A model generated the notes under the pieces. It did not search any database and had not been told where the DNA came from. It saw nothing but the letters and a program-made list of their open reading frames with translations. The position numbers were made by a program, and so were the translations under genes. A stretch of DNA of 62,012 bases, counting the filler, from Stramenopiles sp. TOSAG23-6 (lineage: Eukaryota): the NCBI GenBank assembly GCA_900128565.1. It is 13 parts of 13 records of this genome, joined end to end, with 100 filler letters (N's around TTAATTAATTAA, not from the genome) between each part and the next. Parts side by side here need not be neighbours in the genome. Positions count along the whole stretch, not along the records: positions 1 to 4,682 come from LT637083.1; positions 4,783 to 9,464 come from LT637084.1; positions 9,565 to 14,246 come from LT637085.1; positions 14,347 to 19,028 come from LT637086.1; positions 19,129 to 23,810 come from LT637087.1; positions 23,911 to 28,592 come from LT637088.1; positions 28,693 to 33,374 come from LT637089.1; positions 33,475 to 38,155 come from LT637090.1; 5 more parts are not named here. The stretch is one strand, 5' to 3'. Positions 1 to 62,012 of the stretch are shown one piece after another (position 1 is the stretch's first letter; each line of letters starts with the position of its first letter).

Positions 1-66
1 TCATACGAAATTTCGTACCTAACATTTTTTTTTAGATTTTTGTTGAAATATTTTTCCACAATACTT
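1..66 (+). other. 3' part of a family intron (contig starts inside it)
   Basis: catacgaaatttcgtacctaac...gaaatatttttccacaatactt; family register ends in TT, and an alternative canonical AG lies at 79-80. Confidence 0.7.
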
Positions 67-791
67 TAACGTTATTTCAGATTTTGGTATCAAATGGCGA
101 AGTTGATAAATATCAAGCAAATCAAATGCTTTCTCATTATTGCACTAATCTCGGTGATTCCATTTCTTTCATGAAAAAATATTGTACTTCAATAAGGGAT
201 ATACCAAATTCTGAAACATTTTCAATATTTATTGGCTTTGCATCAATATATGGTCATATTAAAAATACTAAAAATACTAAAAATACTAAAACTGATAATA
301 ATAATTTGTGTGTGGGTAATAATAGCATTGAAGAAATATACAAAATCGCATCGAAATATTCACAAAGTAATAGTTTAAAAAATACACTTAAAATTGTAAA
401 TAAAGAAGAATCTATTCGGATGTCTGTATCAAAATTAAGACAATTTTGTAAATGGGGCATTGAAGGAGAAGAAGCAGCACAAAAACTGTATGATAGCCTA
501 GTTGAATTCAATATGGTGACAAGTCGCCACCATGAATTGATGATGTTTCATGATGCATTGAAGCGAGGTCCAGATGGTTTGAAGATCTTATTAAACACTC
601 TCAATCGAAACAATGAAAATGAGCATAGTACGAAGCCTAGAATCTCTTCAAAGCATAAAATAGATGATGATAAAATAGAAATCTCTTCAAAGCATAAAAT
701 AGATGATAAAAAAATAGAAATCTCTCCAGGAGATGATGTAAGAAAAATTGACCAAATACCAAATTGGATCTTGGAATGGAATAAAAAATAA
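67..791 (+). CDS. Last exon of a hypothetical protein, weakly PPR-like; 5'-truncated
   Basis: Open frame from the intron end to TAA; PNSETFSIFI resembles the PPR P-N/D-x-x-T-Y/F motif; KNT x3 and EISSKHKIDD x2 micro-repeats. Confidence 0.6.
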
Positions 792-850
792 ACAGTAAAT
801 TTTAAATTTGACAAAATGGTTTTAATTTCTACTCATAAACACCTTTAAAA

Positions 851-1915
851 CTAGTCTTCTTGTAGATTTACCCATCTCAATACTCGCATTAACTCTTGAA
901 TACGATCGACATTGTCAACCATTTGTTGACATACACGTATTATGAAAAAATATTTCAAAAAAAAATTCGTTAGGTACAAAATTTCGTATGAAAACAAAAT
1001 TAAATTAGAAATTCATATAAAACATACACTATCAAGAACTGTGGCTTTATGCCATGGACAAGGTGGATTTTGACCTCTTAACCATTGTAATATTTCTAAA
1101 TGACCATGCATAGCTGCCATACTACACAGAGCGCCATTCCATGGGCATGGAGGATTTTGGCTTCTTAACCATTGTAACATAAGAAGATTGCCTTTCATCA
1201 CAGATACAAAGCAGGTATTTCGATCCCATGGACAAGGTGGATTTTGATTTCTTAACCATTGTAATACTTCTAAATTACCACTACGAGCTGCATTGGTACA
1301 CACTCTTTCACTCCAGGGGCACGGTGGATTTTGAGTTCTTAACCATCGTAACATTTCTAAGTTACCACTCAGAGCGGCATAATTACATGCATCTTCATCC
1401 CATGGGCAAGGCGGATTTTGACTTCTTAACCATCGTAATGTTTCAAATTTGTTATCCAATGCTGCTATACGACATGCATCTGCATTCCATGGACAAGGTG
1501 GATCTTGGCTTCTTAACCACAGTAATATTTCAAAGTTACCACTCCCAATTGCTTCGGTACACACACTCTCATCCCACGGACATGGCGGTGTTTGACTTCT
1601 TACCCATTTTAATACTTCTAACTGACCCTTTTCAGCTGCATACGTACATGATTCACCCCACGGGCAAGGTGGTTTCCGACTTCTTAACCATTTTAAAAAG
1701 TCCAAGTCACCTTCCTCAGATGCTTTACAACACGTCACTCTACCCCAATCAGCACCCACCAACCAAGGCCGTTGCGAATCATTTGAAACAACTCTACCTG
1801 AGAGTCTGTCTTTTAGACATAAATAGCTGGTAATTATAACTGCTGGACCTAGCCCACTTAGTACCAGTTGTAGAACCTCTTCTTCGTGCTTTGTTCGCTT
1901 TCGTTGTAAAGACAT
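851..1915 (-). CDS. Ankyrin-like repeat protein (about 28-aa GNLExLxWLRxQxPPCPW repeats); join(1915..1028, 934..851)
   Basis: Nine PPCPW repeats; removing intron 935-1027 adds VCQQMVDNVDRIQELMRVLRWVNLQED*, which contains another VLRWV unit. Confidence 0.85.
935..1027 (-). other. Family intron, 93 nt; GT..GT, or GT..AT if slid 4 nt within an 8-nt direct repeat
   Basis: agt|GTATGTTTT...catacgaaattttgtacctaac...ttcataatacgt|gtatgtcaa. Confidence 0.8.
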
Positions 1916-2167
1916 TATAATTGCAGACTTATGAAGTCACTTGTTACAAGAAAGGAGGAGAAACAACTGTGTCCAATCAATTCTCTTTTTAGCAGAATAG
2001 CAGAATTGCAAAAATCAAATCTGACTGACAAAACCCTAACCCTTATATATAAATCCCAATCTAAATCAATCGTACGTATTATTTGATTATTTTTTTTTAT
2101 TATTATTCAGAAACATGAATGTATGGCTAATCTGGGCATAAAATGAAAAAGATGCTTTGAATCATGA

Positions 2168-2932
2168 TTACTTTTTTTGTTTTCTATTTTCTTTACAGTA
2201 TGGTTTATGTCTTTGCCAATCATTTCTCTGACAGATTTCGGAGCAGTACAAAGCACCCCGACATTTTGAACACATTTTAAATTTTTTGTGTGTATCTTCT
2301 TTGTAGCACACTTTGCAATGATAAACTTTAAATTGAGACAAACATAACCGCGTTTCAAAATCTGTTTCTTCAGTGACTTGCTTTCGACATTTTTTTATAA
2401 GTTTTCTATTTTCTTCGAAATCTCGAGAAACACCATAACCATTTGAATAACAAACGCCAAGATTTAACTGAGCATTCATATTGCCTTGTTTTGCAGATAA
2501 TTTATACCATTTTATAGCTTTTTTGTAACTTTGAAGTACACCAAAACCAGTTTCGTAACAACTGCCGATGCTAAATTGGGCCCGGTCAAAGCCTTGTTTG
2601 GCAGATTTTCCCCACCAGTATGCTGCCTTTTCTGCACATTTCGTTACTCCATGAGCATTTTCATAGCAACTACCTAAATTATATTGTGCTTTCATGTGAC
2701 CTTGAACCGCAGCCTTTTCCCACAACATAGCTGCAAGCACATAGTTCCTTTCAACGCCTTGACTTTGATGATATGCTGTACCAAGAAAATATTGTGCATA
2801 CATATCATTTTTCTTTACCTGAGACTTCAACTGTCTTATATCGGCAAGGTCATAGACCTGTTGTTTCCCAATTAGCCGTTGTTGGTCTTTAATGGACACA
2901 TGGTAGTCTTCATTGTCATATTTAATGACCAT
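2168..2932 (-). CDS. SEL1-like repeat protein with C-terminal MYND zinc finger
   Basis: Four AQxxLGxxYxxGxGV-type repeats; CKVC...CSKC...YCSEICQRNDWQRHKPYC; first ATG at 2932 (the GTG at 2953 follows a stop). Confidence 0.9.
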   Translation of the reverse strand: MVIKYDNEDYHVSIKDQQRLIGKQQVYDLADIRQLKSQVKKNDMYAQYFLGTAYHQSQGVERNYVLAAMLWEKAAVQGHMKAQYNLGSCYENAHGVTKCAEKAAYWWGKSAKQGFDRAQFSIGSCYETGFGVLQSYKKAIKWYKLSAKQGNMNAQLNLGVCYSNGYGVSRDFEENRKLIKKCRKQVTEETDFETRLCLSQFKVYHCKVCYKEDTHKKFKMCSKCRGALYCSEICQRNDWQRHKPYCKENRKQKK

Positions 2933-3199
2933 TTGGAAGTCTTTATTGTCCACTTATTTGTCTTTTTTTTCTATCCTTTGCGCGCAGAGGAACCACTTGG
3001 AGTTGTGACGAGGGAACGAGCGTATTGAGCGTATTTTTCGAAACCAAAACGAACTAAATTCGAAATTGGTCAAAATATAACAGTTCTAGCTAAAACACGT
3101 GTTCAAAGTGCTCTCTAATCCACTCGATCTGGATTAAGTGCCTCCTTAACTCGCCAAGCAACACGCCGAATACACTTCGATATAATCTTTACTTTTAGA

Positions 3200-4102
3200 A
3201 TGCCCGACGGAATCGCACCAATATTAAAACCATATATATGTGGTGGATCTTCTGCTATGTTTGCCTCTGCTTGTATTCATCCAATTGATTTAACAAAGGT
3301 GAGGTTGCAACTCATTGGAGAGGGTACCAAAGGCGTTCCCCGTCCTTCGGCAATCGCTGTCATGAAAATGGTTGCTGAGAAGGAAGGTGTCCGGGCTCTT
3401 TATTCTGGATTAAGTGCCTCCTTAACTCGCCAAGCAACATATGGTACTGCGCGTATTGGATTACACACTGCTTTTTCAGAAAAGTTGAAGGAACGGAACG
3501 GTGGTGGTCCTATTCCACTCATCCAGAAGTTTGGTTCCAGTTTTGTTTCTGGTGCTATAGCTTCTATGATTGGAAATCCTTTTGATGTAGCATTAGTTCG
3601 CATGCAGTCTGATGGCTTGAAAGTTGCATCTGAACGCAGAGGTTACAGTGGTGTTTTTAATGCTGTATTCCGTATTATAAAAGAAGAAGGGTTTTTTTCG
3701 CTGTATCACGGCTATCCCCCAACTTTACTACGTGCAATTGCGATGAATGTAGGTATGATGATGACTTATGATCAAGTGAAAGAAACTGTCACGGATTTAA
3801 ATGGAGATGGACTTTCAACACAACTTATTTCTTCCGCAGGTGCTGGATTCGCGTGTGCTTTTTTATCTCTTCCCTTTGATTTGATGAAAACACGGTTACA
3901 GAATATGAAGATGGACCCTGTCACAAAGAAGATGCCTTACACAGGTTTAGCAAACTGTTTTACCACTATTTTAAGGAAAGAAGGAGTTTTTTCTTTCTGG
4001 CGCGGTTTCGGAGCTTTTTATAGTCGATGTGCTCCTCATGCAATGATTATACTTATGATCCGAGAAAGATTGACTAATTTGTATGAGCAAACTTTATGCT
4101 AG
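3200..4102 (+). CDS. Mitochondrial carrier (SLC25), oxoglutarate/malate or dicarboxylate-tricarboxylate type
   Basis: Three PxDxxK/VxR signatures (PIDLTKVR, PFDVALVR, PFDLMKTR), RQATYGTARIG, 300 aa, no introns. Confidence 0.93.
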   Translation: MPDGIAPILKPYICGGSSAMFASACIHPIDLTKVRLQLIGEGTKGVPRPSAIAVMKMVAEKEGVRALYSGLSASLTRQATYGTARIGLHTAFSEKLKERNGGGPIPLIQKFGSSFVSGAIASMIGNPFDVALVRMQSDGLKVASERRGYSGVFNAVFRIIKEEGFFSLYHGYPPTLLRAIAMNVGMMMTYDQVKETVTDLNGDGLSTQLISSAGAGFACAFLSLPFDLMKTRLQNMKMDPVTKKMPYTGLANCFTTILRKEGVFSFWRGFGAFYSRCAPHAMIILMIRERLTNLYEQTLC

Positions 4103-4628
4103 AGACTTTAGTCAGAATTTTTGAAGAATGAAATATGAATGAAATATGAATAAACTTTATGCCACATCCCGAACCGTAATGAACTTCATACCACAACTTA
4201 TTTCATTTAAATATTTTTAAAAATATGTAGCGCGTTTTTTACGTTTTTTTGTATCAATAAAATTCAGTAGACATTTATTTATCATAAAATATTTAGAAAA
4301 AAAACACAAGCACCTAATCATGATTTCTAATAAAATATTCAAATATCAAACACAAGCATTTAATCATGCATTTATTGCTTGTATAGGTTATATGTAACAC
4401 ATCACGTGGGTGACCAAGCACCTAATCTAGTATCAAACACAAGCCGTAGTTCATTCATATATCGTTTGTAGTTTTTTGCTTCTATATGTTTTAATATCTC
4501 ACAAATGATCAAAACAAAAAAGGGACAAATGTAATGTAAAGACATATTCTAAGAAATATATTCGTTTGTTATAGAATTTGGTATGAAAAAGTAATTAGGG
4601 TTTCAAAAGTACATTTAAAAATTAAAAA

Positions 4629-4682
4629 TTGAAATGAATATTGAAATGAATATTGAAATGAATATTGAAATGAATATTGAAA
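4629..4682 (+). repeat. 12-bp tandem repeat (TTGAAATGAATA) x4.5 at contig end
   Basis: Direct reading. Confidence 0.9.
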
Positions 4683-4782
4683 NNNNNNNNNNNNNNNNNN
4701 NNNNNNNNNNNNNNNNNNNNNNNNNNTTAATTAATTAANNNNNNNNNNNNNNNNNNNNNNNNNNNNNNNNNNNNNNNNNNNN
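4683..4782. other. Artificial contig spacer N44-TTAATTAATTAA-N44; also at 9465, 14247, 19029, 23811, 28593, 33375, 38156, 42935, 47708, 52478 and 57246
   Basis: Identical 100-nt block with stops in all six frames; flanking contigs are sorted by decreasing length. Confidence 0.98.
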
Positions 4783-4848
4783 TCATACGAAATTTCGTAC
4801 CTAACATTTTTTTTTAGATTTTTGTTGAAATATTTTTCCACAATACTT

Positions 4849-5573
4849 TAACGTTATTTCAGATTTTGGTATCAAATGGCGAAGTTGATAAATATCAAGC
4901 AAATCAAATGCTTTCTCATTATTGCACTAATCTCGGTGATTCCATTTCTTTCATGAAAAAATATTGTACTTCAATAAGGGATATACCAAATTCTGAAACA
5001 TTTTCAATATTTATTGGCTTTGCATCAATATATGGTCATATTAAAAATACTAAAAATACTAAAAATACTAAAACTGATAATAATAATTTGTGTGTGGGTA
5101 ATAATAGCATTGAAGAAATATACAAAATCGCATCGAAATATTCACAAAGTAATAGTTTAAAAAATACACTTAAAATTGTAAATAAAGAAGAATCTATTCG
5201 GATGTCTGTATCAAAATTAAGACAATTTTGTAAATGGGGCATTGAAGGAGAAGAAGCAGCACAAAAACTGTATGATAGCCTAGTTGAATTCAATATGGTG
5301 ACAAGTCGCCACCATGAATTGATGATGTTTCATGATGCATTGAAGCGAGGTCCAGATGGTTTGAAGATCTTATTAAACACTCTCAATCGAAACAATGAAA
5401 ATGAGCATAGTACGAAGCCTAGAATCTCTTCAAAGCATAAAATAGATGATGATAAAATAGAAATCTCTTCAAAGCATAAAATAGATGATAAAAAAATAGA
5501 AATCTCTCCAGGAGATGATGTAAGAAAAATTGACCAAATACCAAATTGGATCTTGGAATGGAATAAAAAATAA
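4849..5573 (+). CDS. Duplicate of 67-791
   Basis: Identical contig copy 2. Confidence 0.6.
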
Positions 5574-5632
5574 ACAGTAAATTTTAAATTTGACAAAATG
5601 GTTTTAATTTCTACTCATAAACACCTTTAAAA

Positions 5633-6697
5633 CTAGTCTTCTTGTAGATTTACCCATCTCAATACTCGCATTAACTCTTGAATACGATCGACATTGTCAA
5701 CCATTTGTTGACATACACGTATTATGAAAAAATATTTCAAAAAAAAATTCGTTAGGTACAAAATTTCGTATGAAAACAAAATTAAATTAGAAATTCATAT
5801 AAAACATACACTATCAAGAACTGTGGCTTTATGCCATGGACAAGGTGGATTTTGACCTCTTAACCATTGTAATATTTCTAAATGACCATGCATAGCTGCC
5901 ATACTACACAGAGCGCCATTCCATGGGCATGGAGGATTTTGGCTTCTTAACCATTGTAACATAAGAAGATTGCCTTTCATCACAGATACAAAGCAGGTAT
6001 TTCGATCCCATGGACAAGGTGGATTTTGATTTCTTAACCATTGTAATACTTCTAAATTACCACTACGAGCTGCATTGGTACACACTCTTTCACTCCAGGG
6101 GCACGGTGGATTTTGAGTTCTTAACCATCGTAACATTTCTAAGTTACCACTCAGAGCGGCATAATTACATGCATCTTCATCCCATGGGCAAGGCGGATTT
6201 TGACTTCTTAACCATCGTAATGTTTCAAATTTGTTATCCAATGCTGCTATACGACATGCATCTGCATTCCATGGACAAGGTGGATCTTGGCTTCTTAACC
6301 ACAGTAATATTTCAAAGTTACCACTCCCAATTGCTTCGGTACACACACTCTCATCCCACGGACATGGCGGTGTTTGACTTCTTACCCATTTTAATACTTC
6401 TAACTGACCCTTTTCAGCTGCATACGTACATGATTCACCCCACGGGCAAGGTGGTTTCCGACTTCTTAACCATTTTAAAAAGTCCAAGTCACCTTCCTCA
6501 GATGCTTTACAACACGTCACTCTACCCCAATCAGCACCCACCAACCAAGGCCGTTGCGAATCATTTGAAACAACTCTACCTGAGAGTCTGTCTTTTAGAC
6601 ATAAATAGCTGGTAATTATAACTGCTGGACCTAGCCCACTTAGTACCAGTTGTAGAACCTCTTCTTCGTGCTTTGTTCGCTTTCGTTGTAAAGACAT
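5633..6697 (-). CDS. Duplicate of the PPCPW ankyrin-like protein
   Basis: Identical contig copy 2. Confidence 0.85.
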
Positions 6698-6949
6698 TAT
6701 AATTGCAGACTTATGAAGTCACTTGTTACAAGAAAGGAGGAGAAACAACTGTGTCCAATCAATTCTCTTTTTAGCAGAATAGCAGAATTGCAAAAATCAA
6801 ATCTGACTGACAAAACCCTAACCCTTATATATAAATCCCAATCTAAATCAATCGTACGTATTATTTGATTATTTTTTTTTATTATTATTCAGAAACATGA
6901 ATGTATGGCTAATCTGGGCATAAAATGAAAAAGATGCTTTGAATCATGA

Positions 6950-7714
6950 TTACTTTTTTTGTTTTCTATTTTCTTTACAGTATGGTTTATGTCTTTGCCA
7001 ATCATTTCTCTGACAGATTTCGGAGCAGTACAAAGCACCCCGACATTTTGAACACATTTTAAATTTTTTGTGTGTATCTTCTTTGTAGCACACTTTGCAA
7101 TGATAAACTTTAAATTGAGACAAACATAACCGCGTTTCAAAATCTGTTTCTTCAGTGACTTGCTTTCGACATTTTTTTATAAGTTTTCTATTTTCTTCGA
7201 AATCTCGAGAAACACCATAACCATTTGAATAACAAACGCCAAGATTTAACTGAGCATTCATATTGCCTTGTTTTGCAGATAATTTATACCATTTTATAGC
7301 TTTTTTGTAACTTTGAAGTACACCAAAACCAGTTTCGTAACAACTGCCGATGCTAAATTGGGCCCGGTCAAAGCCTTGTTTGGCAGATTTTCCCCACCAG
7401 TATGCTGCCTTTTCTGCACATTTCGTTACTCCATGAGCATTTTCATAGCAACTACCTAAATTATATTGTGCTTTCATGTGACCTTGAACCGCAGCCTTTT
7501 CCCACAACATAGCTGCAAGCACATAGTTCCTTTCAACGCCTTGACTTTGATGATATGCTGTACCAAGAAAATATTGTGCATACATATCATTTTTCTTTAC
7601 CTGAGACTTCAACTGTCTTATATCGGCAAGGTCATAGACCTGTTGTTTCCCAATTAGCCGTTGTTGGTCTTTAATGGACACATGGTAGTCTTCATTGTCA
7701 TATTTAATGACCAT
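6950..7714 (-). CDS. Duplicate of the SEL1+MYND protein
   Basis: Identical contig copy 2. Confidence 0.9.
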   Translation of the reverse strand: MVIKYDNEDYHVSIKDQQRLIGKQQVYDLADIRQLKSQVKKNDMYAQYFLGTAYHQSQGVERNYVLAAMLWEKAAVQGHMKAQYNLGSCYENAHGVTKCAEKAAYWWGKSAKQGFDRAQFSIGSCYETGFGVLQSYKKAIKWYKLSAKQGNMNAQLNLGVCYSNGYGVSRDFEENRKLIKKCRKQVTEETDFETRLCLSQFKVYHCKVCYKEDTHKKFKMCSKCRGALYCSEICQRNDWQRHKPYCKENRKQKK

Positions 7715-7981
7715 TTGGAAGTCTTTATTGTCCACTTATTTGTCTTTTTTTTCTATCCTTTGCGCGCAGAGGAACCACTTGGAGTTGTGACGAGGGAACG
7801 AGCGTATTGAGCGTATTTTTCGAAACCAAAACGAACTAAATTCGAAATTGGTCAAAATATAACAGTTCTAGCTAAAACACGTGTTCAAAGTGCTCTCTAA
7901 TCCACTCGATCTGGATTAAGTGCCTCCTTAACTCGCCAAGCAACACGCCGAATACACTTCGATATAATCTTTACTTTTAGA

Positions 7982-8884
7982 ATGCCCGACGGAATCGCAC
8001 CAATATTAAAACCATATATATGTGGTGGATCTTCTGCTATGTTTGCCTCTGCTTGTATTCATCCAATTGATTTAACAAAGGTGAGGTTGCAACTCATTGG
8101 AGAGGGTACCAAAGGCGTTCCCCGTCCTTCGGCAATCGCTGTCATGAAAATGGTTGCTGAGAAGGAAGGTGTCCGGGCTCTTTATTCTGGATTAAGTGCC
8201 TCCTTAACTCGCCAAGCAACATATGGTACTGCGCGTATTGGATTACACACTGCTTTTTCAGAAAAGTTGAAGGAACGGAACGGTGGTGGTCCTATTCCAC
8301 TCATCCAGAAGTTTGGTTCCAGTTTTGTTTCTGGTGCTATAGCTTCTATGATTGGAAATCCTTTTGATGTAGCATTAGTTCGCATGCAGTCTGATGGCTT
8401 GAAAGTTGCATCTGAACGCAGAGGTTACAGTGGTGTTTTTAATGCTGTATTCCGTATTATAAAAGAAGAAGGGTTTTTTTCGCTGTATCACGGCTATCCC
8501 CCAACTTTACTACGTGCAATTGCGATGAATGTAGGTATGATGATGACTTATGATCAAGTGAAAGAAACTGTCACGGATTTAAATGGAGATGGACTTTCAA
8601 CACAACTTATTTCTTCCGCAGGTGCTGGATTCGCGTGTGCTTTTTTATCTCTTCCCTTTGATTTGATGAAAACACGGTTACAGAATATGAAGATGGACCC
8701 TGTCACAAAGAAGATGCCTTACACAGGTTTAGCAAACTGTTTTACCACTATTTTAAGGAAAGAAGGAGTTTTTTCTTTCTGGCGCGGTTTCGGAGCTTTT
8801 TATAGTCGATGTGCTCCTCATGCAATGATTATACTTATGATCCGAGAAAGATTGACTAATTTGTATGAGCAAACTTTATGCTAG
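7982..8884 (+). CDS. Duplicate of the mitochondrial carrier
   Basis: Identical contig copy 2. Confidence 0.93.
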   Translation: MPDGIAPILKPYICGGSSAMFASACIHPIDLTKVRLQLIGEGTKGVPRPSAIAVMKMVAEKEGVRALYSGLSASLTRQATYGTARIGLHTAFSEKLKERNGGGPIPLIQKFGSSFVSGAIASMIGNPFDVALVRMQSDGLKVASERRGYSGVFNAVFRIIKEEGFFSLYHGYPPTLLRAIAMNVGMMMTYDQVKETVTDLNGDGLSTQLISSAGAGFACAFLSLPFDLMKTRLQNMKMDPVTKKMPYTGLANCFTTILRKEGVFSFWRGFGAFYSRCAPHAMIILMIRERLTNLYEQTLC

Positions 8885-9630
8885 AGACTTTAGTCAGAAT
8901 TTTTGAAGAATGAAATATGAATGAAATATGAATAAACTTTATGCCACATCCCGAACCGTAATGAACTTCATACCACAACTTATTTCATTTAAATATTTTT
9001 AAAAATATGTAGCGCGTTTTTTACGTTTTTTTGTATCAATAAAATTCAGTAGACATTTATTTATCATAAAATATTTAGAAAAAAAACACAAGCACCTAAT
9101 CATGATTTCTAATAAAATATTCAAATATCAAACACAAGCATTTAATCATGCATTTATTGCTTGTATAGGTTATATGTAACACATCACGTGGGTGACCAAG
9201 CACCTAATCTAGTATCAAACACAAGCCGTAGTTCATTCATATATCGTTTGTAGTTTTTTGCTTCTATATGTTTTAATATCTCACAAATGATCAAAACAAA
9301 AAAGGGACAAATGTAATGTAAAGACATATTCTAAGAAATATATTCGTTTGTTATAGAATTTGGTATGAAAAAGTAATTAGGGTTTCAAAAGTACATTTAA
9401 AAATTAAAAATTGAAATGAATATTGAAATGAATATTGAAATGAATATTGAAATGAATATTGAAANNNNNNNNNNNNNNNNNNNNNNNNNNNNNNNNNNNN
9501 NNNNNNNNTTAATTAATTAANNNNNNNNNNNNNNNNNNNNNNNNNNNNNNNNNNNNNNNNNNNNTCATACGAAATTTCGTACCTAACATTTTTTTTTAGA
9601 TTTTTGTTGAAATATTTTTCCACAATACTT

Positions 9631-10355
9631 TAACGTTATTTCAGATTTTGGTATCAAATGGCGAAGTTGATAAATATCAAGCAAATCAAATGCTTTCTCA
9701 TTATTGCACTAATCTCGGTGATTCCATTTCTTTCATGAAAAAATATTGTACTTCAATAAGGGATATACCAAATTCTGAAACATTTTCAATATTTATTGGC
9801 TTTGCATCAATATATGGTCATATTAAAAATACTAAAAATACTAAAAATACTAAAACTGATAATAATAATTTGTGTGTGGGTAATAATAGCATTGAAGAAA
9901 TATACAAAATCGCATCGAAATATTCACAAAGTAATAGTTTAAAAAATACACTTAAAATTGTAAATAAAGAAGAATCTATTCGGATGTCTGTATCAAAATT
10001 AAGACAATTTTGTAAATGGGGCATTGAAGGAGAAGAAGCAGCACAAAAACTGTATGATAGCCTAGTTGAATTCAATATGGTGACAAGTCGCCACCATGAA
10101 TTGATGATGTTTCATGATGCATTGAAGCGAGGTCCAGATGGTTTGAAGATCTTATTAAACACTCTCAATCGAAACAATGAAAATGAGCATAGTACGAAGC
10201 CTAGAATCTCTTCAAAGCATAAAATAGATGATGATAAAATAGAAATCTCTTCAAAGCATAAAATAGATGATAAAAAAATAGAAATCTCTCCAGGAGATGA
10301 TGTAAGAAAAATTGACCAAATACCAAATTGGATCTTGGAATGGAATAAAAAATAA
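9631..10355 (+). CDS. Duplicate of 67-791
   Basis: Identical contig copy 3. Confidence 0.6.
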
Positions 10356-10414
10356 ACAGTAAATTTTAAATTTGACAAAATGGTTTTAATTTCTACTCAT
10401 AAACACCTTTAAAA

Positions 10415-11479
10415 CTAGTCTTCTTGTAGATTTACCCATCTCAATACTCGCATTAACTCTTGAATACGATCGACATTGTCAACCATTTGTTGACATACAC
10501 GTATTATGAAAAAATATTTCAAAAAAAAATTCGTTAGGTACAAAATTTCGTATGAAAACAAAATTAAATTAGAAATTCATATAAAACATACACTATCAAG
10601 AACTGTGGCTTTATGCCATGGACAAGGTGGATTTTGACCTCTTAACCATTGTAATATTTCTAAATGACCATGCATAGCTGCCATACTACACAGAGCGCCA
10701 TTCCATGGGCATGGAGGATTTTGGCTTCTTAACCATTGTAACATAAGAAGATTGCCTTTCATCACAGATACAAAGCAGGTATTTCGATCCCATGGACAAG
10801 GTGGATTTTGATTTCTTAACCATTGTAATACTTCTAAATTACCACTACGAGCTGCATTGGTACACACTCTTTCACTCCAGGGGCACGGTGGATTTTGAGT
10901 TCTTAACCATCGTAACATTTCTAAGTTACCACTCAGAGCGGCATAATTACATGCATCTTCATCCCATGGGCAAGGCGGATTTTGACTTCTTAACCATCGT
11001 AATGTTTCAAATTTGTTATCCAATGCTGCTATACGACATGCATCTGCATTCCATGGACAAGGTGGATCTTGGCTTCTTAACCACAGTAATATTTCAAAGT
11101 TACCACTCCCAATTGCTTCGGTACACACACTCTCATCCCACGGACATGGCGGTGTTTGACTTCTTACCCATTTTAATACTTCTAACTGACCCTTTTCAGC
11201 TGCATACGTACATGATTCACCCCACGGGCAAGGTGGTTTCCGACTTCTTAACCATTTTAAAAAGTCCAAGTCACCTTCCTCAGATGCTTTACAACACGTC
11301 ACTCTACCCCAATCAGCACCCACCAACCAAGGCCGTTGCGAATCATTTGAAACAACTCTACCTGAGAGTCTGTCTTTTAGACATAAATAGCTGGTAATTA
11401 TAACTGCTGGACCTAGCCCACTTAGTACCAGTTGTAGAACCTCTTCTTCGTGCTTTGTTCGCTTTCGTTGTAAAGACAT
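10415..11479 (-). CDS. Duplicate of the PPCPW ankyrin-like protein
   Basis: Identical contig copy 3. Confidence 0.85.
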
Positions 11480-11731
11480 TATAATTGCAGACTTATGAAG
11501 TCACTTGTTACAAGAAAGGAGGAGAAACAACTGTGTCCAATCAATTCTCTTTTTAGCAGAATAGCAGAATTGCAAAAATCAAATCTGACTGACAAAACCC
11601 TAACCCTTATATATAAATCCCAATCTAAATCAATCGTACGTATTATTTGATTATTTTTTTTTATTATTATTCAGAAACATGAATGTATGGCTAATCTGGG
11701 CATAAAATGAAAAAGATGCTTTGAATCATGA

Positions 11732-12496
11732 TTACTTTTTTTGTTTTCTATTTTCTTTACAGTATGGTTTATGTCTTTGCCAATCATTTCTCTGACAGAT
11801 TTCGGAGCAGTACAAAGCACCCCGACATTTTGAACACATTTTAAATTTTTTGTGTGTATCTTCTTTGTAGCACACTTTGCAATGATAAACTTTAAATTGA
11901 GACAAACATAACCGCGTTTCAAAATCTGTTTCTTCAGTGACTTGCTTTCGACATTTTTTTATAAGTTTTCTATTTTCTTCGAAATCTCGAGAAACACCAT
12001 AACCATTTGAATAACAAACGCCAAGATTTAACTGAGCATTCATATTGCCTTGTTTTGCAGATAATTTATACCATTTTATAGCTTTTTTGTAACTTTGAAG
12101 TACACCAAAACCAGTTTCGTAACAACTGCCGATGCTAAATTGGGCCCGGTCAAAGCCTTGTTTGGCAGATTTTCCCCACCAGTATGCTGCCTTTTCTGCA
12201 CATTTCGTTACTCCATGAGCATTTTCATAGCAACTACCTAAATTATATTGTGCTTTCATGTGACCTTGAACCGCAGCCTTTTCCCACAACATAGCTGCAA
12301 GCACATAGTTCCTTTCAACGCCTTGACTTTGATGATATGCTGTACCAAGAAAATATTGTGCATACATATCATTTTTCTTTACCTGAGACTTCAACTGTCT
12401 TATATCGGCAAGGTCATAGACCTGTTGTTTCCCAATTAGCCGTTGTTGGTCTTTAATGGACACATGGTAGTCTTCATTGTCATATTTAATGACCAT
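11732..12496 (-). CDS. Duplicate of the SEL1+MYND protein
   Basis: Identical contig copy 3. Confidence 0.9.
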   Translation of the reverse strand: MVIKYDNEDYHVSIKDQQRLIGKQQVYDLADIRQLKSQVKKNDMYAQYFLGTAYHQSQGVERNYVLAAMLWEKAAVQGHMKAQYNLGSCYENAHGVTKCAEKAAYWWGKSAKQGFDRAQFSIGSCYETGFGVLQSYKKAIKWYKLSAKQGNMNAQLNLGVCYSNGYGVSRDFEENRKLIKKCRKQVTEETDFETRLCLSQFKVYHCKVCYKEDTHKKFKMCSKCRGALYCSEICQRNDWQRHKPYCKENRKQKK

Positions 12497-12763
12497 TTGG
12501 AAGTCTTTATTGTCCACTTATTTGTCTTTTTTTTCTATCCTTTGCGCGCAGAGGAACCACTTGGAGTTGTGACGAGGGAACGAGCGTATTGAGCGTATTT
12601 TTCGAAACCAAAACGAACTAAATTCGAAATTGGTCAAAATATAACAGTTCTAGCTAAAACACGTGTTCAAAGTGCTCTCTAATCCACTCGATCTGGATTA
12701 AGTGCCTCCTTAACTCGCCAAGCAACACGCCGAATACACTTCGATATAATCTTTACTTTTAGA

Positions 12764-13666
12764 ATGCCCGACGGAATCGCACCAATATTAAAACCATATA
12801 TATGTGGTGGATCTTCTGCTATGTTTGCCTCTGCTTGTATTCATCCAATTGATTTAACAAAGGTGAGGTTGCAACTCATTGGAGAGGGTACCAAAGGCGT
12901 TCCCCGTCCTTCGGCAATCGCTGTCATGAAAATGGTTGCTGAGAAGGAAGGTGTCCGGGCTCTTTATTCTGGATTAAGTGCCTCCTTAACTCGCCAAGCA
13001 ACATATGGTACTGCGCGTATTGGATTACACACTGCTTTTTCAGAAAAGTTGAAGGAACGGAACGGTGGTGGTCCTATTCCACTCATCCAGAAGTTTGGTT
13101 CCAGTTTTGTTTCTGGTGCTATAGCTTCTATGATTGGAAATCCTTTTGATGTAGCATTAGTTCGCATGCAGTCTGATGGCTTGAAAGTTGCATCTGAACG
13201 CAGAGGTTACAGTGGTGTTTTTAATGCTGTATTCCGTATTATAAAAGAAGAAGGGTTTTTTTCGCTGTATCACGGCTATCCCCCAACTTTACTACGTGCA
13301 ATTGCGATGAATGTAGGTATGATGATGACTTATGATCAAGTGAAAGAAACTGTCACGGATTTAAATGGAGATGGACTTTCAACACAACTTATTTCTTCCG
13401 CAGGTGCTGGATTCGCGTGTGCTTTTTTATCTCTTCCCTTTGATTTGATGAAAACACGGTTACAGAATATGAAGATGGACCCTGTCACAAAGAAGATGCC
13501 TTACACAGGTTTAGCAAACTGTTTTACCACTATTTTAAGGAAAGAAGGAGTTTTTTCTTTCTGGCGCGGTTTCGGAGCTTTTTATAGTCGATGTGCTCCT
13601 CATGCAATGATTATACTTATGATCCGAGAAAGATTGACTAATTTGTATGAGCAAACTTTATGCTAG
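12764..13666 (+). CDS. Duplicate of the mitochondrial carrier
   Basis: Identical contig copy 3. Confidence 0.93.
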   Translation: MPDGIAPILKPYICGGSSAMFASACIHPIDLTKVRLQLIGEGTKGVPRPSAIAVMKMVAEKEGVRALYSGLSASLTRQATYGTARIGLHTAFSEKLKERNGGGPIPLIQKFGSSFVSGAIASMIGNPFDVALVRMQSDGLKVASERRGYSGVFNAVFRIIKEEGFFSLYHGYPPTLLRAIAMNVGMMMTYDQVKETVTDLNGDGLSTQLISSAGAGFACAFLSLPFDLMKTRLQNMKMDPVTKKMPYTGLANCFTTILRKEGVFSFWRGFGAFYSRCAPHAMIILMIRERLTNLYEQTLC

Positions 13667-14412
13667 AGACTTTAGTCAGAATTTTTGAAGAATGAAATAT
13701 GAATGAAATATGAATAAACTTTATGCCACATCCCGAACCGTAATGAACTTCATACCACAACTTATTTCATTTAAATATTTTTAAAAATATGTAGCGCGTT
13801 TTTTACGTTTTTTTGTATCAATAAAATTCAGTAGACATTTATTTATCATAAAATATTTAGAAAAAAAACACAAGCACCTAATCATGATTTCTAATAAAAT
13901 ATTCAAATATCAAACACAAGCATTTAATCATGCATTTATTGCTTGTATAGGTTATATGTAACACATCACGTGGGTGACCAAGCACCTAATCTAGTATCAA
14001 ACACAAGCCGTAGTTCATTCATATATCGTTTGTAGTTTTTTGCTTCTATATGTTTTAATATCTCACAAATGATCAAAACAAAAAAGGGACAAATGTAATG
14101 TAAAGACATATTCTAAGAAATATATTCGTTTGTTATAGAATTTGGTATGAAAAAGTAATTAGGGTTTCAAAAGTACATTTAAAAATTAAAAATTGAAATG
14201 AATATTGAAATGAATATTGAAATGAATATTGAAATGAATATTGAAANNNNNNNNNNNNNNNNNNNNNNNNNNNNNNNNNNNNNNNNNNNNTTAATTAATT
14301 AANNNNNNNNNNNNNNNNNNNNNNNNNNNNNNNNNNNNNNNNNNNNTCATACGAAATTTCGTACCTAACATTTTTTTTTAGATTTTTGTTGAAATATTTT
14401 TCCACAATACTT

Positions 14413-15137
14413 TAACGTTATTTCAGATTTTGGTATCAAATGGCGAAGTTGATAAATATCAAGCAAATCAAATGCTTTCTCATTATTGCACTAATCTCGG
14501 TGATTCCATTTCTTTCATGAAAAAATATTGTACTTCAATAAGGGATATACCAAATTCTGAAACATTTTCAATATTTATTGGCTTTGCATCAATATATGGT
14601 CATATTAAAAATACTAAAAATACTAAAAATACTAAAACTGATAATAATAATTTGTGTGTGGGTAATAATAGCATTGAAGAAATATACAAAATCGCATCGA
14701 AATATTCACAAAGTAATAGTTTAAAAAATACACTTAAAATTGTAAATAAAGAAGAATCTATTCGGATGTCTGTATCAAAATTAAGACAATTTTGTAAATG
14801 GGGCATTGAAGGAGAAGAAGCAGCACAAAAACTGTATGATAGCCTAGTTGAATTCAATATGGTGACAAGTCGCCACCATGAATTGATGATGTTTCATGAT
14901 GCATTGAAGCGAGGTCCAGATGGTTTGAAGATCTTATTAAACACTCTCAATCGAAACAATGAAAATGAGCATAGTACGAAGCCTAGAATCTCTTCAAAGC
15001 ATAAAATAGATGATGATAAAATAGAAATCTCTTCAAAGCATAAAATAGATGATAAAAAAATAGAAATCTCTCCAGGAGATGATGTAAGAAAAATTGACCA
15101 AATACCAAATTGGATCTTGGAATGGAATAAAAAATAA
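14413..15137 (+). CDS. Duplicate of 67-791
   Basis: Identical contig copy 4. Confidence 0.6.
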
Positions 15138-15196
15138 ACAGTAAATTTTAAATTTGACAAAATGGTTTTAATTTCTACTCATAAACACCTTTAAAA

Positions 15197-16261
15197 CTAG
15201 TCTTCTTGTAGATTTACCCATCTCAATACTCGCATTAACTCTTGAATACGATCGACATTGTCAACCATTTGTTGACATACACGTATTATGAAAAAATATT
15301 TCAAAAAAAAATTCGTTAGGTACAAAATTTCGTATGAAAACAAAATTAAATTAGAAATTCATATAAAACATACACTATCAAGAACTGTGGCTTTATGCCA
15401 TGGACAAGGTGGATTTTGACCTCTTAACCATTGTAATATTTCTAAATGACCATGCATAGCTGCCATACTACACAGAGCGCCATTCCATGGGCATGGAGGA
15501 TTTTGGCTTCTTAACCATTGTAACATAAGAAGATTGCCTTTCATCACAGATACAAAGCAGGTATTTCGATCCCATGGACAAGGTGGATTTTGATTTCTTA
15601 ACCATTGTAATACTTCTAAATTACCACTACGAGCTGCATTGGTACACACTCTTTCACTCCAGGGGCACGGTGGATTTTGAGTTCTTAACCATCGTAACAT
15701 TTCTAAGTTACCACTCAGAGCGGCATAATTACATGCATCTTCATCCCATGGGCAAGGCGGATTTTGACTTCTTAACCATCGTAATGTTTCAAATTTGTTA
15801 TCCAATGCTGCTATACGACATGCATCTGCATTCCATGGACAAGGTGGATCTTGGCTTCTTAACCACAGTAATATTTCAAAGTTACCACTCCCAATTGCTT
15901 CGGTACACACACTCTCATCCCACGGACATGGCGGTGTTTGACTTCTTACCCATTTTAATACTTCTAACTGACCCTTTTCAGCTGCATACGTACATGATTC
16001 ACCCCACGGGCAAGGTGGTTTCCGACTTCTTAACCATTTTAAAAAGTCCAAGTCACCTTCCTCAGATGCTTTACAACACGTCACTCTACCCCAATCAGCA
16101 CCCACCAACCAAGGCCGTTGCGAATCATTTGAAACAACTCTACCTGAGAGTCTGTCTTTTAGACATAAATAGCTGGTAATTATAACTGCTGGACCTAGCC
16201 CACTTAGTACCAGTTGTAGAACCTCTTCTTCGTGCTTTGTTCGCTTTCGTTGTAAAGACAT
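15197..16261 (-). CDS. Duplicate of the PPCPW ankyrin-like protein
   Basis: Identical contig copy 4. Confidence 0.85.
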
Positions 16262-16513
16262 TATAATTGCAGACTTATGAAGTCACTTGTTACAAGAAAG
16301 GAGGAGAAACAACTGTGTCCAATCAATTCTCTTTTTAGCAGAATAGCAGAATTGCAAAAATCAAATCTGACTGACAAAACCCTAACCCTTATATATAAAT
16401 CCCAATCTAAATCAATCGTACGTATTATTTGATTATTTTTTTTTATTATTATTCAGAAACATGAATGTATGGCTAATCTGGGCATAAAATGAAAAAGATG
16501 CTTTGAATCATGA

Positions 16514-17278
16514 TTACTTTTTTTGTTTTCTATTTTCTTTACAGTATGGTTTATGTCTTTGCCAATCATTTCTCTGACAGATTTCGGAGCAGTACAAAGC
16601 ACCCCGACATTTTGAACACATTTTAAATTTTTTGTGTGTATCTTCTTTGTAGCACACTTTGCAATGATAAACTTTAAATTGAGACAAACATAACCGCGTT
16701 TCAAAATCTGTTTCTTCAGTGACTTGCTTTCGACATTTTTTTATAAGTTTTCTATTTTCTTCGAAATCTCGAGAAACACCATAACCATTTGAATAACAAA
16801 CGCCAAGATTTAACTGAGCATTCATATTGCCTTGTTTTGCAGATAATTTATACCATTTTATAGCTTTTTTGTAACTTTGAAGTACACCAAAACCAGTTTC
16901 GTAACAACTGCCGATGCTAAATTGGGCCCGGTCAAAGCCTTGTTTGGCAGATTTTCCCCACCAGTATGCTGCCTTTTCTGCACATTTCGTTACTCCATGA
17001 GCATTTTCATAGCAACTACCTAAATTATATTGTGCTTTCATGTGACCTTGAACCGCAGCCTTTTCCCACAACATAGCTGCAAGCACATAGTTCCTTTCAA
17101 CGCCTTGACTTTGATGATATGCTGTACCAAGAAAATATTGTGCATACATATCATTTTTCTTTACCTGAGACTTCAACTGTCTTATATCGGCAAGGTCATA
17201 GACCTGTTGTTTCCCAATTAGCCGTTGTTGGTCTTTAATGGACACATGGTAGTCTTCATTGTCATATTTAATGACCAT
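16514..17278 (-). CDS. Duplicate of the SEL1+MYND protein
   Basis: Identical contig copy 4. Confidence 0.9.
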   Translation of the reverse strand: MVIKYDNEDYHVSIKDQQRLIGKQQVYDLADIRQLKSQVKKNDMYAQYFLGTAYHQSQGVERNYVLAAMLWEKAAVQGHMKAQYNLGSCYENAHGVTKCAEKAAYWWGKSAKQGFDRAQFSIGSCYETGFGVLQSYKKAIKWYKLSAKQGNMNAQLNLGVCYSNGYGVSRDFEENRKLIKKCRKQVTEETDFETRLCLSQFKVYHCKVCYKEDTHKKFKMCSKCRGALYCSEICQRNDWQRHKPYCKENRKQKK

Positions 17279-17545
17279 TTGGAAGTCTTTATTGTCCACT
17301 TATTTGTCTTTTTTTTCTATCCTTTGCGCGCAGAGGAACCACTTGGAGTTGTGACGAGGGAACGAGCGTATTGAGCGTATTTTTCGAAACCAAAACGAAC
17401 TAAATTCGAAATTGGTCAAAATATAACAGTTCTAGCTAAAACACGTGTTCAAAGTGCTCTCTAATCCACTCGATCTGGATTAAGTGCCTCCTTAACTCGC
17501 CAAGCAACACGCCGAATACACTTCGATATAATCTTTACTTTTAGA

Positions 17546-18448
17546 ATGCCCGACGGAATCGCACCAATATTAAAACCATATATATGTGGTGGATCTTCTG
17601 CTATGTTTGCCTCTGCTTGTATTCATCCAATTGATTTAACAAAGGTGAGGTTGCAACTCATTGGAGAGGGTACCAAAGGCGTTCCCCGTCCTTCGGCAAT
17701 CGCTGTCATGAAAATGGTTGCTGAGAAGGAAGGTGTCCGGGCTCTTTATTCTGGATTAAGTGCCTCCTTAACTCGCCAAGCAACATATGGTACTGCGCGT
17801 ATTGGATTACACACTGCTTTTTCAGAAAAGTTGAAGGAACGGAACGGTGGTGGTCCTATTCCACTCATCCAGAAGTTTGGTTCCAGTTTTGTTTCTGGTG
17901 CTATAGCTTCTATGATTGGAAATCCTTTTGATGTAGCATTAGTTCGCATGCAGTCTGATGGCTTGAAAGTTGCATCTGAACGCAGAGGTTACAGTGGTGT
18001 TTTTAATGCTGTATTCCGTATTATAAAAGAAGAAGGGTTTTTTTCGCTGTATCACGGCTATCCCCCAACTTTACTACGTGCAATTGCGATGAATGTAGGT
18101 ATGATGATGACTTATGATCAAGTGAAAGAAACTGTCACGGATTTAAATGGAGATGGACTTTCAACACAACTTATTTCTTCCGCAGGTGCTGGATTCGCGT
18201 GTGCTTTTTTATCTCTTCCCTTTGATTTGATGAAAACACGGTTACAGAATATGAAGATGGACCCTGTCACAAAGAAGATGCCTTACACAGGTTTAGCAAA
18301 CTGTTTTACCACTATTTTAAGGAAAGAAGGAGTTTTTTCTTTCTGGCGCGGTTTCGGAGCTTTTTATAGTCGATGTGCTCCTCATGCAATGATTATACTT
18401 ATGATCCGAGAAAGATTGACTAATTTGTATGAGCAAACTTTATGCTAG
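17546..18448 (+). CDS. Duplicate of the mitochondrial carrier
   Basis: Identical contig copy 4. Confidence 0.93.
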   Translation: MPDGIAPILKPYICGGSSAMFASACIHPIDLTKVRLQLIGEGTKGVPRPSAIAVMKMVAEKEGVRALYSGLSASLTRQATYGTARIGLHTAFSEKLKERNGGGPIPLIQKFGSSFVSGAIASMIGNPFDVALVRMQSDGLKVASERRGYSGVFNAVFRIIKEEGFFSLYHGYPPTLLRAIAMNVGMMMTYDQVKETVTDLNGDGLSTQLISSAGAGFACAFLSLPFDLMKTRLQNMKMDPVTKKMPYTGLANCFTTILRKEGVFSFWRGFGAFYSRCAPHAMIILMIRERLTNLYEQTLC

Positions 18449-19194
18449 AGACTTTAGTCAGAATTTTTGAAGAATGAAATATGAATGAAATATGAATAAA
18501 CTTTATGCCACATCCCGAACCGTAATGAACTTCATACCACAACTTATTTCATTTAAATATTTTTAAAAATATGTAGCGCGTTTTTTACGTTTTTTTGTAT
18601 CAATAAAATTCAGTAGACATTTATTTATCATAAAATATTTAGAAAAAAAACACAAGCACCTAATCATGATTTCTAATAAAATATTCAAATATCAAACACA
18701 AGCATTTAATCATGCATTTATTGCTTGTATAGGTTATATGTAACACATCACGTGGGTGACCAAGCACCTAATCTAGTATCAAACACAAGCCGTAGTTCAT
18801 TCATATATCGTTTGTAGTTTTTTGCTTCTATATGTTTTAATATCTCACAAATGATCAAAACAAAAAAGGGACAAATGTAATGTAAAGACATATTCTAAGA
18901 AATATATTCGTTTGTTATAGAATTTGGTATGAAAAAGTAATTAGGGTTTCAAAAGTACATTTAAAAATTAAAAATTGAAATGAATATTGAAATGAATATT
19001 GAAATGAATATTGAAATGAATATTGAAANNNNNNNNNNNNNNNNNNNNNNNNNNNNNNNNNNNNNNNNNNNNTTAATTAATTAANNNNNNNNNNNNNNNN
19101 NNNNNNNNNNNNNNNNNNNNNNNNNNNNTCATACGAAATTTCGTACCTAACATTTTTTTTTAGATTTTTGTTGAAATATTTTTCCACAATACTT

Positions 19195-19919
19195 TAACGT
19201 TATTTCAGATTTTGGTATCAAATGGCGAAGTTGATAAATATCAAGCAAATCAAATGCTTTCTCATTATTGCACTAATCTCGGTGATTCCATTTCTTTCAT
19301 GAAAAAATATTGTACTTCAATAAGGGATATACCAAATTCTGAAACATTTTCAATATTTATTGGCTTTGCATCAATATATGGTCATATTAAAAATACTAAA
19401 AATACTAAAAATACTAAAACTGATAATAATAATTTGTGTGTGGGTAATAATAGCATTGAAGAAATATACAAAATCGCATCGAAATATTCACAAAGTAATA
19501 GTTTAAAAAATACACTTAAAATTGTAAATAAAGAAGAATCTATTCGGATGTCTGTATCAAAATTAAGACAATTTTGTAAATGGGGCATTGAAGGAGAAGA
19601 AGCAGCACAAAAACTGTATGATAGCCTAGTTGAATTCAATATGGTGACAAGTCGCCACCATGAATTGATGATGTTTCATGATGCATTGAAGCGAGGTCCA
19701 GATGGTTTGAAGATCTTATTAAACACTCTCAATCGAAACAATGAAAATGAGCATAGTACGAAGCCTAGAATCTCTTCAAAGCATAAAATAGATGATGATA
19801 AAATAGAAATCTCTTCAAAGCATAAAATAGATGATAAAAAAATAGAAATCTCTCCAGGAGATGATGTAAGAAAAATTGACCAAATACCAAATTGGATCTT
19901 GGAATGGAATAAAAAATAA
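19195..19919 (+). CDS. Duplicate of 67-791
   Basis: Identical contig copy 5. Confidence 0.6.
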
Positions 19920-19978
19920 ACAGTAAATTTTAAATTTGACAAAATGGTTTTAATTTCTACTCATAAACACCTTTAAAA

Positions 19979-21043
19979 CTAGTCTTCTTGTAGATTTACC
20001 CATCTCAATACTCGCATTAACTCTTGAATACGATCGACATTGTCAACCATTTGTTGACATACACGTATTATGAAAAAATATTTCAAAAAAAAATTCGTTA
20101 GGTACAAAATTTCGTATGAAAACAAAATTAAATTAGAAATTCATATAAAACATACACTATCAAGAACTGTGGCTTTATGCCATGGACAAGGTGGATTTTG
20201 ACCTCTTAACCATTGTAATATTTCTAAATGACCATGCATAGCTGCCATACTACACAGAGCGCCATTCCATGGGCATGGAGGATTTTGGCTTCTTAACCAT
20301 TGTAACATAAGAAGATTGCCTTTCATCACAGATACAAAGCAGGTATTTCGATCCCATGGACAAGGTGGATTTTGATTTCTTAACCATTGTAATACTTCTA
20401 AATTACCACTACGAGCTGCATTGGTACACACTCTTTCACTCCAGGGGCACGGTGGATTTTGAGTTCTTAACCATCGTAACATTTCTAAGTTACCACTCAG
20501 AGCGGCATAATTACATGCATCTTCATCCCATGGGCAAGGCGGATTTTGACTTCTTAACCATCGTAATGTTTCAAATTTGTTATCCAATGCTGCTATACGA
20601 CATGCATCTGCATTCCATGGACAAGGTGGATCTTGGCTTCTTAACCACAGTAATATTTCAAAGTTACCACTCCCAATTGCTTCGGTACACACACTCTCAT
20701 CCCACGGACATGGCGGTGTTTGACTTCTTACCCATTTTAATACTTCTAACTGACCCTTTTCAGCTGCATACGTACATGATTCACCCCACGGGCAAGGTGG
20801 TTTCCGACTTCTTAACCATTTTAAAAAGTCCAAGTCACCTTCCTCAGATGCTTTACAACACGTCACTCTACCCCAATCAGCACCCACCAACCAAGGCCGT
20901 TGCGAATCATTTGAAACAACTCTACCTGAGAGTCTGTCTTTTAGACATAAATAGCTGGTAATTATAACTGCTGGACCTAGCCCACTTAGTACCAGTTGTA
21001 GAACCTCTTCTTCGTGCTTTGTTCGCTTTCGTTGTAAAGACAT
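19979..21043 (-). CDS. Duplicate of the PPCPW ankyrin-like protein
   Basis: Identical contig copy 5. Confidence 0.85.
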
Positions 21044-21295
21044 TATAATTGCAGACTTATGAAGTCACTTGTTACAAGAAAGGAGGAGAAACAACTGTGT
21101 CCAATCAATTCTCTTTTTAGCAGAATAGCAGAATTGCAAAAATCAAATCTGACTGACAAAACCCTAACCCTTATATATAAATCCCAATCTAAATCAATCG
21201 TACGTATTATTTGATTATTTTTTTTTATTATTATTCAGAAACATGAATGTATGGCTAATCTGGGCATAAAATGAAAAAGATGCTTTGAATCATGA

Positions 21296-22060
21296 TTACT
21301 TTTTTTGTTTTCTATTTTCTTTACAGTATGGTTTATGTCTTTGCCAATCATTTCTCTGACAGATTTCGGAGCAGTACAAAGCACCCCGACATTTTGAACA
21401 CATTTTAAATTTTTTGTGTGTATCTTCTTTGTAGCACACTTTGCAATGATAAACTTTAAATTGAGACAAACATAACCGCGTTTCAAAATCTGTTTCTTCA
21501 GTGACTTGCTTTCGACATTTTTTTATAAGTTTTCTATTTTCTTCGAAATCTCGAGAAACACCATAACCATTTGAATAACAAACGCCAAGATTTAACTGAG
21601 CATTCATATTGCCTTGTTTTGCAGATAATTTATACCATTTTATAGCTTTTTTGTAACTTTGAAGTACACCAAAACCAGTTTCGTAACAACTGCCGATGCT
21701 AAATTGGGCCCGGTCAAAGCCTTGTTTGGCAGATTTTCCCCACCAGTATGCTGCCTTTTCTGCACATTTCGTTACTCCATGAGCATTTTCATAGCAACTA
21801 CCTAAATTATATTGTGCTTTCATGTGACCTTGAACCGCAGCCTTTTCCCACAACATAGCTGCAAGCACATAGTTCCTTTCAACGCCTTGACTTTGATGAT
21901 ATGCTGTACCAAGAAAATATTGTGCATACATATCATTTTTCTTTACCTGAGACTTCAACTGTCTTATATCGGCAAGGTCATAGACCTGTTGTTTCCCAAT
22001 TAGCCGTTGTTGGTCTTTAATGGACACATGGTAGTCTTCATTGTCATATTTAATGACCAT
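21296..22060 (-). CDS. Duplicate of the SEL1+MYND protein
   Basis: Identical contig copy 5. Confidence 0.9.
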   Translation of the reverse strand: MVIKYDNEDYHVSIKDQQRLIGKQQVYDLADIRQLKSQVKKNDMYAQYFLGTAYHQSQGVERNYVLAAMLWEKAAVQGHMKAQYNLGSCYENAHGVTKCAEKAAYWWGKSAKQGFDRAQFSIGSCYETGFGVLQSYKKAIKWYKLSAKQGNMNAQLNLGVCYSNGYGVSRDFEENRKLIKKCRKQVTEETDFETRLCLSQFKVYHCKVCYKEDTHKKFKMCSKCRGALYCSEICQRNDWQRHKPYCKENRKQKK

Positions 22061-22327
22061 TTGGAAGTCTTTATTGTCCACTTATTTGTCTTTTTTTTCT
22101 ATCCTTTGCGCGCAGAGGAACCACTTGGAGTTGTGACGAGGGAACGAGCGTATTGAGCGTATTTTTCGAAACCAAAACGAACTAAATTCGAAATTGGTCA
22201 AAATATAACAGTTCTAGCTAAAACACGTGTTCAAAGTGCTCTCTAATCCACTCGATCTGGATTAAGTGCCTCCTTAACTCGCCAAGCAACACGCCGAATA
22301 CACTTCGATATAATCTTTACTTTTAGA

Positions 22328-23230
22328 ATGCCCGACGGAATCGCACCAATATTAAAACCATATATATGTGGTGGATCTTCTGCTATGTTTGCCTCTGCTT
22401 GTATTCATCCAATTGATTTAACAAAGGTGAGGTTGCAACTCATTGGAGAGGGTACCAAAGGCGTTCCCCGTCCTTCGGCAATCGCTGTCATGAAAATGGT
22501 TGCTGAGAAGGAAGGTGTCCGGGCTCTTTATTCTGGATTAAGTGCCTCCTTAACTCGCCAAGCAACATATGGTACTGCGCGTATTGGATTACACACTGCT
22601 TTTTCAGAAAAGTTGAAGGAACGGAACGGTGGTGGTCCTATTCCACTCATCCAGAAGTTTGGTTCCAGTTTTGTTTCTGGTGCTATAGCTTCTATGATTG
22701 GAAATCCTTTTGATGTAGCATTAGTTCGCATGCAGTCTGATGGCTTGAAAGTTGCATCTGAACGCAGAGGTTACAGTGGTGTTTTTAATGCTGTATTCCG
22801 TATTATAAAAGAAGAAGGGTTTTTTTCGCTGTATCACGGCTATCCCCCAACTTTACTACGTGCAATTGCGATGAATGTAGGTATGATGATGACTTATGAT
22901 CAAGTGAAAGAAACTGTCACGGATTTAAATGGAGATGGACTTTCAACACAACTTATTTCTTCCGCAGGTGCTGGATTCGCGTGTGCTTTTTTATCTCTTC
23001 CCTTTGATTTGATGAAAACACGGTTACAGAATATGAAGATGGACCCTGTCACAAAGAAGATGCCTTACACAGGTTTAGCAAACTGTTTTACCACTATTTT
23101 AAGGAAAGAAGGAGTTTTTTCTTTCTGGCGCGGTTTCGGAGCTTTTTATAGTCGATGTGCTCCTCATGCAATGATTATACTTATGATCCGAGAAAGATTG
23201 ACTAATTTGTATGAGCAAACTTTATGCTAG
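22328..23230 (+). CDS. Duplicate of the mitochondrial carrier
   Basis: Identical contig copy 5. Confidence 0.93.
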   Translation: MPDGIAPILKPYICGGSSAMFASACIHPIDLTKVRLQLIGEGTKGVPRPSAIAVMKMVAEKEGVRALYSGLSASLTRQATYGTARIGLHTAFSEKLKERNGGGPIPLIQKFGSSFVSGAIASMIGNPFDVALVRMQSDGLKVASERRGYSGVFNAVFRIIKEEGFFSLYHGYPPTLLRAIAMNVGMMMTYDQVKETVTDLNGDGLSTQLISSAGAGFACAFLSLPFDLMKTRLQNMKMDPVTKKMPYTGLANCFTTILRKEGVFSFWRGFGAFYSRCAPHAMIILMIRERLTNLYEQTLC

Positions 23231-23910
23231 AGACTTTAGTCAGAATTTTTGAAGAATGAAATATGAATGAAATATGAATAAACTTTATGCCACATCCCGA
23301 ACCGTAATGAACTTCATACCACAACTTATTTCATTTAAATATTTTTAAAAATATGTAGCGCGTTTTTTACGTTTTTTTGTATCAATAAAATTCAGTAGAC
23401 ATTTATTTATCATAAAATATTTAGAAAAAAAACACAAGCACCTAATCATGATTTCTAATAAAATATTCAAATATCAAACACAAGCATTTAATCATGCATT
23501 TATTGCTTGTATAGGTTATATGTAACACATCACGTGGGTGACCAAGCACCTAATCTAGTATCAAACACAAGCCGTAGTTCATTCATATATCGTTTGTAGT
23601 TTTTTGCTTCTATATGTTTTAATATCTCACAAATGATCAAAACAAAAAAGGGACAAATGTAATGTAAAGACATATTCTAAGAAATATATTCGTTTGTTAT
23701 AGAATTTGGTATGAAAAAGTAATTAGGGTTTCAAAAGTACATTTAAAAATTAAAAATTGAAATGAATATTGAAATGAATATTGAAATGAATATTGAAATG
23801 AATATTGAAANNNNNNNNNNNNNNNNNNNNNNNNNNNNNNNNNNNNNNNNNNNNTTAATTAATTAANNNNNNNNNNNNNNNNNNNNNNNNNNNNNNNNNN
23901 NNNNNNNNNN

Positions 23911-24704
23911 CAGATGCTAAAGCAAAAGCCGAAGCAGATGCTAAAGCAAAAGCTGAGGCAGATGCAAAAGCAAAAGCTGAGGCAGATGCTAAAGCAAAAG
24001 CTGAGGCAGATGCAAAAGCAATAGCAGATGCAAAAGCAAAAGCTGAAGCAGATATCAAATCATCTACCAACGACCAGAAGAAGGAAAAAAAAAAACAAAT
24101 TCAGAGATGTGATAGATGCAGGGCTGGTGGTGGTTCAAGTGGACGTTCACTTAAAACAAATCCCAAATGCCAGGATTACTGTAGTCCATATAATTATTGT
24201 GGCGTAGGTGGAGCGTATGAAAGAGGCGGCACGAAATGCAGAGACCTAAAGAATATCTATTCATGGTATAAGACTGAAATTGCAAAAGATGAAGCAGATG
24301 CTAAAGCAATAGCAGATGCAAAAGCTGAAGCAGATGCTAAAGCAAAAGCTGAGGCAGATGCTAAAGCAAAAACCGAAGCAGATGCAAAAGCAAAAGCTGA
24401 AGCAGATGCTAAAACAAAAGCTGAAGCAGATGCTAAAACAAAAGCTGAAGCAGATGCTAAAGCAAAAGCCGAAGCAGATGCTAAAGCAAAAGCAAAAGCT
24501 GAAGCATTTGCAGAAGCAAAAGCTGAAGCAGATGCAAAAGCAGAGGGAAGATCTGAAGCTTTCGCAGAGCTAGCAGAATTTGCGTCGAAAGCAAATGCAA
24601 AAGCAGAGGGAAGATCTGAAGCTTTTACAGAGATAGCAAAAATCGCAGGTGAAAAAAGCAAAAGTTTGAAACCCAAGTTTACTACTGAAATTGGCTCAGG
24701 ATAG
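23911..24704 (+). CDS. 3' part of an Ala/Lys/Glu-rich protein (ADAKAKAE 24-bp repeats) with an embedded small Cys-rich module; missing from the ORF track
   Basis: Frame from 23913 is open to TAG at 24702-24704; module CDRC...[12 protein letters not shown]...C lies between two repeat blocks. Confidence 0.75.
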
Positions 24705-25123
24705 CTAGTATGGGAATGCGATGCTGCAGTTCCTAACTATTAATAATAAAAAACTTTATAGTATATTTTTTTCGCTTTGTGGTACAAAATTTGTTTCTTA
24801 ATCGAATTTGGAATTTTTTGTGTCTGTCAAACTAGCTCTTTCTCGTTAATTCGACTATTGTTATTCTTCTTTACTAACCCCACATTGTAGGTAATGAAAT
24901 TCATATAAAAAGTGTTGAATAAAAATCGATCTAAATTATTTATTGAAATAATTCAAAACAAATAAAATGATGTTAAATAGAATCTGAATACAAAATATTT
25001 ATTGGGGAATTTTAATTTTGCAGTAATAAAGAAATCATTTGATGTCAATTTATTTTGTGTATATACACATTTTATGTTGAGCTTTGTCGTACATCAAAAG
25101 ATGCAGTGTTTTCAGTGTTGATA

Positions 25124-25155
<32 letters not shown>

Positions 25156-25179
25156 TGGAGAGAGAGAGAGATGGAGAGA
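25124..25179. repeat. Compound (GT)n(GA)n microsatellite
   Basis: Direct reading. Confidence 0.9.
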
Positions 25180-25185
25180 CGCGTT

Positions 25186-26545
25186 TTAAACAAGGTAGCT
25201 TGAGATTTTCGAATTATGTGCGATATTTTCTTGTTCAATATTATTATCAGGACAAGAATACTCCAACTGTAAAGTTTCACCTCCGGTACAACCTTTCGGT
25301 ACACAAAATGTTATCATTTGACCTGAAGGAGATGGTACTGTTAATTGTTGACCAGCATGACACGTTGGTAATGTAAATTTAAAAGAATATTTTGTCTTTT
25401 TGTTTATGGTGGGAGCAATATTCTCATTTTTAGTTTTTTTCACATTTCTATTTTCATCACTTTTATCTTATTCCTTATTTTTTACTGCATTACTTTTCGT
25501 CAAACAAGAATCTTGTTTACTTTCCGTCAAACACGAATCTTGTTTATTATTATCAGGACAAGAATATTCCAACTGAACTGTCTCCCCTTTGCGACACCCA
25601 CTTGGTACACAAAATGTTATCATTTGACCTGAAGGAGATGGTACTGTTAATTGTTGACCAGCATGACACGTTGGTAATGTAAATTTAAAAGAATATTTTG
25701 TCTTTTTGTTTATGGTGGGAGCAATATTCTCATTTTTAGTTTTTTTCACATTTCTATTTTCATCACTTTTATCTTATTCCTTATTTTTTACTGCATTACT
25801 TTTCGTCAAACAAGAATCTTGTTTACTTTCCGTCAAACACGAATCTTGTTTATTATTATCAGGACAAGAATATTCCAACTGAACTGTCTCCCCTTTGCGA
25901 CACCCACTTGGTACACAAAATGTTATCATTTGACCTGAAGGAGATGGTACTGTTAATTGTTGACCAGCATGACACGTTGGTAATGTAAATTTAAATTTTT
26001 TCTTGTCTTCAATGATCTGCTCTTTCTTCTCTTCACTTCTATGATTAGGGTTCTTCTCTTCACTTCTATGATTAGGTATGCTCTCGGTTAGCAGGAAAGC
26101 TAACTCTTTGCGCATTCTTCTTTCCGTGCCAACCAAATGTAAAACTACTTCTGTAGCGTTTGATGTTATTTTTTGCAAATTATCATCTGGGTATGCTGAA
26201 CACCAATTTGTCTTACCTCGTTGTCTTTTCATCGAATTCCAAGGTTGAAATCCATTTAAAACTTTTCCATGACAAGGTGTTTTTAAAGTGACTGTGAGGA
26301 CTCTGTTGGTAATTGTTGCGGACAAAATCATTGAAAGGTCGAATTCAATTTTTGTACGTTCAGTTATCATTTGTCTCAACGGCAAGAGATAAGACATCTC
26401 AACTACGAAATGTTTTTTTTCTCAATACTTTCACGGCAATTTCAACATCAGATGCTTCACCGTGAAATTCATTCCTTATATCCTGTGGAGTTCTTGTATA
26501 ATTACCTATTTGCAAATGATTTGACAAAAGAGGAGTCTTTCCCAT
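25186..26545 (-). pseudogene. Disrupted gene: N-terminal PH-like region (resembles the TRF2/HOY1 type) plus three copies of an FTLPTCHAGQQLTVPSPSGQMITFCVP domain
   Basis: The frame from ATG 26545 joins the 26397 ORF only if one A is removed from the A8 run at 26413-26420; in-frame TAA at 25776-25774 and 25470-25468 inside 306-bp repeats. Confidence 0.5.
25240..25996. repeat. 306-bp tandem repeat, about 2.5 copies
   Basis: ORF starts (25749/25443) and stops (25774/25468) are 306 nt apart with near-identical sequence. Confidence 0.9.
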
Positions 26546-26728
26546 ATTGTTATTCAGTTAGAAATTACGTCGTGAATTGCAGTAATAAGATAGATTGTAT
26601 ATGAATTCACAATTGTTGACAATGAATGAATACTCTTTTTTCGTGGAGCCATTGGTCGCTGTCATTCAATGACTGTCAAATATCCGAAATAGTAGAATAA
26701 ACCTGTCCAGCCCAGATTACACGAAATT

Positions 26729-27675
26729 CTACTTTTTTTTTGCTGCACTACAACGAGAAAGAAGTTTGTCCCTGTTAGATATACCACCTGATACCATTGC
26801 CATCTTATAAAATTCACTATTTTTATCATTGAGTAGTTCGAAAGGTACACCAATTTCCAAAACACATCCATGTATTTTGGTACAATATTTCAAAATTTGA
26901 AATTTTTTTTAAAAAAAATTTCCTATGAAAAAAATACAAGTAAAAAATTCATGATGCAAACATACATACCCCATGACAATGATTCGATCGCAGTCAACAA
27001 CTGTTGATAATCTATGAGCAATTGTAAAAACTGTTCTTCTTTTAAATTCTTTACGAATAACATCTTGAATCAGTGAATCTGTTTCAATATCAATATTAGA
27101 TGTCGGTTCATCAAAAATGTAAAAGTGAAAAATATTTTTTTTTTTTTGGATAAAAAAAATTCATTAGGTACGAAACTTCGTATGAAAAAAAAAATGTAGG
27201 TAAAACATTGGAATGAAAACGTACATAACAATTTTTGAATCTGAGAGAAGAACACGAGCAAGTGAAAGTTGTTGTTTTTGACCCGCAGATAAATTACAAA
27301 TTGTATTGATATTTAATATATTTGTTTCATTATGTATATCACAATTTCGAGAGATTAATTTTGTCAAACCAACTTTGTCAATAACGTTCAATAATTCGGA
27401 ATCAGAAAATTCATCGAAAGGATCTAAATTACACCGTAATGATCCTTCCATAACCAACGGTGTCTGTGGCACAGCTGCAATGCTTTTCCTGAGCACCATA
27501 ATTCCGAGGGTGGTAATATCAACACCATCGATGTGAATCACACCGGAAGTAACATTGACAATACGAAATAAAACTGACATTAATGAACTTTTCCCAGCCC
27601 CAGTTCGTCCCACAATACCAATTTTCTCACCACCTGACACATCAAAGGAAACATTTCGGATGGCTAGTGGTAGTA
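26729..27675 (-). CDS. ABCC/MRP-type ABC transporter, C-terminal NBD; join(27675..27225, 27116..26966, 26869..26729); 5'-truncated
   Basis: Walker A GRTGAGKSS, signature LSAGQKQ, Walker B IVIFDE (after splicing), H-loop IAHRLSTV. Confidence 0.9.
26870..26965 (-). other. GT-AT intron, 96 nt (degenerate core)
   Basis: ggg tat|GTATGTTTG...ccaaaatacAT|gga; restores DRIIVMGYGCVLE. Confidence 0.8.
27117..27224 (-). other. GT-AT family intron, 108 nt, inside Walker B
   Basis: gtt at|GTACGTTTT...cttttacAT|t ttt gat gaa; restores KIVIFDEPTSNID. Confidence 0.9.
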
Positions 27676-27770
27676 ATGTATTTTGAAAAAATATTTCAAA
27701 AAAAAATCTAAAAAATTTGTTAGGTACAAAATTTCGTACGAAAAAAAAATTCGAAAAAAATAAAACATAC
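27676..27770 (-). other. GT-AT family intron, 95 nt, joining two unrelated genes (probable chimeric join)
   Basis: Full consensus element; the flanking exons are out of phase and from different families. Confidence 0.8.
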
Positions 27771-28529
27771 ATTTTTGGTCTCATATAAGACGTTACTGCA
27801 GCGGTACTCGATTCTGTCTGACCTCCAACAGTAATATGCCATAAATGATTTGCACCAACACCAGCCCTTGTATAGCATTTGACTTGAACATGTCCAGGTG
27901 AAAGAACATCACACTTAAAATTGTCATATTTCATTGATGCGTAATCATCGGTACCATCTGGTAGTGTGTTTGGATCTTGTTGATAATACACTATAATTTT
28001 TGTGCCAACAGGGCCAAAATTCTTTCCATGTAAAATAACTTGCTCTGAACCTGTCACCAATAAATCATTTTTACTTTTTTCAAGATTTTTCATTGTTAAT
28101 TTTTCAATTATTGGTCGATCATAACTAGATATAAGTGCTATGGGATAGTTCTCAGATGATACATTCGATGCATTAGATGATGCCGCTGTTCCTCCAATTG
28201 TAACATTCCATTTCATATTACTTCCAATACCAACTACTGTAGTACACTGAGCGGTGATGTGTTCCTTGACGATAATACAATTTATTGCGGTATAGACTAC
28301 ATCTGCCTCATCTTTACCTCCTGGTGTCCAAATGTATTCAGCTTTAATCGAACGATCGTTATTACCCAAACATGTATTTCTAGTACAATCTGCCGCTATT
28401 GGTCCCAAGTTTTCACCCGTAAGAGTAAGAACACTATTACCTTGTGTTGGAAATGTTTTTGGTAATATCGTTTTGATGACAGGTGCAATGTATGAAATAT
28501 ACTGTTTAGGATTCGTACTACCTGACAAT
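27771..28529 (-). CDS. Internal exon of an IPT/TIG-repeat surface protein
   Basis: Repeated SYxxPxI...GxNF/LGP...C...C.T..G.G....W...GG units. Confidence 0.75.
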
Positions 28530-28592
28530 ATATATTTTGAAAAAATATTTCAAAAAAAAAATTAATTTTTGTTAGGTACAAAATTTCGTACG
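28530..28592 (-). other. 3' half of a family intron (AT acceptor), cut by contig end
   Basis: cgtacgaaattttgtacctaac...ttcaaaatatAT|a ttg tca. Confidence 0.8.
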
Positions 28593-28692
28593 NNNNNNNN
28601 NNNNNNNNNNNNNNNNNNNNNNNNNNNNNNNNNNNNTTAATTAATTAANNNNNNNNNNNNNNNNNNNNNNNNNNNNNNNNNNNNNNNNNNNN

Positions 28693-28782
28693 TGGAAAAA
28701 TATTTCAAAAAAACCCGNTANGGTANAAANTTTCGTANAAAAAAAAACCAATTAATTCGAAATTAAAAAAAAAAAAACATAC
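28693..28782 (-). other. Family intron, 3' end cut by contig start
   Basis: tgt at|GTATGTTTT; core contains ambiguous bases. Confidence 0.75.
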
Positions 28783-29300
28783 ATACAATCACGACATTCG
28801 TTCATTGCACGAAGAAATGATGAGGATACATTTGCACCCATTGTAAAATCATGATCTCTCACACACTGCTGGAACTCACGCACTATGCATTGTGAAAAAA
28901 TATTTTTTTTTGAATTAAAAAAATTGTTAGGTACAAAACTTTCATAGTAAAAAAAATACTTTACATTAAAACATACATCCACATAAGAACAATATCTCGA
29001 GAGTATAAACCTGAATTATGCATTTTTGAAGCTTTCAATGCTGTTAACTCATCTTTTTCCAAAAGTCCACAGATGACAAGGTCCTCATATATTGTAAAAT
29101 TTGTTTTTTTGTAAAATTTGTTAGGTACAAAATTTAGTGCGAAAAAAAATTCGAACTTGAAAAAAAATAAAACATACATTTGTGGATTCTTCATACGTTG
29201 GGTCGATACCCTTGTAAGTTAAGAAATGTGCAACATTTAAATATCGGTATATCCGAAAGTGGATTTTATTTGTTGCTGCATTTTCATGGCGAAATGCCGC
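28783..29300 (-). CDS. Bestrophin-family channel, internal exons; join(29300..29178, 29086..28977, 28884..28783)
   Basis: Spliced RIYRYLNVAHFLTYKGID...EDLVICGLLEKDE...IVLMWIVREF...AMNECRDC parallels the bestrophin cytosolic region. Confidence 0.7.
28885..28976 (-). other. GT-AT family intron, 92 nt
   Basis: tgg at|GTATGTTTT...tcacaatgcAT|a gtg; restores the frame. Confidence 0.85.
29087..29177 (-). other. GT-AT family intron, 91 nt
   Basis: aca aat|GTATGTTTT...ttacaatatAT|gag gac; restores the frame. Confidence 0.85.
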
Positions 29301-29391
29301 ATATATTTTCGAAAAATATTTCAAAAAAAAATCGTTAGGTACAAAATTTACTATGAAAAAAAAATCGAATTTGAAAAAAAATAAAACATAC
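29301..29391 (-). other. GT-AT family intron, 91 nt, joining phosphatase to bestrophin (probable chimeric join)
   Basis: gta tac|GTATGTTTT...cgaaaatatAT|gcg. Confidence 0.8.
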
Positions 29392-30420
29392 GTATACAGG
29401 ATGATGACCAACAACTATTTTCCAAATTGCATTGGAATTCTTTAAAACCTTTTTTAACCATGATATTTGCTCATTGATACTTTTTTTTTGTTCTGTAATT
29501 TTTGTACTTTTTGTATTATTTTTTTCAGCTTCCTGGACTTCTATAAAAGGGGTAGTATCTATGAAAAACATCTCAATAGATAAATTCATGTCTAACGCAC
29601 CAGGTGGGACCATTTTGAAATATCGCGATGGCATGTGCCAAAATGTATTCTTAGTAGTGAGATCCACTTGAGCTTGTGGGTTTGAAATATAATCATGATT
29701 TCCTAATACTGATAGCCAAGGAATTGAAAGAGAACTATACTTTTTTAAATACACATTTTCCCAAGATGTTTCAATTTGTCTGGATTTTGTTGATGTTATA
29801 CCATAAGGATAAAAGTTATCACCGACGTTAATCACAAACTGTGCATTTAGTTTAGAAGCAGCTAAAGACATTTCCGCTGCAACATCAAGTTGACAGCATA
29901 AGCCATCTCTACCCCAGTCACCTAACACAAGAAAGTTTAAACGTTTCTCTTTTAATTCTTTGGTGTCATTGTCCCCTTTGATACTTCCCTTCATTTGAGG
30001 TAATTCTGCTGCTTGTGAAAGCTCAGGATTTGTTTCATGCTTTGCACAGTAAAAATTTGAAGTGACGTGGTTACTACTTGGATAACTATCACAAGTTTTA
30101 TTGTATGTTCCATCTGAATGGGTAATATAGCCAAGAATACCACCTGATATAAGTACCAGCAAAAAAAAAAAAAAAAGTGTATACGGAATACGCTTCATGT
30201 CAGAAATACATATACAACGGTCGAAAATACATGGACAACGCTTTTTTGAGACTACGTCCGAAATATCTGCAGTTGATTCTCCATTTGTTTGTGAGTTTTC
30301 TTTATTGTCCATCAAATCTTCTCCTAAAGTAGTTAACTCTGTACATCTTTGTTTTTTTTCATTATTCAAATCACTTGAATTCGTGGAAATTGTCTTATAG
30401 CGATTGGACATTGATGCCAT
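29392..30420 (-). CDS. Purple/tartrate-resistant acid phosphatase (ACP5-like) with N-terminal TM segment; first exon, 3'-truncated
   Basis: GDWG, GDNFY, GNHD and VVGHHP motifs; the final GHxH motif is absent. Confidence 0.9.
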
Positions 30421-30783
30421 CACTTCCTTTTTAGCCTTTTATTTACTTGTTGTTCAGAAAATGTTGAAAAATAGAAAAAAAGACATACGAATGACTACCC
30501 TAGCTATAGTACGTAGTAGGGTGTGTTCCAAAATAGGATTCTGTCAAGAATTCATGACCATTCAAATATTCAAATAAAAATTAGCTAGGGTTGGGGTTAG
30601 AACAGAAGTCAATTTTTTTTTCGCGTTTTTCACGAGTCATCTAAATTTTCTCTCTGTGAACAGAACAGAGAGACTCACACATGGAAAAAAGTTAAAAATT
30701 GCTGCCTTGTGATTGTTTCCTTTTTAGTTTATCGACAGATTTGCATACTCAAATAATTATAAAAGTAAACCTGTTGTCGAAGA

Positions 30784-33244
30784 ATGCCACGTGATAGTCG
30801 CAAACGACGCGATCGAAGTTATTCTCCTGATAGAAAGCGAAGTCGAAGTCACCGTGATGGTTCGTCACACCACAGACATCGGTCAGATAGAGACTACAGT
30901 CGGCGTCCAGAAAGAAGTCGTGCTAGGTCTCGTGAAAGAGATTACGATGATAGACGCCGACGATCAAGTCATCGCGATACAAGCTTTTCAGACTCTCGAT
31001 ATGCATCTGACCACCGGTTGTCAAAGGAGCGTGGGAAAGAGTCCTCAGCTAAAGCTAACGCTGATCGTGCTGCAGCTCAAGCAACATTAGCTAAATTGTT
31101 GTCTAAAAAAAATTCCAAAATGGATAGTTCGGCAAATTCCAGTACAACGTCAATAAAACAGATAAATCAATCAAACCCATCAGACGTCTTGAAAAAGTCA
31201 AATATATCAGTCGATAAAAATACAAAAAATACAAAAAATATAAAAAAGACCATTTCCAAAAAAAAGACTTCTTGGGTGACTGAAAACGGAAATTCTGATA
31301 TGAATAATGGTATTCCCAAAAGTAGCAGTTCTACGCCTATACATTCAGTTATCTCATTTAAAACGAATAGTAAATCGTCTATTGGGCGAATTTCGTTTGG
31401 TAAAAAACAAAAAATTGAAAAAAAAATGAATCTGAAAATGAAGTCTATTTTTAATACTTCAAAATCAACAACACCTGTTAGTACAAAAGGTTTTGGTTTT
31501 GGTAATAATAAGACTTTATTACAGAAAAAACAAGATCAAAATGCTTTACTAAAAAATACAAAAAATACAAAAGATACAAAAGATACAAAAGATAAGACCT
31601 CTTCAACAAGAACAAATGGAAGTACAAATAATAAAGATAATAAAAATAATAAAACAGATACGGATATAACGTATACGGAAGAAACAATTGATGATGATAC
31701 GTACTATGCCGAATTTCAAAAAGCAATGAAAGAAAGAAATAACAAAACACAAGAAGAAAAAACTAATTCTGATTCAAATTCTACTACTACTACTACTACA
31801 ACGACACGTAGTGATTTAGGTGTCTTGCGAGATGACGGTGATGAAATGTTATCACGATTGGAAACAATGAACAAAAAATCTGCATTGGAAATTCTTAGAG
31901 AAAAAATGAAGAAAAAAGAATTAAAAAAAGTCGACCATGCGACTGCAAACTATGAAGATTTCCGAAAAAAGTTTTATATTGAAGCTCATTCATTGACAAA
32001 ATTTACAGGTGAAGAAAATGAAAGTAGACGTAAAGTAATGGGTATAAAAATTAGAGGGAGAAAATGCCCTCCGCCAGTTGATACTTGGGAACAATGCGGA
32101 TTATCTTCAAAAATTATGTATGTTCTTGAAAAATCAGGGTATAAAGAACCATTTCCAATTCAAAGGCAAGCGATTCCTGCATTAATGTCTGGTCGAGATA
32201 TGCTTGGTGTAGCAAAAACAGGTTCTGGGAAAACATTAGCATTTTTATTGCCTATTTTTCGTCATGTTTTAGATCAAAGAAAACTATTGGAATGCGAAGG
32301 ACCTATAGCTCTGATTTTAGCACCTGCGAGAGAATTATGTGTTCAAATACATAAAGAAATTTTACGATTTTGTAAAGTTTTAAATTTAACAGCTTGTGCG
32401 GTATATGGCGGATCTAGTGTTGGTGATCAAATATCTAAACTAAAACGAGGAGTTCATATTGTTACATGTACACCAGGACGATTTATTGATATTTTAACAA
32501 TGAATGCAGGACGTTTGATATCACTACGCCGTGTTACCTTTCTAGTTTTAGATGAAGCAGATCGAATGTTTGATATGGGTTTTGAACCTCAAATTGGAAT
32601 GATATTACAGAATATTCGACCAGATCGACAAACTGCTTTATTTTCTGCGACATTTCCTGCACATGTATGTTTTATTTTTTTCAATTTTTTATCTAAATAT
32701 TTTTTTTTTTTGAAAAATGTTGTACCTAACAAATTGTACAAAAAAAAAAAAAAATTCACAAAACATGTGGAACAACTAGCAAGAAAATTGTTAAAACACA
32801 AACCTGTCGAAATTGTTGTCGGTGGACGTAGTAATGTATCAAATACTATTACTCAATTTGTTGAAATTCGTTCTGAGCGTCAAAAGTGGTTACGTCTTTT
32901 ACAATTGTTAGGTAAATGGGTTGTTGAGAATGAAGATCAATGTATCTTGATTTTTGTTGAGACTCAGAAAAAATGTGATTCATTATTCACTCGCCTCATG
33001 AGAGCAGGATATTTCGTGTTATCATTACATGGAGGCAAAGAACAAGTCGATCGTGAACAGTCTCTTTTAGACTTTAAACAAAAAACACGTAAAATATTAA
33101 TCGCCACATCTGTCGCTGGTAGAGGGTTAGATGTCAAAGATCTCAATTACGTTGTCAATTTTGATACTCCAAATCATTTGGAAGATTATGTACATAGAGT
33201 TGGACGAACAGGACGTGCTGGTAAAGTTGGAACTTCTTATACAT
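30784..33244 (+). CDS. DDX46: DEAD-box helicase DDX46/Prp5; join(30784..32664, 32767..33244); 3'-truncated
   Basis: RS-rich N-terminus, VDH...YEDFRKKFYIE, AKTGSGKT, DEAD, FSATFP, HRVGRTGRAG. Confidence 0.92.
32665..32766 (+). other. GT-AT family intron, 102 nt, in-frame, containing no AG
   Basis: gca cat|GTATGTTTT...gtacctaac...ttcacaaaacAT|gtg gaa; restores FSATFPAHVEQLARK. Confidence 0.9.
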
Positions 33245-33374
33245 GTACGTTTTATATGAATTTCTAATTTAATTGTTTTTTTTTTGGTAAAAAATTTTGT
33301 ACCTAACAAATTTTTTTAGATTTTTTTTGAAATATTTTTTTTTTCATACGAAATTTTGTACCTAACAAATTTTT
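33245..33374 (+). other. Family intron with duplicated core, cut by contig end
   Basis: aca t|GTACGTTTT; two GTACCTAAC motifs. Confidence 0.8.
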
Positions 33375-33474
33375 NNNNNNNNNNNNNNNNNNNNNNNNNN
33401 NNNNNNNNNNNNNNNNNNTTAATTAATTAANNNNNNNNNNNNNNNNNNNNNNNNNNNNNNNNNNNNNNNNNNNN

Positions 33475-36400
33475 TATTACCAGCGCAGTAGCCACCAGCA
33501 CTGCACACTTCACATGATGTAGCCGAATTTTTATCTTTATCTTGTGTNCCTTTTCTACAAGGCGTTTGTGGTGAATTCCCGCCAAGGCATTCTGTACCAA
33601 CAGGACAGACAACACAATCACTAGCTGCATCGCCGTCATGGTCGAATCGACCTGCAGCGCAAGATTCACATGTATTGTTTTTTTTTGCTGATCCAGCTAA
33701 ACATGATACACATTCAGTATGAGAAGCATTTGATATAGAACTAGATGAACATTCAGTACAAACAGTAGCTGCTTCACCTGATACAAAACCATCGGCACAA
33801 GAATGGCACTGATTATCAGTACCATTATTATATTCACCCGCAAGACATGACACACACGTAGTTTGCATTGCCAATGGTTGTATACGACCTGCGGCACAAT
33901 CTTGACATATATTAGATCCATTATCATACTTTCCACTCACGCAACTAGTACACGAAGTTGCACCAGACACTGCAATTTTTCCATTTGCACAATCTATACA
34001 ATTACCACTATCAGCAAACGTCCCAGCTGGACATGCGTCACAATACATCTTTTCTTCCTCTGAATTTGTTCCAGTACAATTAATACATGTAGTATTATTA
34101 GATTCATATTTTCCTTTGGAACAGGCAGTACATAATGATGAAGCGTCTGTTGAAATAAAACCAGAACTACAATCTACACATGTATTTGAAGAAGTATCTT
34201 GGTATTTACCGGCAATACATGCTGTACAACTAAAGCCACCTANATCCGAAATATAACCACTTGCACATNGATCACATTTGGAAGAGCCTTCAGTAGTTGT
34301 AAATTTCCCTATAGGGCATAAATCACACACATTACTGCCATTATCATATCTTCCTTTGGTACATTTCGAACAAGAGGTCTGTGCAACTAATGGTTGGATG
34401 TATCCACTTTCACAATTGCTGCATACAAAATCACCATTGACTTGAGTAGCATATTTACCGCGCTCACATGCAACACATTGTGTACTATTTAATGGCTTAT
34501 GTCCATCACTACAATATTGGCAAACTGTTTTTGGGTCAGAATCTAAATCAACTTTTCCAGCATTACACGTCACCATTGGATGATTATTTCCAGCACAATA
34601 TTGGCCAGCTTTACAGACAACACATGGTGTGCTTGCCACATTGTCATCATCGTATGTACCTTTTTCACAAGGTTTAGCAAGAGCATTGATACCAGAACAG
34701 TAATTTCCAGCTGAGCATTTAGTACATGGAGTCGAAGCACTATTTGATTGACTTTGATCTTCATCTTGATATCCAGCTAGGCATGGTAATTTTGGTTTAT
34801 CGTTTCCCTCACAATAATACCCCTTTTCGCATTTAACACATTTTGTTTTAGCATCCGAATCATCATCAAAATATCCTTTAGCACATGGAAGCTTCGGCTG
34901 ACTACTTCCCTGACAATAATTACCTTTTGTACATTCAAGGCAAGGTGTAGCGGGGTTTGAATCTGCATCGTAAAAACCGACTTCACATAAAAGTTTTGGC
35001 GCATTAAATCCGGCGCAGTATTCACCAGATTTACAAGCTAAACATGGGCTGGCAGAATTTTTATCATGGTCCCAGAAACCTTTCTCACATTGTACAATAC
35101 TTGCTTTGAATCCGGCACAATAAGTCCCAACACCACAGATTAAACATTCTGTTGTAACGTTGCTGTCGTGGTCCCAAGTTCCTGGCGGGCAAGATATAGC
35201 GGGATAGGAAGATCCCCTGCAATATTGTCCTTTTTCACAGTCAATACATTTGGACGATGAATTTTTATCATGGTCGACGGTTCCAATAGGACACGTTTTT
35301 GGAAGAGCCGCTCCGCCGGGGCAGTACATACCGTGACTACATTTTGTGCATTGTGTAGATGGATTCGAATCACTATCAGCATAACCTGGAATACACATAG
35401 TCATCGTAGTCGAACCAGTCGGACAATAGCTACCAATTTCACATGATTTGCATTGAGTATCAGACGACATATCATGGTCATATGTGCCTTCTATACATTT
35501 TACTTGGGGCGATGAGTTACCCGCGCAGAAGCTACCAGCATTGCAAGTAACACATTCAGTTGACGAGTCTGAATCTGTGTCTGCTTCACCTGGTTTACAC
35601 ACAACCTTTGGAGCTGCCCCACCTGAACAAAAACTACCTATACCACATGATTCACAAGCAGTAGTTGCTGAAACATCGTGATCTGATGTAGATGGTTTAC
35701 ACATAAAAGAGGATATATTTCCGAAACTCCCTTCAGGGCAAAAGCTACCTTTGACACAAGTTGTACATTTAGTACTTGTATCTTCATCTTCATCAATAAA
35801 TCCAATAGGACATTTTTGTTTTTGACTTGCACCACCNCCGCAGTAGTATCCTGGTGTACTACACTTTACACACTTTGTTGAACTATCCATGTCATGATCA
35901 TAATACCCAGGTAAGCATTTTATTGGGTCATTCGTACCACCAGAACAATAGTAACCTTTATTACATGTTAAGCAGGGTGTTACTGATGATTTATCATCAT
36001 CCCATGATCCCGCAGTGCATTCTACCTTATCTGCAGAGTCACCGGCACAATAATTTCCTGGAAGGCAAATTTGACATCTTGTAGATGATGAGTTATCGTG
36101 ATCATACATTCCAGCAACACAAAACTCTTTTTTCTTATCGGACCCGGCGCAATAGGACCCTTTACTACATTGGACACAAATAGTGCTTGATAGTAAGTCA
36201 TTATCCCATGTACCAGCTGGACATGCTACTACCTCTTGTGCTCCAGTTGGACAGTACGTACCAATAGGGCATTTCTGGCATGGCGTGGCAGCCGATTTAT
36301 CATGGTCAAAAGTTCCTGCTGGGCAAGCGATAATTGGAGCTGACTTACCTGCACAAAAATTACCTGGACTACACGAATCACATGGAGTTGCAGCAGATTC

Positions 36401-38155
36401 ATCTGAATCATGAAAACCAGCTTTGCACTCTTCAATATGAGATGTTTTCCCTTTACAATGACTACCTTTCGGGCATTTCATACAAGGAGTGATTGGGTCG
36501 TTATCAAAATCAATTGAACCTGGCAAACACTCTTGACCCCTAGTGCCTCCACCAGGGCAGTAATTTCCTGGCAAGCAAGCTTTACATGGTGAAGACGCTT
36601 GTTCATCATCGTCTTCAAATCCTGGAGAGCAGATTTCTTTCATTTTATTGTATCCGGCACAAAATGTACCCACTTCACATGCAATACATGGAGTTTTACT
36701 ATCTTTATCATCATCAAAGTAACCTGCAGAACATTTCTGTAATTTGGAAGATCCGCCACGACAGTAGGTTCCAAATTCACACGTTACGCAAGCAGTTTTA
36801 GAACTGAAGTCATCATCATGAGTTCCAAGAGGACATGTAATTTTTGGAGCTTTATTTCCCGAACAAAATGTACCCACTGGGCATATAGAGCACATTGTTA
36901 CTGATGATTTATCAGGATCGTGGGTACCTGCAGCACAAATTTCAATCTTTGCATCTTTGCCTGAACAATAAGAGCCACTTGGACAAATTTGGCATTTAGA
37001 ACCAGAGAATTGGTCGTGGTCCCACGTTCCGGCATCACAGGACAGCCTAGGCGAGACCCCGCCTTCACAGTAAGTACCTACACTGCAGGCTTGGCATGGA
37101 GTACTTGCTGAGTTATCATGATCGAAAGTTCCCGGAGCACAGCTAACAATAGATGATGAGTTTCCAGCACAGAAATTCCCAGGTTTGCATTCTTCACAAG
37201 CTGTCCTCGAGTCGCTATCTGCATCATGAAAACCAACTTTACATATTTCTTTTGGGTGTTTCCCTCCAGCACAAAAGCTGCCTTTAGGACACGTCAAACA
37301 TGCGGTGGCGGCAGACTCATCATGATCATACTGACCTGGAGAACATGATATTTTTTTACTTGCACCTCCTGCACACCAATTACCAATATCACAGGATTGG
37401 CACGGCGTAACTGGGTCGCTATCATGGTCATATTGACCAGCTAAACAATCTATAGCACGCGATGCACCACCTGAACAATAAGTACCAATACTACATTTTT
37501 CACACTCGCTTGAAGCATCTTCGTCTTTATCTTCGGTTCCTTTTGGACACAAAATTTTAGGACTGCTTCCACCCAAACAGAAAGTACCCTTTTCGCATTT
37601 TTGACATGCATCGCCTGAATATGTTTCCGTGTGATCCCAATATCCCGAAGGACAAGGAATGCGCCCAGTATCACCACCAGCACATTGGAATCCTTTTGAG
37701 CATGCAACACAAGGACTAGCTGCTGAGTTATCATCATCGTAAAAACCAGGTTTACACAATTCCTTTTCAGCATCACTGCCAGCACAATAAGATCCTGAGG
37801 AGCAACTAACACAAGGCGAAGCGGAATTGCTGTCATCGTCATGAGTTCCAAGAGGACATGTTGTACGAGGCGTAGCAGAACCTGCACAGAAGAAACCACG
37901 GGTGGTTACACCCGAAGTAACTGAACATGATTTACACGGTGTAGAGCTATCGGAATCATCGTCCCATTCGCCAGGAGCACATGCAACAAATTTGGTAGAA
38001 CCTTTGCCACAATAACTTCCAATGGGGCAGCTTACACAAGGTGAACTCGCGCTCGAATCATGATCATATTGACCCGCAGCACAGCTTACAAACAAATCTT
38101 TATTACCAGCGCAGTAGCCACCAGCACTGCACACTTCACATGATGTAGCCGAATT
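33475..38155 (-). CDS. Internal part of a giant Cys-rich repeat protein (about 33-aa CxxGxYDxDxxxxTxCxxCxxGxYCxG repeats; ephrin-receptor-like/GCC2-GCC3 type)
   Basis: Single open frame across the whole contig. Confidence 0.88.
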
Positions 38156-38255
38156 NNNNNNNNNNNNNNNNNNNNNNNNNNNNNNNNNNNNNNNNNNNNT
38201 TAATTAATTAANNNNNNNNNNNNNNNNNNNNNNNNNNNNNNNNNNNNNNNNNNNN

Positions 38256-38398
38256 AAAAATTTGTTAGGTACAAAATTTCGTATGAAAAAAAAAATATTT
38301 CAAAAAAAATATTTCAAAAAAAAAAATTCAAAAAAATTTGTTAGGTACAAAATTTACTATAAAAAAAAATTCATACAAAAAAAATAAATAAAACATAC
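38256..38398 (-). other. Family intron with duplicated core, cut by contig start
   Basis: gac ata t|GTATGTTTT; two GTACCTAAC motifs. Confidence 0.8.
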
Positions 38399-39833
38399 AT
38401 ATGTCAGTAGAGTTTAACGTTACAGTTGGCATTTTGTAATTTTTGCAAATCATTGAAAAAGTTCGATCGATCCATCCTAAAACTAATTTTGAATCAACTA
38501 TTTTTTTGCAATCGTCTTTACTATTGAGCAGTCCTGCTCCATTTGCTATTGCTGTTAGAATAGACGATAATTTTGAATGTGGACCTGACTTCAAATCTAT
38601 GAAATTTGTCGAGGTCATTGAGTCTTCTTCACCTTCAACTAACTCAATCTCATATCTTAAAAGCTCTGGAAGAATTGAACACATTACAGGAGCATGATGT
38701 ACAACATCTTTAGGTTCTTTAGGTTCTTTACCCAAAGTATCAAACTGTAAACTAATTATGGAAGACGCAGCTCCACTACAAAAGCCATGATCAACAGAGC
38801 TTTGTTTGACTAACTTTGTCGAATTTGCTAAAGTCTCATTTGAAAATGTTTTTCCACTGTATTGAGCAGCAGACATACAAGCTGACCTCCAATCAAATTC
38901 ATCTAGTTCATTTCCATCTACAAATCCATGCTTGTTGTATAGGACAGCAGACAAACCTGCTGCAGCAGCTTCGACTCCTTTTAGTGCATTTATATCAATA
39001 TTATCGTCTTCACAGTCAAAGATAATATCTATATTCTGAGCTAAAGAAGCAAATCCAAAGACAATGGCTTTCTCAATCGGCAAAGAATGAAGAATTTCAT
39101 CATCAAATAATACACCATTAGCTCTAAGAATAGGAGATTGAAAGCATAGAAAATCTGTACCATCTGATATACGACTTGTCCCAGTTAGCTCAGTACCAGA
39201 GTACATAGATGTGGGTAGGGCGACAAATGGGAGGCTTTTTTTAACGAAAGAAAGCCCCCCTTTGAGGCCCTGCATTTCAATCGCATAATCAGATAATGAT
39301 CCAGTTTTTTTTACATTCGTCGCATATGCTGCAATCAATTTACCAATATCTATTATAGGTCCACCGCCAGCACCGACAACACTAGTGCAACCAACTCGTT
39401 TTACAATTTCAACTGCGTCGTTGATGGCCTCTACTGGAAGCCTCACTTCAGGTATTGTGTAGGGCACGACATCAGCGCCTGCCATCTGTAATAAATAAGT
39501 AAGATAACCGCCATGACGATCATGACCACCAAGTGAAGTGACCAATAATACTTTTGGTCGGCTTGTTGTATATTCCATAGAAAGTATACTCTTCAATTTT
39601 TCAGCCATGCAACGATCTTCAGCAATTTGTCCATGGAAAAGTTGTATCGGTTGTACAGATTCTTCAAAGCTTTGAGATGAAACTAGTTGTTTCAAACATG
39701 TTTCTGGAGCACCAAGAGTTCCAAATTTCCGATATGTTTGGTACAATAATGACGTGGTCATACAGTGAGGCCTACACTGAGTTGTAGAGCGGGGAAATGT
39801 ACCATGTAATGCCTTTAGGTTTAGGGTTCGCAT
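38399..39833 (-). CDS. Iron-containing alcohol dehydrogenase family-like protein, possibly mitochondrial; first exon
   Basis: GAGGGPIIDIGK and LPTSMYSGTELT match the Fe-ADH GGGSxxDxxK and PTTxGTGSE motifs; Arg/Thr-rich N-terminus. Confidence 0.75.
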
Positions 39834-40391
39834 CGATCAGTCGCTTTACCTTTATAAATAACTCCCTCACTATATATAAAAAGACAACAATACAACCCAG
39901 TTTCTTTCTTTTTAAGATGTGAAACTCAAAAAGTGTAAATGGAAGGGATTTTATTTGCGTTCTCCACTTTTGTTTCAATTATTGTGGCAACAAAAACAAG
40001 TGACAACAGAACAGAAACAAGTGACACGTGTGAAGAAAAGGATTTCACGATGTTTCGCGCGAAATTCTTGTCAATATTTGCTATTTTTTGTTTTGTTAAG
40101 TACAAAGTTTTGTACCAAAAAAAAACCAAAAGCCCAGTCATTTTCAAAAAAGCCAGCTGTTCTTTCTACGCGCACTGACTATATTCTTAGGTAACAAATT
40201 TATGTACAAATCAACGATGAGCAGCCCTCGGAAGGAACTTCATCAACTGGATGGAACTGTATTACATATAACCCTCAGCTCACAATATTCATAGCAATAA
40301 AACTTGCTGAAATTCTGTGCTAATTATCTTCGATTGCATTGTCATCGTCAAAACACTTGATCAGTTCACTGCATTCACAGTATCACTACAA

Positions 40392-42242
40392 ATGCCTCCT
40401 CCAGCTCAAACTACTAAGCGCAAAAGGGCACCATCCGTTGACTTGTTAATGACTTTTGCAAAATCCGCACAGCTGCCTACAGCGGGGGTGCAAGGGACGC
40501 AAGCTGCGTCTCCTTCAACGAATTGTACATTTTCAGAAAAACAAAATATATCAAAAATCACTCCTAATTGTAGGTTTAAAACCTCATTCAATGATAGTAA
40601 CTTCGCGAGAGGTCAGTTACACGATCAAACTAACTCTTGCGCTTCAGAGAATGGCGGCATATTCGCTCAAGCAACAGCTAAACAATTCTCTCTTGGAAAG
40701 CGAAAACAAAGACGCGTGAATGGACAACTATCCATAAGCCCCAAGAGCAATCATTATGGTTTCCACCAGGTATACAAGAAACAAAGTGAAATCAATAAAG
40801 AAGAGCTCGAACGTGAGCTTCTTTCTCATTCAGGAACAAAAAGCACAAAACGTATTAAACCAATCCCACGCATACGAATCAAGAGCCAAAAGTCAAAATA
40901 TCGTGGTGTATGCTGGGATGTACGTAAACAAAGGTGGAAAGCTCAGATTGGTTACAGTGGTCAAACTCATTTTCTCGGCCATCATGATGAAGAAAAAATA
41001 GCGGCTAAATATTACGACAAAGCTGCATTAAAATTTCATGGTAAGAGAGCTCGTCTCAATTTCGAATATGAAAATAACGAAATTCGTTTGGACCAGATGG
41101 ATCAAGTTATTATACCAGCAAAACCACATCGCTTTCGTGATGATAAGAGAATACAACAATCGATGGTAAATTCTCTACAGAAATTTGGTTCAAATTCAAT
41201 CGATCCACTACAACAAAGTCAAATGGACGGGATAAGTCGTAGTAATTCTCGTAGAAAGCAAAGAAGTTGGGGAAATTCACATACTTCGTCACAACAACAA
41301 CGCCAAAAACGTCACTATCACCACCAACAACAACAATTTCAGATGGGTCAACACCAGCAAATCCAACAAGAACAAATTCAGTTGGATGCACAACAACAAC
41401 TTGATTATTGTACGAAATCGTACCAAACACGAGAACCACAAAATCAACTACAAAATCAACTACAAACTTCCTTTGGCGATAGTGGAAGTGGACAAACTGG
41501 TGGACAGACGATGAGAATGTTGTATCGAGATAGCAATCAACAGTTAGCGATTGGTGAATTTGTGTGTAGAGCTGGTCAGAATATGCAAAAATGTCGTAAT
41601 ACTGCGGCTGAAAATACTGCAGCATTTATGATGTCATTTCAAAAAAATAGATTACCATTTCAAAAGAATAGATTACATCAACGACACCATAATAAAGACC
41701 ATAAAGAACAAATTCAACATTTGTCGAAGTTTGATATGAATATTGGTACAACAGAACCTCAAGAAACATCTCGTTCTCCTATGCAGTCATCAAAATTATC
41801 ATCAAAATTATCATCAGAATTACCGACGATTGGATCAATTGAAAATTCCAAATCGCCTTTGTTATTTAGTCCTACATTGAATCATCATAACCCTAACCCT
41901 AATACGAATGAAAGTAACTTGGAGAGTAAAACTTTTTATAGTAATGAAAATGATTCAAAATTTGGGTCTCGATATGATGATAAAGAATTGCGTAGTAATG
42001 AATTTTCTCGTGTGGTAGACAATAGCCCTAACCCTAACTCACAGGATATTTGTGGTACGAAACATAGTATACATAGTATAAACCCTAACCCTAATTCTTC
42101 CCAAAATATTCAAAATAATATTCAAAATAATATTCAAAATATTGAACAAAATAATATTCAAAATAATATTAATATTCAAAATATTGAACAACTAAGTGGC
42201 ATGGATTATCTAAAAAAGAATCTTGCATCCTCATTCAGTTGA
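40392..42242 (+). CDS. AP2-domain transcription factor with Q/N-rich regions
   Basis: SKYRGVCW...RWKAQI...FLG...EKIAAKYYDKAALKFHGKRARLNF. Confidence 0.9.
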   Translation: MPPPAQTTKRKRAPSVDLLMTFAKSAQLPTAGVQGTQAASPSTNCTFSEKQNISKITPNCRFKTSFNDSNFARGQLHDQTNSCASENGGIFAQATAKQFSLGKRKQRRVNGQLSISPKSNHYGFHQVYKKQSEINKEELERELLSHSGTKSTKRIKPIPRIRIKSQKSKYRGVCWDVRKQRWKAQIGYSGQTHFLGHHDEEKIAAKYYDKAALKFHGKRARLNFEYENNEIRLDQMDQVIIPAKPHRFRDDKRIQQSMVNSLQKFGSNSIDPLQQSQMDGISRSNSRRKQRSWGNSHTSSQQQRQKRHYHHQQQQFQMGQHQQIQQEQIQLDAQQQLDYCTKSYQTREPQNQLQNQLQTSFGDSGSGQTGGQTMRMLYRDSNQQLAIGEFVCRAGQNMQKCRNTAAENTAAFMMSFQKNRLPFQKNRLHQRHHNKDHKEQIQHLSKFDMNIGTTEPQETSRSPMQSSKLSSKLSSELPTIGSIENSKSPLLFSPTLNHHNPNPNTNESNLESKTFYSNENDSKFGSRYDDKELRSNEFSRVVDNSPNPNSQDICGTKHSIHSINPNPNSSQNIQNNIQNNIQNIEQNNIQNNINIQNIEQLSGMDYLKKNLASSFS

Positions 42243-42396
42243 TTAATATTGTGTGATGATTATATAAGTACTACTAAAATAAATTGTATCAAATTCAAAC
42301 TTTTTTTTTTCAAATTGTTTTTATTTTTTTTTTTGTAAAAAAGGTTCAATGGTTTTCGTGTTTTTCGAGTTTTTCGTGTTTTTCAAATGTTTAACC

Positions 42397-42809
42397 CTAA
42401 TTATAATCATCATCATCCAATTCACTCTCCGATTGTGTCATTGAATCATCAGAATGATTATCATCATCGTCATCATCCTCATCACTAGACCGTAAGATAA
42501 TATCTTTATTAGGGTTAGGGTTATCCAGACGTGTTTCACTTCCAATGTTCCGTTTGTCATTTTTATTATACTCGTCATATATTTTGGAAAAATATTTCAA
42601 AAAAAAAAACTTAAATTTGTTAGGTACAAAATTTTTATAAAAAATAAATTTGAAATTGAAAAAATTTTGTAAAAAAAAAAAAATAAAACATACATCACTA
42701 TACTCACTTGTTGATTCATCATCACTTGAAGTATCTTCTATAGCATCACCATCAACAATCCAGTCTTCCATATCAGCATAACTATCAGTTCCATCTTCTT
42801 GGACTAACC
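42397..42809 (-). CDS. Acidic C-terminal exons of a hypothetical protein; join(42809..42694, 42576..42397)
   Basis: Frame (W)LVQEDGTDSYADMEDW...SEYSD|DEYNK...DDDYN* bounded by family introns. Confidence 0.7.
42577..42693 (-). other. GT-AT family intron, 117 nt
   Basis: agt gat|GTATGTTTT...ttccaaaatatAT|gac gag. Confidence 0.85.
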
Positions 42810-42934
42810 ATAAATTGTGAAAAAATATTTCAAAATTTTTTTTTTCCGTAAAAAACAAAATTTTGTTAGGTACAAAATTTACTATGAAAAAAAAAAAAAA
42901 AAAAAAAAAAAACAAAAAAAAAAAAAAAAAAAAC
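42810..42934 (-). other. 3' part of a family intron (AT acceptor)
   Basis: gtacctaac...ttcacaatttAT|gg tta. Confidence 0.75.
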
Positions 42935-43053
42935 NNNNNNNNNNNNNNNNNNNNNNNNNNNNNNNNNNNNNNNNNNNNTTAATTAATTAANNNNNNNNNN
43001 NNNNNNNNNNNNNNNNNNNNNNNNNNNNNNNNNNATATTTCTTCACAAACTAT

Positions 43054-43804
43054 AAAAATAATAATGGGTCTTATTTATTATCAAGACTACCGAGTGATAT
43101 ACGTTATCATCACATAATTTTTTTTTCTTTACTATGAAAATTCTGTACCATTTTTTTTTTACTATGGAAATTCCGTACCATTTTTTTTCCAAGATATCAA
43201 TTTTTTTCAATGGTTTCAATTTAAAATTTTTTTTCAATTTTTTTTCAATTTTTTTTTCTATGAAAATTTTATAGACTACCTATAACTAACAAATTTCAAA
43301 TTTCAAATATTTCTTCACAAAACACGAATTATCTTCAATTGGTAACTATATTTTGTGGCATTGTTTTTGATGCTTTCGGTATATATATATTAACATCTCG
43401 TAGTGATGAAGATCGAAATGCTGAATATTATGATGATTATGAAGACGAAGAAGAAGAGGAACTTTTATATGGTCTTGATTTTCAAAAAAAAAAAAAAAAA
43501 ATGAATTCTAAAGAACCTCCAAGTATATTTTATTTTTTTCAATTTTTTGTCTAATTTTTTTTTTCGTACGTAATTTTGTACCTAACAAATTTTACAAAAA
43601 AAAAAAAAAAAATTTCACAAAACATGTACCACCAAGGTAAGTAGAGGTCGCCGTCGATGGAGATTATATAAAAACACAAGAAAAGGAGTTAAGAATTTCT
43701 CTACATTCATCCATTGGGATAATGAAGCGTATAAAGAAAGTTCATTTAAAGGCTTAGACGGTAGGAGATGGTCAATGTCAATATTTGGTGTAGGTCATGC
43801 CTAA
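43054..43804 (+). CDS. NIPA-like Mg2+ transporter C-terminus; join(43054..43098, 43326..43522, 43626..43804); 5'-truncated
   Basis: Spliced KIIMGLIYYQDYRVMNYLQLVTIFCGIVFDAFGIYILTS resembles the last NIPA helices. Confidence 0.6.
43099..43325 (+). other. Intron, 227 nt, apparent AT-AC variant of the family
   Basis: gtg at|ATACGTTATC...actaac...cttcacaaaacAC|g aat. Confidence 0.6.
43523..43625 (+). other. GT-AT family intron, 103 nt
   Basis: cca a|GTATATTTT...gtacctaac...ttcacaaaacAT|gt acc. Confidence 0.8.
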
Positions 43805-43914
43805 AATAGAGTAGGGTTGAGGTTGAGGTTATGATGTAGGTCACGCCTACATTTGAGTTGTATCATTGTTTAGGTTTTCTTTTATAAATATAATATAATA
43901 CAATCAAAATATGA

Positions 43915-44499
43915 TTAATATGGTTTATAACGTGTTTTCTTTTTTTCGCGCCGAGAAATCTTTGAAGCAAATTTATCCTTGTATGAAGAACCACGTATAC
44001 TCTTTTTTTTTTTCCTNCGATTGGCTCTAGAACTTTTGAGCATTAACCGCTTTTCCTTTGCTTCTTTACTACTTTGAACTAATTTTTTAACACTCTTTAG
44101 TTGCTTTTCTGAACTAGTGCCGAATGTTTGAATATCATTTAACAGTGCTTTACGATTAGAAGTCTTCTTTATCTCGTCTACAGAGGAAGCCTTTACTACA
44201 GACTTTTCGGTAGCTGTCGATTTTGGCGATGTAAATTTCAAAAAGTTCAATGCCTTGAGTGACATAATCTCTTCTTTCTTTGGAACAGGCTTCACAACCT
44301 CAAGCTCGGATAGAACAGANGACATATCCATCTTGAGGGGTTTATCTTGATTAGATATTCCAAACGATGCCATTGTATTGTCACAGTTGTATACGTCGTT
44401 GTAGGCTAGACTATCAATCAAAGTTGTTACACCACTACACTCTTTTTTGAGAGAATTTTCGTTCACGAACTGAATTGTTGGATACCCGGTAACGAACAA
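43915..44499 (-). CDS. Hypothetical Lys-rich protein; true start uncertain, probably an internal ATG
   Basis: 194-codon ORF with a basic C-terminus; no recognised domain. Confidence 0.5.
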   Translation of the reverse strand: MFVTGYPTIQFVNENSLKKECSGVTTLIDSLAYNDVYNCDNTMASFGISNQDKPLKMDMXSVLSELEVVKPVPKKEEIMSLKALNFLKFTSPKSTATEKSVVKASSVDEIKKTSNRKALLNDIQTFGTSSEKQLKSVKKLVQSSKEAKEKRLMLKSSRANXRKKKKSIRGSSYKDKFASKISRREKKKTRYKPY

Positions 44500-46149
44500 A
44501 CTTTGAAGCTATTTTTTTTTATGTCCAAAAGTTCGCTCATAAAAAGTCCAAAAAAAAAAATTCCAGATATGAAATAATATATAGGTACCGGGAATCCCCG
44601 GAATATTTTTTATATTCTATGAGCCTTCCATTCGGTCCGGCGACCACGACGGTCTTCACTTCGATTTTGTTAAATTTTCCTAGGTACATTTTTTCGTATG
44701 AATTATTTTTTGTTGTTTGTACAATGCATAGTCCGTTGTGTGTAAAGCGTCTTACACCCTATAGGTTTGAAGGTGTCTTTGATGTATACTAATAAACATC
44801 ACTGTAGCGTGATTTTGTTGTCCGTTGTGTATTTTTTGAGTTATGTATCTTTTTCGGTTTTACTGGATACGAATTCGCGACGTTGAATCTACAGTATAAT
44901 ACCGAAGGAGTCGCTGGTGGATGCTGACGGTGCTTCAGCGACACTACATGCGTATATTTTGCATCTGTGTTGCTTATGTTAATCGGTCTTGTTTACTAAC
45001 TTGGTTTTGTTGTATGTTGTATATTTTCAGGATATGTATCTTTGATTGGATACGGTTTGAGGATGAGGATACGGTTTGAGGCTGATTATACGGTTAGAAC
45101 GAGTCATGTTTTACAAGGTATGAGTTTGTAGTTTTGTATATTTTGTCGATGTACATTGTTCGCGAACATGGTTATGTCGCACGTTTCATGTTTTTGAAGT
45201 TATGTTTCTTTATATCTTTAGTTGGATACATTCACAAATTGAGGCTTGTTNGGNTGGGGGGGNTNAGTTTTNAAATTACTCTATATTTATAGAAATATCT
45301 TATGTACGTGTAAGACAACATGTTGAAAGACTAATATTCAAGACGACAAAAATTATAAATAAATTTATTATGTCACGTTAACGTTTTCCTTTTTTTTACT
45401 TTGCATACAACGTTAATGGGTCATGGGTTGTTGCTTCCATTTATTGAAGATGTCTAGAATTCAATAATTTATACTGAAGCAAATTTCAAAATTAATGTTT
45501 TAAGGATTTAATGAGAGAAAAGGGTGAAAAGGTATAAATCTATAGTTCAGTGATTTTATCTATCAAATCTAGTTCAGTAATTTTATCTATCTTCAAGAAA
45601 AAAATTGTTATGTAAATTGACAAATTGACAGTTATGTAAATTGACAAATTGACAAACGATATCGTCAGTCAATCAGCTGAATTTATCCATGATTGTAAGT
45701 AGTATGGTCGGGCTGGGGGGGTTAGGGGGGGGGGCGCAGCGCCCCCCCTATTTTAAATTACTCTATATATATAGAATTATCTTATGTATGTCGATGTACG
45801 TGTAAGACAACATCTTAATTATTAATAAATTCAAAATTAAAAACAAAATGACTCAATCTTAACAGAATAAATCTACTTCAATGATTTTATCTATCAAATC
45901 TTAATTATTGATAAATTCAGAAATAAAAACAAAATAACTCAATCTTAAAATAGTACAGAGTAAATCTTATATATCTTATATGCATCGAACACCAGACACA
46001 GTAAACGACACAAAATAACACGAAATATTTCATATCTGGTCCCTCTGGGCGTAGCCAACAAGTTTCAAACCTCAAATTCGTTCAAATTTCAAAAAAACAT
46101 AATAAACCGTTCCGCGCCGATTCCACATTCCACGAAACTCGTATCAAGC

Positions 46150-47295
46150 ATGCGAAACTTTTCCATTTTCCATTTGTTACTATGTTTGCTCTTTTTTTCG
46201 AATAATCTGGAAACAACTCTTGCAGCGTTGACGCCGGAACCGGAAGATAGGCACTGGTTAGGGGATGTAAGGCAAGACGTATATAATGAGGCATATATTT
46301 CCTTTCGCTTTGGCCAAGATGAGAAAAAAGCCAAAAAAAAAATTGCTGATTGGAATGATTTTGTAAAAGGTAAGTATGATGAGAGTGACGAATTGCTTTT
46401 TGAACAACTTGAAAAAGATCGATACAAAGTAATGGGTGATACTATTTTAAATCCAACAAAGGAACAACTTAAAAAACTCAAACAAGAGGCTGAAAAATTT
46501 GGTACATTTTCATCCGCTGGTTTCGATTCTTCAGAATACCCTATGGAAATTACACGATCTTCTTCGTATAGAGAATGTAAACGTGTGCTTTCCCTTCAAC
46601 GTAAATATAAAGAGGAGTTGGGTTTAACCCCACATGGTGATTTTATGATGAATGTGTTCGAAGATGTGTGCATGATGCTTTTTATGAAAGAGTATGAACC
46701 ACGCAAGTACAGGGAGTGTGATATCAAAAAGTTGAATTCTTATTACAATGAGAAAAAATTTGATGTTGGAATATACATTGCCAAGATCAATAATATCATT
46801 GTTGGTGCAATAGGTACATATTTGTACTATCCAAATACAAACGATTGGGACGGTGGCTGTATTTTACGATTTCAAGGTATTCACAAAACAACATTATATC
46901 TTACTTTGAAAGATACGTCACAAGAAAAGTCCTTTAGGACACAAATATTCGAAGAATTAGAGGCTGAAGCCAATAGTCTCAAGTGTACAGCTATGGCTGT
47001 TATGTCACCAACGGGGCCAATGGTAAAATTTTTTAATGACCGAAAAGATCAATTCAAAGAAGTTTACTACCCGTACAGCAGTCCCAATATATGTACGACC
47101 ACCAATTATTGCAAATACCGAATGGACACGCTTCTTGGAATTAGTCAAATATATGCTATTAAGTATTTAACTGAAGACGCAGAGAGGTACGATAGAAATT
47201 TTGAACCTACAACTAAAGAAGACAAATACCCTCTAACTACTCAAAACCTTAGTTATGATTTATTTCGAGAATGTTTTCGAATGTTGACAGAATAA
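46150..47295 (+). CDS. Hypothetical protein with signal-peptide-like N-terminus and possible GNAT-like C-terminal fold
   Basis: 381-aa intronless ORF; IYIAKINNIIVGAIG...FRTQIFEELEAEA pattern. Confidence 0.65.
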   Translation: MRNFSIFHLLLCLLFFSNNLETTLAALTPEPEDRHWLGDVRQDVYNEAYISFRFGQDEKKAKKKIADWNDFVKGKYDESDELLFEQLEKDRYKVMGDTILNPTKEQLKKLKQEAEKFGTFSSAGFDSSEYPMEITRSSSYRECKRVLSLQRKYKEELGLTPHGDFMMNVFEDVCMMLFMKEYEPRKYRECDIKKLNSYYNEKKFDVGIYIAKINNIIVGAIGTYLYYPNTNDWDGGCILRFQGIHKTTLYLTLKDTSQEKSFRTQIFEELEAEANSLKCTAMAVMSPTGPMVKFFNDRKDQFKEVYYPYSSPNICTTTNYCKYRMDTLLGISQIYAIKYLTEDAERYDRNFEPTTKEDKYPLTTQNLSYDLFRECFRMLTE

Positions 47296-47807
47296 GAAGA
47301 TGGCTTAGTGCCACCATAAACATTCAAAAGGTTTGGCGTGGGAAAATTTCGTATAATTCTTAATTTGAAAATAATTCATAAAATATTTTATATATTATTG
47401 TGAAAAGGAATGGTTGGGTTATTATCTATATTTTTTTTCAATAAAAAAGTAGGTAATAAAAACATAGATTTTTTTATTATATTTCGATTTCGGCAAAGAA
47501 AAATCTGTAAGAAAATGGCTACTAGTAATAGTATTTTTAATTGGAATGCGAATGCAATGACGAAAAAAAAATCCTAATGGTCAAAACCCGAACGAAATTA
47601 TTTTTTTTCCTTTTGCTGCTGGGAGAGATTTAAAAAAAACATAAAATTTAGTGCTTCTAATAAACAAATATCATAAATCGCTTATTTTATTGTATGCTTC
47701 TAATAAANNNNNNNNNNNNNNNNNNNNNNNNNNNNNNNNNNNNNNNNNNNNTTAATTAATTAANNNNNNNNNNNNNNNNNNNNNNNNNNNNNNNNNNNNN
47801 NNNNNNN

Positions 47808-48242
47808 AGCAGTACATGCTTTTGGTTCATTAGAATCAAGATAATAACCTTGCATTGGTTTATTACATGTTTTTGTACCAGTCTTTGCACTGCATTCATA
47901 GCATTTCGTCTTGCCATCTCCGCAATCTGGGCACGCTACTTTCGCATTAGTCGCTTTATCATAAAACTGTCCTGGTGCGCATTTAAGGTCCTTATGTGCG
48001 CCACTTGTTGCAGCAACGAGATCAATTGATGATGCAAGAACAGTTGTCTTTCCAGATTCCATTGTGCATGTAAGAACAGCGCCAGTTGCAGCGCCAGTAA
48101 TAGGAGAACTACAGTCAAGACAACCTTTGGTGTCAGCAGCTTTTGGGATTGTACCAGCACCGCATGCTTTGCATCCCGAAGGACTTACAGCTGCGACAAT
48201 GGCAACATTTGCGAGGTACGCGAGAACAATTAAGAGCTTCAT
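47808..48242 (-). CDS. Secreted CxxC-rich protein; 3'-truncated
   Basis: MKLLIVLAYLANVAIVAA signal peptide; CKAC, CLDC, CPDC, CYEC. Confidence 0.75.
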
Positions 48243-48836
48243 TTCTCTGAATGAAATATGTTTTCTACGACACTTTCTCTGCAGCGGTGGAATATTAAAC
48301 AAACAAGAAAGTATTTGTTTACACGAATTCTTTACGAAATTTAGAACAAAAAAATGATATAAAGAATTGTTTACACGAAAACCATCACAAAAAGAAACAA
48401 AAGATATATTTTACACGAAATCATTAAATATGTTATTTTCGAAAATGGAATTTAAATTGAGGCTAAATTGACAAAAAACAAAGATCAAACTTTCTAAAAA
48501 ATTTTGTTTAGCTGTGTGTTCGACAAGCATAACGTGCTCTTGTTATAATAGGAAAGAGCCCGTGGTGCTTCTCAAACACCCCCTGTTCTTTTTTATTTAT
48601 TTTGAGTCTGAAGCCGGATTTATTTCAAATAAATAGAAATATTTTTTGTTTTGAAGTTTAAAATGCTATAGAAAAAGAAAGAAAAATTTTGAAAATGTTT
48701 TTGTTTTATATACAATTATTTGTGCAAAATATGATTTGTATTCAATTCCTATGAGATACAAATGTTTTTTGTTGATTTCGTTTTGCTTTGTATGAAATAT
48801 TGAGATGAGTGAATTGTGGTGGCATTGGCAAAGTTG

Positions 48837-49178
48837 CTAGCCATGCTGCGTTTGCATTAGTTCTGTCGGGTAGTGACAATCTAAATGCGCATGCTCAGCA
48901 CCTTTACGTAGCATTGTCACGTCTCCGACACTGTCTTCAGCGTTTGATAAATTTTCGTTTAACAATTTTGCCAATTCTTTTACGTTTCCTGGAACATCTC
49001 CGTCTTTTGTAAACCAAAATAGCACAGCTCCGCCATCTTCTAGCATGCCATTTGGTTTTACCTCACGTAAAATTTCTTCTTTGCAATTTGTTATTTCAAG
49101 TATATCGTTAAAATCATACAATGTTTGATACTTAGGAGGTTCCGTTCCATCTTCATTGACTTTTGTAAAACAAAGCAT
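48837..49178 (-). CDS. Hypothetical protein
   Basis: 113-codon ORF with protein-like composition. Confidence 0.35.
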   Translation of the reverse strand: MLCFTKVNEDGTEPPKYQTLYDFNDILEITNCKEEILREVKPNGMLEDGGAVLFWFTKDGDVPGNVKELAKLLNENLSNAEDSVGDVTMLRKGAEHAHLDCHYPTELMQTQHG

Positions 49179-49467
49179 GTCAACTTTTCGCGTTGGTATG
49201 AATGTCCCTTCTTTGCATTTTGGAGGATGTTGTGTGCATCCTTTTCTTGATAAAATCTTACTTTGTTTTTCTGTTCAAATAGAAAGTACAAACAAACAAC
49301 ACAGAAGAACGATTCAAAGAGTCAGCAAAAGTGTGACGAAAAAAGAGCCAGCAACAGTGTACGAAAAAAAGAAAATTAACTACGAAAATTTGTACCAAAA
49401 TTTATCAAAAGAATCCTATAATCACTCCAGGAACACCACCCGTAACCTGGGGTGTGATATATACATA

Positions 49468-50732
49468 TCAAGAATAATCTCTCTCTGGAATCTCCCATGT
49501 ATTGTGAACAAAAAAACACGAAATCATGAAAAAAAACATTAGGTATGAAATTTTGGTACAAAAAAATAAAATTTGAAATTGAAAACGTACATGCAATCTC
49601 CCCTGTATCTGAATGTTTATAAATGTATTCATCACTGATTTCATCTTTTTGTTTGATCCATTTTTCTCTTTCCAGTTGCATAAGAAATTTTCTACTGTAC
49701 TTAAAAAAATATTTCAAAAAAAATCATTAGGTACAAAATTTCGTATGAAAAAAACAACTAAATTTGAAATTGAAAAAAAAATAAAACAAACACTTCTGCA
49801 GTTTTTTGACGATGTTTTTCAACTTGATTTGTTCTTTTATATAAACGTATGAGTGGTGAAAAATATTTTTTTTTAGTAAAAAGAAAGTTGTTAGGTATGG
49901 AATTTAAAAAAAAAAAATTCATTAGGTACGAAATTTTGTATGAAAAAAAAATTAAATTCCAAATTCAATATTGAATACGTACAAACGGACATTTTTCATA
50001 TATTGTGTATATCCTTTCCATTGATTAAAAATTCTCATGACACTTTGATTAGCCATGTAATTTTGGAAATAAATATATATTTTTTTTAGGGTTTGTTAGT
50101 TCTTTAAATTTCATGATACACAAAAAAAAAATTTTAAAAAATATATTTTTCTTAGGTACAAAATTTCGTACTAAAAAAAGAAAATTAAAAAAACTACAAA
50201 AAAATTTAAAAAAAGTTTAAAAAAAAATTAAAAAAAAATGTTTAGGTACAAAATTTCGTACCAAAAAAAAAACGTACATACGCCATATAGTTTGTCGTAA
50301 TATTTTATACTCTCTATCAATTCGTTGTTTTTCTTTTGTTACAAATTTTTGTACATATTTATGTTGTTCAGCTAAAATTAAAGTTTTAATTAAATGTTTA
50401 TATTTTTTGGATGCTTTTTCTATTGTAATTAAATTAGTGTTAGGTTGATATGTTGTTGTTGTAGGTGTATTCTTATTTTTATCTACAGAATTAAAGTACG
50501 AAGAAGATTCGCTAGGGTTAGGGTTCTCGAGAAGAATTTTATCCCATACAATATTTGATTGTTGTTGTTCAAATTCATTCATTTTTAATTCTACTTCATA
50601 TTTTGGATGTTTTCGATTCTCATTTTCTTGATTTTGTTTTTTTTGTAACAAATCTAATATTGTATCAAATTTATTCTGTTGTTTGATGGTTAATTCTGAA
50701 ATACCTTTTTTTATATTTCGTGTTTTAATTTT
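49468..50732 (-). CDS. Protein with C-terminal WW domain; join(50732..50278, 50054..49983, 49848..49792, 49694..49591, 49496..49468); 5'-truncated
   Basis: Four family introns removed in one register give a continuous frame ending WIKQKDEISDEYIYKHSDTGEIAWEIPERDYS*. Confidence 0.82.
49497..49590 (-). other. GT-AT family intron, 94 nt, splitting the second Trp codon of the WW domain
   Basis: gca t|GTACGTTTT...ttcacaatacAT|gg gag; no AG inside. Confidence 0.9.
49695..49791 (-). other. GT-AG member of the same family, 97 nt
   Basis: gaa gt|GTTTGTTTT...tttaagtacAG|t aga. Confidence 0.85.
49849..49982 (-). other. GT-AT family intron, 134 nt
   Basis: cgt tt|GTACGTATT...ttcaccactcAT|a cgt. Confidence 0.8.
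50055..50277 (-). other. GT-AT family intron, 223 nt, two cores
   Basis: cgt at|GTACGTTTT...ccaaaattacAT|g gct. Confidence 0.8.
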
Positions 50733-50754
50733 TTAAATATTTTTTACAATACTT

Positions 50755-52477
50755 TGTGAATGTATTTACTTGACAGATTTGTGCCTCTCCAATAATAGGT
50801 TAAAAGTATATTATCTTTATATATCATTTTCTTTGATACTTTAATGAATCAAGTACACAATATCTAGTATAAAATATTTCATTTTTTTAAACTCTTTTTA
50901 TTATTTTTATATACATTTTACATAGTACATATACTCCCTGAAAATCTTGCAGAAAAATGTACATTTTCACTCAATTTCCTATTAATTTATGTTTTTTCCT
51001 AGACAATATTGTACCTAATAAAAAAAAATTAAAATATTTTTCAAAAATAAATGTACAAATTTAACAAGTTTGGATATAACAAAAAATTATTTGACAACAT
51101 TACCAAAAAATTGTGGAAATTGGAAAAAACTACCCAATTTAAACTTGACTCATAACAAATTTATAACTGTACCTGAATCATTTGGTGAATTGAAATTAAC
51201 AAAATTGAAAATGTCAGTAAATAAGTGTTTGTTTTATTTTTTTTCAATTTCAAATTATTTTTTCATACGAAATTTTGTACCTAACGATTTTTTTTTGAAA
51301 TATTTTTTCATAGTAATCTAATTGAATGGCCACTGCCAATTAATAAAATAAGTGACACTTTGATTGTTTTACAAATGAATTGTAATTCTTTAACTGAAAT
51401 ACCAAATTCAATTACAACACTAACACAATTAAGGCGATTATGTACGTTTTTATCATTTTTTTTTTTATTATTTTTTTTTCATACGAAATTTTGTACCTAA
51501 ACAATTTTTTTTTTAATTATTTTTTTAATGATTTTTTTAATTATTTTTAGTATTATTTTTAGTATCATTTTGAATTTATTTTTGTACCTAATGTATACAA
51601 ATTTGATATTGTTTTTATAACACATGGCTGTGTAACAATAAAATCAAAGTATTTCAAGAAAAATTATGTGAAATGACAAAATTGGACCAATTATGGCTCG
51701 ATTGGAATTGTATAGAAGAATGTACTTTTTCATCATTTATTTTAATTTATTTTTTTTCGTACGAAATTTCGTACCTAACAAAAACAAATTTACTATTTTT
51801 TCACAATATATTACCTATGGAATTTAGATTCATGACATCACTACAAGTACTCAAAATGGAAGGTAATCCAATGATGATGCCACATACAGAAGTTGTAGCA
51901 AAAGTATTTCATCACTAATATCAAATTTATTTTTTGTTTCATGGAATTTTTTTTTAAATTTTACCCAACACAAAAAATTAATTTTGAAATTTCAATGTTT
52001 TTTATTTTTTTTAGTAAAAAATTTTCGTACCTAACAAATTTCAAATAAATTTTATACTTTTATATTTCTCAGGGTGCTCAAAAAGTTCGAAATTTTCTTC
52101 AAACAAAATTTGATCGAATAATTGCTGATGAAGTTTTGAATGTAATTAAAGCATTTATTCGAACTTTACATGTATATTTTCATGATGAATTAAAAAAAAA
52201 AAATTCATACAAAATTCCGTACCTAATGATTTTTTTTTATGATTTCGTGTTTTTTTTTTACATAACATGTCATAAGAAGAAATCAACATACACCAAGTAC
52301 ATCTGGAGGATATACAGGAGCAGGAGATACTTCATCACCAGATCCTTTATTTGAAGATAATGAAAATTATATATCAGTTGATAATAATGATTCAAAAGAA
52401 GAAGAAAAAAAAGTAAACCCTAACCCTACAAAAAAAAAAGTAAACCCTAACCCTACCAAAAAAAAAAAAAAAAAAAA
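50755..52477 (+). CDS. Leucine-rich repeat protein; exons 50755-50805, 50931-50958, 51053-51226, 51319-51441, 51626-51721, 51812-51903, 52073-52171, 52269-52477; truncated at both ends
   Basis: Spliced product keeps LxxLxLxxNxLxxLP periodicity and the cap GNPMMMPHTEVVAKGAQKVRNFL. Confidence 0.85.
50806..50930 (+). other. GT-AT intron, 125 nt (no palindromic core)
   Basis: tta aaa|GTATATTAT...catagtacAT|ata ctc cct; the AG 5 nt upstream would frameshift. Confidence 0.8.
50959..51052 (+). other. GT-AT family intron, 94 nt, 9-nt direct repeat AAATGTACA at both ends
   Basis: aaa t|GTACATTTT...aaataaAT|gt aca. Confidence 0.85.
51227..51318 (+). other. Family intron, ambiguous ends (GT..TC in family register, or GT-AG 51225-51313 adding one residue)
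   Basis: Full core present; both readings are in frame. Confidence 0.7.
51442..51625 (+). other. GT-AT family intron, 184 nt, two cores
   Basis: tta t|GTACGTTTT...tataacacAT|gg ctg; restores LRRLWLCNN. Confidence 0.85.
51722..51811 (+). other. GT-AT family intron, 90 nt, perfect 16-bp palindrome, no AG
   Basis: gaa t|GTACTTTTT...GTACGAAATTTCGTACctaac...tcacaatatAT|ta cct; restores NCIEELP. Confidence 0.9.
51904..52072 (+). other. GT-AG intron carrying the family core, 169 nt
   Basis: gca aaa|GTATTTC...ttcgtacctaac...tttctcAG|ggt gct. Confidence 0.85.
52172..52268 (+). other. GT-AT family intron, 97 nt
   Basis: tta cat|GTATATTTT...tacataacAT|gtc ata; ACATGT at both ends. Confidence 0.8.
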
Positions 52478-52989
52478 NNNNNNNNNNNNNNNNNNNNNNN
52501 NNNNNNNNNNNNNNNNNNNNNTTAATTAATTAANNNNNNNNNNNNNNNNNNNNNNNNNNNNNNNNNNNNNNNNNNNNTTTATTAGAAGCATACAATAAAA
52601 TAAGCGATTTATGATATTTGTTTATTAGAAGCACTAAATTTTATGTTTTTTTTAAATCTCTCCCAGCAGCAAAAGGAAAAAAAATAATTTCGTTCGGGTT
52701 TTGACCATTAGGATTTTTTTTTCGTCATTGCATTCGCATTCCAATTAAAAATACTATTACTAGTAGCCATTTTCTTACAGATTTTTCTTTGCCGAAATCG
52801 AAATATAATAAAAAAATCTATGTTTTTATTACCTACTTTTTTATTGAAAAAAAATATAGATAATAACCCAACCATTCCTTTTCACAATAATATATAAAAT
52901 ATTTTATGAATTATTTTCAAATTAAGAATTATACGAAATTTTCCCACGCCAAACCTTTTGAATGTTTATGGTGGCACTAAGCCATCTTC

Positions 52990-54135
52990 TTATTCTGTCA
53001 ACATTCGAAAACATTCTCGAAATAAATCATAACTAAGGTTTTGAGTAGTTAGAGGGTATTTGTCTTCTTTAGTTGTAGGTTCAAAATTTCTATCGTACCT
53101 CTCTGCGTCTTCAGTTAAATACTTAATAGCATATATTTGACTAATTCCAAGAAGCGTGTCCATTCGGTATTTGCAATAATTGGTGGTCGTACATATATTG
53201 GGACTGCTGTACGGGTAGTAAACTTCTTTGAATTGATCTTTTCGGTCATTAAAAAATTTTACCATTGGCCCCGTTGGTGACATAACAGCCATAGCTGTAC
53301 ACTTGAGACTATTGGCTTCAGCCTCTAATTCTTCGAATATTTGTGTCCTAAAGGACTTTTCTTGTGACGTATCTTTCAAAGTAAGATATAATGTTGTTTT
53401 GTGAATACCTTGAAATCGTAAAATACAGCCACCGTCCCAATCGTTTGTATTTGGATAGTACAAATATGTACCTATTGCACCAACAATGATATTATTGATC
53501 TTGGCAATGTATATTCCAACATCAAATTTTTTCTCATTGTAATAAGAATTCAACTTTTTGATATCACACTCCCTGTACTTGCGTGGTTCATACTCTTTCA
53601 TAAAAAGCATCATGCACACATCTTCGAACACATTCATCATAAAATCACCATGTGGGGTTAAACCCAACTCCTCTTTATATTTACGTTGAAGGGAAAGCAC
53701 ACGTTTACATTCTCTATACGAAGAAGATCGTGTAATTTCCATAGGGTATTCTGAAGAATCGAAACCAGCGGATGAAAATGTACCAAATTTTTCAGCCTCT
53801 TGTTTGAGTTTTTTAAGTTGTTCCTTTGTTGGATTTAAAATAGTATCACCCATTACTTTGTATCGATCTTTTTCAAGTTGTTCAAAAAGCAATTCGTCAC
53901 TCTCATCATACTTACCTTTTACAAAATCATTCCAATCAGCAATTTTTTTTTTGGCTTTTTTCTCATCTTGGCCAAAGCGAAAGGAAATATATGCCTCATT
54001 ATATACGTCTTGCCTTACATCCCCTAACCAGTGCCTATCTTCCGGTTCCGGCGTCAACGCTGCAAGAGTTGTTTCCAGATTATTCGAAAAAAAGAGCAAA
54101 CATAGTAACAAATGGAAAATGGAAAAGTTTCGCAT
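52990..54135 (-). CDS. Duplicate of 46150-47295
   Basis: Identical translation. Confidence 0.65.
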   Translation of the reverse strand: MRNFSIFHLLLCLLFFSNNLETTLAALTPEPEDRHWLGDVRQDVYNEAYISFRFGQDEKKAKKKIADWNDFVKGKYDESDELLFEQLEKDRYKVMGDTILNPTKEQLKKLKQEAEKFGTFSSAGFDSSEYPMEITRSSSYRECKRVLSLQRKYKEELGLTPHGDFMMNVFEDVCMMLFMKEYEPRKYRECDIKKLNSYYNEKKFDVGIYIAKINNIIVGAIGTYLYYPNTNDWDGGCILRFQGIHKTTLYLTLKDTSQEKSFRTQIFEELEAEANSLKCTAMAVMSPTGPMVKFFNDRKDQFKEVYYPYSSPNICTTTNYCKYRMDTLLGISQIYAIKYLTEDAERYDRNFEPTTKEDKYPLTTQNLSYDLFRECFRMLTE

Positions 54136-55785
54136 GCTTGATACGAGTTTCGTGGAATGTGGAATCGGCGCGGAACGGTTTATTATGTTTTTTTGAAATT
54201 TGAACGAATTTGAGGTTTGAAACTTGTTGGCTACGCCCAGAGGGACCAGATATGAAATATTTCGTGTTATTTTGTGTCGTTTACTGTGTCTGGTGTTCGA
54301 TGCATATAAGATATATAAGATTTACTCTGTACTATTTTAAGATTGAGTTATTTTGTTTTTATTTCTGAATTTATCAATAATTAAGATTTGATAGATAAAA
54401 TCATTGAAGTAGATTTATTCTGTTAAGATTGAGTCATTTTGTTTTTAATTTTGAATTTATTAATAATTAAGATGTTGTCTTACACGTACATCGACATACA
54501 TAAGATAATTCTATATATATAGAGTAATTTAAAATAGGGGGGGCGCTGCGCCCCCCCCCCTAACCCCCCCAGCCCGACCATACTACTTACAATCATGGAT
54601 AAATTCAGCTGATTGACTGACGATATCGTTTGTCAATTTGTCAATTTACATAACTGTCAATTTGTCAATTTACATAACAATTTTTTTCTTGAAGATAGAT
54701 AAAATTACTGAACTAGATTTGATAGATAAAATCACTGAACTATAGATTTATACCTTTTCACCCTTTTCTCTCATTAAATCCTTAAAACATTAATTTTGAA
54801 ATTTGCTTCAGTATAAATTATTGAATTCTAGACATCTTCAATAAATGGAAGCAACAACCCATGACCCATTAACGTTGTATGCAAAGTAAAAAAAAGGAAA
54901 ACGTTAACGTGACATAATAAATTTATTTATAATTTTTGTCGTCTTGAATATTAGTCTTTCAACATGTTGTCTTACACGTACATAAGATATTTCTATAAAT
55001 ATAGAGTAATTTNAAAACTNANCCCCCCCANCCNAACAAGCCTCAATTTGTGAATGTATCCAACTAAAGATATAAAGAAACATAACTTCAAAAACATGAA
55101 ACGTGCGACATAACCATGTTCGCGAACAATGTACATCGACAAAATATACAAAACTACAAACTCATACCTTGTAAAACATGACTCGTTCTAACCGTATAAT
55201 CAGCCTCAAACCGTATCCTCATCCTCAAACCGTATCCAATCAAAGATACATATCCTGAAAATATACAACATACAACAAAACCAAGTTAGTAAACAAGACC
55301 GATTAACATAAGCAACACAGATGCAAAATATACGCATGTAGTGTCGCTGAAGCACCGTCAGCATCCACCAGCGACTCCTTCGGTATTATACTGTAGATTC
55401 AACGTCGCGAATTCGTATCCAGTAAAACCGAAAAAGATACATAACTCAAAAAATACACAACGGACAACAAAATCACGCTACAGTGATGTTTATTAGTATA
55501 CATCAAAGACACCTTCAAACCTATAGGGTGTAAGACGCTTTACACACAACGGACTATGCATTGTACAAACAACAAAAAATAATTCATACGAAAAAATGTA
55601 CCTAGGAAAATTTAACAAAATCGAAGTGAAGACCGTCGTGGTCGCCGGACCGAATGGAAGGCTCATAGAATATAAAAAATATTCCGGGGATTCCCGGTAC
55701 CTATATATTATTTCATATCTGGAATTTTTTTTTTTGGACTTTTTATGAGCGAACTTTTGGACATAAAAAAAAATAGCTTCAAAGT

Positions 55786-56370
55786 TTGTTCGTTACCGGG
55801 TATCCAACAATTCAGTTCGTGAACGAAAATTCTCTCAAAAAAGAGTGTAGTGGTGTAACAACTTTGATTGATAGTCTAGCCTACAACGACGTATACAACT
55901 GTGACAATACAATGGCATCGTTTGGAATATCTAATCAAGATAAACCCCTCAAGATGGATATGTCNTCTGTTCTATCCGAGCTTGAGGTTGTGAAGCCTGT
56001 TCCAAAGAAAGAAGAGATTATGTCACTCAAGGCATTGAACTTTTTGAAATTTACATCGCCAAAATCGACAGCTACCGAAAAGTCTGTAGTAAAGGCTTCC
56101 TCTGTAGACGAGATAAAGAAGACTTCTAATCGTAAAGCACTGTTAAATGATATTCAAACATTCGGCACTAGTTCAGAAAAGCAACTAAAGAGTGTTAAAA
56201 AATTAGTTCAAAGTAGTAAAGAAGCAAAGGAAAAGCGGTTAATGCTCAAAAGTTCTAGAGCCAATCGNAGGAAAAAAAAAAAGAGTATACGTGGTTCTTC
56301 ATACAAGGATAAATTTGCTTCAAAGATTTCTCGGCGCGAAAAAAAGAAAACACGTTATAAACCATATTAA
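55786..56370 (+). CDS. Duplicate of 43915-44499
   Basis: Identical translation. Confidence 0.5.
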   Translation: MFVTGYPTIQFVNENSLKKECSGVTTLIDSLAYNDVYNCDNTMASFGISNQDKPLKMDMXSVLSELEVVKPVPKKEEIMSLKALNFLKFTSPKSTATEKSVVKASSVDEIKKTSNRKALLNDIQTFGTSSEKQLKSVKKLVQSSKEAKEKRLMLKSSRANXRKKKKSIRGSSYKDKFASKISRREKKKTRYKPY

Positions 56371-56480
56371 TCATATTTTGATTGTATTATATTATATTTA
56401 TAAAAGAAAACCTAAACAATGATACAACTCAAATGTAGGCGTGACCTACATCATAACCTCAACCTCAACCCTACTCTATT

Positions 56481-57226
56481 TTAGGCATGACCTACACCAA
56501 ATATTGACATTGACCATCTCCTACCGTCTAAGCCTTTAAATGAACTTTCTTTATACGCTTCATTATCCCAATGGATGAATGTAGAGAAATTCTTAACTCC
56601 TTTTCTTGTGTTTTTATATAATCTCCATCGACGGCGACCTCTACTTACCTTGGTGGTACATGTTTTGTGAAATTTTTTTTTTTTTTTTTGTAAAATTTGT
56701 TAGGTACAAAATTACGTACGAAAAAAAAAATTAGACAAAAAATTGAAAAAAATAAAATATACTTGGAGGTTCTTTAGAATTCATTTTTTTTTTTTTTTTT
56801 TGAAAATCAAGACCATATAAAAGTTCCTCTTCTTCTTCGTCTTCATAATCATCATAATATTCAGCATTTCGATCTTCATCACTACGAGATGTTAATATAT
56901 ATATACCGAAAGCATCAAAAACAATGCCACAAAATATAGTTACCAATTGAAGATAATTCGTGTTTTTTGAAGAAATATTTGAAATTTGAAATTTGTTAGC
57001 TAGTCTATAGAATTTTCATAGAAAAAAAAATTGAAAAAAAATTGAAAAAAATTTTTAATTGAAACCGTTGAAAAAAATTGATATCTGAAAAAAAAAATGG
57101 TATGGAATTTCCATAGTAAAAAAAAAAATGGTATGGAATTTCCATAGTAAAGAAAAATAAAATTATGTGATGATAACGTATATGGCTCGATAGTCTTGAT
57201 AATAAATAAGACCCATTATTATTTTT
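56481..57226 (-). CDS. Second version of the NIPA-like C-terminus (introns 56960-57181 and 56660-56762)
   Basis: Same structure as 43054-43804; QDYRAM instead of QDYRVM. Confidence 0.6.
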
Positions 57227-57345
57227 ATAGTTTGTGAAGAAATATNNNNNNNNNNNNNNNNNNNNNNNNNNNNNNNNNNNNNNNNNNNNTTAATTAATTA
57301 ANNNNNNNNNNNNNNNNNNNNNNNNNNNNNNNNNNNNNNNNNNNN

Positions 57346-58149
57346 TGATTCATATGTGTTGTCATGTATCAGCAAAGACTGTAGTTTATTTAAGTTGGTC
57401 AGTTCATATGGGATCCGATTTACTAGATGATTACCATTGAGATCTACATTTACAAGATTACCAAGTCTGCCAAGTGAATCAGGAATAAAACCTTTGAAGC
57501 TATTGCAACCAAAATATATGTTTTCAAGTGACTTTAATTCTCCAATTTCAGCAGGAATAATATCACCAATTGCCCCTCGGACTCTCTTCTCTTTAGTTTT
57601 GTTGTCGAAACCACAGTTATTCAAATTCAAGGAGATTAAATGTTGCAAAGATCCCTTTGTAAATCTCAAGTTTCCTGTCAATTTATCTCCATTTCTTCCT
57701 AGATTGATAACACGGATATACTCAATTTCAAAAATTTGATGCGGTAAAACTCCGACTAGGTTATTACCCCATTCCTTCTCCTTAACATGCACATGTCTAA
57801 CCTCCTGTGGTATTGTTTTGCCGTGTCTGTCCACTATTGTGGGAATGAAACTTCCACTCAAGTCAATACCAATTATTCGTTGATGGCTATGGTATCTCTT
57901 ATCGTGTGCTTGCTCACATGCAGGAATTTGACCACACATCATACACGTAAGACCATACCAGGCGATGCAATTTCCCTCACTATCTCCCCCACCCATACAA
58001 CATGGATTTTCGTCTCCAGTCCAACCTTTGTTTTGTATCCAGTTTTTTCCGTCTGTAGATTCAAAAAGGTTTTTTACTGCGACATAGTCCTTTTCATTAG
58101 TTGCGCCATTAATAGAGACGATCAAATACACAAACAAAAGAATTAACAT
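57346..58149 (-). CDS. Secreted or receptor-like LRR protein; 3'-truncated
   Basis: Signal peptide MLILLFVYLIVSINGA; LFESTDGKNW...GW...C...WYGLTC cap; LxxNxLxGxIP-type repeats. Confidence 0.88.
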
Positions 58150-58364
58150 GTTGAGATTTGTTGTATGTGTATTTTGTATACTTTGCATTGGAAGAAGTTG
58201 CGTAAAAAAGTCAACGGTTGTTGAGTACACTAGAATAAGATAGAAGTTAGAAACACAAAGTGAAACCGATATTTTTTGGTTTTTGTACCGAAAACGGAAA
58301 ACCTCCGGAATTCATCAAGCAGGTTTGTTCATGTTTAAAAAGCGTAGAGCCAGTGTGCACACAC

Positions 58365-58838
58365 ATGCACTCGCGTCCACTCGCAGAGTTGTCTGGCAAG
58401 GCTACAGTTCAATTCAACATGAAAACAAGCAATTTATGTAGCAGTAAGGGTGTCTCTCAATGTGATAAAATTACAGTTGAATGGTTTGCAAAAGCTGCAA
58501 AAGCTGCAAATCAAGGCGATTATAAAACTGCTGTAAAATGGTATACAAAAGCTGCAAATCAAGGCAATATAGAAGCACAGTATAGTCTTGGAGTATGTTA
58601 TTATTTTGGTTTTGGTGTCACTAAATGTTATAAAACTGCCGCTAAATGGTTGGAAAAATCTGCAAATCAAGGATATAAGGAAGCACAAGCCTTTCTTGCT
58701 AAGTGTTACATTTGTGGTATTGGTGTCACTAAATGTTTGAAAACTGCAGCAAAATGGAACAGAAAAGCAGAAAAGCAGATGAAAGACACAGATGAGGATT
58801 GTTTCAGAAAAATCATAATGAAACAGAGTAGAATATAA
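58365..58838 (+). CDS. SEL1-like repeat protein; start uncertain
   Basis: AVKWYTKAANQGNIEAQYSLGVCYYFGFGV repeats. Confidence 0.85.
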   Translation: MHSRPLAELSGKATVQFNMKTSNLCSSKGVSQCDKITVEWFAKAAKAANQGDYKTAVKWYTKAANQGNIEAQYSLGVCYYFGFGVTKCYKTAAKWLEKSANQGYKEAQAFLAKCYICGIGVTKCLKTAAKWNRKAEKQMKDTDEDCFRKIIMKQSRI

Positions 58839-59176
58839 AAAAATATCGTACAAAAAATGAAAGACTTATTTTTTATTACACTCTCTATTGAAATTATAAT
58901 TATTTTCGTAGTAATTTACTAGTGGTTATATTTCAAATAAAATAGATTTTTTTTTGGAAGATTTTTTTGGAAGGTTTTTTTTTCTCTTTTATGGAACAAA
59001 CCTGATTTGTTGGAATTTCTTAGACCTTACCCAATCACTGTTTACTCTTTTTAACCAAGAAAGATTTAAGATTTTTGGAGTATCGACAGATTCATAATTG
59101 GAATACTATAAAAGTTTGGAATAAAATCATTATATTAGATCATCTTTATTGGTCGAAAATTGTTTGTTCAGGAGGT

Positions 59177-60016
59177 TTATAACTGATTTGGATGAACACC
59201 AATTGCAAATGCTGCGACGCTTGCTAGACTGTATGCAATAGCCGCAACAATACCACCAAATAATGTAATTTCTAATCCTGACCATAATGCGTTGGTACTA
59301 CTGAATTGTGCTTTAAATACACCAAGTAGGAATAATGCAAATGCTGTAACCGACGAAGCAATTAAAAACAACTCATGGGGTGTTAAACTAGGAAACGCAA
59401 AGGGAAAGATGCAGTACGTTATAAGAGGCAAAAATCCGAAAAAAACAAAGGAACAGAATGTAACAATTCCATCTACAAGGGGACTATCATCATCAGTGGG
59501 AATTTTCATACCAAGTTCCTCTACCATCATGATATCCACGAAAAATTCACTATGATCCGCCATTAAGTTTACGATTAGCTCAGCGTCAGCAGTTGACATT
59601 CCACGTGTCTCATAAATATGTACCATTTCCATTATTTCACCTTCACGAAAGTTTGTCAGTTCCCACTTTTCTCTTTCACGTTCCTTTAGGATATGTTCCT
59701 GTTCAGCCATGCTACTCAATGTGTCACCCAGACCCATACTCAGAGCATCGGCAAACTTGTTTGAGAACCCTAAAATGAGAATTACAAAGGTACCCATACC
59801 AGAGCCAGTAGCAGCACTCACAATCGCAAAAGTTGTTAAGATACCATCAAGACCACCATATACGATACTCTTCAAATGTTTTCCCAGAAACCTTTGGCTT
59901 TGTTTTGGGGGCACATACAAATGGGATAAACCATCAGAACGATAACTTTGGTAAGACGGAAAAGAAGAACCCGAGTTTTTAAGAGAGTCATTGTTATTTG
60001 GTGTAATAGAAGACAT
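59177..60016 (-). CDS. VIT1: VIT1/CCC1-family vacuolar iron/manganese transporter
   Basis: VYGGLDGILTTFAIVS, ADALSMGLGD, ERERE, MMVEELG. Confidence 0.92.
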   Translation of the reverse strand: MSSITPNNNDSLKNSGSSFPSYQSYRSDGLSHLYVPPKQSQRFLGKHLKSIVYGGLDGILTTFAIVSAATGSGMGTFVILILGFSNKFADALSMGLGDTLSSMAEQEHILKEREREKWELTNFREGEIMEMVHIYETRGMSTADAELIVNLMADHSEFFVDIMMVEELGMKIPTDDDSPLVDGIVTFCSFVFFGFLPLITYCIFPFAFPSLTPHELFLIASSVTAFALFLLGVFKAQFSSTNALWSGLEITLFGGIVAAIAYSLASVAAFAIGVHPNQL

Positions 60017-60438
60017 AGCGAAAAAGAACACTTAATTGATCACTTGGTAAATTTGCTTGATTGAAAGTCAATGCCTTTGCCTAGCTCTTTTTTTTTCTCT
60101 TTGGAATACAATAAGACTTAATTCCTAAGTTGTCAGGCCAGTGACCGTCGAACAAAAAAAAAAAGACAAAAATGATGTTTGTTTCATAACCCTAACCCTA
60201 GATACCACAAGAATACAGATATTTCGTGTTGCCCGAATTCCCGCGTGTGTTCAAAGTCGAGAAGTCAAGCTTGATCAAGACATTGTTGTTTGCATAAATT
60301 TGCGCCTTCAGAGACTTTGTTTTGCTCTGCTGAATTATAAGAAGAAATCGCTTTAGATTGCTTGAGGTGGAGGCACCGGGGACTAACTACAGTGGGAAAC
60401 ACCCTCTTTCATTTTATCCTCCTGCTGCGGGCTAGGTA

Positions 60439-61953
60439 ATGGATCGCTTATTAGATTTAAGCTCGGCAGTGTCAGAGGAATATGTTAGGCTTCTGGATGA
60501 AACACTTAGAGTTTTCTATCAGCCGACCAGCGCAAGCAGAGGAAAAGCACAAGAGATACTGGTACAACTTCAAAAGAATCCACAGGCATGGACGCGTGTA
60601 GCATATATTTTAACTAATTCTCAGCAATCATCGACAAAGTTTTATGCTTTACAAGTATTGAACGACACAATAAAAACACGTTGGAAGGTTCTTCCACCAA
60701 ATGAGCGACAAGGTGTGAAGGACTATCTAGTGAAGAAAATTATTGACTTGACAAAGGATGAAGAATCTTTACAGAAAGAACGCCAATTTACCCGCAAGAT
60801 GAACGAAACATTAATTGCCGTTTTAAAGAATGAATGGCCGCATAACTGGCCAACTTTTATCGAAGAATTAGTAAACTCTTCAAAAGCTTCGGAGTCACTA
60901 TGCGAGAATAATATACATATTCTTAAATTATTGAGTGAAGAGATTTTTGATTTCTCTCAGGACCAACTTACATCTAAAAAGACAAAACGGCTAAAGGACC
61001 AACTTTGTGAAGAGTTTTCGAAAATTTACCAGTTGTGTGAAGTCGTGCTACAGAGATCCCAGAGAGCCTCTTTGCTTACGGTTACTTTACAGACTTTACT
61101 ACGTTTCTTATCGTGGGTACCTCTGGGTTATGTATTTGAGACTAAACTGATCGAAACGCTTGTAGTTAAGTTTTTCCCCGAGCAAACGTTCAGAAATGAT
61201 ACTCTTGCTTGCCTCACTGAGATTGGTTCGTTGAAAGGCCTGCCTGCAGACAGATATGACGACATGTTAAGAAATTTATTTTCTTATTTTATGAAACAAT
61301 TGGAACAGTTGCTTCCACCAGACACTGATATTGCAGCTGCATATAATCGTGGTTCAGAAGAAGATAAAAATTTAGTGCAAGGTTTAGCAATGTTTATCAC
61401 GTCTTTTTTGAATGAACACATATCATTGTTAGAGAAGGGACCTTATGCTGATCCTCTTTTAAAAGCATTGGGTTGTCTTGTACAAATATCAATGGTCGAT
61501 GATACTGAAATATTTAAAATTTGTGTCGAGTACTGGAATTCCCTTTCAAAGACTGTGTACATGGATAAAATTAAATCTGCAACAGATCCAGGTGTTATTC
61601 TGCATCTAGATGGTGGAAACCCTGATTATCGATGCAGAATGTACAAAGACTTGTTTGCTAAAGTGAGACTTGTAATAATTGTTAAAATGGCAAAACCCGA
61701 GGAAGTTCTAATAGAACAAGACGAACGTGGAGAGATTGTACGTCAAGCAACACGAGATACTGATGCCATCGCTTTGTACAAAACAATGAAAGAAACTCTA
61801 GTATATCTCACGCATCTGGATCATGAAAGTACGGAACTTATTATGCTGGATAAATTGAGCAGACAAGTTGATGGTGAAGAATGGTCTTGGAATAATTTAA
61901 ATCGATTATGTTGGGCTATTGGCTCGATTTCATTAACAATGAGCGAGCAACAT
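60439..61953 (+). CDS. XPO1: Exportin-1 (CRM1), first exon of 505 codons; missing from the ORF track
   Basis: TKFYALQVL, EWPHNWPTFI, LCENN...LLSEEIFDFS, MAKPEEVL, VDGEEWSWNNLNRLCWAIGSIS. Confidence 0.95.
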
Positions 61954-62012
61954 GTTTGTTTTATTTTTTTTCAATTTCGAATTTATTTTTCGTACGAAAT
62001 TTTGTACCTAAC
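61954..62012 (+). other. 5' part of a family intron, cut by window end
   Basis: caa cat|GTTTGTTTT...cgtacgaaattttgtacctaac. Confidence 0.85.

What the first reader, a model, noticed from the sequence alone, without database searches (positions are those of the whole stretch)
1..62012. The introns form one sequence family: an introner-like element
Seen: about 30 introns in at least 12 unrelated genes share one layout: GTWYRTTTTAT, a T-rich tract, TCRTACGAAATTTYGTACCTAAC, an A/T tract, then TGAAATATTTTTYCA-HAA-TAY-AT. Most are 90-135 nt, and longer ones often carry a duplicated core. Many contig ends (1, 28592, 28693, 33374, 38256, 42934, 43035, 62012) fall inside the element, as expected for a very high-copy repeat. 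Established: introners are transposon-derived intron families (e.g. Micromonas, Aureococcus). Inference: a mobile element seeded these introns and brought the non-canonical acceptor. Alternatively, the shared motifs are an unusually long splicing signal kept by selection.
Basis: partly seen in the sequence, partly recalled or inferred. Interest (0 to 1): 0.85.

Follow-up and report, generated by a model that had tools for sequence, protein, structure and literature searches.

The report
Intron family with non-AG ends
Almost every intron in these contigs of a marine stramenopile is a copy of one ~90-base element that ends in AT instead of the near-universal AG, so it looks like a mobile "introner" family read by an unusual rule for choosing the 3' splice site.

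Summary
The window is 13 short contigs: five are identical and one is the reverse complement of another, leaving about 37 kb of unique sequence. That sequence holds 20 complete and 7 contig-end copies of one intron layout in at least 12 unrelated genes. The layout is AT|GTAYGTTTT, T-rich spacer, (TCRTACGAAATTTY)GTACCTAAC, T-rich spacer, TGAAATATTTTTYCA..AYAT|.

Copies resemble each other beyond the splice signals and form subfamilies. Eight of 16 unique contig ends fall inside a copy. A profile of translated copies finds the element in 24 further gene models of the same organism, in unrelated protein families, and almost nowhere else among 1.8 to 5.8 billion proteins.

Protein homology fixes three junctions in the window (DDX46, ABCC twice) and one outside it (a Myb gene model). 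None of the four can end in AG. The borders read GT..AT, or equivalently AT..AC.

I read this as a lineage-specific introner family with a non-AG 3' splice site. Not shown here: RNA junctions, presence/absence polymorphism, intron positions in relatives, a transposase, and how copies insert. The tools for those tests failed or were closed. Public gene models mis-splice these introns.

The parts
935..1027 (-). Family intron in the ankyrin-repeat gene, 93 nt, GTATGT...ATACGT. An 8-nt direct repeat GTGTATGT spans both borders. The same copy recurs in identical contigs 2-5 (offsets +4782, +9564, +14346, +19128).
   Evidence: (in frame)
1..64 (+). 3' part of a copy cut by the contig start (core, then TGAAATATTTTTCCACAATAC). 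Repeated in contigs 2-5.
26870..26965 (-). ABCC intron, 96 nt, TAT|GTATGT...AATACAT|GG. The branch-site core is deleted. There is no usable AG.
   Evidence: (32-residue gap against P0170 and P0192)
27117..27224 (-). ABCC intron just before Walker B, 108 nt, AT|GTACGT...TTTTACAT|T.
   Evidence: chain 9u57_A residue 1396 then 1400; 36-residue gap in 5 of 5 homologues
27676..27770 (-). Full copy, 95 nt, between a TIG-domain exon and the ABCC NBD2 exon. The family acceptor is 1 nt out of frame, so this is probably a mis-join made by the assembler through the repeat.
28527..28592 (-). 3' part of a copy cut by the end of contig 6.
28693..28782 (-). Copy cut in its 3' motif by the start of contig 7 (contains single Ns).
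28885..28976 (-). Intron in the gene downstream of the metallophosphatase exon, 92 nt, ends GCAT|. The AG 2 nt further on is out of frame.
29087..29177 (-). Intron, 91 nt, ends ATATAT|GAG. An in-frame AG 3 nt downstream cannot be excluded.
29301..29391 (-). Intron after VVGHHPVY of the metallophosphatase gene, 91 nt, AC|GTATGT...ATATAT|. There is no direct repeat, so the borders are unambiguous if the frame is right.
32665..32766 (+). DDX46/PRP5 intron, 102 nt, ACAT|GTATGT...AAAACAT|GT. Only GT..AT or AT..AC can restore FSATFPA-H-VEQLARK.
33245..33374 (+). 5' part of the second DDX46 intron, with two cores, cut by the contig end. Its last 64 nt are identical (reverse complement) to the start of contig 9.
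   Evidence: (I1)
38256..38398 (-). 5' part of an intron after the Fe-ADH-like ORF, with two cores, cut by the contig start.
42577..42693 (-). Intron in an acidic-protein gene, 117 nt, GAT|GTATGT...ATATAT|G.
42810..42934 (-). 3' part of a copy (long T run, core TCATAGTAAATTTTGTACCTAAC, ...CACAATTTAT|) cut by the contig end.
43035..43053 (+). Remnant of a 3' motif (ATATTTCTTCACAAACTAT) at the start of contig 10. Duplicated in contig 12.
43099..43325 (+). Tentative long degenerate copy with three core-like repeats. It would read AT|ATACGT...CAAAACAC|G, an A..C variant of the borders. It is in frame but has no other support.
43523..43625 (+). Intron, 103 nt, AA|GTATAT...AAAACAT|GT. It is the closest relative of the DDX46 copy. 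Duplicated in contig 12 (56660-56762, - strand).
49497..49590 (-). Intron, 94 nt, CAT|GTACGT...CAATACAT|GG, before a short last exon.
49695..49791 (-). Family copy that probably ends in a canonical AG (GTACAG| or, 3 nt on, AGTAG|).
49845..49982 (-). Intron, 138 nt, two cores, ends CATACGT|. The 3' border is uncertain.
50055..50277 (-). Intron, 223 nt. Its two cores have mutated branch sites, and a plain ACTAAC lies about 43 nt before ...AAATTACAT|.
50959..51052 (+). LRR-gene intron, 94 nt, AAAT|GTACAT...ATAAAT|GTACA, with a 9-nt direct repeat. The junction codon TGT fits ...AEK-C-TNLTSL.
51227..51313 (+). Well-conserved copy whose borders I could not settle. GTTTGT with the family 3' end is out of frame. 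GT(GTTTGT)..CATAG| is in frame but adds a residue to the LRR unit.
51442..51625 (+). LRR-gene intron, 184 nt, two cores, TAT|GTACGT...AACACAT|GG. The junction gives LRRL-W-LCNNKIKVF, which keeps the LRR period.
51722..51811 (+). LRR-gene intron, 90 nt, AAT|GTACTT...CAATATAT|TA. The junction gives NCIEE-L-P, which keeps the LRR period.
51904..52072 (+). Canonical GT..AG intron, 169 nt, that still uses TTTTCGTACCTAAC 38 nt before the AG.
52172..52268 (+). Intron, 97 nt, ACAT|GTATAT...TAACAT|GT.
61954..62012 (+). 5' part of an XPO1 intron. The contig ends exactly on the last base of the core.
4516..4604 (-). Degenerate copy (AAAT|GTACTTTT...CATACCAAATTCTATAAC...TTACATTACAT|) in unannotated A+T-rich sequence at the end of contig 1.
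   Evidence: (E 0.0014)
40092..40131 (.). Lone core-like palindrome (GTTAAGTACAAAGTTTTGTACC) between two divergent genes. It is the only copy-like piece outside a gene body.
   Evidence: (D5)

Best explanation
These are spliceosomal introns that descend from one short non-coding element of about 90 nt. The element multiplied into many unrelated genes of one marine stramenopile lineage, which makes it an introner-like family.

Each copy brings its own yeast-like 5' site (GTAYGT followed by a T run). It also brings an extended branch site (TTGTACCTAAC, in young copies the 3' arm of a 16-nt palindrome GTACGAAATTTCGTAC) and a 3' block (TGAAATATTTTTYCA..A-Y-A-T).

Splicing removes GT...AT and leaves one AT in the mRNA. 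The 3' site is therefore not AG. It lies 29-47 nt after the last CTAAY. The exon AU plus the intron GUAU can pair with the terminal AUACAU or AUAUAU.

Shown here: the family likeness, the copy spread, and non-AG junctions that restore conserved proteins.

Inferred:
- Cleavage before G1 rather than 2 nt upstream.
- Splicing by the major spliceosome.
- Spread by DNA-level insertion at AT with a short duplication. I put this at roughly 55:45 against reverse splicing of the excised RNA.
For: Family likeness and spread:
- Core motif: 31 hits against 0 in shuffles.
- Likeness beyond the signals: 79 of 190 pairs exceed the null's 99th percentile and 31 exceed its maximum.
- Best partners lie in different genes and contigs, for example DDX46 with the contig-10 gene, and ankyrin with the LRR gene.
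- Subfamilies share non-signal strings (ATATGAATTTCTAATTTAATT in 1027 and 33245; TCATAGTAAA in three copies).
- Eight of 16 unique contig ends fall in copies, P about 1e-5. A 64-nt stretch is shared exactly by the ends of two contigs.
- Profile of 14 translated copies: 31 hits at E<=10. Of these, 25 are CDS of one EukProt set, one being the window's own gene, in unrelated Pfam families. 30 of 31 show the core peptide in context.
- Exhaustive scan of 1.84 billion representatives: 7 hits at E<=0.001, six of them the same proteins and one an unrelated repeat.
- Core pattern in 185,579 prokaryote genomes: 1 chance hit. In viral contigs: 0.

Junctions:
- DDX46: a 35-residue insert against human DDX46 residue 566, and a clean 34-column gap against six orthologues.
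- ABCC: gaps of exactly 36 and 32 residues, equal to 108 and 96 nt.
- Myb model P0130: removing 30 residues restores PSIVKGT-WT.
- 16 of 20 family-placed borders are in frame, where 1/3 is expected.
- For 5 introns no AG within +60 nt keeps an open frame.

G1 as the first intron base: G1, T2 and T6 are 24/24, while exon AT is only 17/24.

DNA-level insertion: the direct repeats across the borders are locus-specific. The mean is 3.16 for own pairs against 2.56 for cross pairs, and 11 of 5000 permutations reach the observed value (19 introns, the suspect 27770 dropped).
Against: - No RNA evidence.
- GT..AT and AT..AC give the same mRNA wherever the exon ends in AT. The two copies without that repeat (29391, 43523) rest on open frames only.
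- The direct repeats vary from 0 to 9 nt, which is unlike a fixed target-site duplication.
- The inverted ends are only 4-6 nt, and no transposase lies in the window.
- All copies in genes are in sense orientation, and only one core fragment is intergenic. That fits RNA-level spread as well, though about 84% of the window is genic by my rough tally.
- Predicted folds are weak: z scores -2.4, -2.0, -0.9, +0.4, -2.2, -0.3.
- 3 of 20 copies probably end in AG, 2 end in GT, one (51227) is unresolved, and one junction (27770) looks mis-assembled.
- Many 3' ends were placed by motif.
Confidence: 0.7

Rival explanations
1. There is no mobile element. The shared blocks are simply very long splice signals of this organism (5' site, branch site with hairpin, 3' block) that selection keeps alike in all introns of independent origin.
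For: Degenerate copies keep only GTAYGTTTT, TTGTACCTAAC and A-Y-A-T. A canonical GT-AG intron (51904-52072) also uses TCGTACCTAAC. The branch site to 3' end distance is narrow, 29-47 nt.
Against: With those signals held fixed, the spacers are still far more alike than shuffled ones. Subfamily-specific strings lie outside any signal. Thirty-residue translated copies are near-identical in more than 20 unrelated genes. Copies with a broken 5' arm of the palindrome carry no compensating change, so that part is not a conserved RNA helix. Contigs break in the element.
Confidence: 0.08
2. The family spreads at the RNA level. The excised intron reverse-splices into other transcripts at ..AU|G.. sites and is copied back into the genome, as proposed for fungal introner-like elements. 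There is then no transposase and no true target-site duplication.
For: All 27 copies, plus the degenerate ones in genes, are in sense orientation inside transcribed sequence. There are no long terminal inverted repeats and no transposase in the window. The border repeat varies in length. Exon -2/-1 AT and exon +1 G (13/20) look like a preferred 'proto-splice site'. Gozashti et al. (passages read) describe fungal introners without TSD or TIR and with gene bias.
Against: The locus-specific direct repeats of up to 8-9 nt are not expected from clean reverse splicing. A core-like piece lies between genes. The window is about 84% genic by my rough tally, so 0 full intergenic copies out of 27 is only mildly surprising. 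Antisense copies in genes would be purged whatever the mechanism.
Confidence: 0.3
3. The copies are spliced by a transformed minor (U12-type) spliceosome, whose introns tolerate non-AG ends. This would parallel the mass gain of U12-type introns in Physarum.
For: GTATGTTTT matches RTATCCTTT at 7 of 9 positions, and TACCTAAC matches TCCTTAAC at 6 of 8 (my comparison; consensus as quoted in the Physarum preprint, passages read). In Physarum, GT-AT is 17% of non-canonical U12-type borders. There too the introns carry inverted ends and a 2-nt direct repeat.
Against: The diagnostic C5 C6 of the U12 5' site is absent: position 6 is T in 24 of 24 copies and position 5 is G, A or T, never C. GTATGT/GTACGT is the exact U2-type consensus known from yeasts (recalled). 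The branch site lies 29-47 nt from the 3' end, beyond the usual U12 range. No snRNA was found in the window, so nothing can be said about U11, U12 or U6atac.
Confidence: 0.12
4. The 'introns' are artefacts: chimeric inserts from whole-genome amplification or assembly, or DNA segments removed at the DNA level as in ciliates, rather than spliced RNA.
For: The assembly is fragmented, has duplicated contigs, and has at least one probable mis-join in a copy. The short A+T-rich inserts bounded by a 2-nt direct repeat, of which one copy is kept, recall ciliate eliminated sequences (recalled).
Against: Copies sit at precise positions that restore conserved proteins. They carry 5' site and branch-site motifs and always follow the gene's strand. 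The same translated copies occur in proteins called on contigs from other sources: 4 ena, 1 merc, 1 jgi.
Confidence: 0.03

Closest known systems
Introners of algae and other aquatic protists (Micromonas, Aureococcus, Symbiodinium, Chrysochromulina, Florenciella; Gozashti et al. 2022, PMC9860276, passages read)
   Same: Many introns in unrelated genes share one sequence. The element carries or recruits its splice sites so that splicing restores the mRNA. Short direct repeats span the borders. The host is a marine protist.
   Different: Those families are described there with GY..AG borders and TSDs of 3-9 bp. Here the usual 3' end is AT, the border repeat is 2-3 nt (0-9), and the inverted ends are only 4-6 nt. 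At about 90 nt the element is also shorter than, for example, the ~210-bp Aureococcus type (length from PMC9481584).
Non-canonical introner elements of Amoebophrya (Farhat et al. 2021, PMC7789003, passages read)
   Same: Non-GT-AG introns that are repeated elements. Direct repeats of 3-5 nt overlap the exon/intron borders, so the exact cut is ambiguous. Inverted repeats can pair the two intron ends.
   Different: Amoebophrya shows no common terminal dinucleotides, has 8-20-nt inverted repeats and has many families. Here one family has an invariant canonical GTAYGT 5' site, a strong CTAAC branch site and one preferred 3' end (A-Y-A-T).
Transposon-like U12-type introns of Physarum polycephalum (Larue et al., preprint 10.1101/2020.10.12.336362, passages read)
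   Same: Mass gain of introns with extended motifs, short inverted ends and a 2-nt direct repeat. GT-AT borders occur. The authors propose that signals and machinery co-evolved.
   Different: The Physarum introns have the U12 5' site RTATCYTT and a branch site 10-12 nt from the 3' end, and GT-AT is a minority there. Here the 5' site is U2-like, the branch site is 29-47 nt away, and AT is the majority end.
Introner-like elements of ascomycete fungi (as summarised in PMC9860276)
   Same: No clear TSD or TIR, strong bias to genes and to sense orientation, conserved ends.
   Different: The fungal elements use GT..AG. Here there is a non-AG end and a significant locus-specific border repeat.
Yeast-type constrained introns (GTATGT ... 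TACTAAC ... YAG; recalled, no call)
   Same: Near-invariant GTATGT/GTACGT and a CTAAC branch site.
   Different: Yeast introns are not one sequence family, and they end in AG.

Membership tests
Introner / introner-like element | Introns of unrelated genes share sequence over most of their length, beyond splice signals and composition | tested here: met
   (79 and 31 of 190 pairs above the null's 99th percentile and maximum)
Introner / introner-like element | High copy number across the genome | tested here: inconclusive
   No genome is held. There are 27 copies in 37 kb, 24 further gene models, and contigs break in copies. No genome-wide count could be made.
Introner / introner-like element | Recent gain: positions absent in orthologues of relatives, or presence/absence polymorphism | not testable with these tools
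No DNA of relatives could be fetched.
Introner / introner-like element | Removal restores the uninterrupted coding sequence | tested here: met
   DDX46, ABCC twice, Myb model P0130; 16 of 20 in frame
DNA-transposon-type introner / MITE | Terminal inverted repeats and a target-site duplication of fixed length | tested here: inconclusive
   The ends are GTAT..ATAC, or 6 nt when the flanking AT is included. The border repeat is locus-specific (11 of 5000 permutations) but ranges from 0 to 9 nt. AT is also simply the consensus (17/24).
DNA-transposon-type introner / MITE | Autonomous partner that encodes a transposase | tested here: not met
   Pfam on 20 ORFs of the window found no transposase domain. 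This covers the window only.
Canonical U2-type GT-AG intron | 5' GT(A/G)... site and a CTRAY branch site | tested here: met
   G1 T2 24/24, GTAYGT consensus, CTAAY 29-47 nt from the end
Canonical U2-type GT-AG intron | 3' terminal AG | tested here: not met
   No AG is possible at four homology-fixed junctions. For 5 introns no AG within +60 nt keeps the frame. 3 of 20 copies probably do end in AG.
U12-type (minor) intron | 5' site RTATCCTT | tested here: not met
   Position 5 is G in 19 of 24 and position 6 is T in 24 of 24
U12-type (minor) intron | Branch site TCCTTRAY close to the 3' end, and presence of U11/U12/U4atac/U6atac | tested here: inconclusive
   TACCTAAC matches 6 of 8 positions but lies 29-47 nt away. 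No snRNA was found in the window, and no genome is available to search.
Ciliate-type internally eliminated sequence | Removed from DNA, with no dependence on gene strand | tested here: not met
   Every copy in a gene follows the coding strand. Removal from DNA itself is not testable here.
Group II intron or other known structured RNA | Match to a curated RNA family | tested here: not met
   0 Rfam matches at gathering score in the whole window

The most novel reading that the evidence does not exclude
In this stramenopile lineage one ~90-nt element has supplied nearly the whole intron complement. The spliceosome now routinely cuts at a non-AG 3' site (A-Y-A-U). That site is set by distance from an extended branch site and by pairing of the last six intron bases with the 5' exon end plus GUAU. 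G1 and U(-1) would stand in for the usual G1-G(-1) contact; a possible A1..C(-1) copy at 43099-43325 hints at this. That would be a genome-wide change of the 3' splice-site rule, driven by a mobile element.
Probability: 0.4. Interest if true: 0.88.

Novelty: new variant of a known kind. Interest (0 to 1): 0.77.

Why it matters
- Terminal AG is among the most constant features of spliceosomal introns. A free-living lineage in which most introns end in AU while keeping a textbook 5' site and branch site would give a natural system for asking how the 3' site is chosen in the second step. It would also let one ask whether a mobile element can drag the splicing code with it.
- It would add a heterotrophic marine stramenopile to the hosts of introners. 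I found no paper linking the two, but that rests on four searches and on passages only. Supplementary species tables could not be opened.
- There is a practical consequence now. The public gene models of this organism force GT-AG. They read into these introns or skip real exons. P0150 loses the Walker B motif, P0010 loses conserved helicase blocks, and many models start at the ATG created by AT|GTATGT. Proteomes and completeness scores for this lineage are therefore distorted.

Tried and rejected
RNA and DNA reads:
No read-level evidence exists here.
- RNA runs X7, X8, X10 and X11 hold only 0.05-0.10 of the sampled words of contig 6 and were never laid. I draw nothing from them.

Collection scans:
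- The metagenome-contig scan for the core failed six times and then the cap was reported spent.
- Genome contigs gave one hit in a Bacteroidales MAG with no other family feature, so a chance match.
- Viral contigs gave 0 hits.

Spliced same-species proteins:
- The DDX46 search and the ABCC exon search found only the public, mis-spliced gene models.

Other negative or unclear results:
- The third ABCC exon has no significant match among solved structures. The tblastn settled that junction instead.
- P0146 against solved structures gave no clean gap.
- Folding of six copies gave weak or no excess stability, so I dropped the idea of a strongly structured intron. The central palindrome is not kept by compensating changes.

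Ideas rejected:
- A fixed 'AT' or 'GT' target-site duplication. Two of the three GT cases fell when frames were checked, and match counts alone do not exceed what the consensus gives.
- AT..AC as the main reading, because exon AT is less constant than G1 T2.

Full report
**What the window is.** The 62,012 bases are 13 contigs of 4,667-4,682 bases joined by N44-TTAATTAATTAA-N44 spacers. Contigs 1-5 are identical. Contig 12 is the reverse complement of contig 10 except for 24 differing alignment columns, all within about 290 bases of one end. Unique sequence is 37,416 bases. No whole genome is held.

DDX46 exons are most like stramenopile proteins, at 57-60% identity. They are 98% identical to a CDS of a EukProt set whose label points to the MAST-3 group of marine stramenopiles. 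DNA runs labelled seawater metagenome hold 50% and 28% of the sampled words of contig 6.

**The observation.** The 23-letter core has 31 matches at up to 3 mismatches, against none in 100 shuffles. Twenty-two of these are in unique sequence. I placed 20 complete introns (87-223 nt; 16 of them 87-117 nt) and 7 copies cut by contig ends. nhmmer with a model of 16 copies adds a degenerate copy at about 4516-4604, a long three-core one at about 43099-43325, and a lone core-like palindrome between two genes at 40092-40131.

Hosts are at least 12 unrelated genes. Every copy in a gene follows the coding strand. Three of the four longest introns and two of the partial copies carry two cores. In those, the upstream branch site is mutated (CCTAAA, CCTAAG) and a CTAAY lies 29-47 nt before the 3' end, as it does in all other copies that have one. 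Eight of 16 unique contig ends lie in a copy although copies cover 7.9% of the sequence (P about 1e-5). The end of contig 7 and the start of contig 9 share 64 identical bases of the element.

**More than signals and A+T richness.** I kept the first 9 nt, the TACCTAAN block and the last 4 nt in place and shuffled the spacers (20 rounds, 3,800 null pairs). Of the 190 real pairs, 79 exceed the 99th percentile and 31 exceed the maximum of that null. Best partners are usually in other genes and contigs.

Subfamilies share strings that are no splice signal. ATATGAATTTCTAATTTAATT occurs in the ankyrin and second DDX46 introns. TTCAATTTCRAATT occurs in about eight copies. The derived TCATAGTAAA form of the core occurs in three. 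A group with GTACRTTTTCA at the 5' end is more diverged.

In degenerate copies only GTAYGTTTT, TTGTACCTAAC and the A-Y-A-T end persist. So those parts are signals under selection and the rest is family heritage.

**Spread outside the window.** In the frame that reads the core as FVPN, most copies are free of stops. A profile of 14 such translations was searched against 5.8 billion proteins, longer proteins only. It gave 31 hits at E<=10: 25 CDS of the same EukProt set (one is the window's own gene), 4 from ENA assemblies, 1 JGI and 1 MERC. Thirty of the 31 show the core peptide in context, typically MYVLFFFKFEFFFVRNFVPNDFFLKYFSKIH, and some carry two copies.

The host models carry unrelated Pfam families, including carnitine acyltransferase, Myb, PI3/4-kinase, UCH, MFS, protein kinases, asparaginase and TPR. 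An exhaustive HMMER scan of 1.84 billion cluster representatives found 7 proteins at E<=0.001. Six are the same proteins and the seventh is an unrelated repeat. The short profile limits reach, so these are lower bounds. The core pattern occurs once, by chance, in 185,579 prokaryote genomes and never in viral contigs.

**Where the borders are.**
- *DDX46.* Human DDX46 aligns up to ...FSATFPR(565) and resumes at residue 567. The window has 35 extra residues there. Six orthologues show a clean 34-column gap. The junction lies in a 6-nt repeat (ACATGT), so only GT..AT or AT..AC can give FSATFPA-H-VEQLARK. The nearest AGs give stops.
- *ABCC.* tblastn with five homologues gives a 36-residue gap before Walker B in 5 of 5. 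It gives a 32-residue gap after ...DRIIVMG in the two that reach that far. These equal 108 and 96 nt. A solved ABCC2 chain leaves exactly three residues between the two exons.
- *Outside the window.* Removing 30 residues from Myb model P0130 restores PSIVKGT-WT against c-Myb.
- *LRR gene.* The family borders keep the repeat period at three introns: AEK-C-TNLTSL, LRRL-W-LCNNKIKVF and NCIEE-L-P (my reading).
- *All introns.* 16 of 20 family-placed borders join the longest flanking frames, where one third is expected. The four misses are:
  - 26965: the homology frame is the second longest.
  - 27770: see the next section.
  - 49590: it has a short last exon.
  - 51227: unresolved.
- *AG alternatives.* For five introns no AG within 60 nt downstream keeps an open frame. 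For several others an in-frame AG further on cannot be excluded.
- *Exceptions.* Three copies probably end in AG (49791, 51227 with a donor 2 nt upstream, and 51904). Two end in ACGT.

**GT..AT or AT..AC?** Wherever the exon ends in AT (17 of 24), both give the same mRNA. I favour GT..AT for three reasons. G1, T2 and T6 are invariant (24/24) and in register with the U2-type consensus GTAYGT. The exon AT is less constant. Two copies without it (29391 AC, 43523 AA) still have in-frame A-Y-A-T ends. This is an inference.

**Other anatomy.**
- Exon AT plus GTAT is the reverse complement of the terminal ATACAT. With ATATAT the G1 partner is U. In the ankyrin copy both sides read GT (G-U, U-G). In minimum-energy folds the terminal helix forms in 3 of 6 copies, and overall stability is weak.
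- Direct repeats across the borders are longer within a locus than between loci. The mean is 3.16 against 2.56 nt, and 11 of 5000 permutations reach the observed value (19 introns; 27770 left out). They range from 0 to 9 nt. Exon +1 is G in 13 of 20.
- The 16-nt palindrome GTACGAAATTTCGTAC is perfect only in a few copies. Changes in its 5' arm are not compensated.
- No transposase domain was found in 20 ORFs, and no Rfam family matches.

**A probable mis-join.** The copy at 27676-27770 links a TIG-domain exon ending ...SYMRPK, the usual TIG domain border, to the ABCC NBD2 exon. The family acceptor is 1 nt out of frame. I read this as the assembler crossing from one gene to another through the repeat.

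**Mechanism.**
- *Shown.* These are a sequence family in many genes, and their precise removal, not at AG, restores conserved proteins.
- *Inferred.*
  - They are removed from RNA by the spliceosome. The evidence is the strand rule, the 5' site and the branch site.
  - The cut is before G1.
  - The 3' site is set by distance from the branch site, perhaps helped by the terminal helix.
  - The family spread by insertion.
- *DNA or RNA spread.* For DNA-level insertion speak the locus-specific repeats, the short inverted ends and the intergenic core fragment. For RNA-level spread speak the strict sense, genic placement and the lack of long inverted repeats. I put the odds at about 55:45.

**What is known.**
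- Gozashti et al. 2022 (passages) describe introners in many aquatic protists with TSDs of 3-9 bp and varied recruitment of splice sites. Neither 'stramenopile' nor 'MAST' occurs in its main text or in that of the 2025 follow-up.
- Papers on MAST single-cell genomes and on the MAST-3 species Incisomonas do not discuss introns beyond methods (passages only).
- No listed paper holds 'introner' together with MAST-3 terms (top 15 of 68 seen).
- The nearest analogues are the Amoebophrya non-canonical introners and the Physarum U12-type introns with inverted ends, a TA repeat and some GT-AT borders.
- Supplementary tables were closed, so a listing of this lineage there cannot be excluded.

**Verdict.** The non-AG end is the most unusual part. 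Mobility, copy number and the splicing mechanism remain to be shown.

Noticed in passing
window 1-23810; 43035-47707 versus 52578-57245: Five contigs are byte-identical. Contig 12 is the reverse complement of contig 10 except for 24 differing alignment columns at 43090-43318, which include a 6-nt indel TACCTA inside a degenerate core. Counts taken over the whole window are inflated by these duplicates.
   Followed up: yes
window 41889, 42081, 42510(-), 50513(-), 52416, 52443, 60188: The telomere-like 13-mer AACCCTAACCCTA occurs 7 times, against 0 in shuffles. Six lie in coding sequence and always on the gene's strand, read as NPNP. One lies upstream of XPO1 on its strand. It may be a sense-strand motif of unknown role.
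   Followed up: partly
window 33475-38155 (contig 8): One open frame of 1,560 codons runs off both ends. It is made of Cys-rich ephrin-receptor-like repeats. The first and last 55 nt of the contig are identical, so the contig may be a collapsed or circularised tandem repeat. It holds no intron.
   Followed up: partly
window 27676-27770: Probable assembler mis-join through the repeat: a TIG-domain exon is joined to an ABCC NBD2 exon, out of frame by 1 nt.
   Followed up: partly
proteins P0010, P0150, P0121-P0151: Public gene models of this organism read into the introns or skip real exons. P0150 lacks DEPTSNIDIETD, which includes Walker B. Many models start at the ATG formed by AT|GTATGT (MYVLFFF...).
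   Followed up: yes
window 43099-43325 (+): A long three-core copy would begin ATACGT and end ...AAAACAC, with A at +1 and C at -1 where the family has G and T. It is in frame with the flanking ORFs, but this is a single case in a region where contigs 10 and 12 differ.
   Followed up: partly
window 25053-25985 (contig 6): About three tandem units of roughly 306 nt inside a minus-strand ORF (repeated ...KFTLPTCHAGQQLTVPSPSGQMITFCVP...). An Ala/Lys/Glu-rich repeat protein lies at 23913-24701. Neither matches Pfam.
   Followed up: no
window 40092-40131: A core-like palindrome (GTTAAGTACAAAGTTTTGTACC) lies alone between the divergent Fe-ADH-like and AP2 genes. It could be a chance match, a relic, or a sign of DNA-level insertion outside genes.
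   Followed up: partly
L001 6187-6206 (Bacteroidales MAG contig): Exact 20-nt match to the core in a bacterial contig with none of the other family features. Taken as chance.
   Followed up: yes
protein P0001 (nearest non-identical DDX46, 60% identity): Its C-terminus runs into GTLYF..., which would be GGTACGTT... at the DNA level. A related organism may thus also use GTACGT 5' sites. Its DNA could not be fetched.
   Followed up: no

Follow-up and report, generated by a model that had tools for sequence, protein, structure and literature searches.

A repeated, introner-like intron family with predominantly GT...AT ends in contigs of an uncultured marine eukaryote with stramenopile affinities

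Analysis of a 62,012-nt stretch of DNA from Stramenopiles sp. TOSAG23-6 (hereafter, the window) revealed introns that resemble one another across unrelated genes and that mostly begin with GT and end with AT. We read nearly all of the introns here as members of one high-copy, introner-like family that would be spliced at GT...AT by a U2-type spliceosome, an overall reading, drawn from sequence, whose chances we put at about even. A GT-AT introner family has probably not been reported previously.

The window consists of 13 short contigs joined by linkers of the form N44-TTAATTAATTAA-N44. Contigs 1-5 are 100% identical to each other, so the intron at 935-1027 is found five times, while contig 12 repeats contig 10 in reverse complement at 99.5% identity. 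Removal of these duplicates left 8 unique contigs totaling about 37 kb, and the junction figures given below apply to this set and are not genome-wide. The source is an uncultured marine eukaryote whose nearest homologs are stramenopile, and its contigs use the standard genetic code. Family copies occupy genes for a helicase, an ABC transporter, a phosphatase, a leucine-rich-repeat (LRR) protein, an ankyrin protein, and an exportin, and 7 of the 16 unique-contig ends lie within a copy.

The introns form a single repeated family with a usual length of about 90-120 nt, a 5' end consensus of GTAYGTTTT, a 3' end consensus of CAMAATAYAT, and an internal TACCTAAC branch-like box followed by a T-tract (Table 1). 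Of 20 complete introns, 19 carry a CTAAY box, which lies 32-47 nt before the 3' end and has T-rich sequence downstream, so that the candidate branch box and pyrimidine tract of U2-type introns are both recognizable by sequence. Every intron-like gap contained the core box, which invariably lay in sense relative to the gene. Across the 8 unique contigs, a profile search with nhmmer recovered about 30 copies, counting fragments. Full-length identity across unrelated genes reached 0.88-0.89 (median 0.70 over 136 pairs), with the intron at 43523-43625, for example, being 88% identical to the helicase intron at 32665-32766; similar introns thus occupy non-homologous positions in unrelated genes, and we therefore call the family introner-like. 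Subfamily variants were common to several loci and to an independent metagenome contig (L002), which was one of two loci, with L001, recovered by a core-box scan of metagenome contigs. The corresponding scan of genome contigs gave two bacterial loci only; L003 had no match to the family profile, and the bacterial locus L004 showed a weak partial-core match (E=1e-05). A shorter pattern applied to viral contigs gave 120 single matches that were dismissed as chance, with the family profile accepting one of them, weakly.

Table 1. Positions in the window of family introns, partial copies, and associated elements
Positions	Strand	Feature	Support
1..80	+	3' part of family copy at contig start	
935..1027	-	Family intron, ankyrin-repeat gene; GT...GT in family register, 8-nt repeat GTGTATGT	
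26870..26965	-	Family intron, 96 nt, GT...AT, ABCC-type transporter gene	Open frames of 65 + 46 codons
27117..27224	-	Family intron, 108 nt, GT...AT, before Walker B exon of ABC transporter	Frames of 441 + 68 codons
27676..27770	-	Family copy; GT...AT reading of 95 nt breaks frame	
28530..28592	-	Family intron at contig end, acceptor only, AT end	
28693..28782	-	Family intron at contig end, donor only, exon end AT	
28885..28976	-	Family intron, 92 nt, GT...AT, acid-phosphatase-like gene	
29087..29177	-	Family intron, 91 nt, GT...AT, acid-phosphatase-like gene	
29301..29391	-	Family intron, 91 nt, GT...AT, exon end AC	Frames of 349 + 59 codons
32661..32666	+	5' copy of ACATGT (exon ACAT + intron GT)	Repeat: 4 nt left, 2 nt right
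32665..32766	+	Family intron, 102 nt, GT...AT, DDX46/Prp5-type DEAD-box helicase gene	Homolog gap, family-aligned boundaries
32722..32730	+	Branch-like box GTACCTAAC, 37 nt from 3' end of helicase intron	
32763..32768	+	3' copy of ACATGT (intron ACAT + exon GT)	
33245..33374	+	Family intron after helicase C-terminal exon, two core boxes; contig end, donor only, exon end AT	
38256..38398	-	Family intron at contig end, donor only, exon end AT	
42577..42693	-	Family intron, 117 nt, GT...AT	
42810..42934	-	Family intron at contig end, acceptor only, AT end	
43523..43625	+	Family intron, 103 nt, GT...AT, exon end AA; duplicate in contig 12	
49497..49590	-	Family intron, 94 nt, GT...AT; in frame only if gene stops 8 codons on	
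49695..49791	-	Family copy ending ACAG, GT...AG, 97 nt	Frames of 57 + 105 codons
49849..49982	-	Family intron, 134 nt, GT...AT, two partial core boxes, exon end TT	
50113..50277	-	Long family intron, 165 nt, GT...AT, two core boxes	
50959..51052	+	Family intron, 94 nt, GT...AT, LRR gene, 9-nt repeat AAATGTACA	
51225..51317	+	Family copy, LRR gene; GT...AT reading (51227-51317) breaks frame	
51442..51625	+	Long family intron, 184 nt, GT...AT, two core boxes, LRR gene	
51722..51811	+	Family intron, 90 nt, GT...AT, LRR gene	
51904..52072	+	GT...AG intron, 169 nt, core box inside	Frames of 99 + 93 codons
52172..52268	+	Family intron, 97 nt, GT...AT, ACATGT repeat	
61954..62012	+	Family intron, exportin-1 gene, contig and window end, donor only, exon end AT	

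Among the unique contigs, the donor dinucleotide was GT in 24/24 introns, in the GTAYGT-type context of canonical U2-type introns. The canonical AG 3' end was found at 2 of 22 acceptors, the others being AT (19) and GT (1). An initial reading of the sequence alone (the sequence-only reading) had described introns ending in AT, upstream exons ending mostly in the same dinucleotide (18/26 in its count), and downstream exons often starting with G, and all three tendencies persisted after removal of duplicates. The last exon dinucleotide was AT in 17/24 cases, followed by GT (3), AA (2), AC (1), and TT (1); with the duplicate contigs counted in, AT stood at 17/29. Exon-terminal AT at background level would have spoken against that reading, whereas the observed frequency far exceeds both the 9.2% of AT among coding dinucleotides (p=4e-13) and the 12.2% in the most favorable codon phase (p=4e-11). 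The first base of the downstream exon was G in 14/22 cases (p=1.5e-5). The GT and AT inside the intron were more conserved than the adjoining exon AT.

By comparison with homologs, the excised length is exact for two introns. The helicase intron corresponds to an exact 34-residue gap in BLASTP alignments with homologs P0001 and P0007, with Pfam DEAD and Helicase_C domains on either side. AG is absent throughout this intron, and use of the next AG downstream would give a 116-nt excision from the phase-0 donor that is out of frame and would remove residues conserved in homologs. P0162, a genome-based model of this locus, is identical in blocks and has lost conserved residues; it appears to have been forced into GT-AG splicing. 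P0162 was also the sole identical match when transcript-derived proteins of the same species were sought for the DDX46 region and the phosphatase, and no such protein was found. The junction of the second intron, 27224-27117, is exact on PDB chain 9u57_A, with exon 1 extending to residue 1398 and exon 2 starting from residue 1399, and no AG occurs past its branch-like box. For the exon that follows 26870, comparison with PDB yielded no match that could be used.

Of 15 introns tested, 13 were flanked by long open frames in the GT...AT register; of the other two, 27770-27676 does not fit, and 49590-49497 fits only if the gene stops 8 codons on. The copy 51227-51317, tested separately, also breaks the frame. 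At 27770-27676, the frame is kept by excising 96, 99, or 63 nt; the last of these is GT...AG, and its internal TAG is the sole in-frame choice of a standard acceptor for the GT donor. At 51225-51317, the frame is kept by GT...AG (51225-51313, 89 nt) or by a 92-nt excision. Given these misfits, the cut position may vary among copies. The intron at 935-1027 does carry an 8-nt repeat but, at the coordinates of the sequence-only reading, ends in GT and not in AT, and it can be read as GT...AT only by shifting 4 nt along the repeat. The partial copy at 1-80 has its acceptor either at 66 (family register, TT end) or at TTTCAG, position 80. The exon end AC of 29391-29301 leaves GT...AT and TA...TG as the sole possible registers, and GT...AT is the sole register common to introns with the repeat on the left (27224) and on the right (29391 and 43523). 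AT...AC was rejected as a universal register, with exon AT in 17/24 and AC at intron positions -4/-3 in at most 12/18, compared with GT in 24/24 and AT in 19/22.

These readings also bear on the proposal that the copies are not GT-AT introns at all, being instead assembly or amplification artefacts, sequences removed at the DNA level, or GT-AG introns with misplaced boundaries. The assembly is indeed fragmentary and redundant, with its five identical contigs and one reverse duplicate, and GT...AG can be read in three copies (49791-49695, 51904-52072, and 51225-51313), besides the 63-nt option at 27770. However, the AG-free helicase intron and the exact junction of 27224-27117 do not accommodate a standard acceptor, the element also occurs in the independent metagenome contigs L001 and L002, and sampled words point to 34-41% of contig 7 being present in seawater DNA runs. 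Moreover, most copy lengths are not multiples of 3, so these copies cannot be coding. We consider this proposal very improbable. Ciliate-type DNA elimination with pointers was rejected, given the standard code and the stramenopile homologs.

Under the preferred reading, a U2-type spliceosome would remove the elements at GT...AT, with the CTAAC within CATACGAAATTTTGTACCTAAC as the probable branch site 32-47 nt ahead of the 3' end. Each tail holds 3-6 ATs, and the first one past the branch-like box was never the AT used as the 3' end; the position of the 3' cut may be set by the architecture of the element, with T, occasionally G, as the last base. The two AG-ending introns argue against a strictly AT-only acceptor, especially the family copy 49791-49695, which carries ACAG where its relatives have ACAT, stays in frame, and matches a sibling copy at 0.89 identity. 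Exon AT together with the G that follows would constitute a site signature, marking where an element can insert and still be spliced, much like a proto-splice site. The AT may also reflect a duplication of 2 nt, and the similarity among copies suggests that the elements are, or were, mobile. Counting against this reading, no presence/absence polymorphism of copies was observed, and we know of no U2-type spliceosome that routinely uses an AT 3' end. A coordinated shift, in which AT replaced AG as the acceptor throughout the intron set and exon ends moved in step from AG/ to AT/, through one introner burst combined with altered recognition at position -1, is a tentative possibility that we regard as somewhat doubtful. 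Candidates for such altered recognition would be the U1 5' end, U5 loop 1, U2AF1, or step-2 factors. An Rfam search of the whole window gave no match and no snRNA.

The intron ends had also been described as self-complementary. This holds at the consensus level (ATGTAT/ATACAT), where 76.5% of cells pair compared with 25-64% when the partner is slid, and does not extend to covariation, the shuffled mean being 76.4%; end pairing is a property of the family consensus. Structure-guided, "nonconventional" splicing would give this pairing a direct role: exon AT and GTAT would pair with ATACAT and set the cuts, with the dinucleotides themselves irrelevant, and, since AT is self-complementary, the apparent AT...AT repeat would be a base pair. 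All 15 of 15 aligned introns form the outermost pair, which joins exon -2 and intron -1 and is G-U in two cases, the minimum-energy fold closes both junctions into a stem in 4 of 6 single folds, and two family copies are seemingly cut 1-2 nt off the family position. Precedents include intron borders offset relative to a hairpin in Amoebophrya and paired intron ends in hemistasiid diplonemids, as described in excerpts of PMC7789003 and PMC12621601, respectively. Nevertheless, pairing equals the shuffled expectation, the RNAalifold consensus has an energy of -0.37 kcal/mol and excludes the terminal stem, fold z-scores range from -1.8 to +0.1, and the helix comprises just 6-10 A-U-rich pairs. The borders are near-uniform (GT 24/24 and AT 19/22), unlike the variable borders of nonconventional systems, and conservation extends to a canonical 5' splice site and to the branch-like box. 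We therefore judge this mechanism improbable. Self-cleaving RNA was likewise rejected, as Rfam gave no match and no stable fold was found.

The four longer junction repeats pointed out by the sequence-only reading are all in place, at 32665-32766, 52172-52268, 935-1027, and 50959-51052, yet they scarcely exceed 5'/3' pairings of different introns (p≈0.02-0.05). Mean repeat length was 3.44 within introns versus 3.05 between different introns (permutation p=0.023), and repeats of at least 6 nt occurred in 4/18 introns (p=0.05). When 5'/3' matches within and between introns were compared, no position rose above expectation, with 16 matches observed against 14.2 expected at position -2 and 16 against 16.0 at position -1. 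The main source of the longer repeats is the similarity of every 5' junction (xAT/GTAYGT) to every 3' junction (AYAT/Gxx). As for the suggestion that elements inserted with duplication of their target, the multi-copy, subfamily-structured occurrence of the family in unrelated genes makes insertion a credible origin, but locus-specific 5'/3' matching was not observed, so AT may stem from a duplication fixed at 2 nt, from insertion at preferred sites with no duplication, or from a requirement of splicing.

A true target-site duplication would imply a DNA transposon of MITE type whose terminal inverted repeats are GTAT(G)TTTT...AAAATAC and whose target is AT or a longer ATGTA-like sequence; the downstream AT copy would form the last two bases of the intron, and splicing would thereby restore the original exon. 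The layout of AT, inverted ends, and AT fits such an element, and the terminal inverted repeats expected of introners are present, ATGTAT(G)TTTT pairing with AAAA.ATACAT, although short and imperfect; the excess pairing of the terminal columns over slid partners and the slight excess in repeat length point the same way. In addition, a rare base is shared by the two sides in 935-1027 (G at -2) and in 50959-51052 (A at -3), and introner families with 3-9 bp duplications supplying a splice site are documented in excerpts of PMC9860276. Set against this, locus-specific matching exceeded expectation at no position, the exon end is not AT in 7/24 cases while the intron end is AT in 19/22, the enriched +1 G of the second exon falls outside a 2-nt duplication, and in two family copies the repeat is 0-1 nt long whichever frame-compatible boundaries are used. 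No antisense or clearly intergenic full-length copy was found in the nhmmer search of the contigs, and no transposase among 38 scanned ORFs. Stowaway/Tc1-mariner MITEs duplicate TA, whereas the flanking dinucleotide here is AT in the sole register common to all introns, and it further counts against this origin that we know of no transposon superfamily with an AT duplication. Taken together, we consider a true duplication unlikely.

The GT-AG splicing rule is close to universal, and a GT...AT ending would be a rare departure from it if confirmed by RNA data. In the known large-scale exceptions (Fritillaria, Amoebophrya, euglenids, and some diplonemids), intron ends are diverse or defined by structure; the present case would differ in involving a single repeated element with a canonical 5' end and branch box, in which only the last base is replaced and the same T stands at the end of the upstream exon. 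If the shift from AG to AT is genuine, it would offer a naturally occurring system with a 3' splice site whose G is replaced, alongside a GT, branch site, and T-tract that stay canonical. It would also bear on whether exon contexts resembling proto-splice sites are a product of insertion or of spliceosomal selection. Gene models of this organism based on GT-AG appear to be wrong, judging from the one model compared (P0162), and gene counts and functional inventories of such single-cell genomes may consequently be distorted.

Among known intron classes, U12-type introns tolerate AT-AC and other 3' ends, so that their 3' dinucleotide is not limited to AG; they have the 5' site RTATCCTT and, about 10-20 nt before the 3' end, a TCCTTAAC box. 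The family shares with them a highly conserved 5' site and branch box, and its CCTAAC resembles CCTTAAC, the U12 branch consensus. In contrast to U12-type introns, the 5' site here is GTATGT (consensus GTAYGTTTT), the box lies 32-47 nt out, and a long T-tract is present, and assignment to the U12 type was rejected on the mismatch of 5' site and box distance.

In the tunicate Fritillaria borealis, recognition of the 3' end of non-GT/AG introns has changed via divergent U2AF paralogs, according to excerpts of PMC13326754, so that altered 3' recognition becomes a realistic model for the present introns. In that system as excerpted (PMC13326754), neither end is canonical and both are diverse, whereas here the 5' end is canonical and the last base is T for G; F. 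borealis is an animal, and the present host a protist.

The introns of Amoebophrya (Syndiniales), as excerpted from PMC7789003, resemble the present ones in being a repeated family without GT-AG ends in a marine protist, with direct repeats over the junctions (3-5 nt there), inverted ends, and an ambiguous boundary. They differ in that the excerpted account (PMC7789003) gives no dominant terminal dinucleotide pair, compared with near-uniform GT...AT here, and describes inverted repeats of 8-20 nt with clear hairpins, compared with 6-10 weak A-U pairs; unlike the introns described there, the present family keeps a canonical 5' site and branch-like box. Introns of euglenids and hemistasiid diplonemids, in the excerpted parts of PMC3935182, PMC4770533, and PMC12621601, also have ends that can pair, drawing the splice sites towards each other, and direct repeats at their borders. 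Their borders are variable, their pairing is stable, and they do not form one sequence family in these accounts, in contrast to the uniform borders, weak pairing without covariation, and single family observed here.

In organization, the family resembles introners, transposon-derived intron families that excerpts of PMC9860276 report from Micromonas, Aureococcus, dinoflagellates, and many other protists. The introners described there have GY...AG ends, whereas AT occurs at 19/22 ends here, and neither a locus-specific duplication signal nor a clearly intergenic full-length copy was detected in the present contigs. As in the excerpted description (PMC9860276), many near-identical short introns occupy unrelated genes, are sense-oriented, and fall into subfamilies; they are AT-richer than exons and have short direct repeats and inverted ends at their junctions. 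The ambiguity between duplication and preferred site reported there for AG/GY...AG families (PMC9860276, excerpted) matches that of the AT/GT...AT junctions in the present family.

The window is a pseudomolecule and not one locus: 12 identical spacers (44 N, TTAATTAATTAA, 44 N; the first two linkers occupy 4683-4782 and 9465-9564) split it into 13 contigs sorted by length from 4,682 down to 4,667 bases. The first five contigs match one another at 100% identity, and contig 12 matches the reverse complement of contig 10 at 99.5%; removal of duplicates left 8 unique contigs (~37 kb), on which the junction counts are based. The G+C content is ~33%, the standard genetic code is read, and 34-41% of contig 7, judged by sampled words, is present in seawater metagenome runs. 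Pfam-recognisable genes encode a DDX46/Prp5-type helicase, whose best homologs are stramenopile proteins (57-60% identity), an ABCC-type transporter, a metallophosphatase, LRR and ankyrin proteins, exportin-1, a mitochondrial carrier, and a VIT-family protein. Repeat arrays and an intronless ORF are listed in the table; the same sequence is repeated at both ends of the Cys-rich contig, so that array exceeds the contig. Telomere-like dimers, AACCCTAACCCTA(A), are scattered within or beside genes, several close to gene ends, and may be a regulatory or 3'-end motif.

Coordinates of introns, element copies, and other features in the window
Feature	Position (strand)	Details
Tandem array in ankyrin-repeat ORF	1045-1691 (also in 4 duplicate contigs)	87-nt tandem unit x7.5, 68% matches
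Periodic arrays	23911-24544, 25239-25995	24-nt period, giving an Ala/Lys/Asp/Glu-rich repeat; separate 306-nt unit x2.5, 96% identity
Cys-rich repeats	33475-38155 (-)	whole contig a single 1,560-residue open frame; weak Ephrin_rec_like match
ORF without introns	40311-42239 (+)	643 residues; AP2 match below threshold (28.1 bits, cut-off 33.3)
Telomere-like dimers	2034, 41891-42094, 42395, 42509-42520 (rc), 50518 (rc), 52418, 52445, 60190	also in metagenome contig L002
Element copies at contig ends	1, 28592, 28693, 33374, 38256, 42934, 62012	
Introns with two core boxes	50113-50277 (-), 51442-51625 (+), 33245-33374 (+), 38256-38398 (-)	
Intron	27770-27676	GT...AT (95 nt) out of frame; 96, 99 or 63 nt (63 = GT...AG, internal TAG) in frame
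Intron	51227-51317	GT...AT out of frame; GT...AG 51225-51313 or 92-nt excision in frame
Intron	49590-49497	in frame with GT...AT solely if the gene stops 8 codons later
Copies with T-run and AG	27709-27708 (-), 42613-42612 (-), copies at 1-35 and 33299-33330	

Sequence comparison indicated that the introns form an introner-like family and are more than unrelated introns with splice signals in common. The core box CATACGAAATTTTGTACCTAAC or a close variant occurs in every intron-like interruption, and the element runs in the order GTAYGTTTTATTTTTTTTCAATTTCGAATTT, core box, T-run, GAAATATTTTTTC, and AMAATAYAT. A family profile built from 13 copies matched ~30 copies or fragments in the 8 unique contigs, and all strong matches were sense-oriented relative to the host gene. 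Across introns of unrelated genes, full-length identity had a median of 0.70 (136 pairs) and reached 0.88-0.89 between the helicase intron starting at 32665 and that of a contig-10 gene at 43523, and between those at 49791 and 51227. Subfamilies are marked by diagnostic variants common to several loci, one with an A-run and TTCACAAAACAT tail and another with an ATGATTTCGTGT tail, the latter found again in the independent metagenome contig L002. Seven of the 16 unique-contig ends lie within copies of the element, as expected of a high-copy repeat fragmenting the assembly, which implies a high genomic copy number. In four long introns the core box occurs twice, reflecting either the insertion of one element into another or tandem duplication.

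Intron boundaries were placed by alignment to the family profile, and protein homology fixes two junctions, those of the helicase intron (32665-32766) and the ABC-transporter intron 27224-27117. At the former, the read-through ORF differs from two homologs (BLASTP) by a gap of exactly 34 residues (flanks SATFPAH|VEQLARK vs SATFPPKVEALARK and SATFPRQMEALARK), so 102 nt must be excised, in one of 7 registers open under the 6-nt repeat. At the latter, the alignment of exon 1 to PDB chain 9u57_A stops at residue 1398, and that of exon 2 begins at residue 1399. Neither of these two introns has an AG downstream of the branch-like box. In the GT...AT register, 13 of the 15 introns tested are flanked on either side by long open frames, where chance is 1 in 3, and this register alone is common to all introns; a repeat on the left-hand side (27224, 28976, 51722) permits shifts of -2 to 0, and one on the right (29391, 43523) permits 0 to +1 or +3. 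The intron-internal GT and AT are also more conserved than the exon AT. Three introns fit GT...AT poorly or conditionally (see table): alignment to AtABCC2 (RPQLPP vs RPK-LPL) favours the 99-nt excision for 27770-27676, and the 23-residue period of the LRR pattern would favour 92 nt for 51227-51317. We regard an artefact or mis-set boundaries as a highly improbable source of the GT...AT ends.

Two introns end in AG, 49791-49695 and 51904-52072. The first is a clear family copy with ACAG at the place of its relatives' ACAT, so the element itself would set where the 3' cut falls, with T or G as the last base. Of 20 complete introns, 19 have a CTAAY box at a distance of 32-47 nt from the 3' end, and the AT in use is never the first one downstream of this box. 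Some copies carry a canonical-looking T-run and AG 9-17 nt past the branch-like box, a long way before the AT end; taking this AG as acceptor in 27770 and 42693 also keeps the frame, and alternative 3' site use is possible in such copies.

All donors on the unique contigs are GT (24/24). The sequence-only reading had counted AT at the end of 18 of 26 donor exons and a frequent G at the start of the next exon, and both observations are confirmed, far beyond chance. The upstream exon ends in AT in 17 of 24 cases (GT in 3, AA in 2, AC in 1, and TT in 1), the 22 acceptors comprise 19 AT, 2 AG, and 1 GT, and G is the first base of the downstream exon in 14 of 22 (p = 1.5e-5). AT accounts for 9.2% of coding dinucleotides, or 12.2% in the best codon phase, so exon-terminal AT is well above background (p = 4e-13 and 4e-11, respectively). 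With duplicate contigs counted the figure is 17/29; the AT count is not inflated by redundancy, because the duplicated introns are non-AT cases. The ACATGT repeat reported at the helicase intron is present, with copies at 32661-32666 and 32763-32768. The three other long repeats reported were also found in place, but repeat length was just marginally above chance. As originally delimited, intron 935-1027 ends in GT, and a GT...AT reading is obtained solely 4 nt further along an 8-nt repeat.

Insertion with duplication at AT(G) sites had been proposed as one explanation of these junctions, with a coordinated change in -1 recognition as the other possibility. We applied to 18 introns the test used for introners, as described in the available text of PMC9860276, in which self 5'/3' matches are compared with a non-self expectation. 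No position stood out among these introns, with matches of 16/18 observed vs 14.2 expected at -2, 16 vs 16.0 at -1, 12 vs 12.0 at +1, and 7 vs 4.5 at -3. Total repeat length was marginally high (mean 3.44 vs 3.05 in non-self pairs, permutation p = 0.023), repeats of at least 6 nt occurred in 4 of 18 introns (p = 0.05), and two introns lean toward duplication: the sole intron with G at its -2 (935-1027) also has G at exon -2, and in 50959-51052, one of the two introns whose -3 base is A, exon -3 is A as well. A MITE-type transposon that truly duplicates AT is a rival account, conceivable and rather unlikely. The same text treats duplication and site preference as inseparable in AG|GY...AG families, where the flanking dinucleotide is invariant, and this applies equally to the AT here. 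The enriched G after the intron falls outside any 2-nt duplication, which suggests that AT|G is a preferred context under either model.

The ends had also been described as self-complementary, and at the consensus level they are: ATACAT is complementary to exon AT plus GTAT, and AAAA to TTTT, with 76.5% of cells pairing vs 25-64% when the 3' partner was slid. Shuffling the 3' letters among sequences left pairing unchanged (76.4%), and a both-sided change was seen in one cell alone. RNAalifold found no terminal stem (consensus -0.37 kcal/mol), and six single folds gave z-scores of -1.8 to +0.1, with the junctions closed into a stem in 4 of 6. Structure-guided nonconventional splicing is an improbable route of excision. 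AT is self-complementary, so the AT...AT direct repeat can just as well be called an inverted repeat, and the data do not distinguish one description from the other.

The likeliest account, which we hold with about even confidence, is an introner family that would be excised by a U2-type spliceosome at GT...AT. The element would bring its own 5' site, a branch box, a T-tract, and a fixed 3' end, and the AT|G exon context would represent the places where it inserts and stays spliceable. The Prp5/DDX46 gene fits a retained spliceosome and proves nothing further; no snRNA was found in the 62,012-base window. The AT|GT...AT|G observation is part of a larger finding, the GT...AT introner family.

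The sole protein identical in blocks to the helicase locus was the database gene model P0162 (source name 'GSMAST32.ASY1.ANO1.738.1 assembled CDS'), which reads FPAHV|SRKLL at the helicase intron and, compared with 32200-33240, is missing EQLA, which is conserved, as well as several further conserved blocks or exon segments. These losses suggest that the GT-AG rule was forced on GT-AT introns, and the existing annotation of the TOSAG23-6 organism is probably unreliable.

Literature searches returned no description of introners in MAST-3 or of GT-AT non-canonical introns in protists, and the sole match for MAST-3 splice sites was unrelated. The main text, as available, of a study of uncultured stramenopile single-cell genomes (PMC5778133) contains 'intron' twice and 'splice' not at all; its supplements could bear on the matter. 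As far as these searches reach, a GT...AT introner family in a marine stramenopile appears to be undescribed. Judging from the available portions of the papers, introners (PMC9860276) are the nearest to it in kind and the non-canonical introners of Amoebophrya (PMC7789003) in oddity, the latter having 3-5-nt direct repeats, 8-20-nt inverted repeats, and no dominant dinucleotides. Also close are the introns of Fritillaria borealis (PMC13326754), where fewer than 10% are GT/AG, the U2-type spliceosome is kept, and non-canonical 3' ends are recognised by divergent U2AF paralogs; in hemistasiid diplonemids (PMC12621601), the intron ends are paired. In contrast to these systems, the GT...AT family has nearly uniform ends and breaks the rule at the last base alone.
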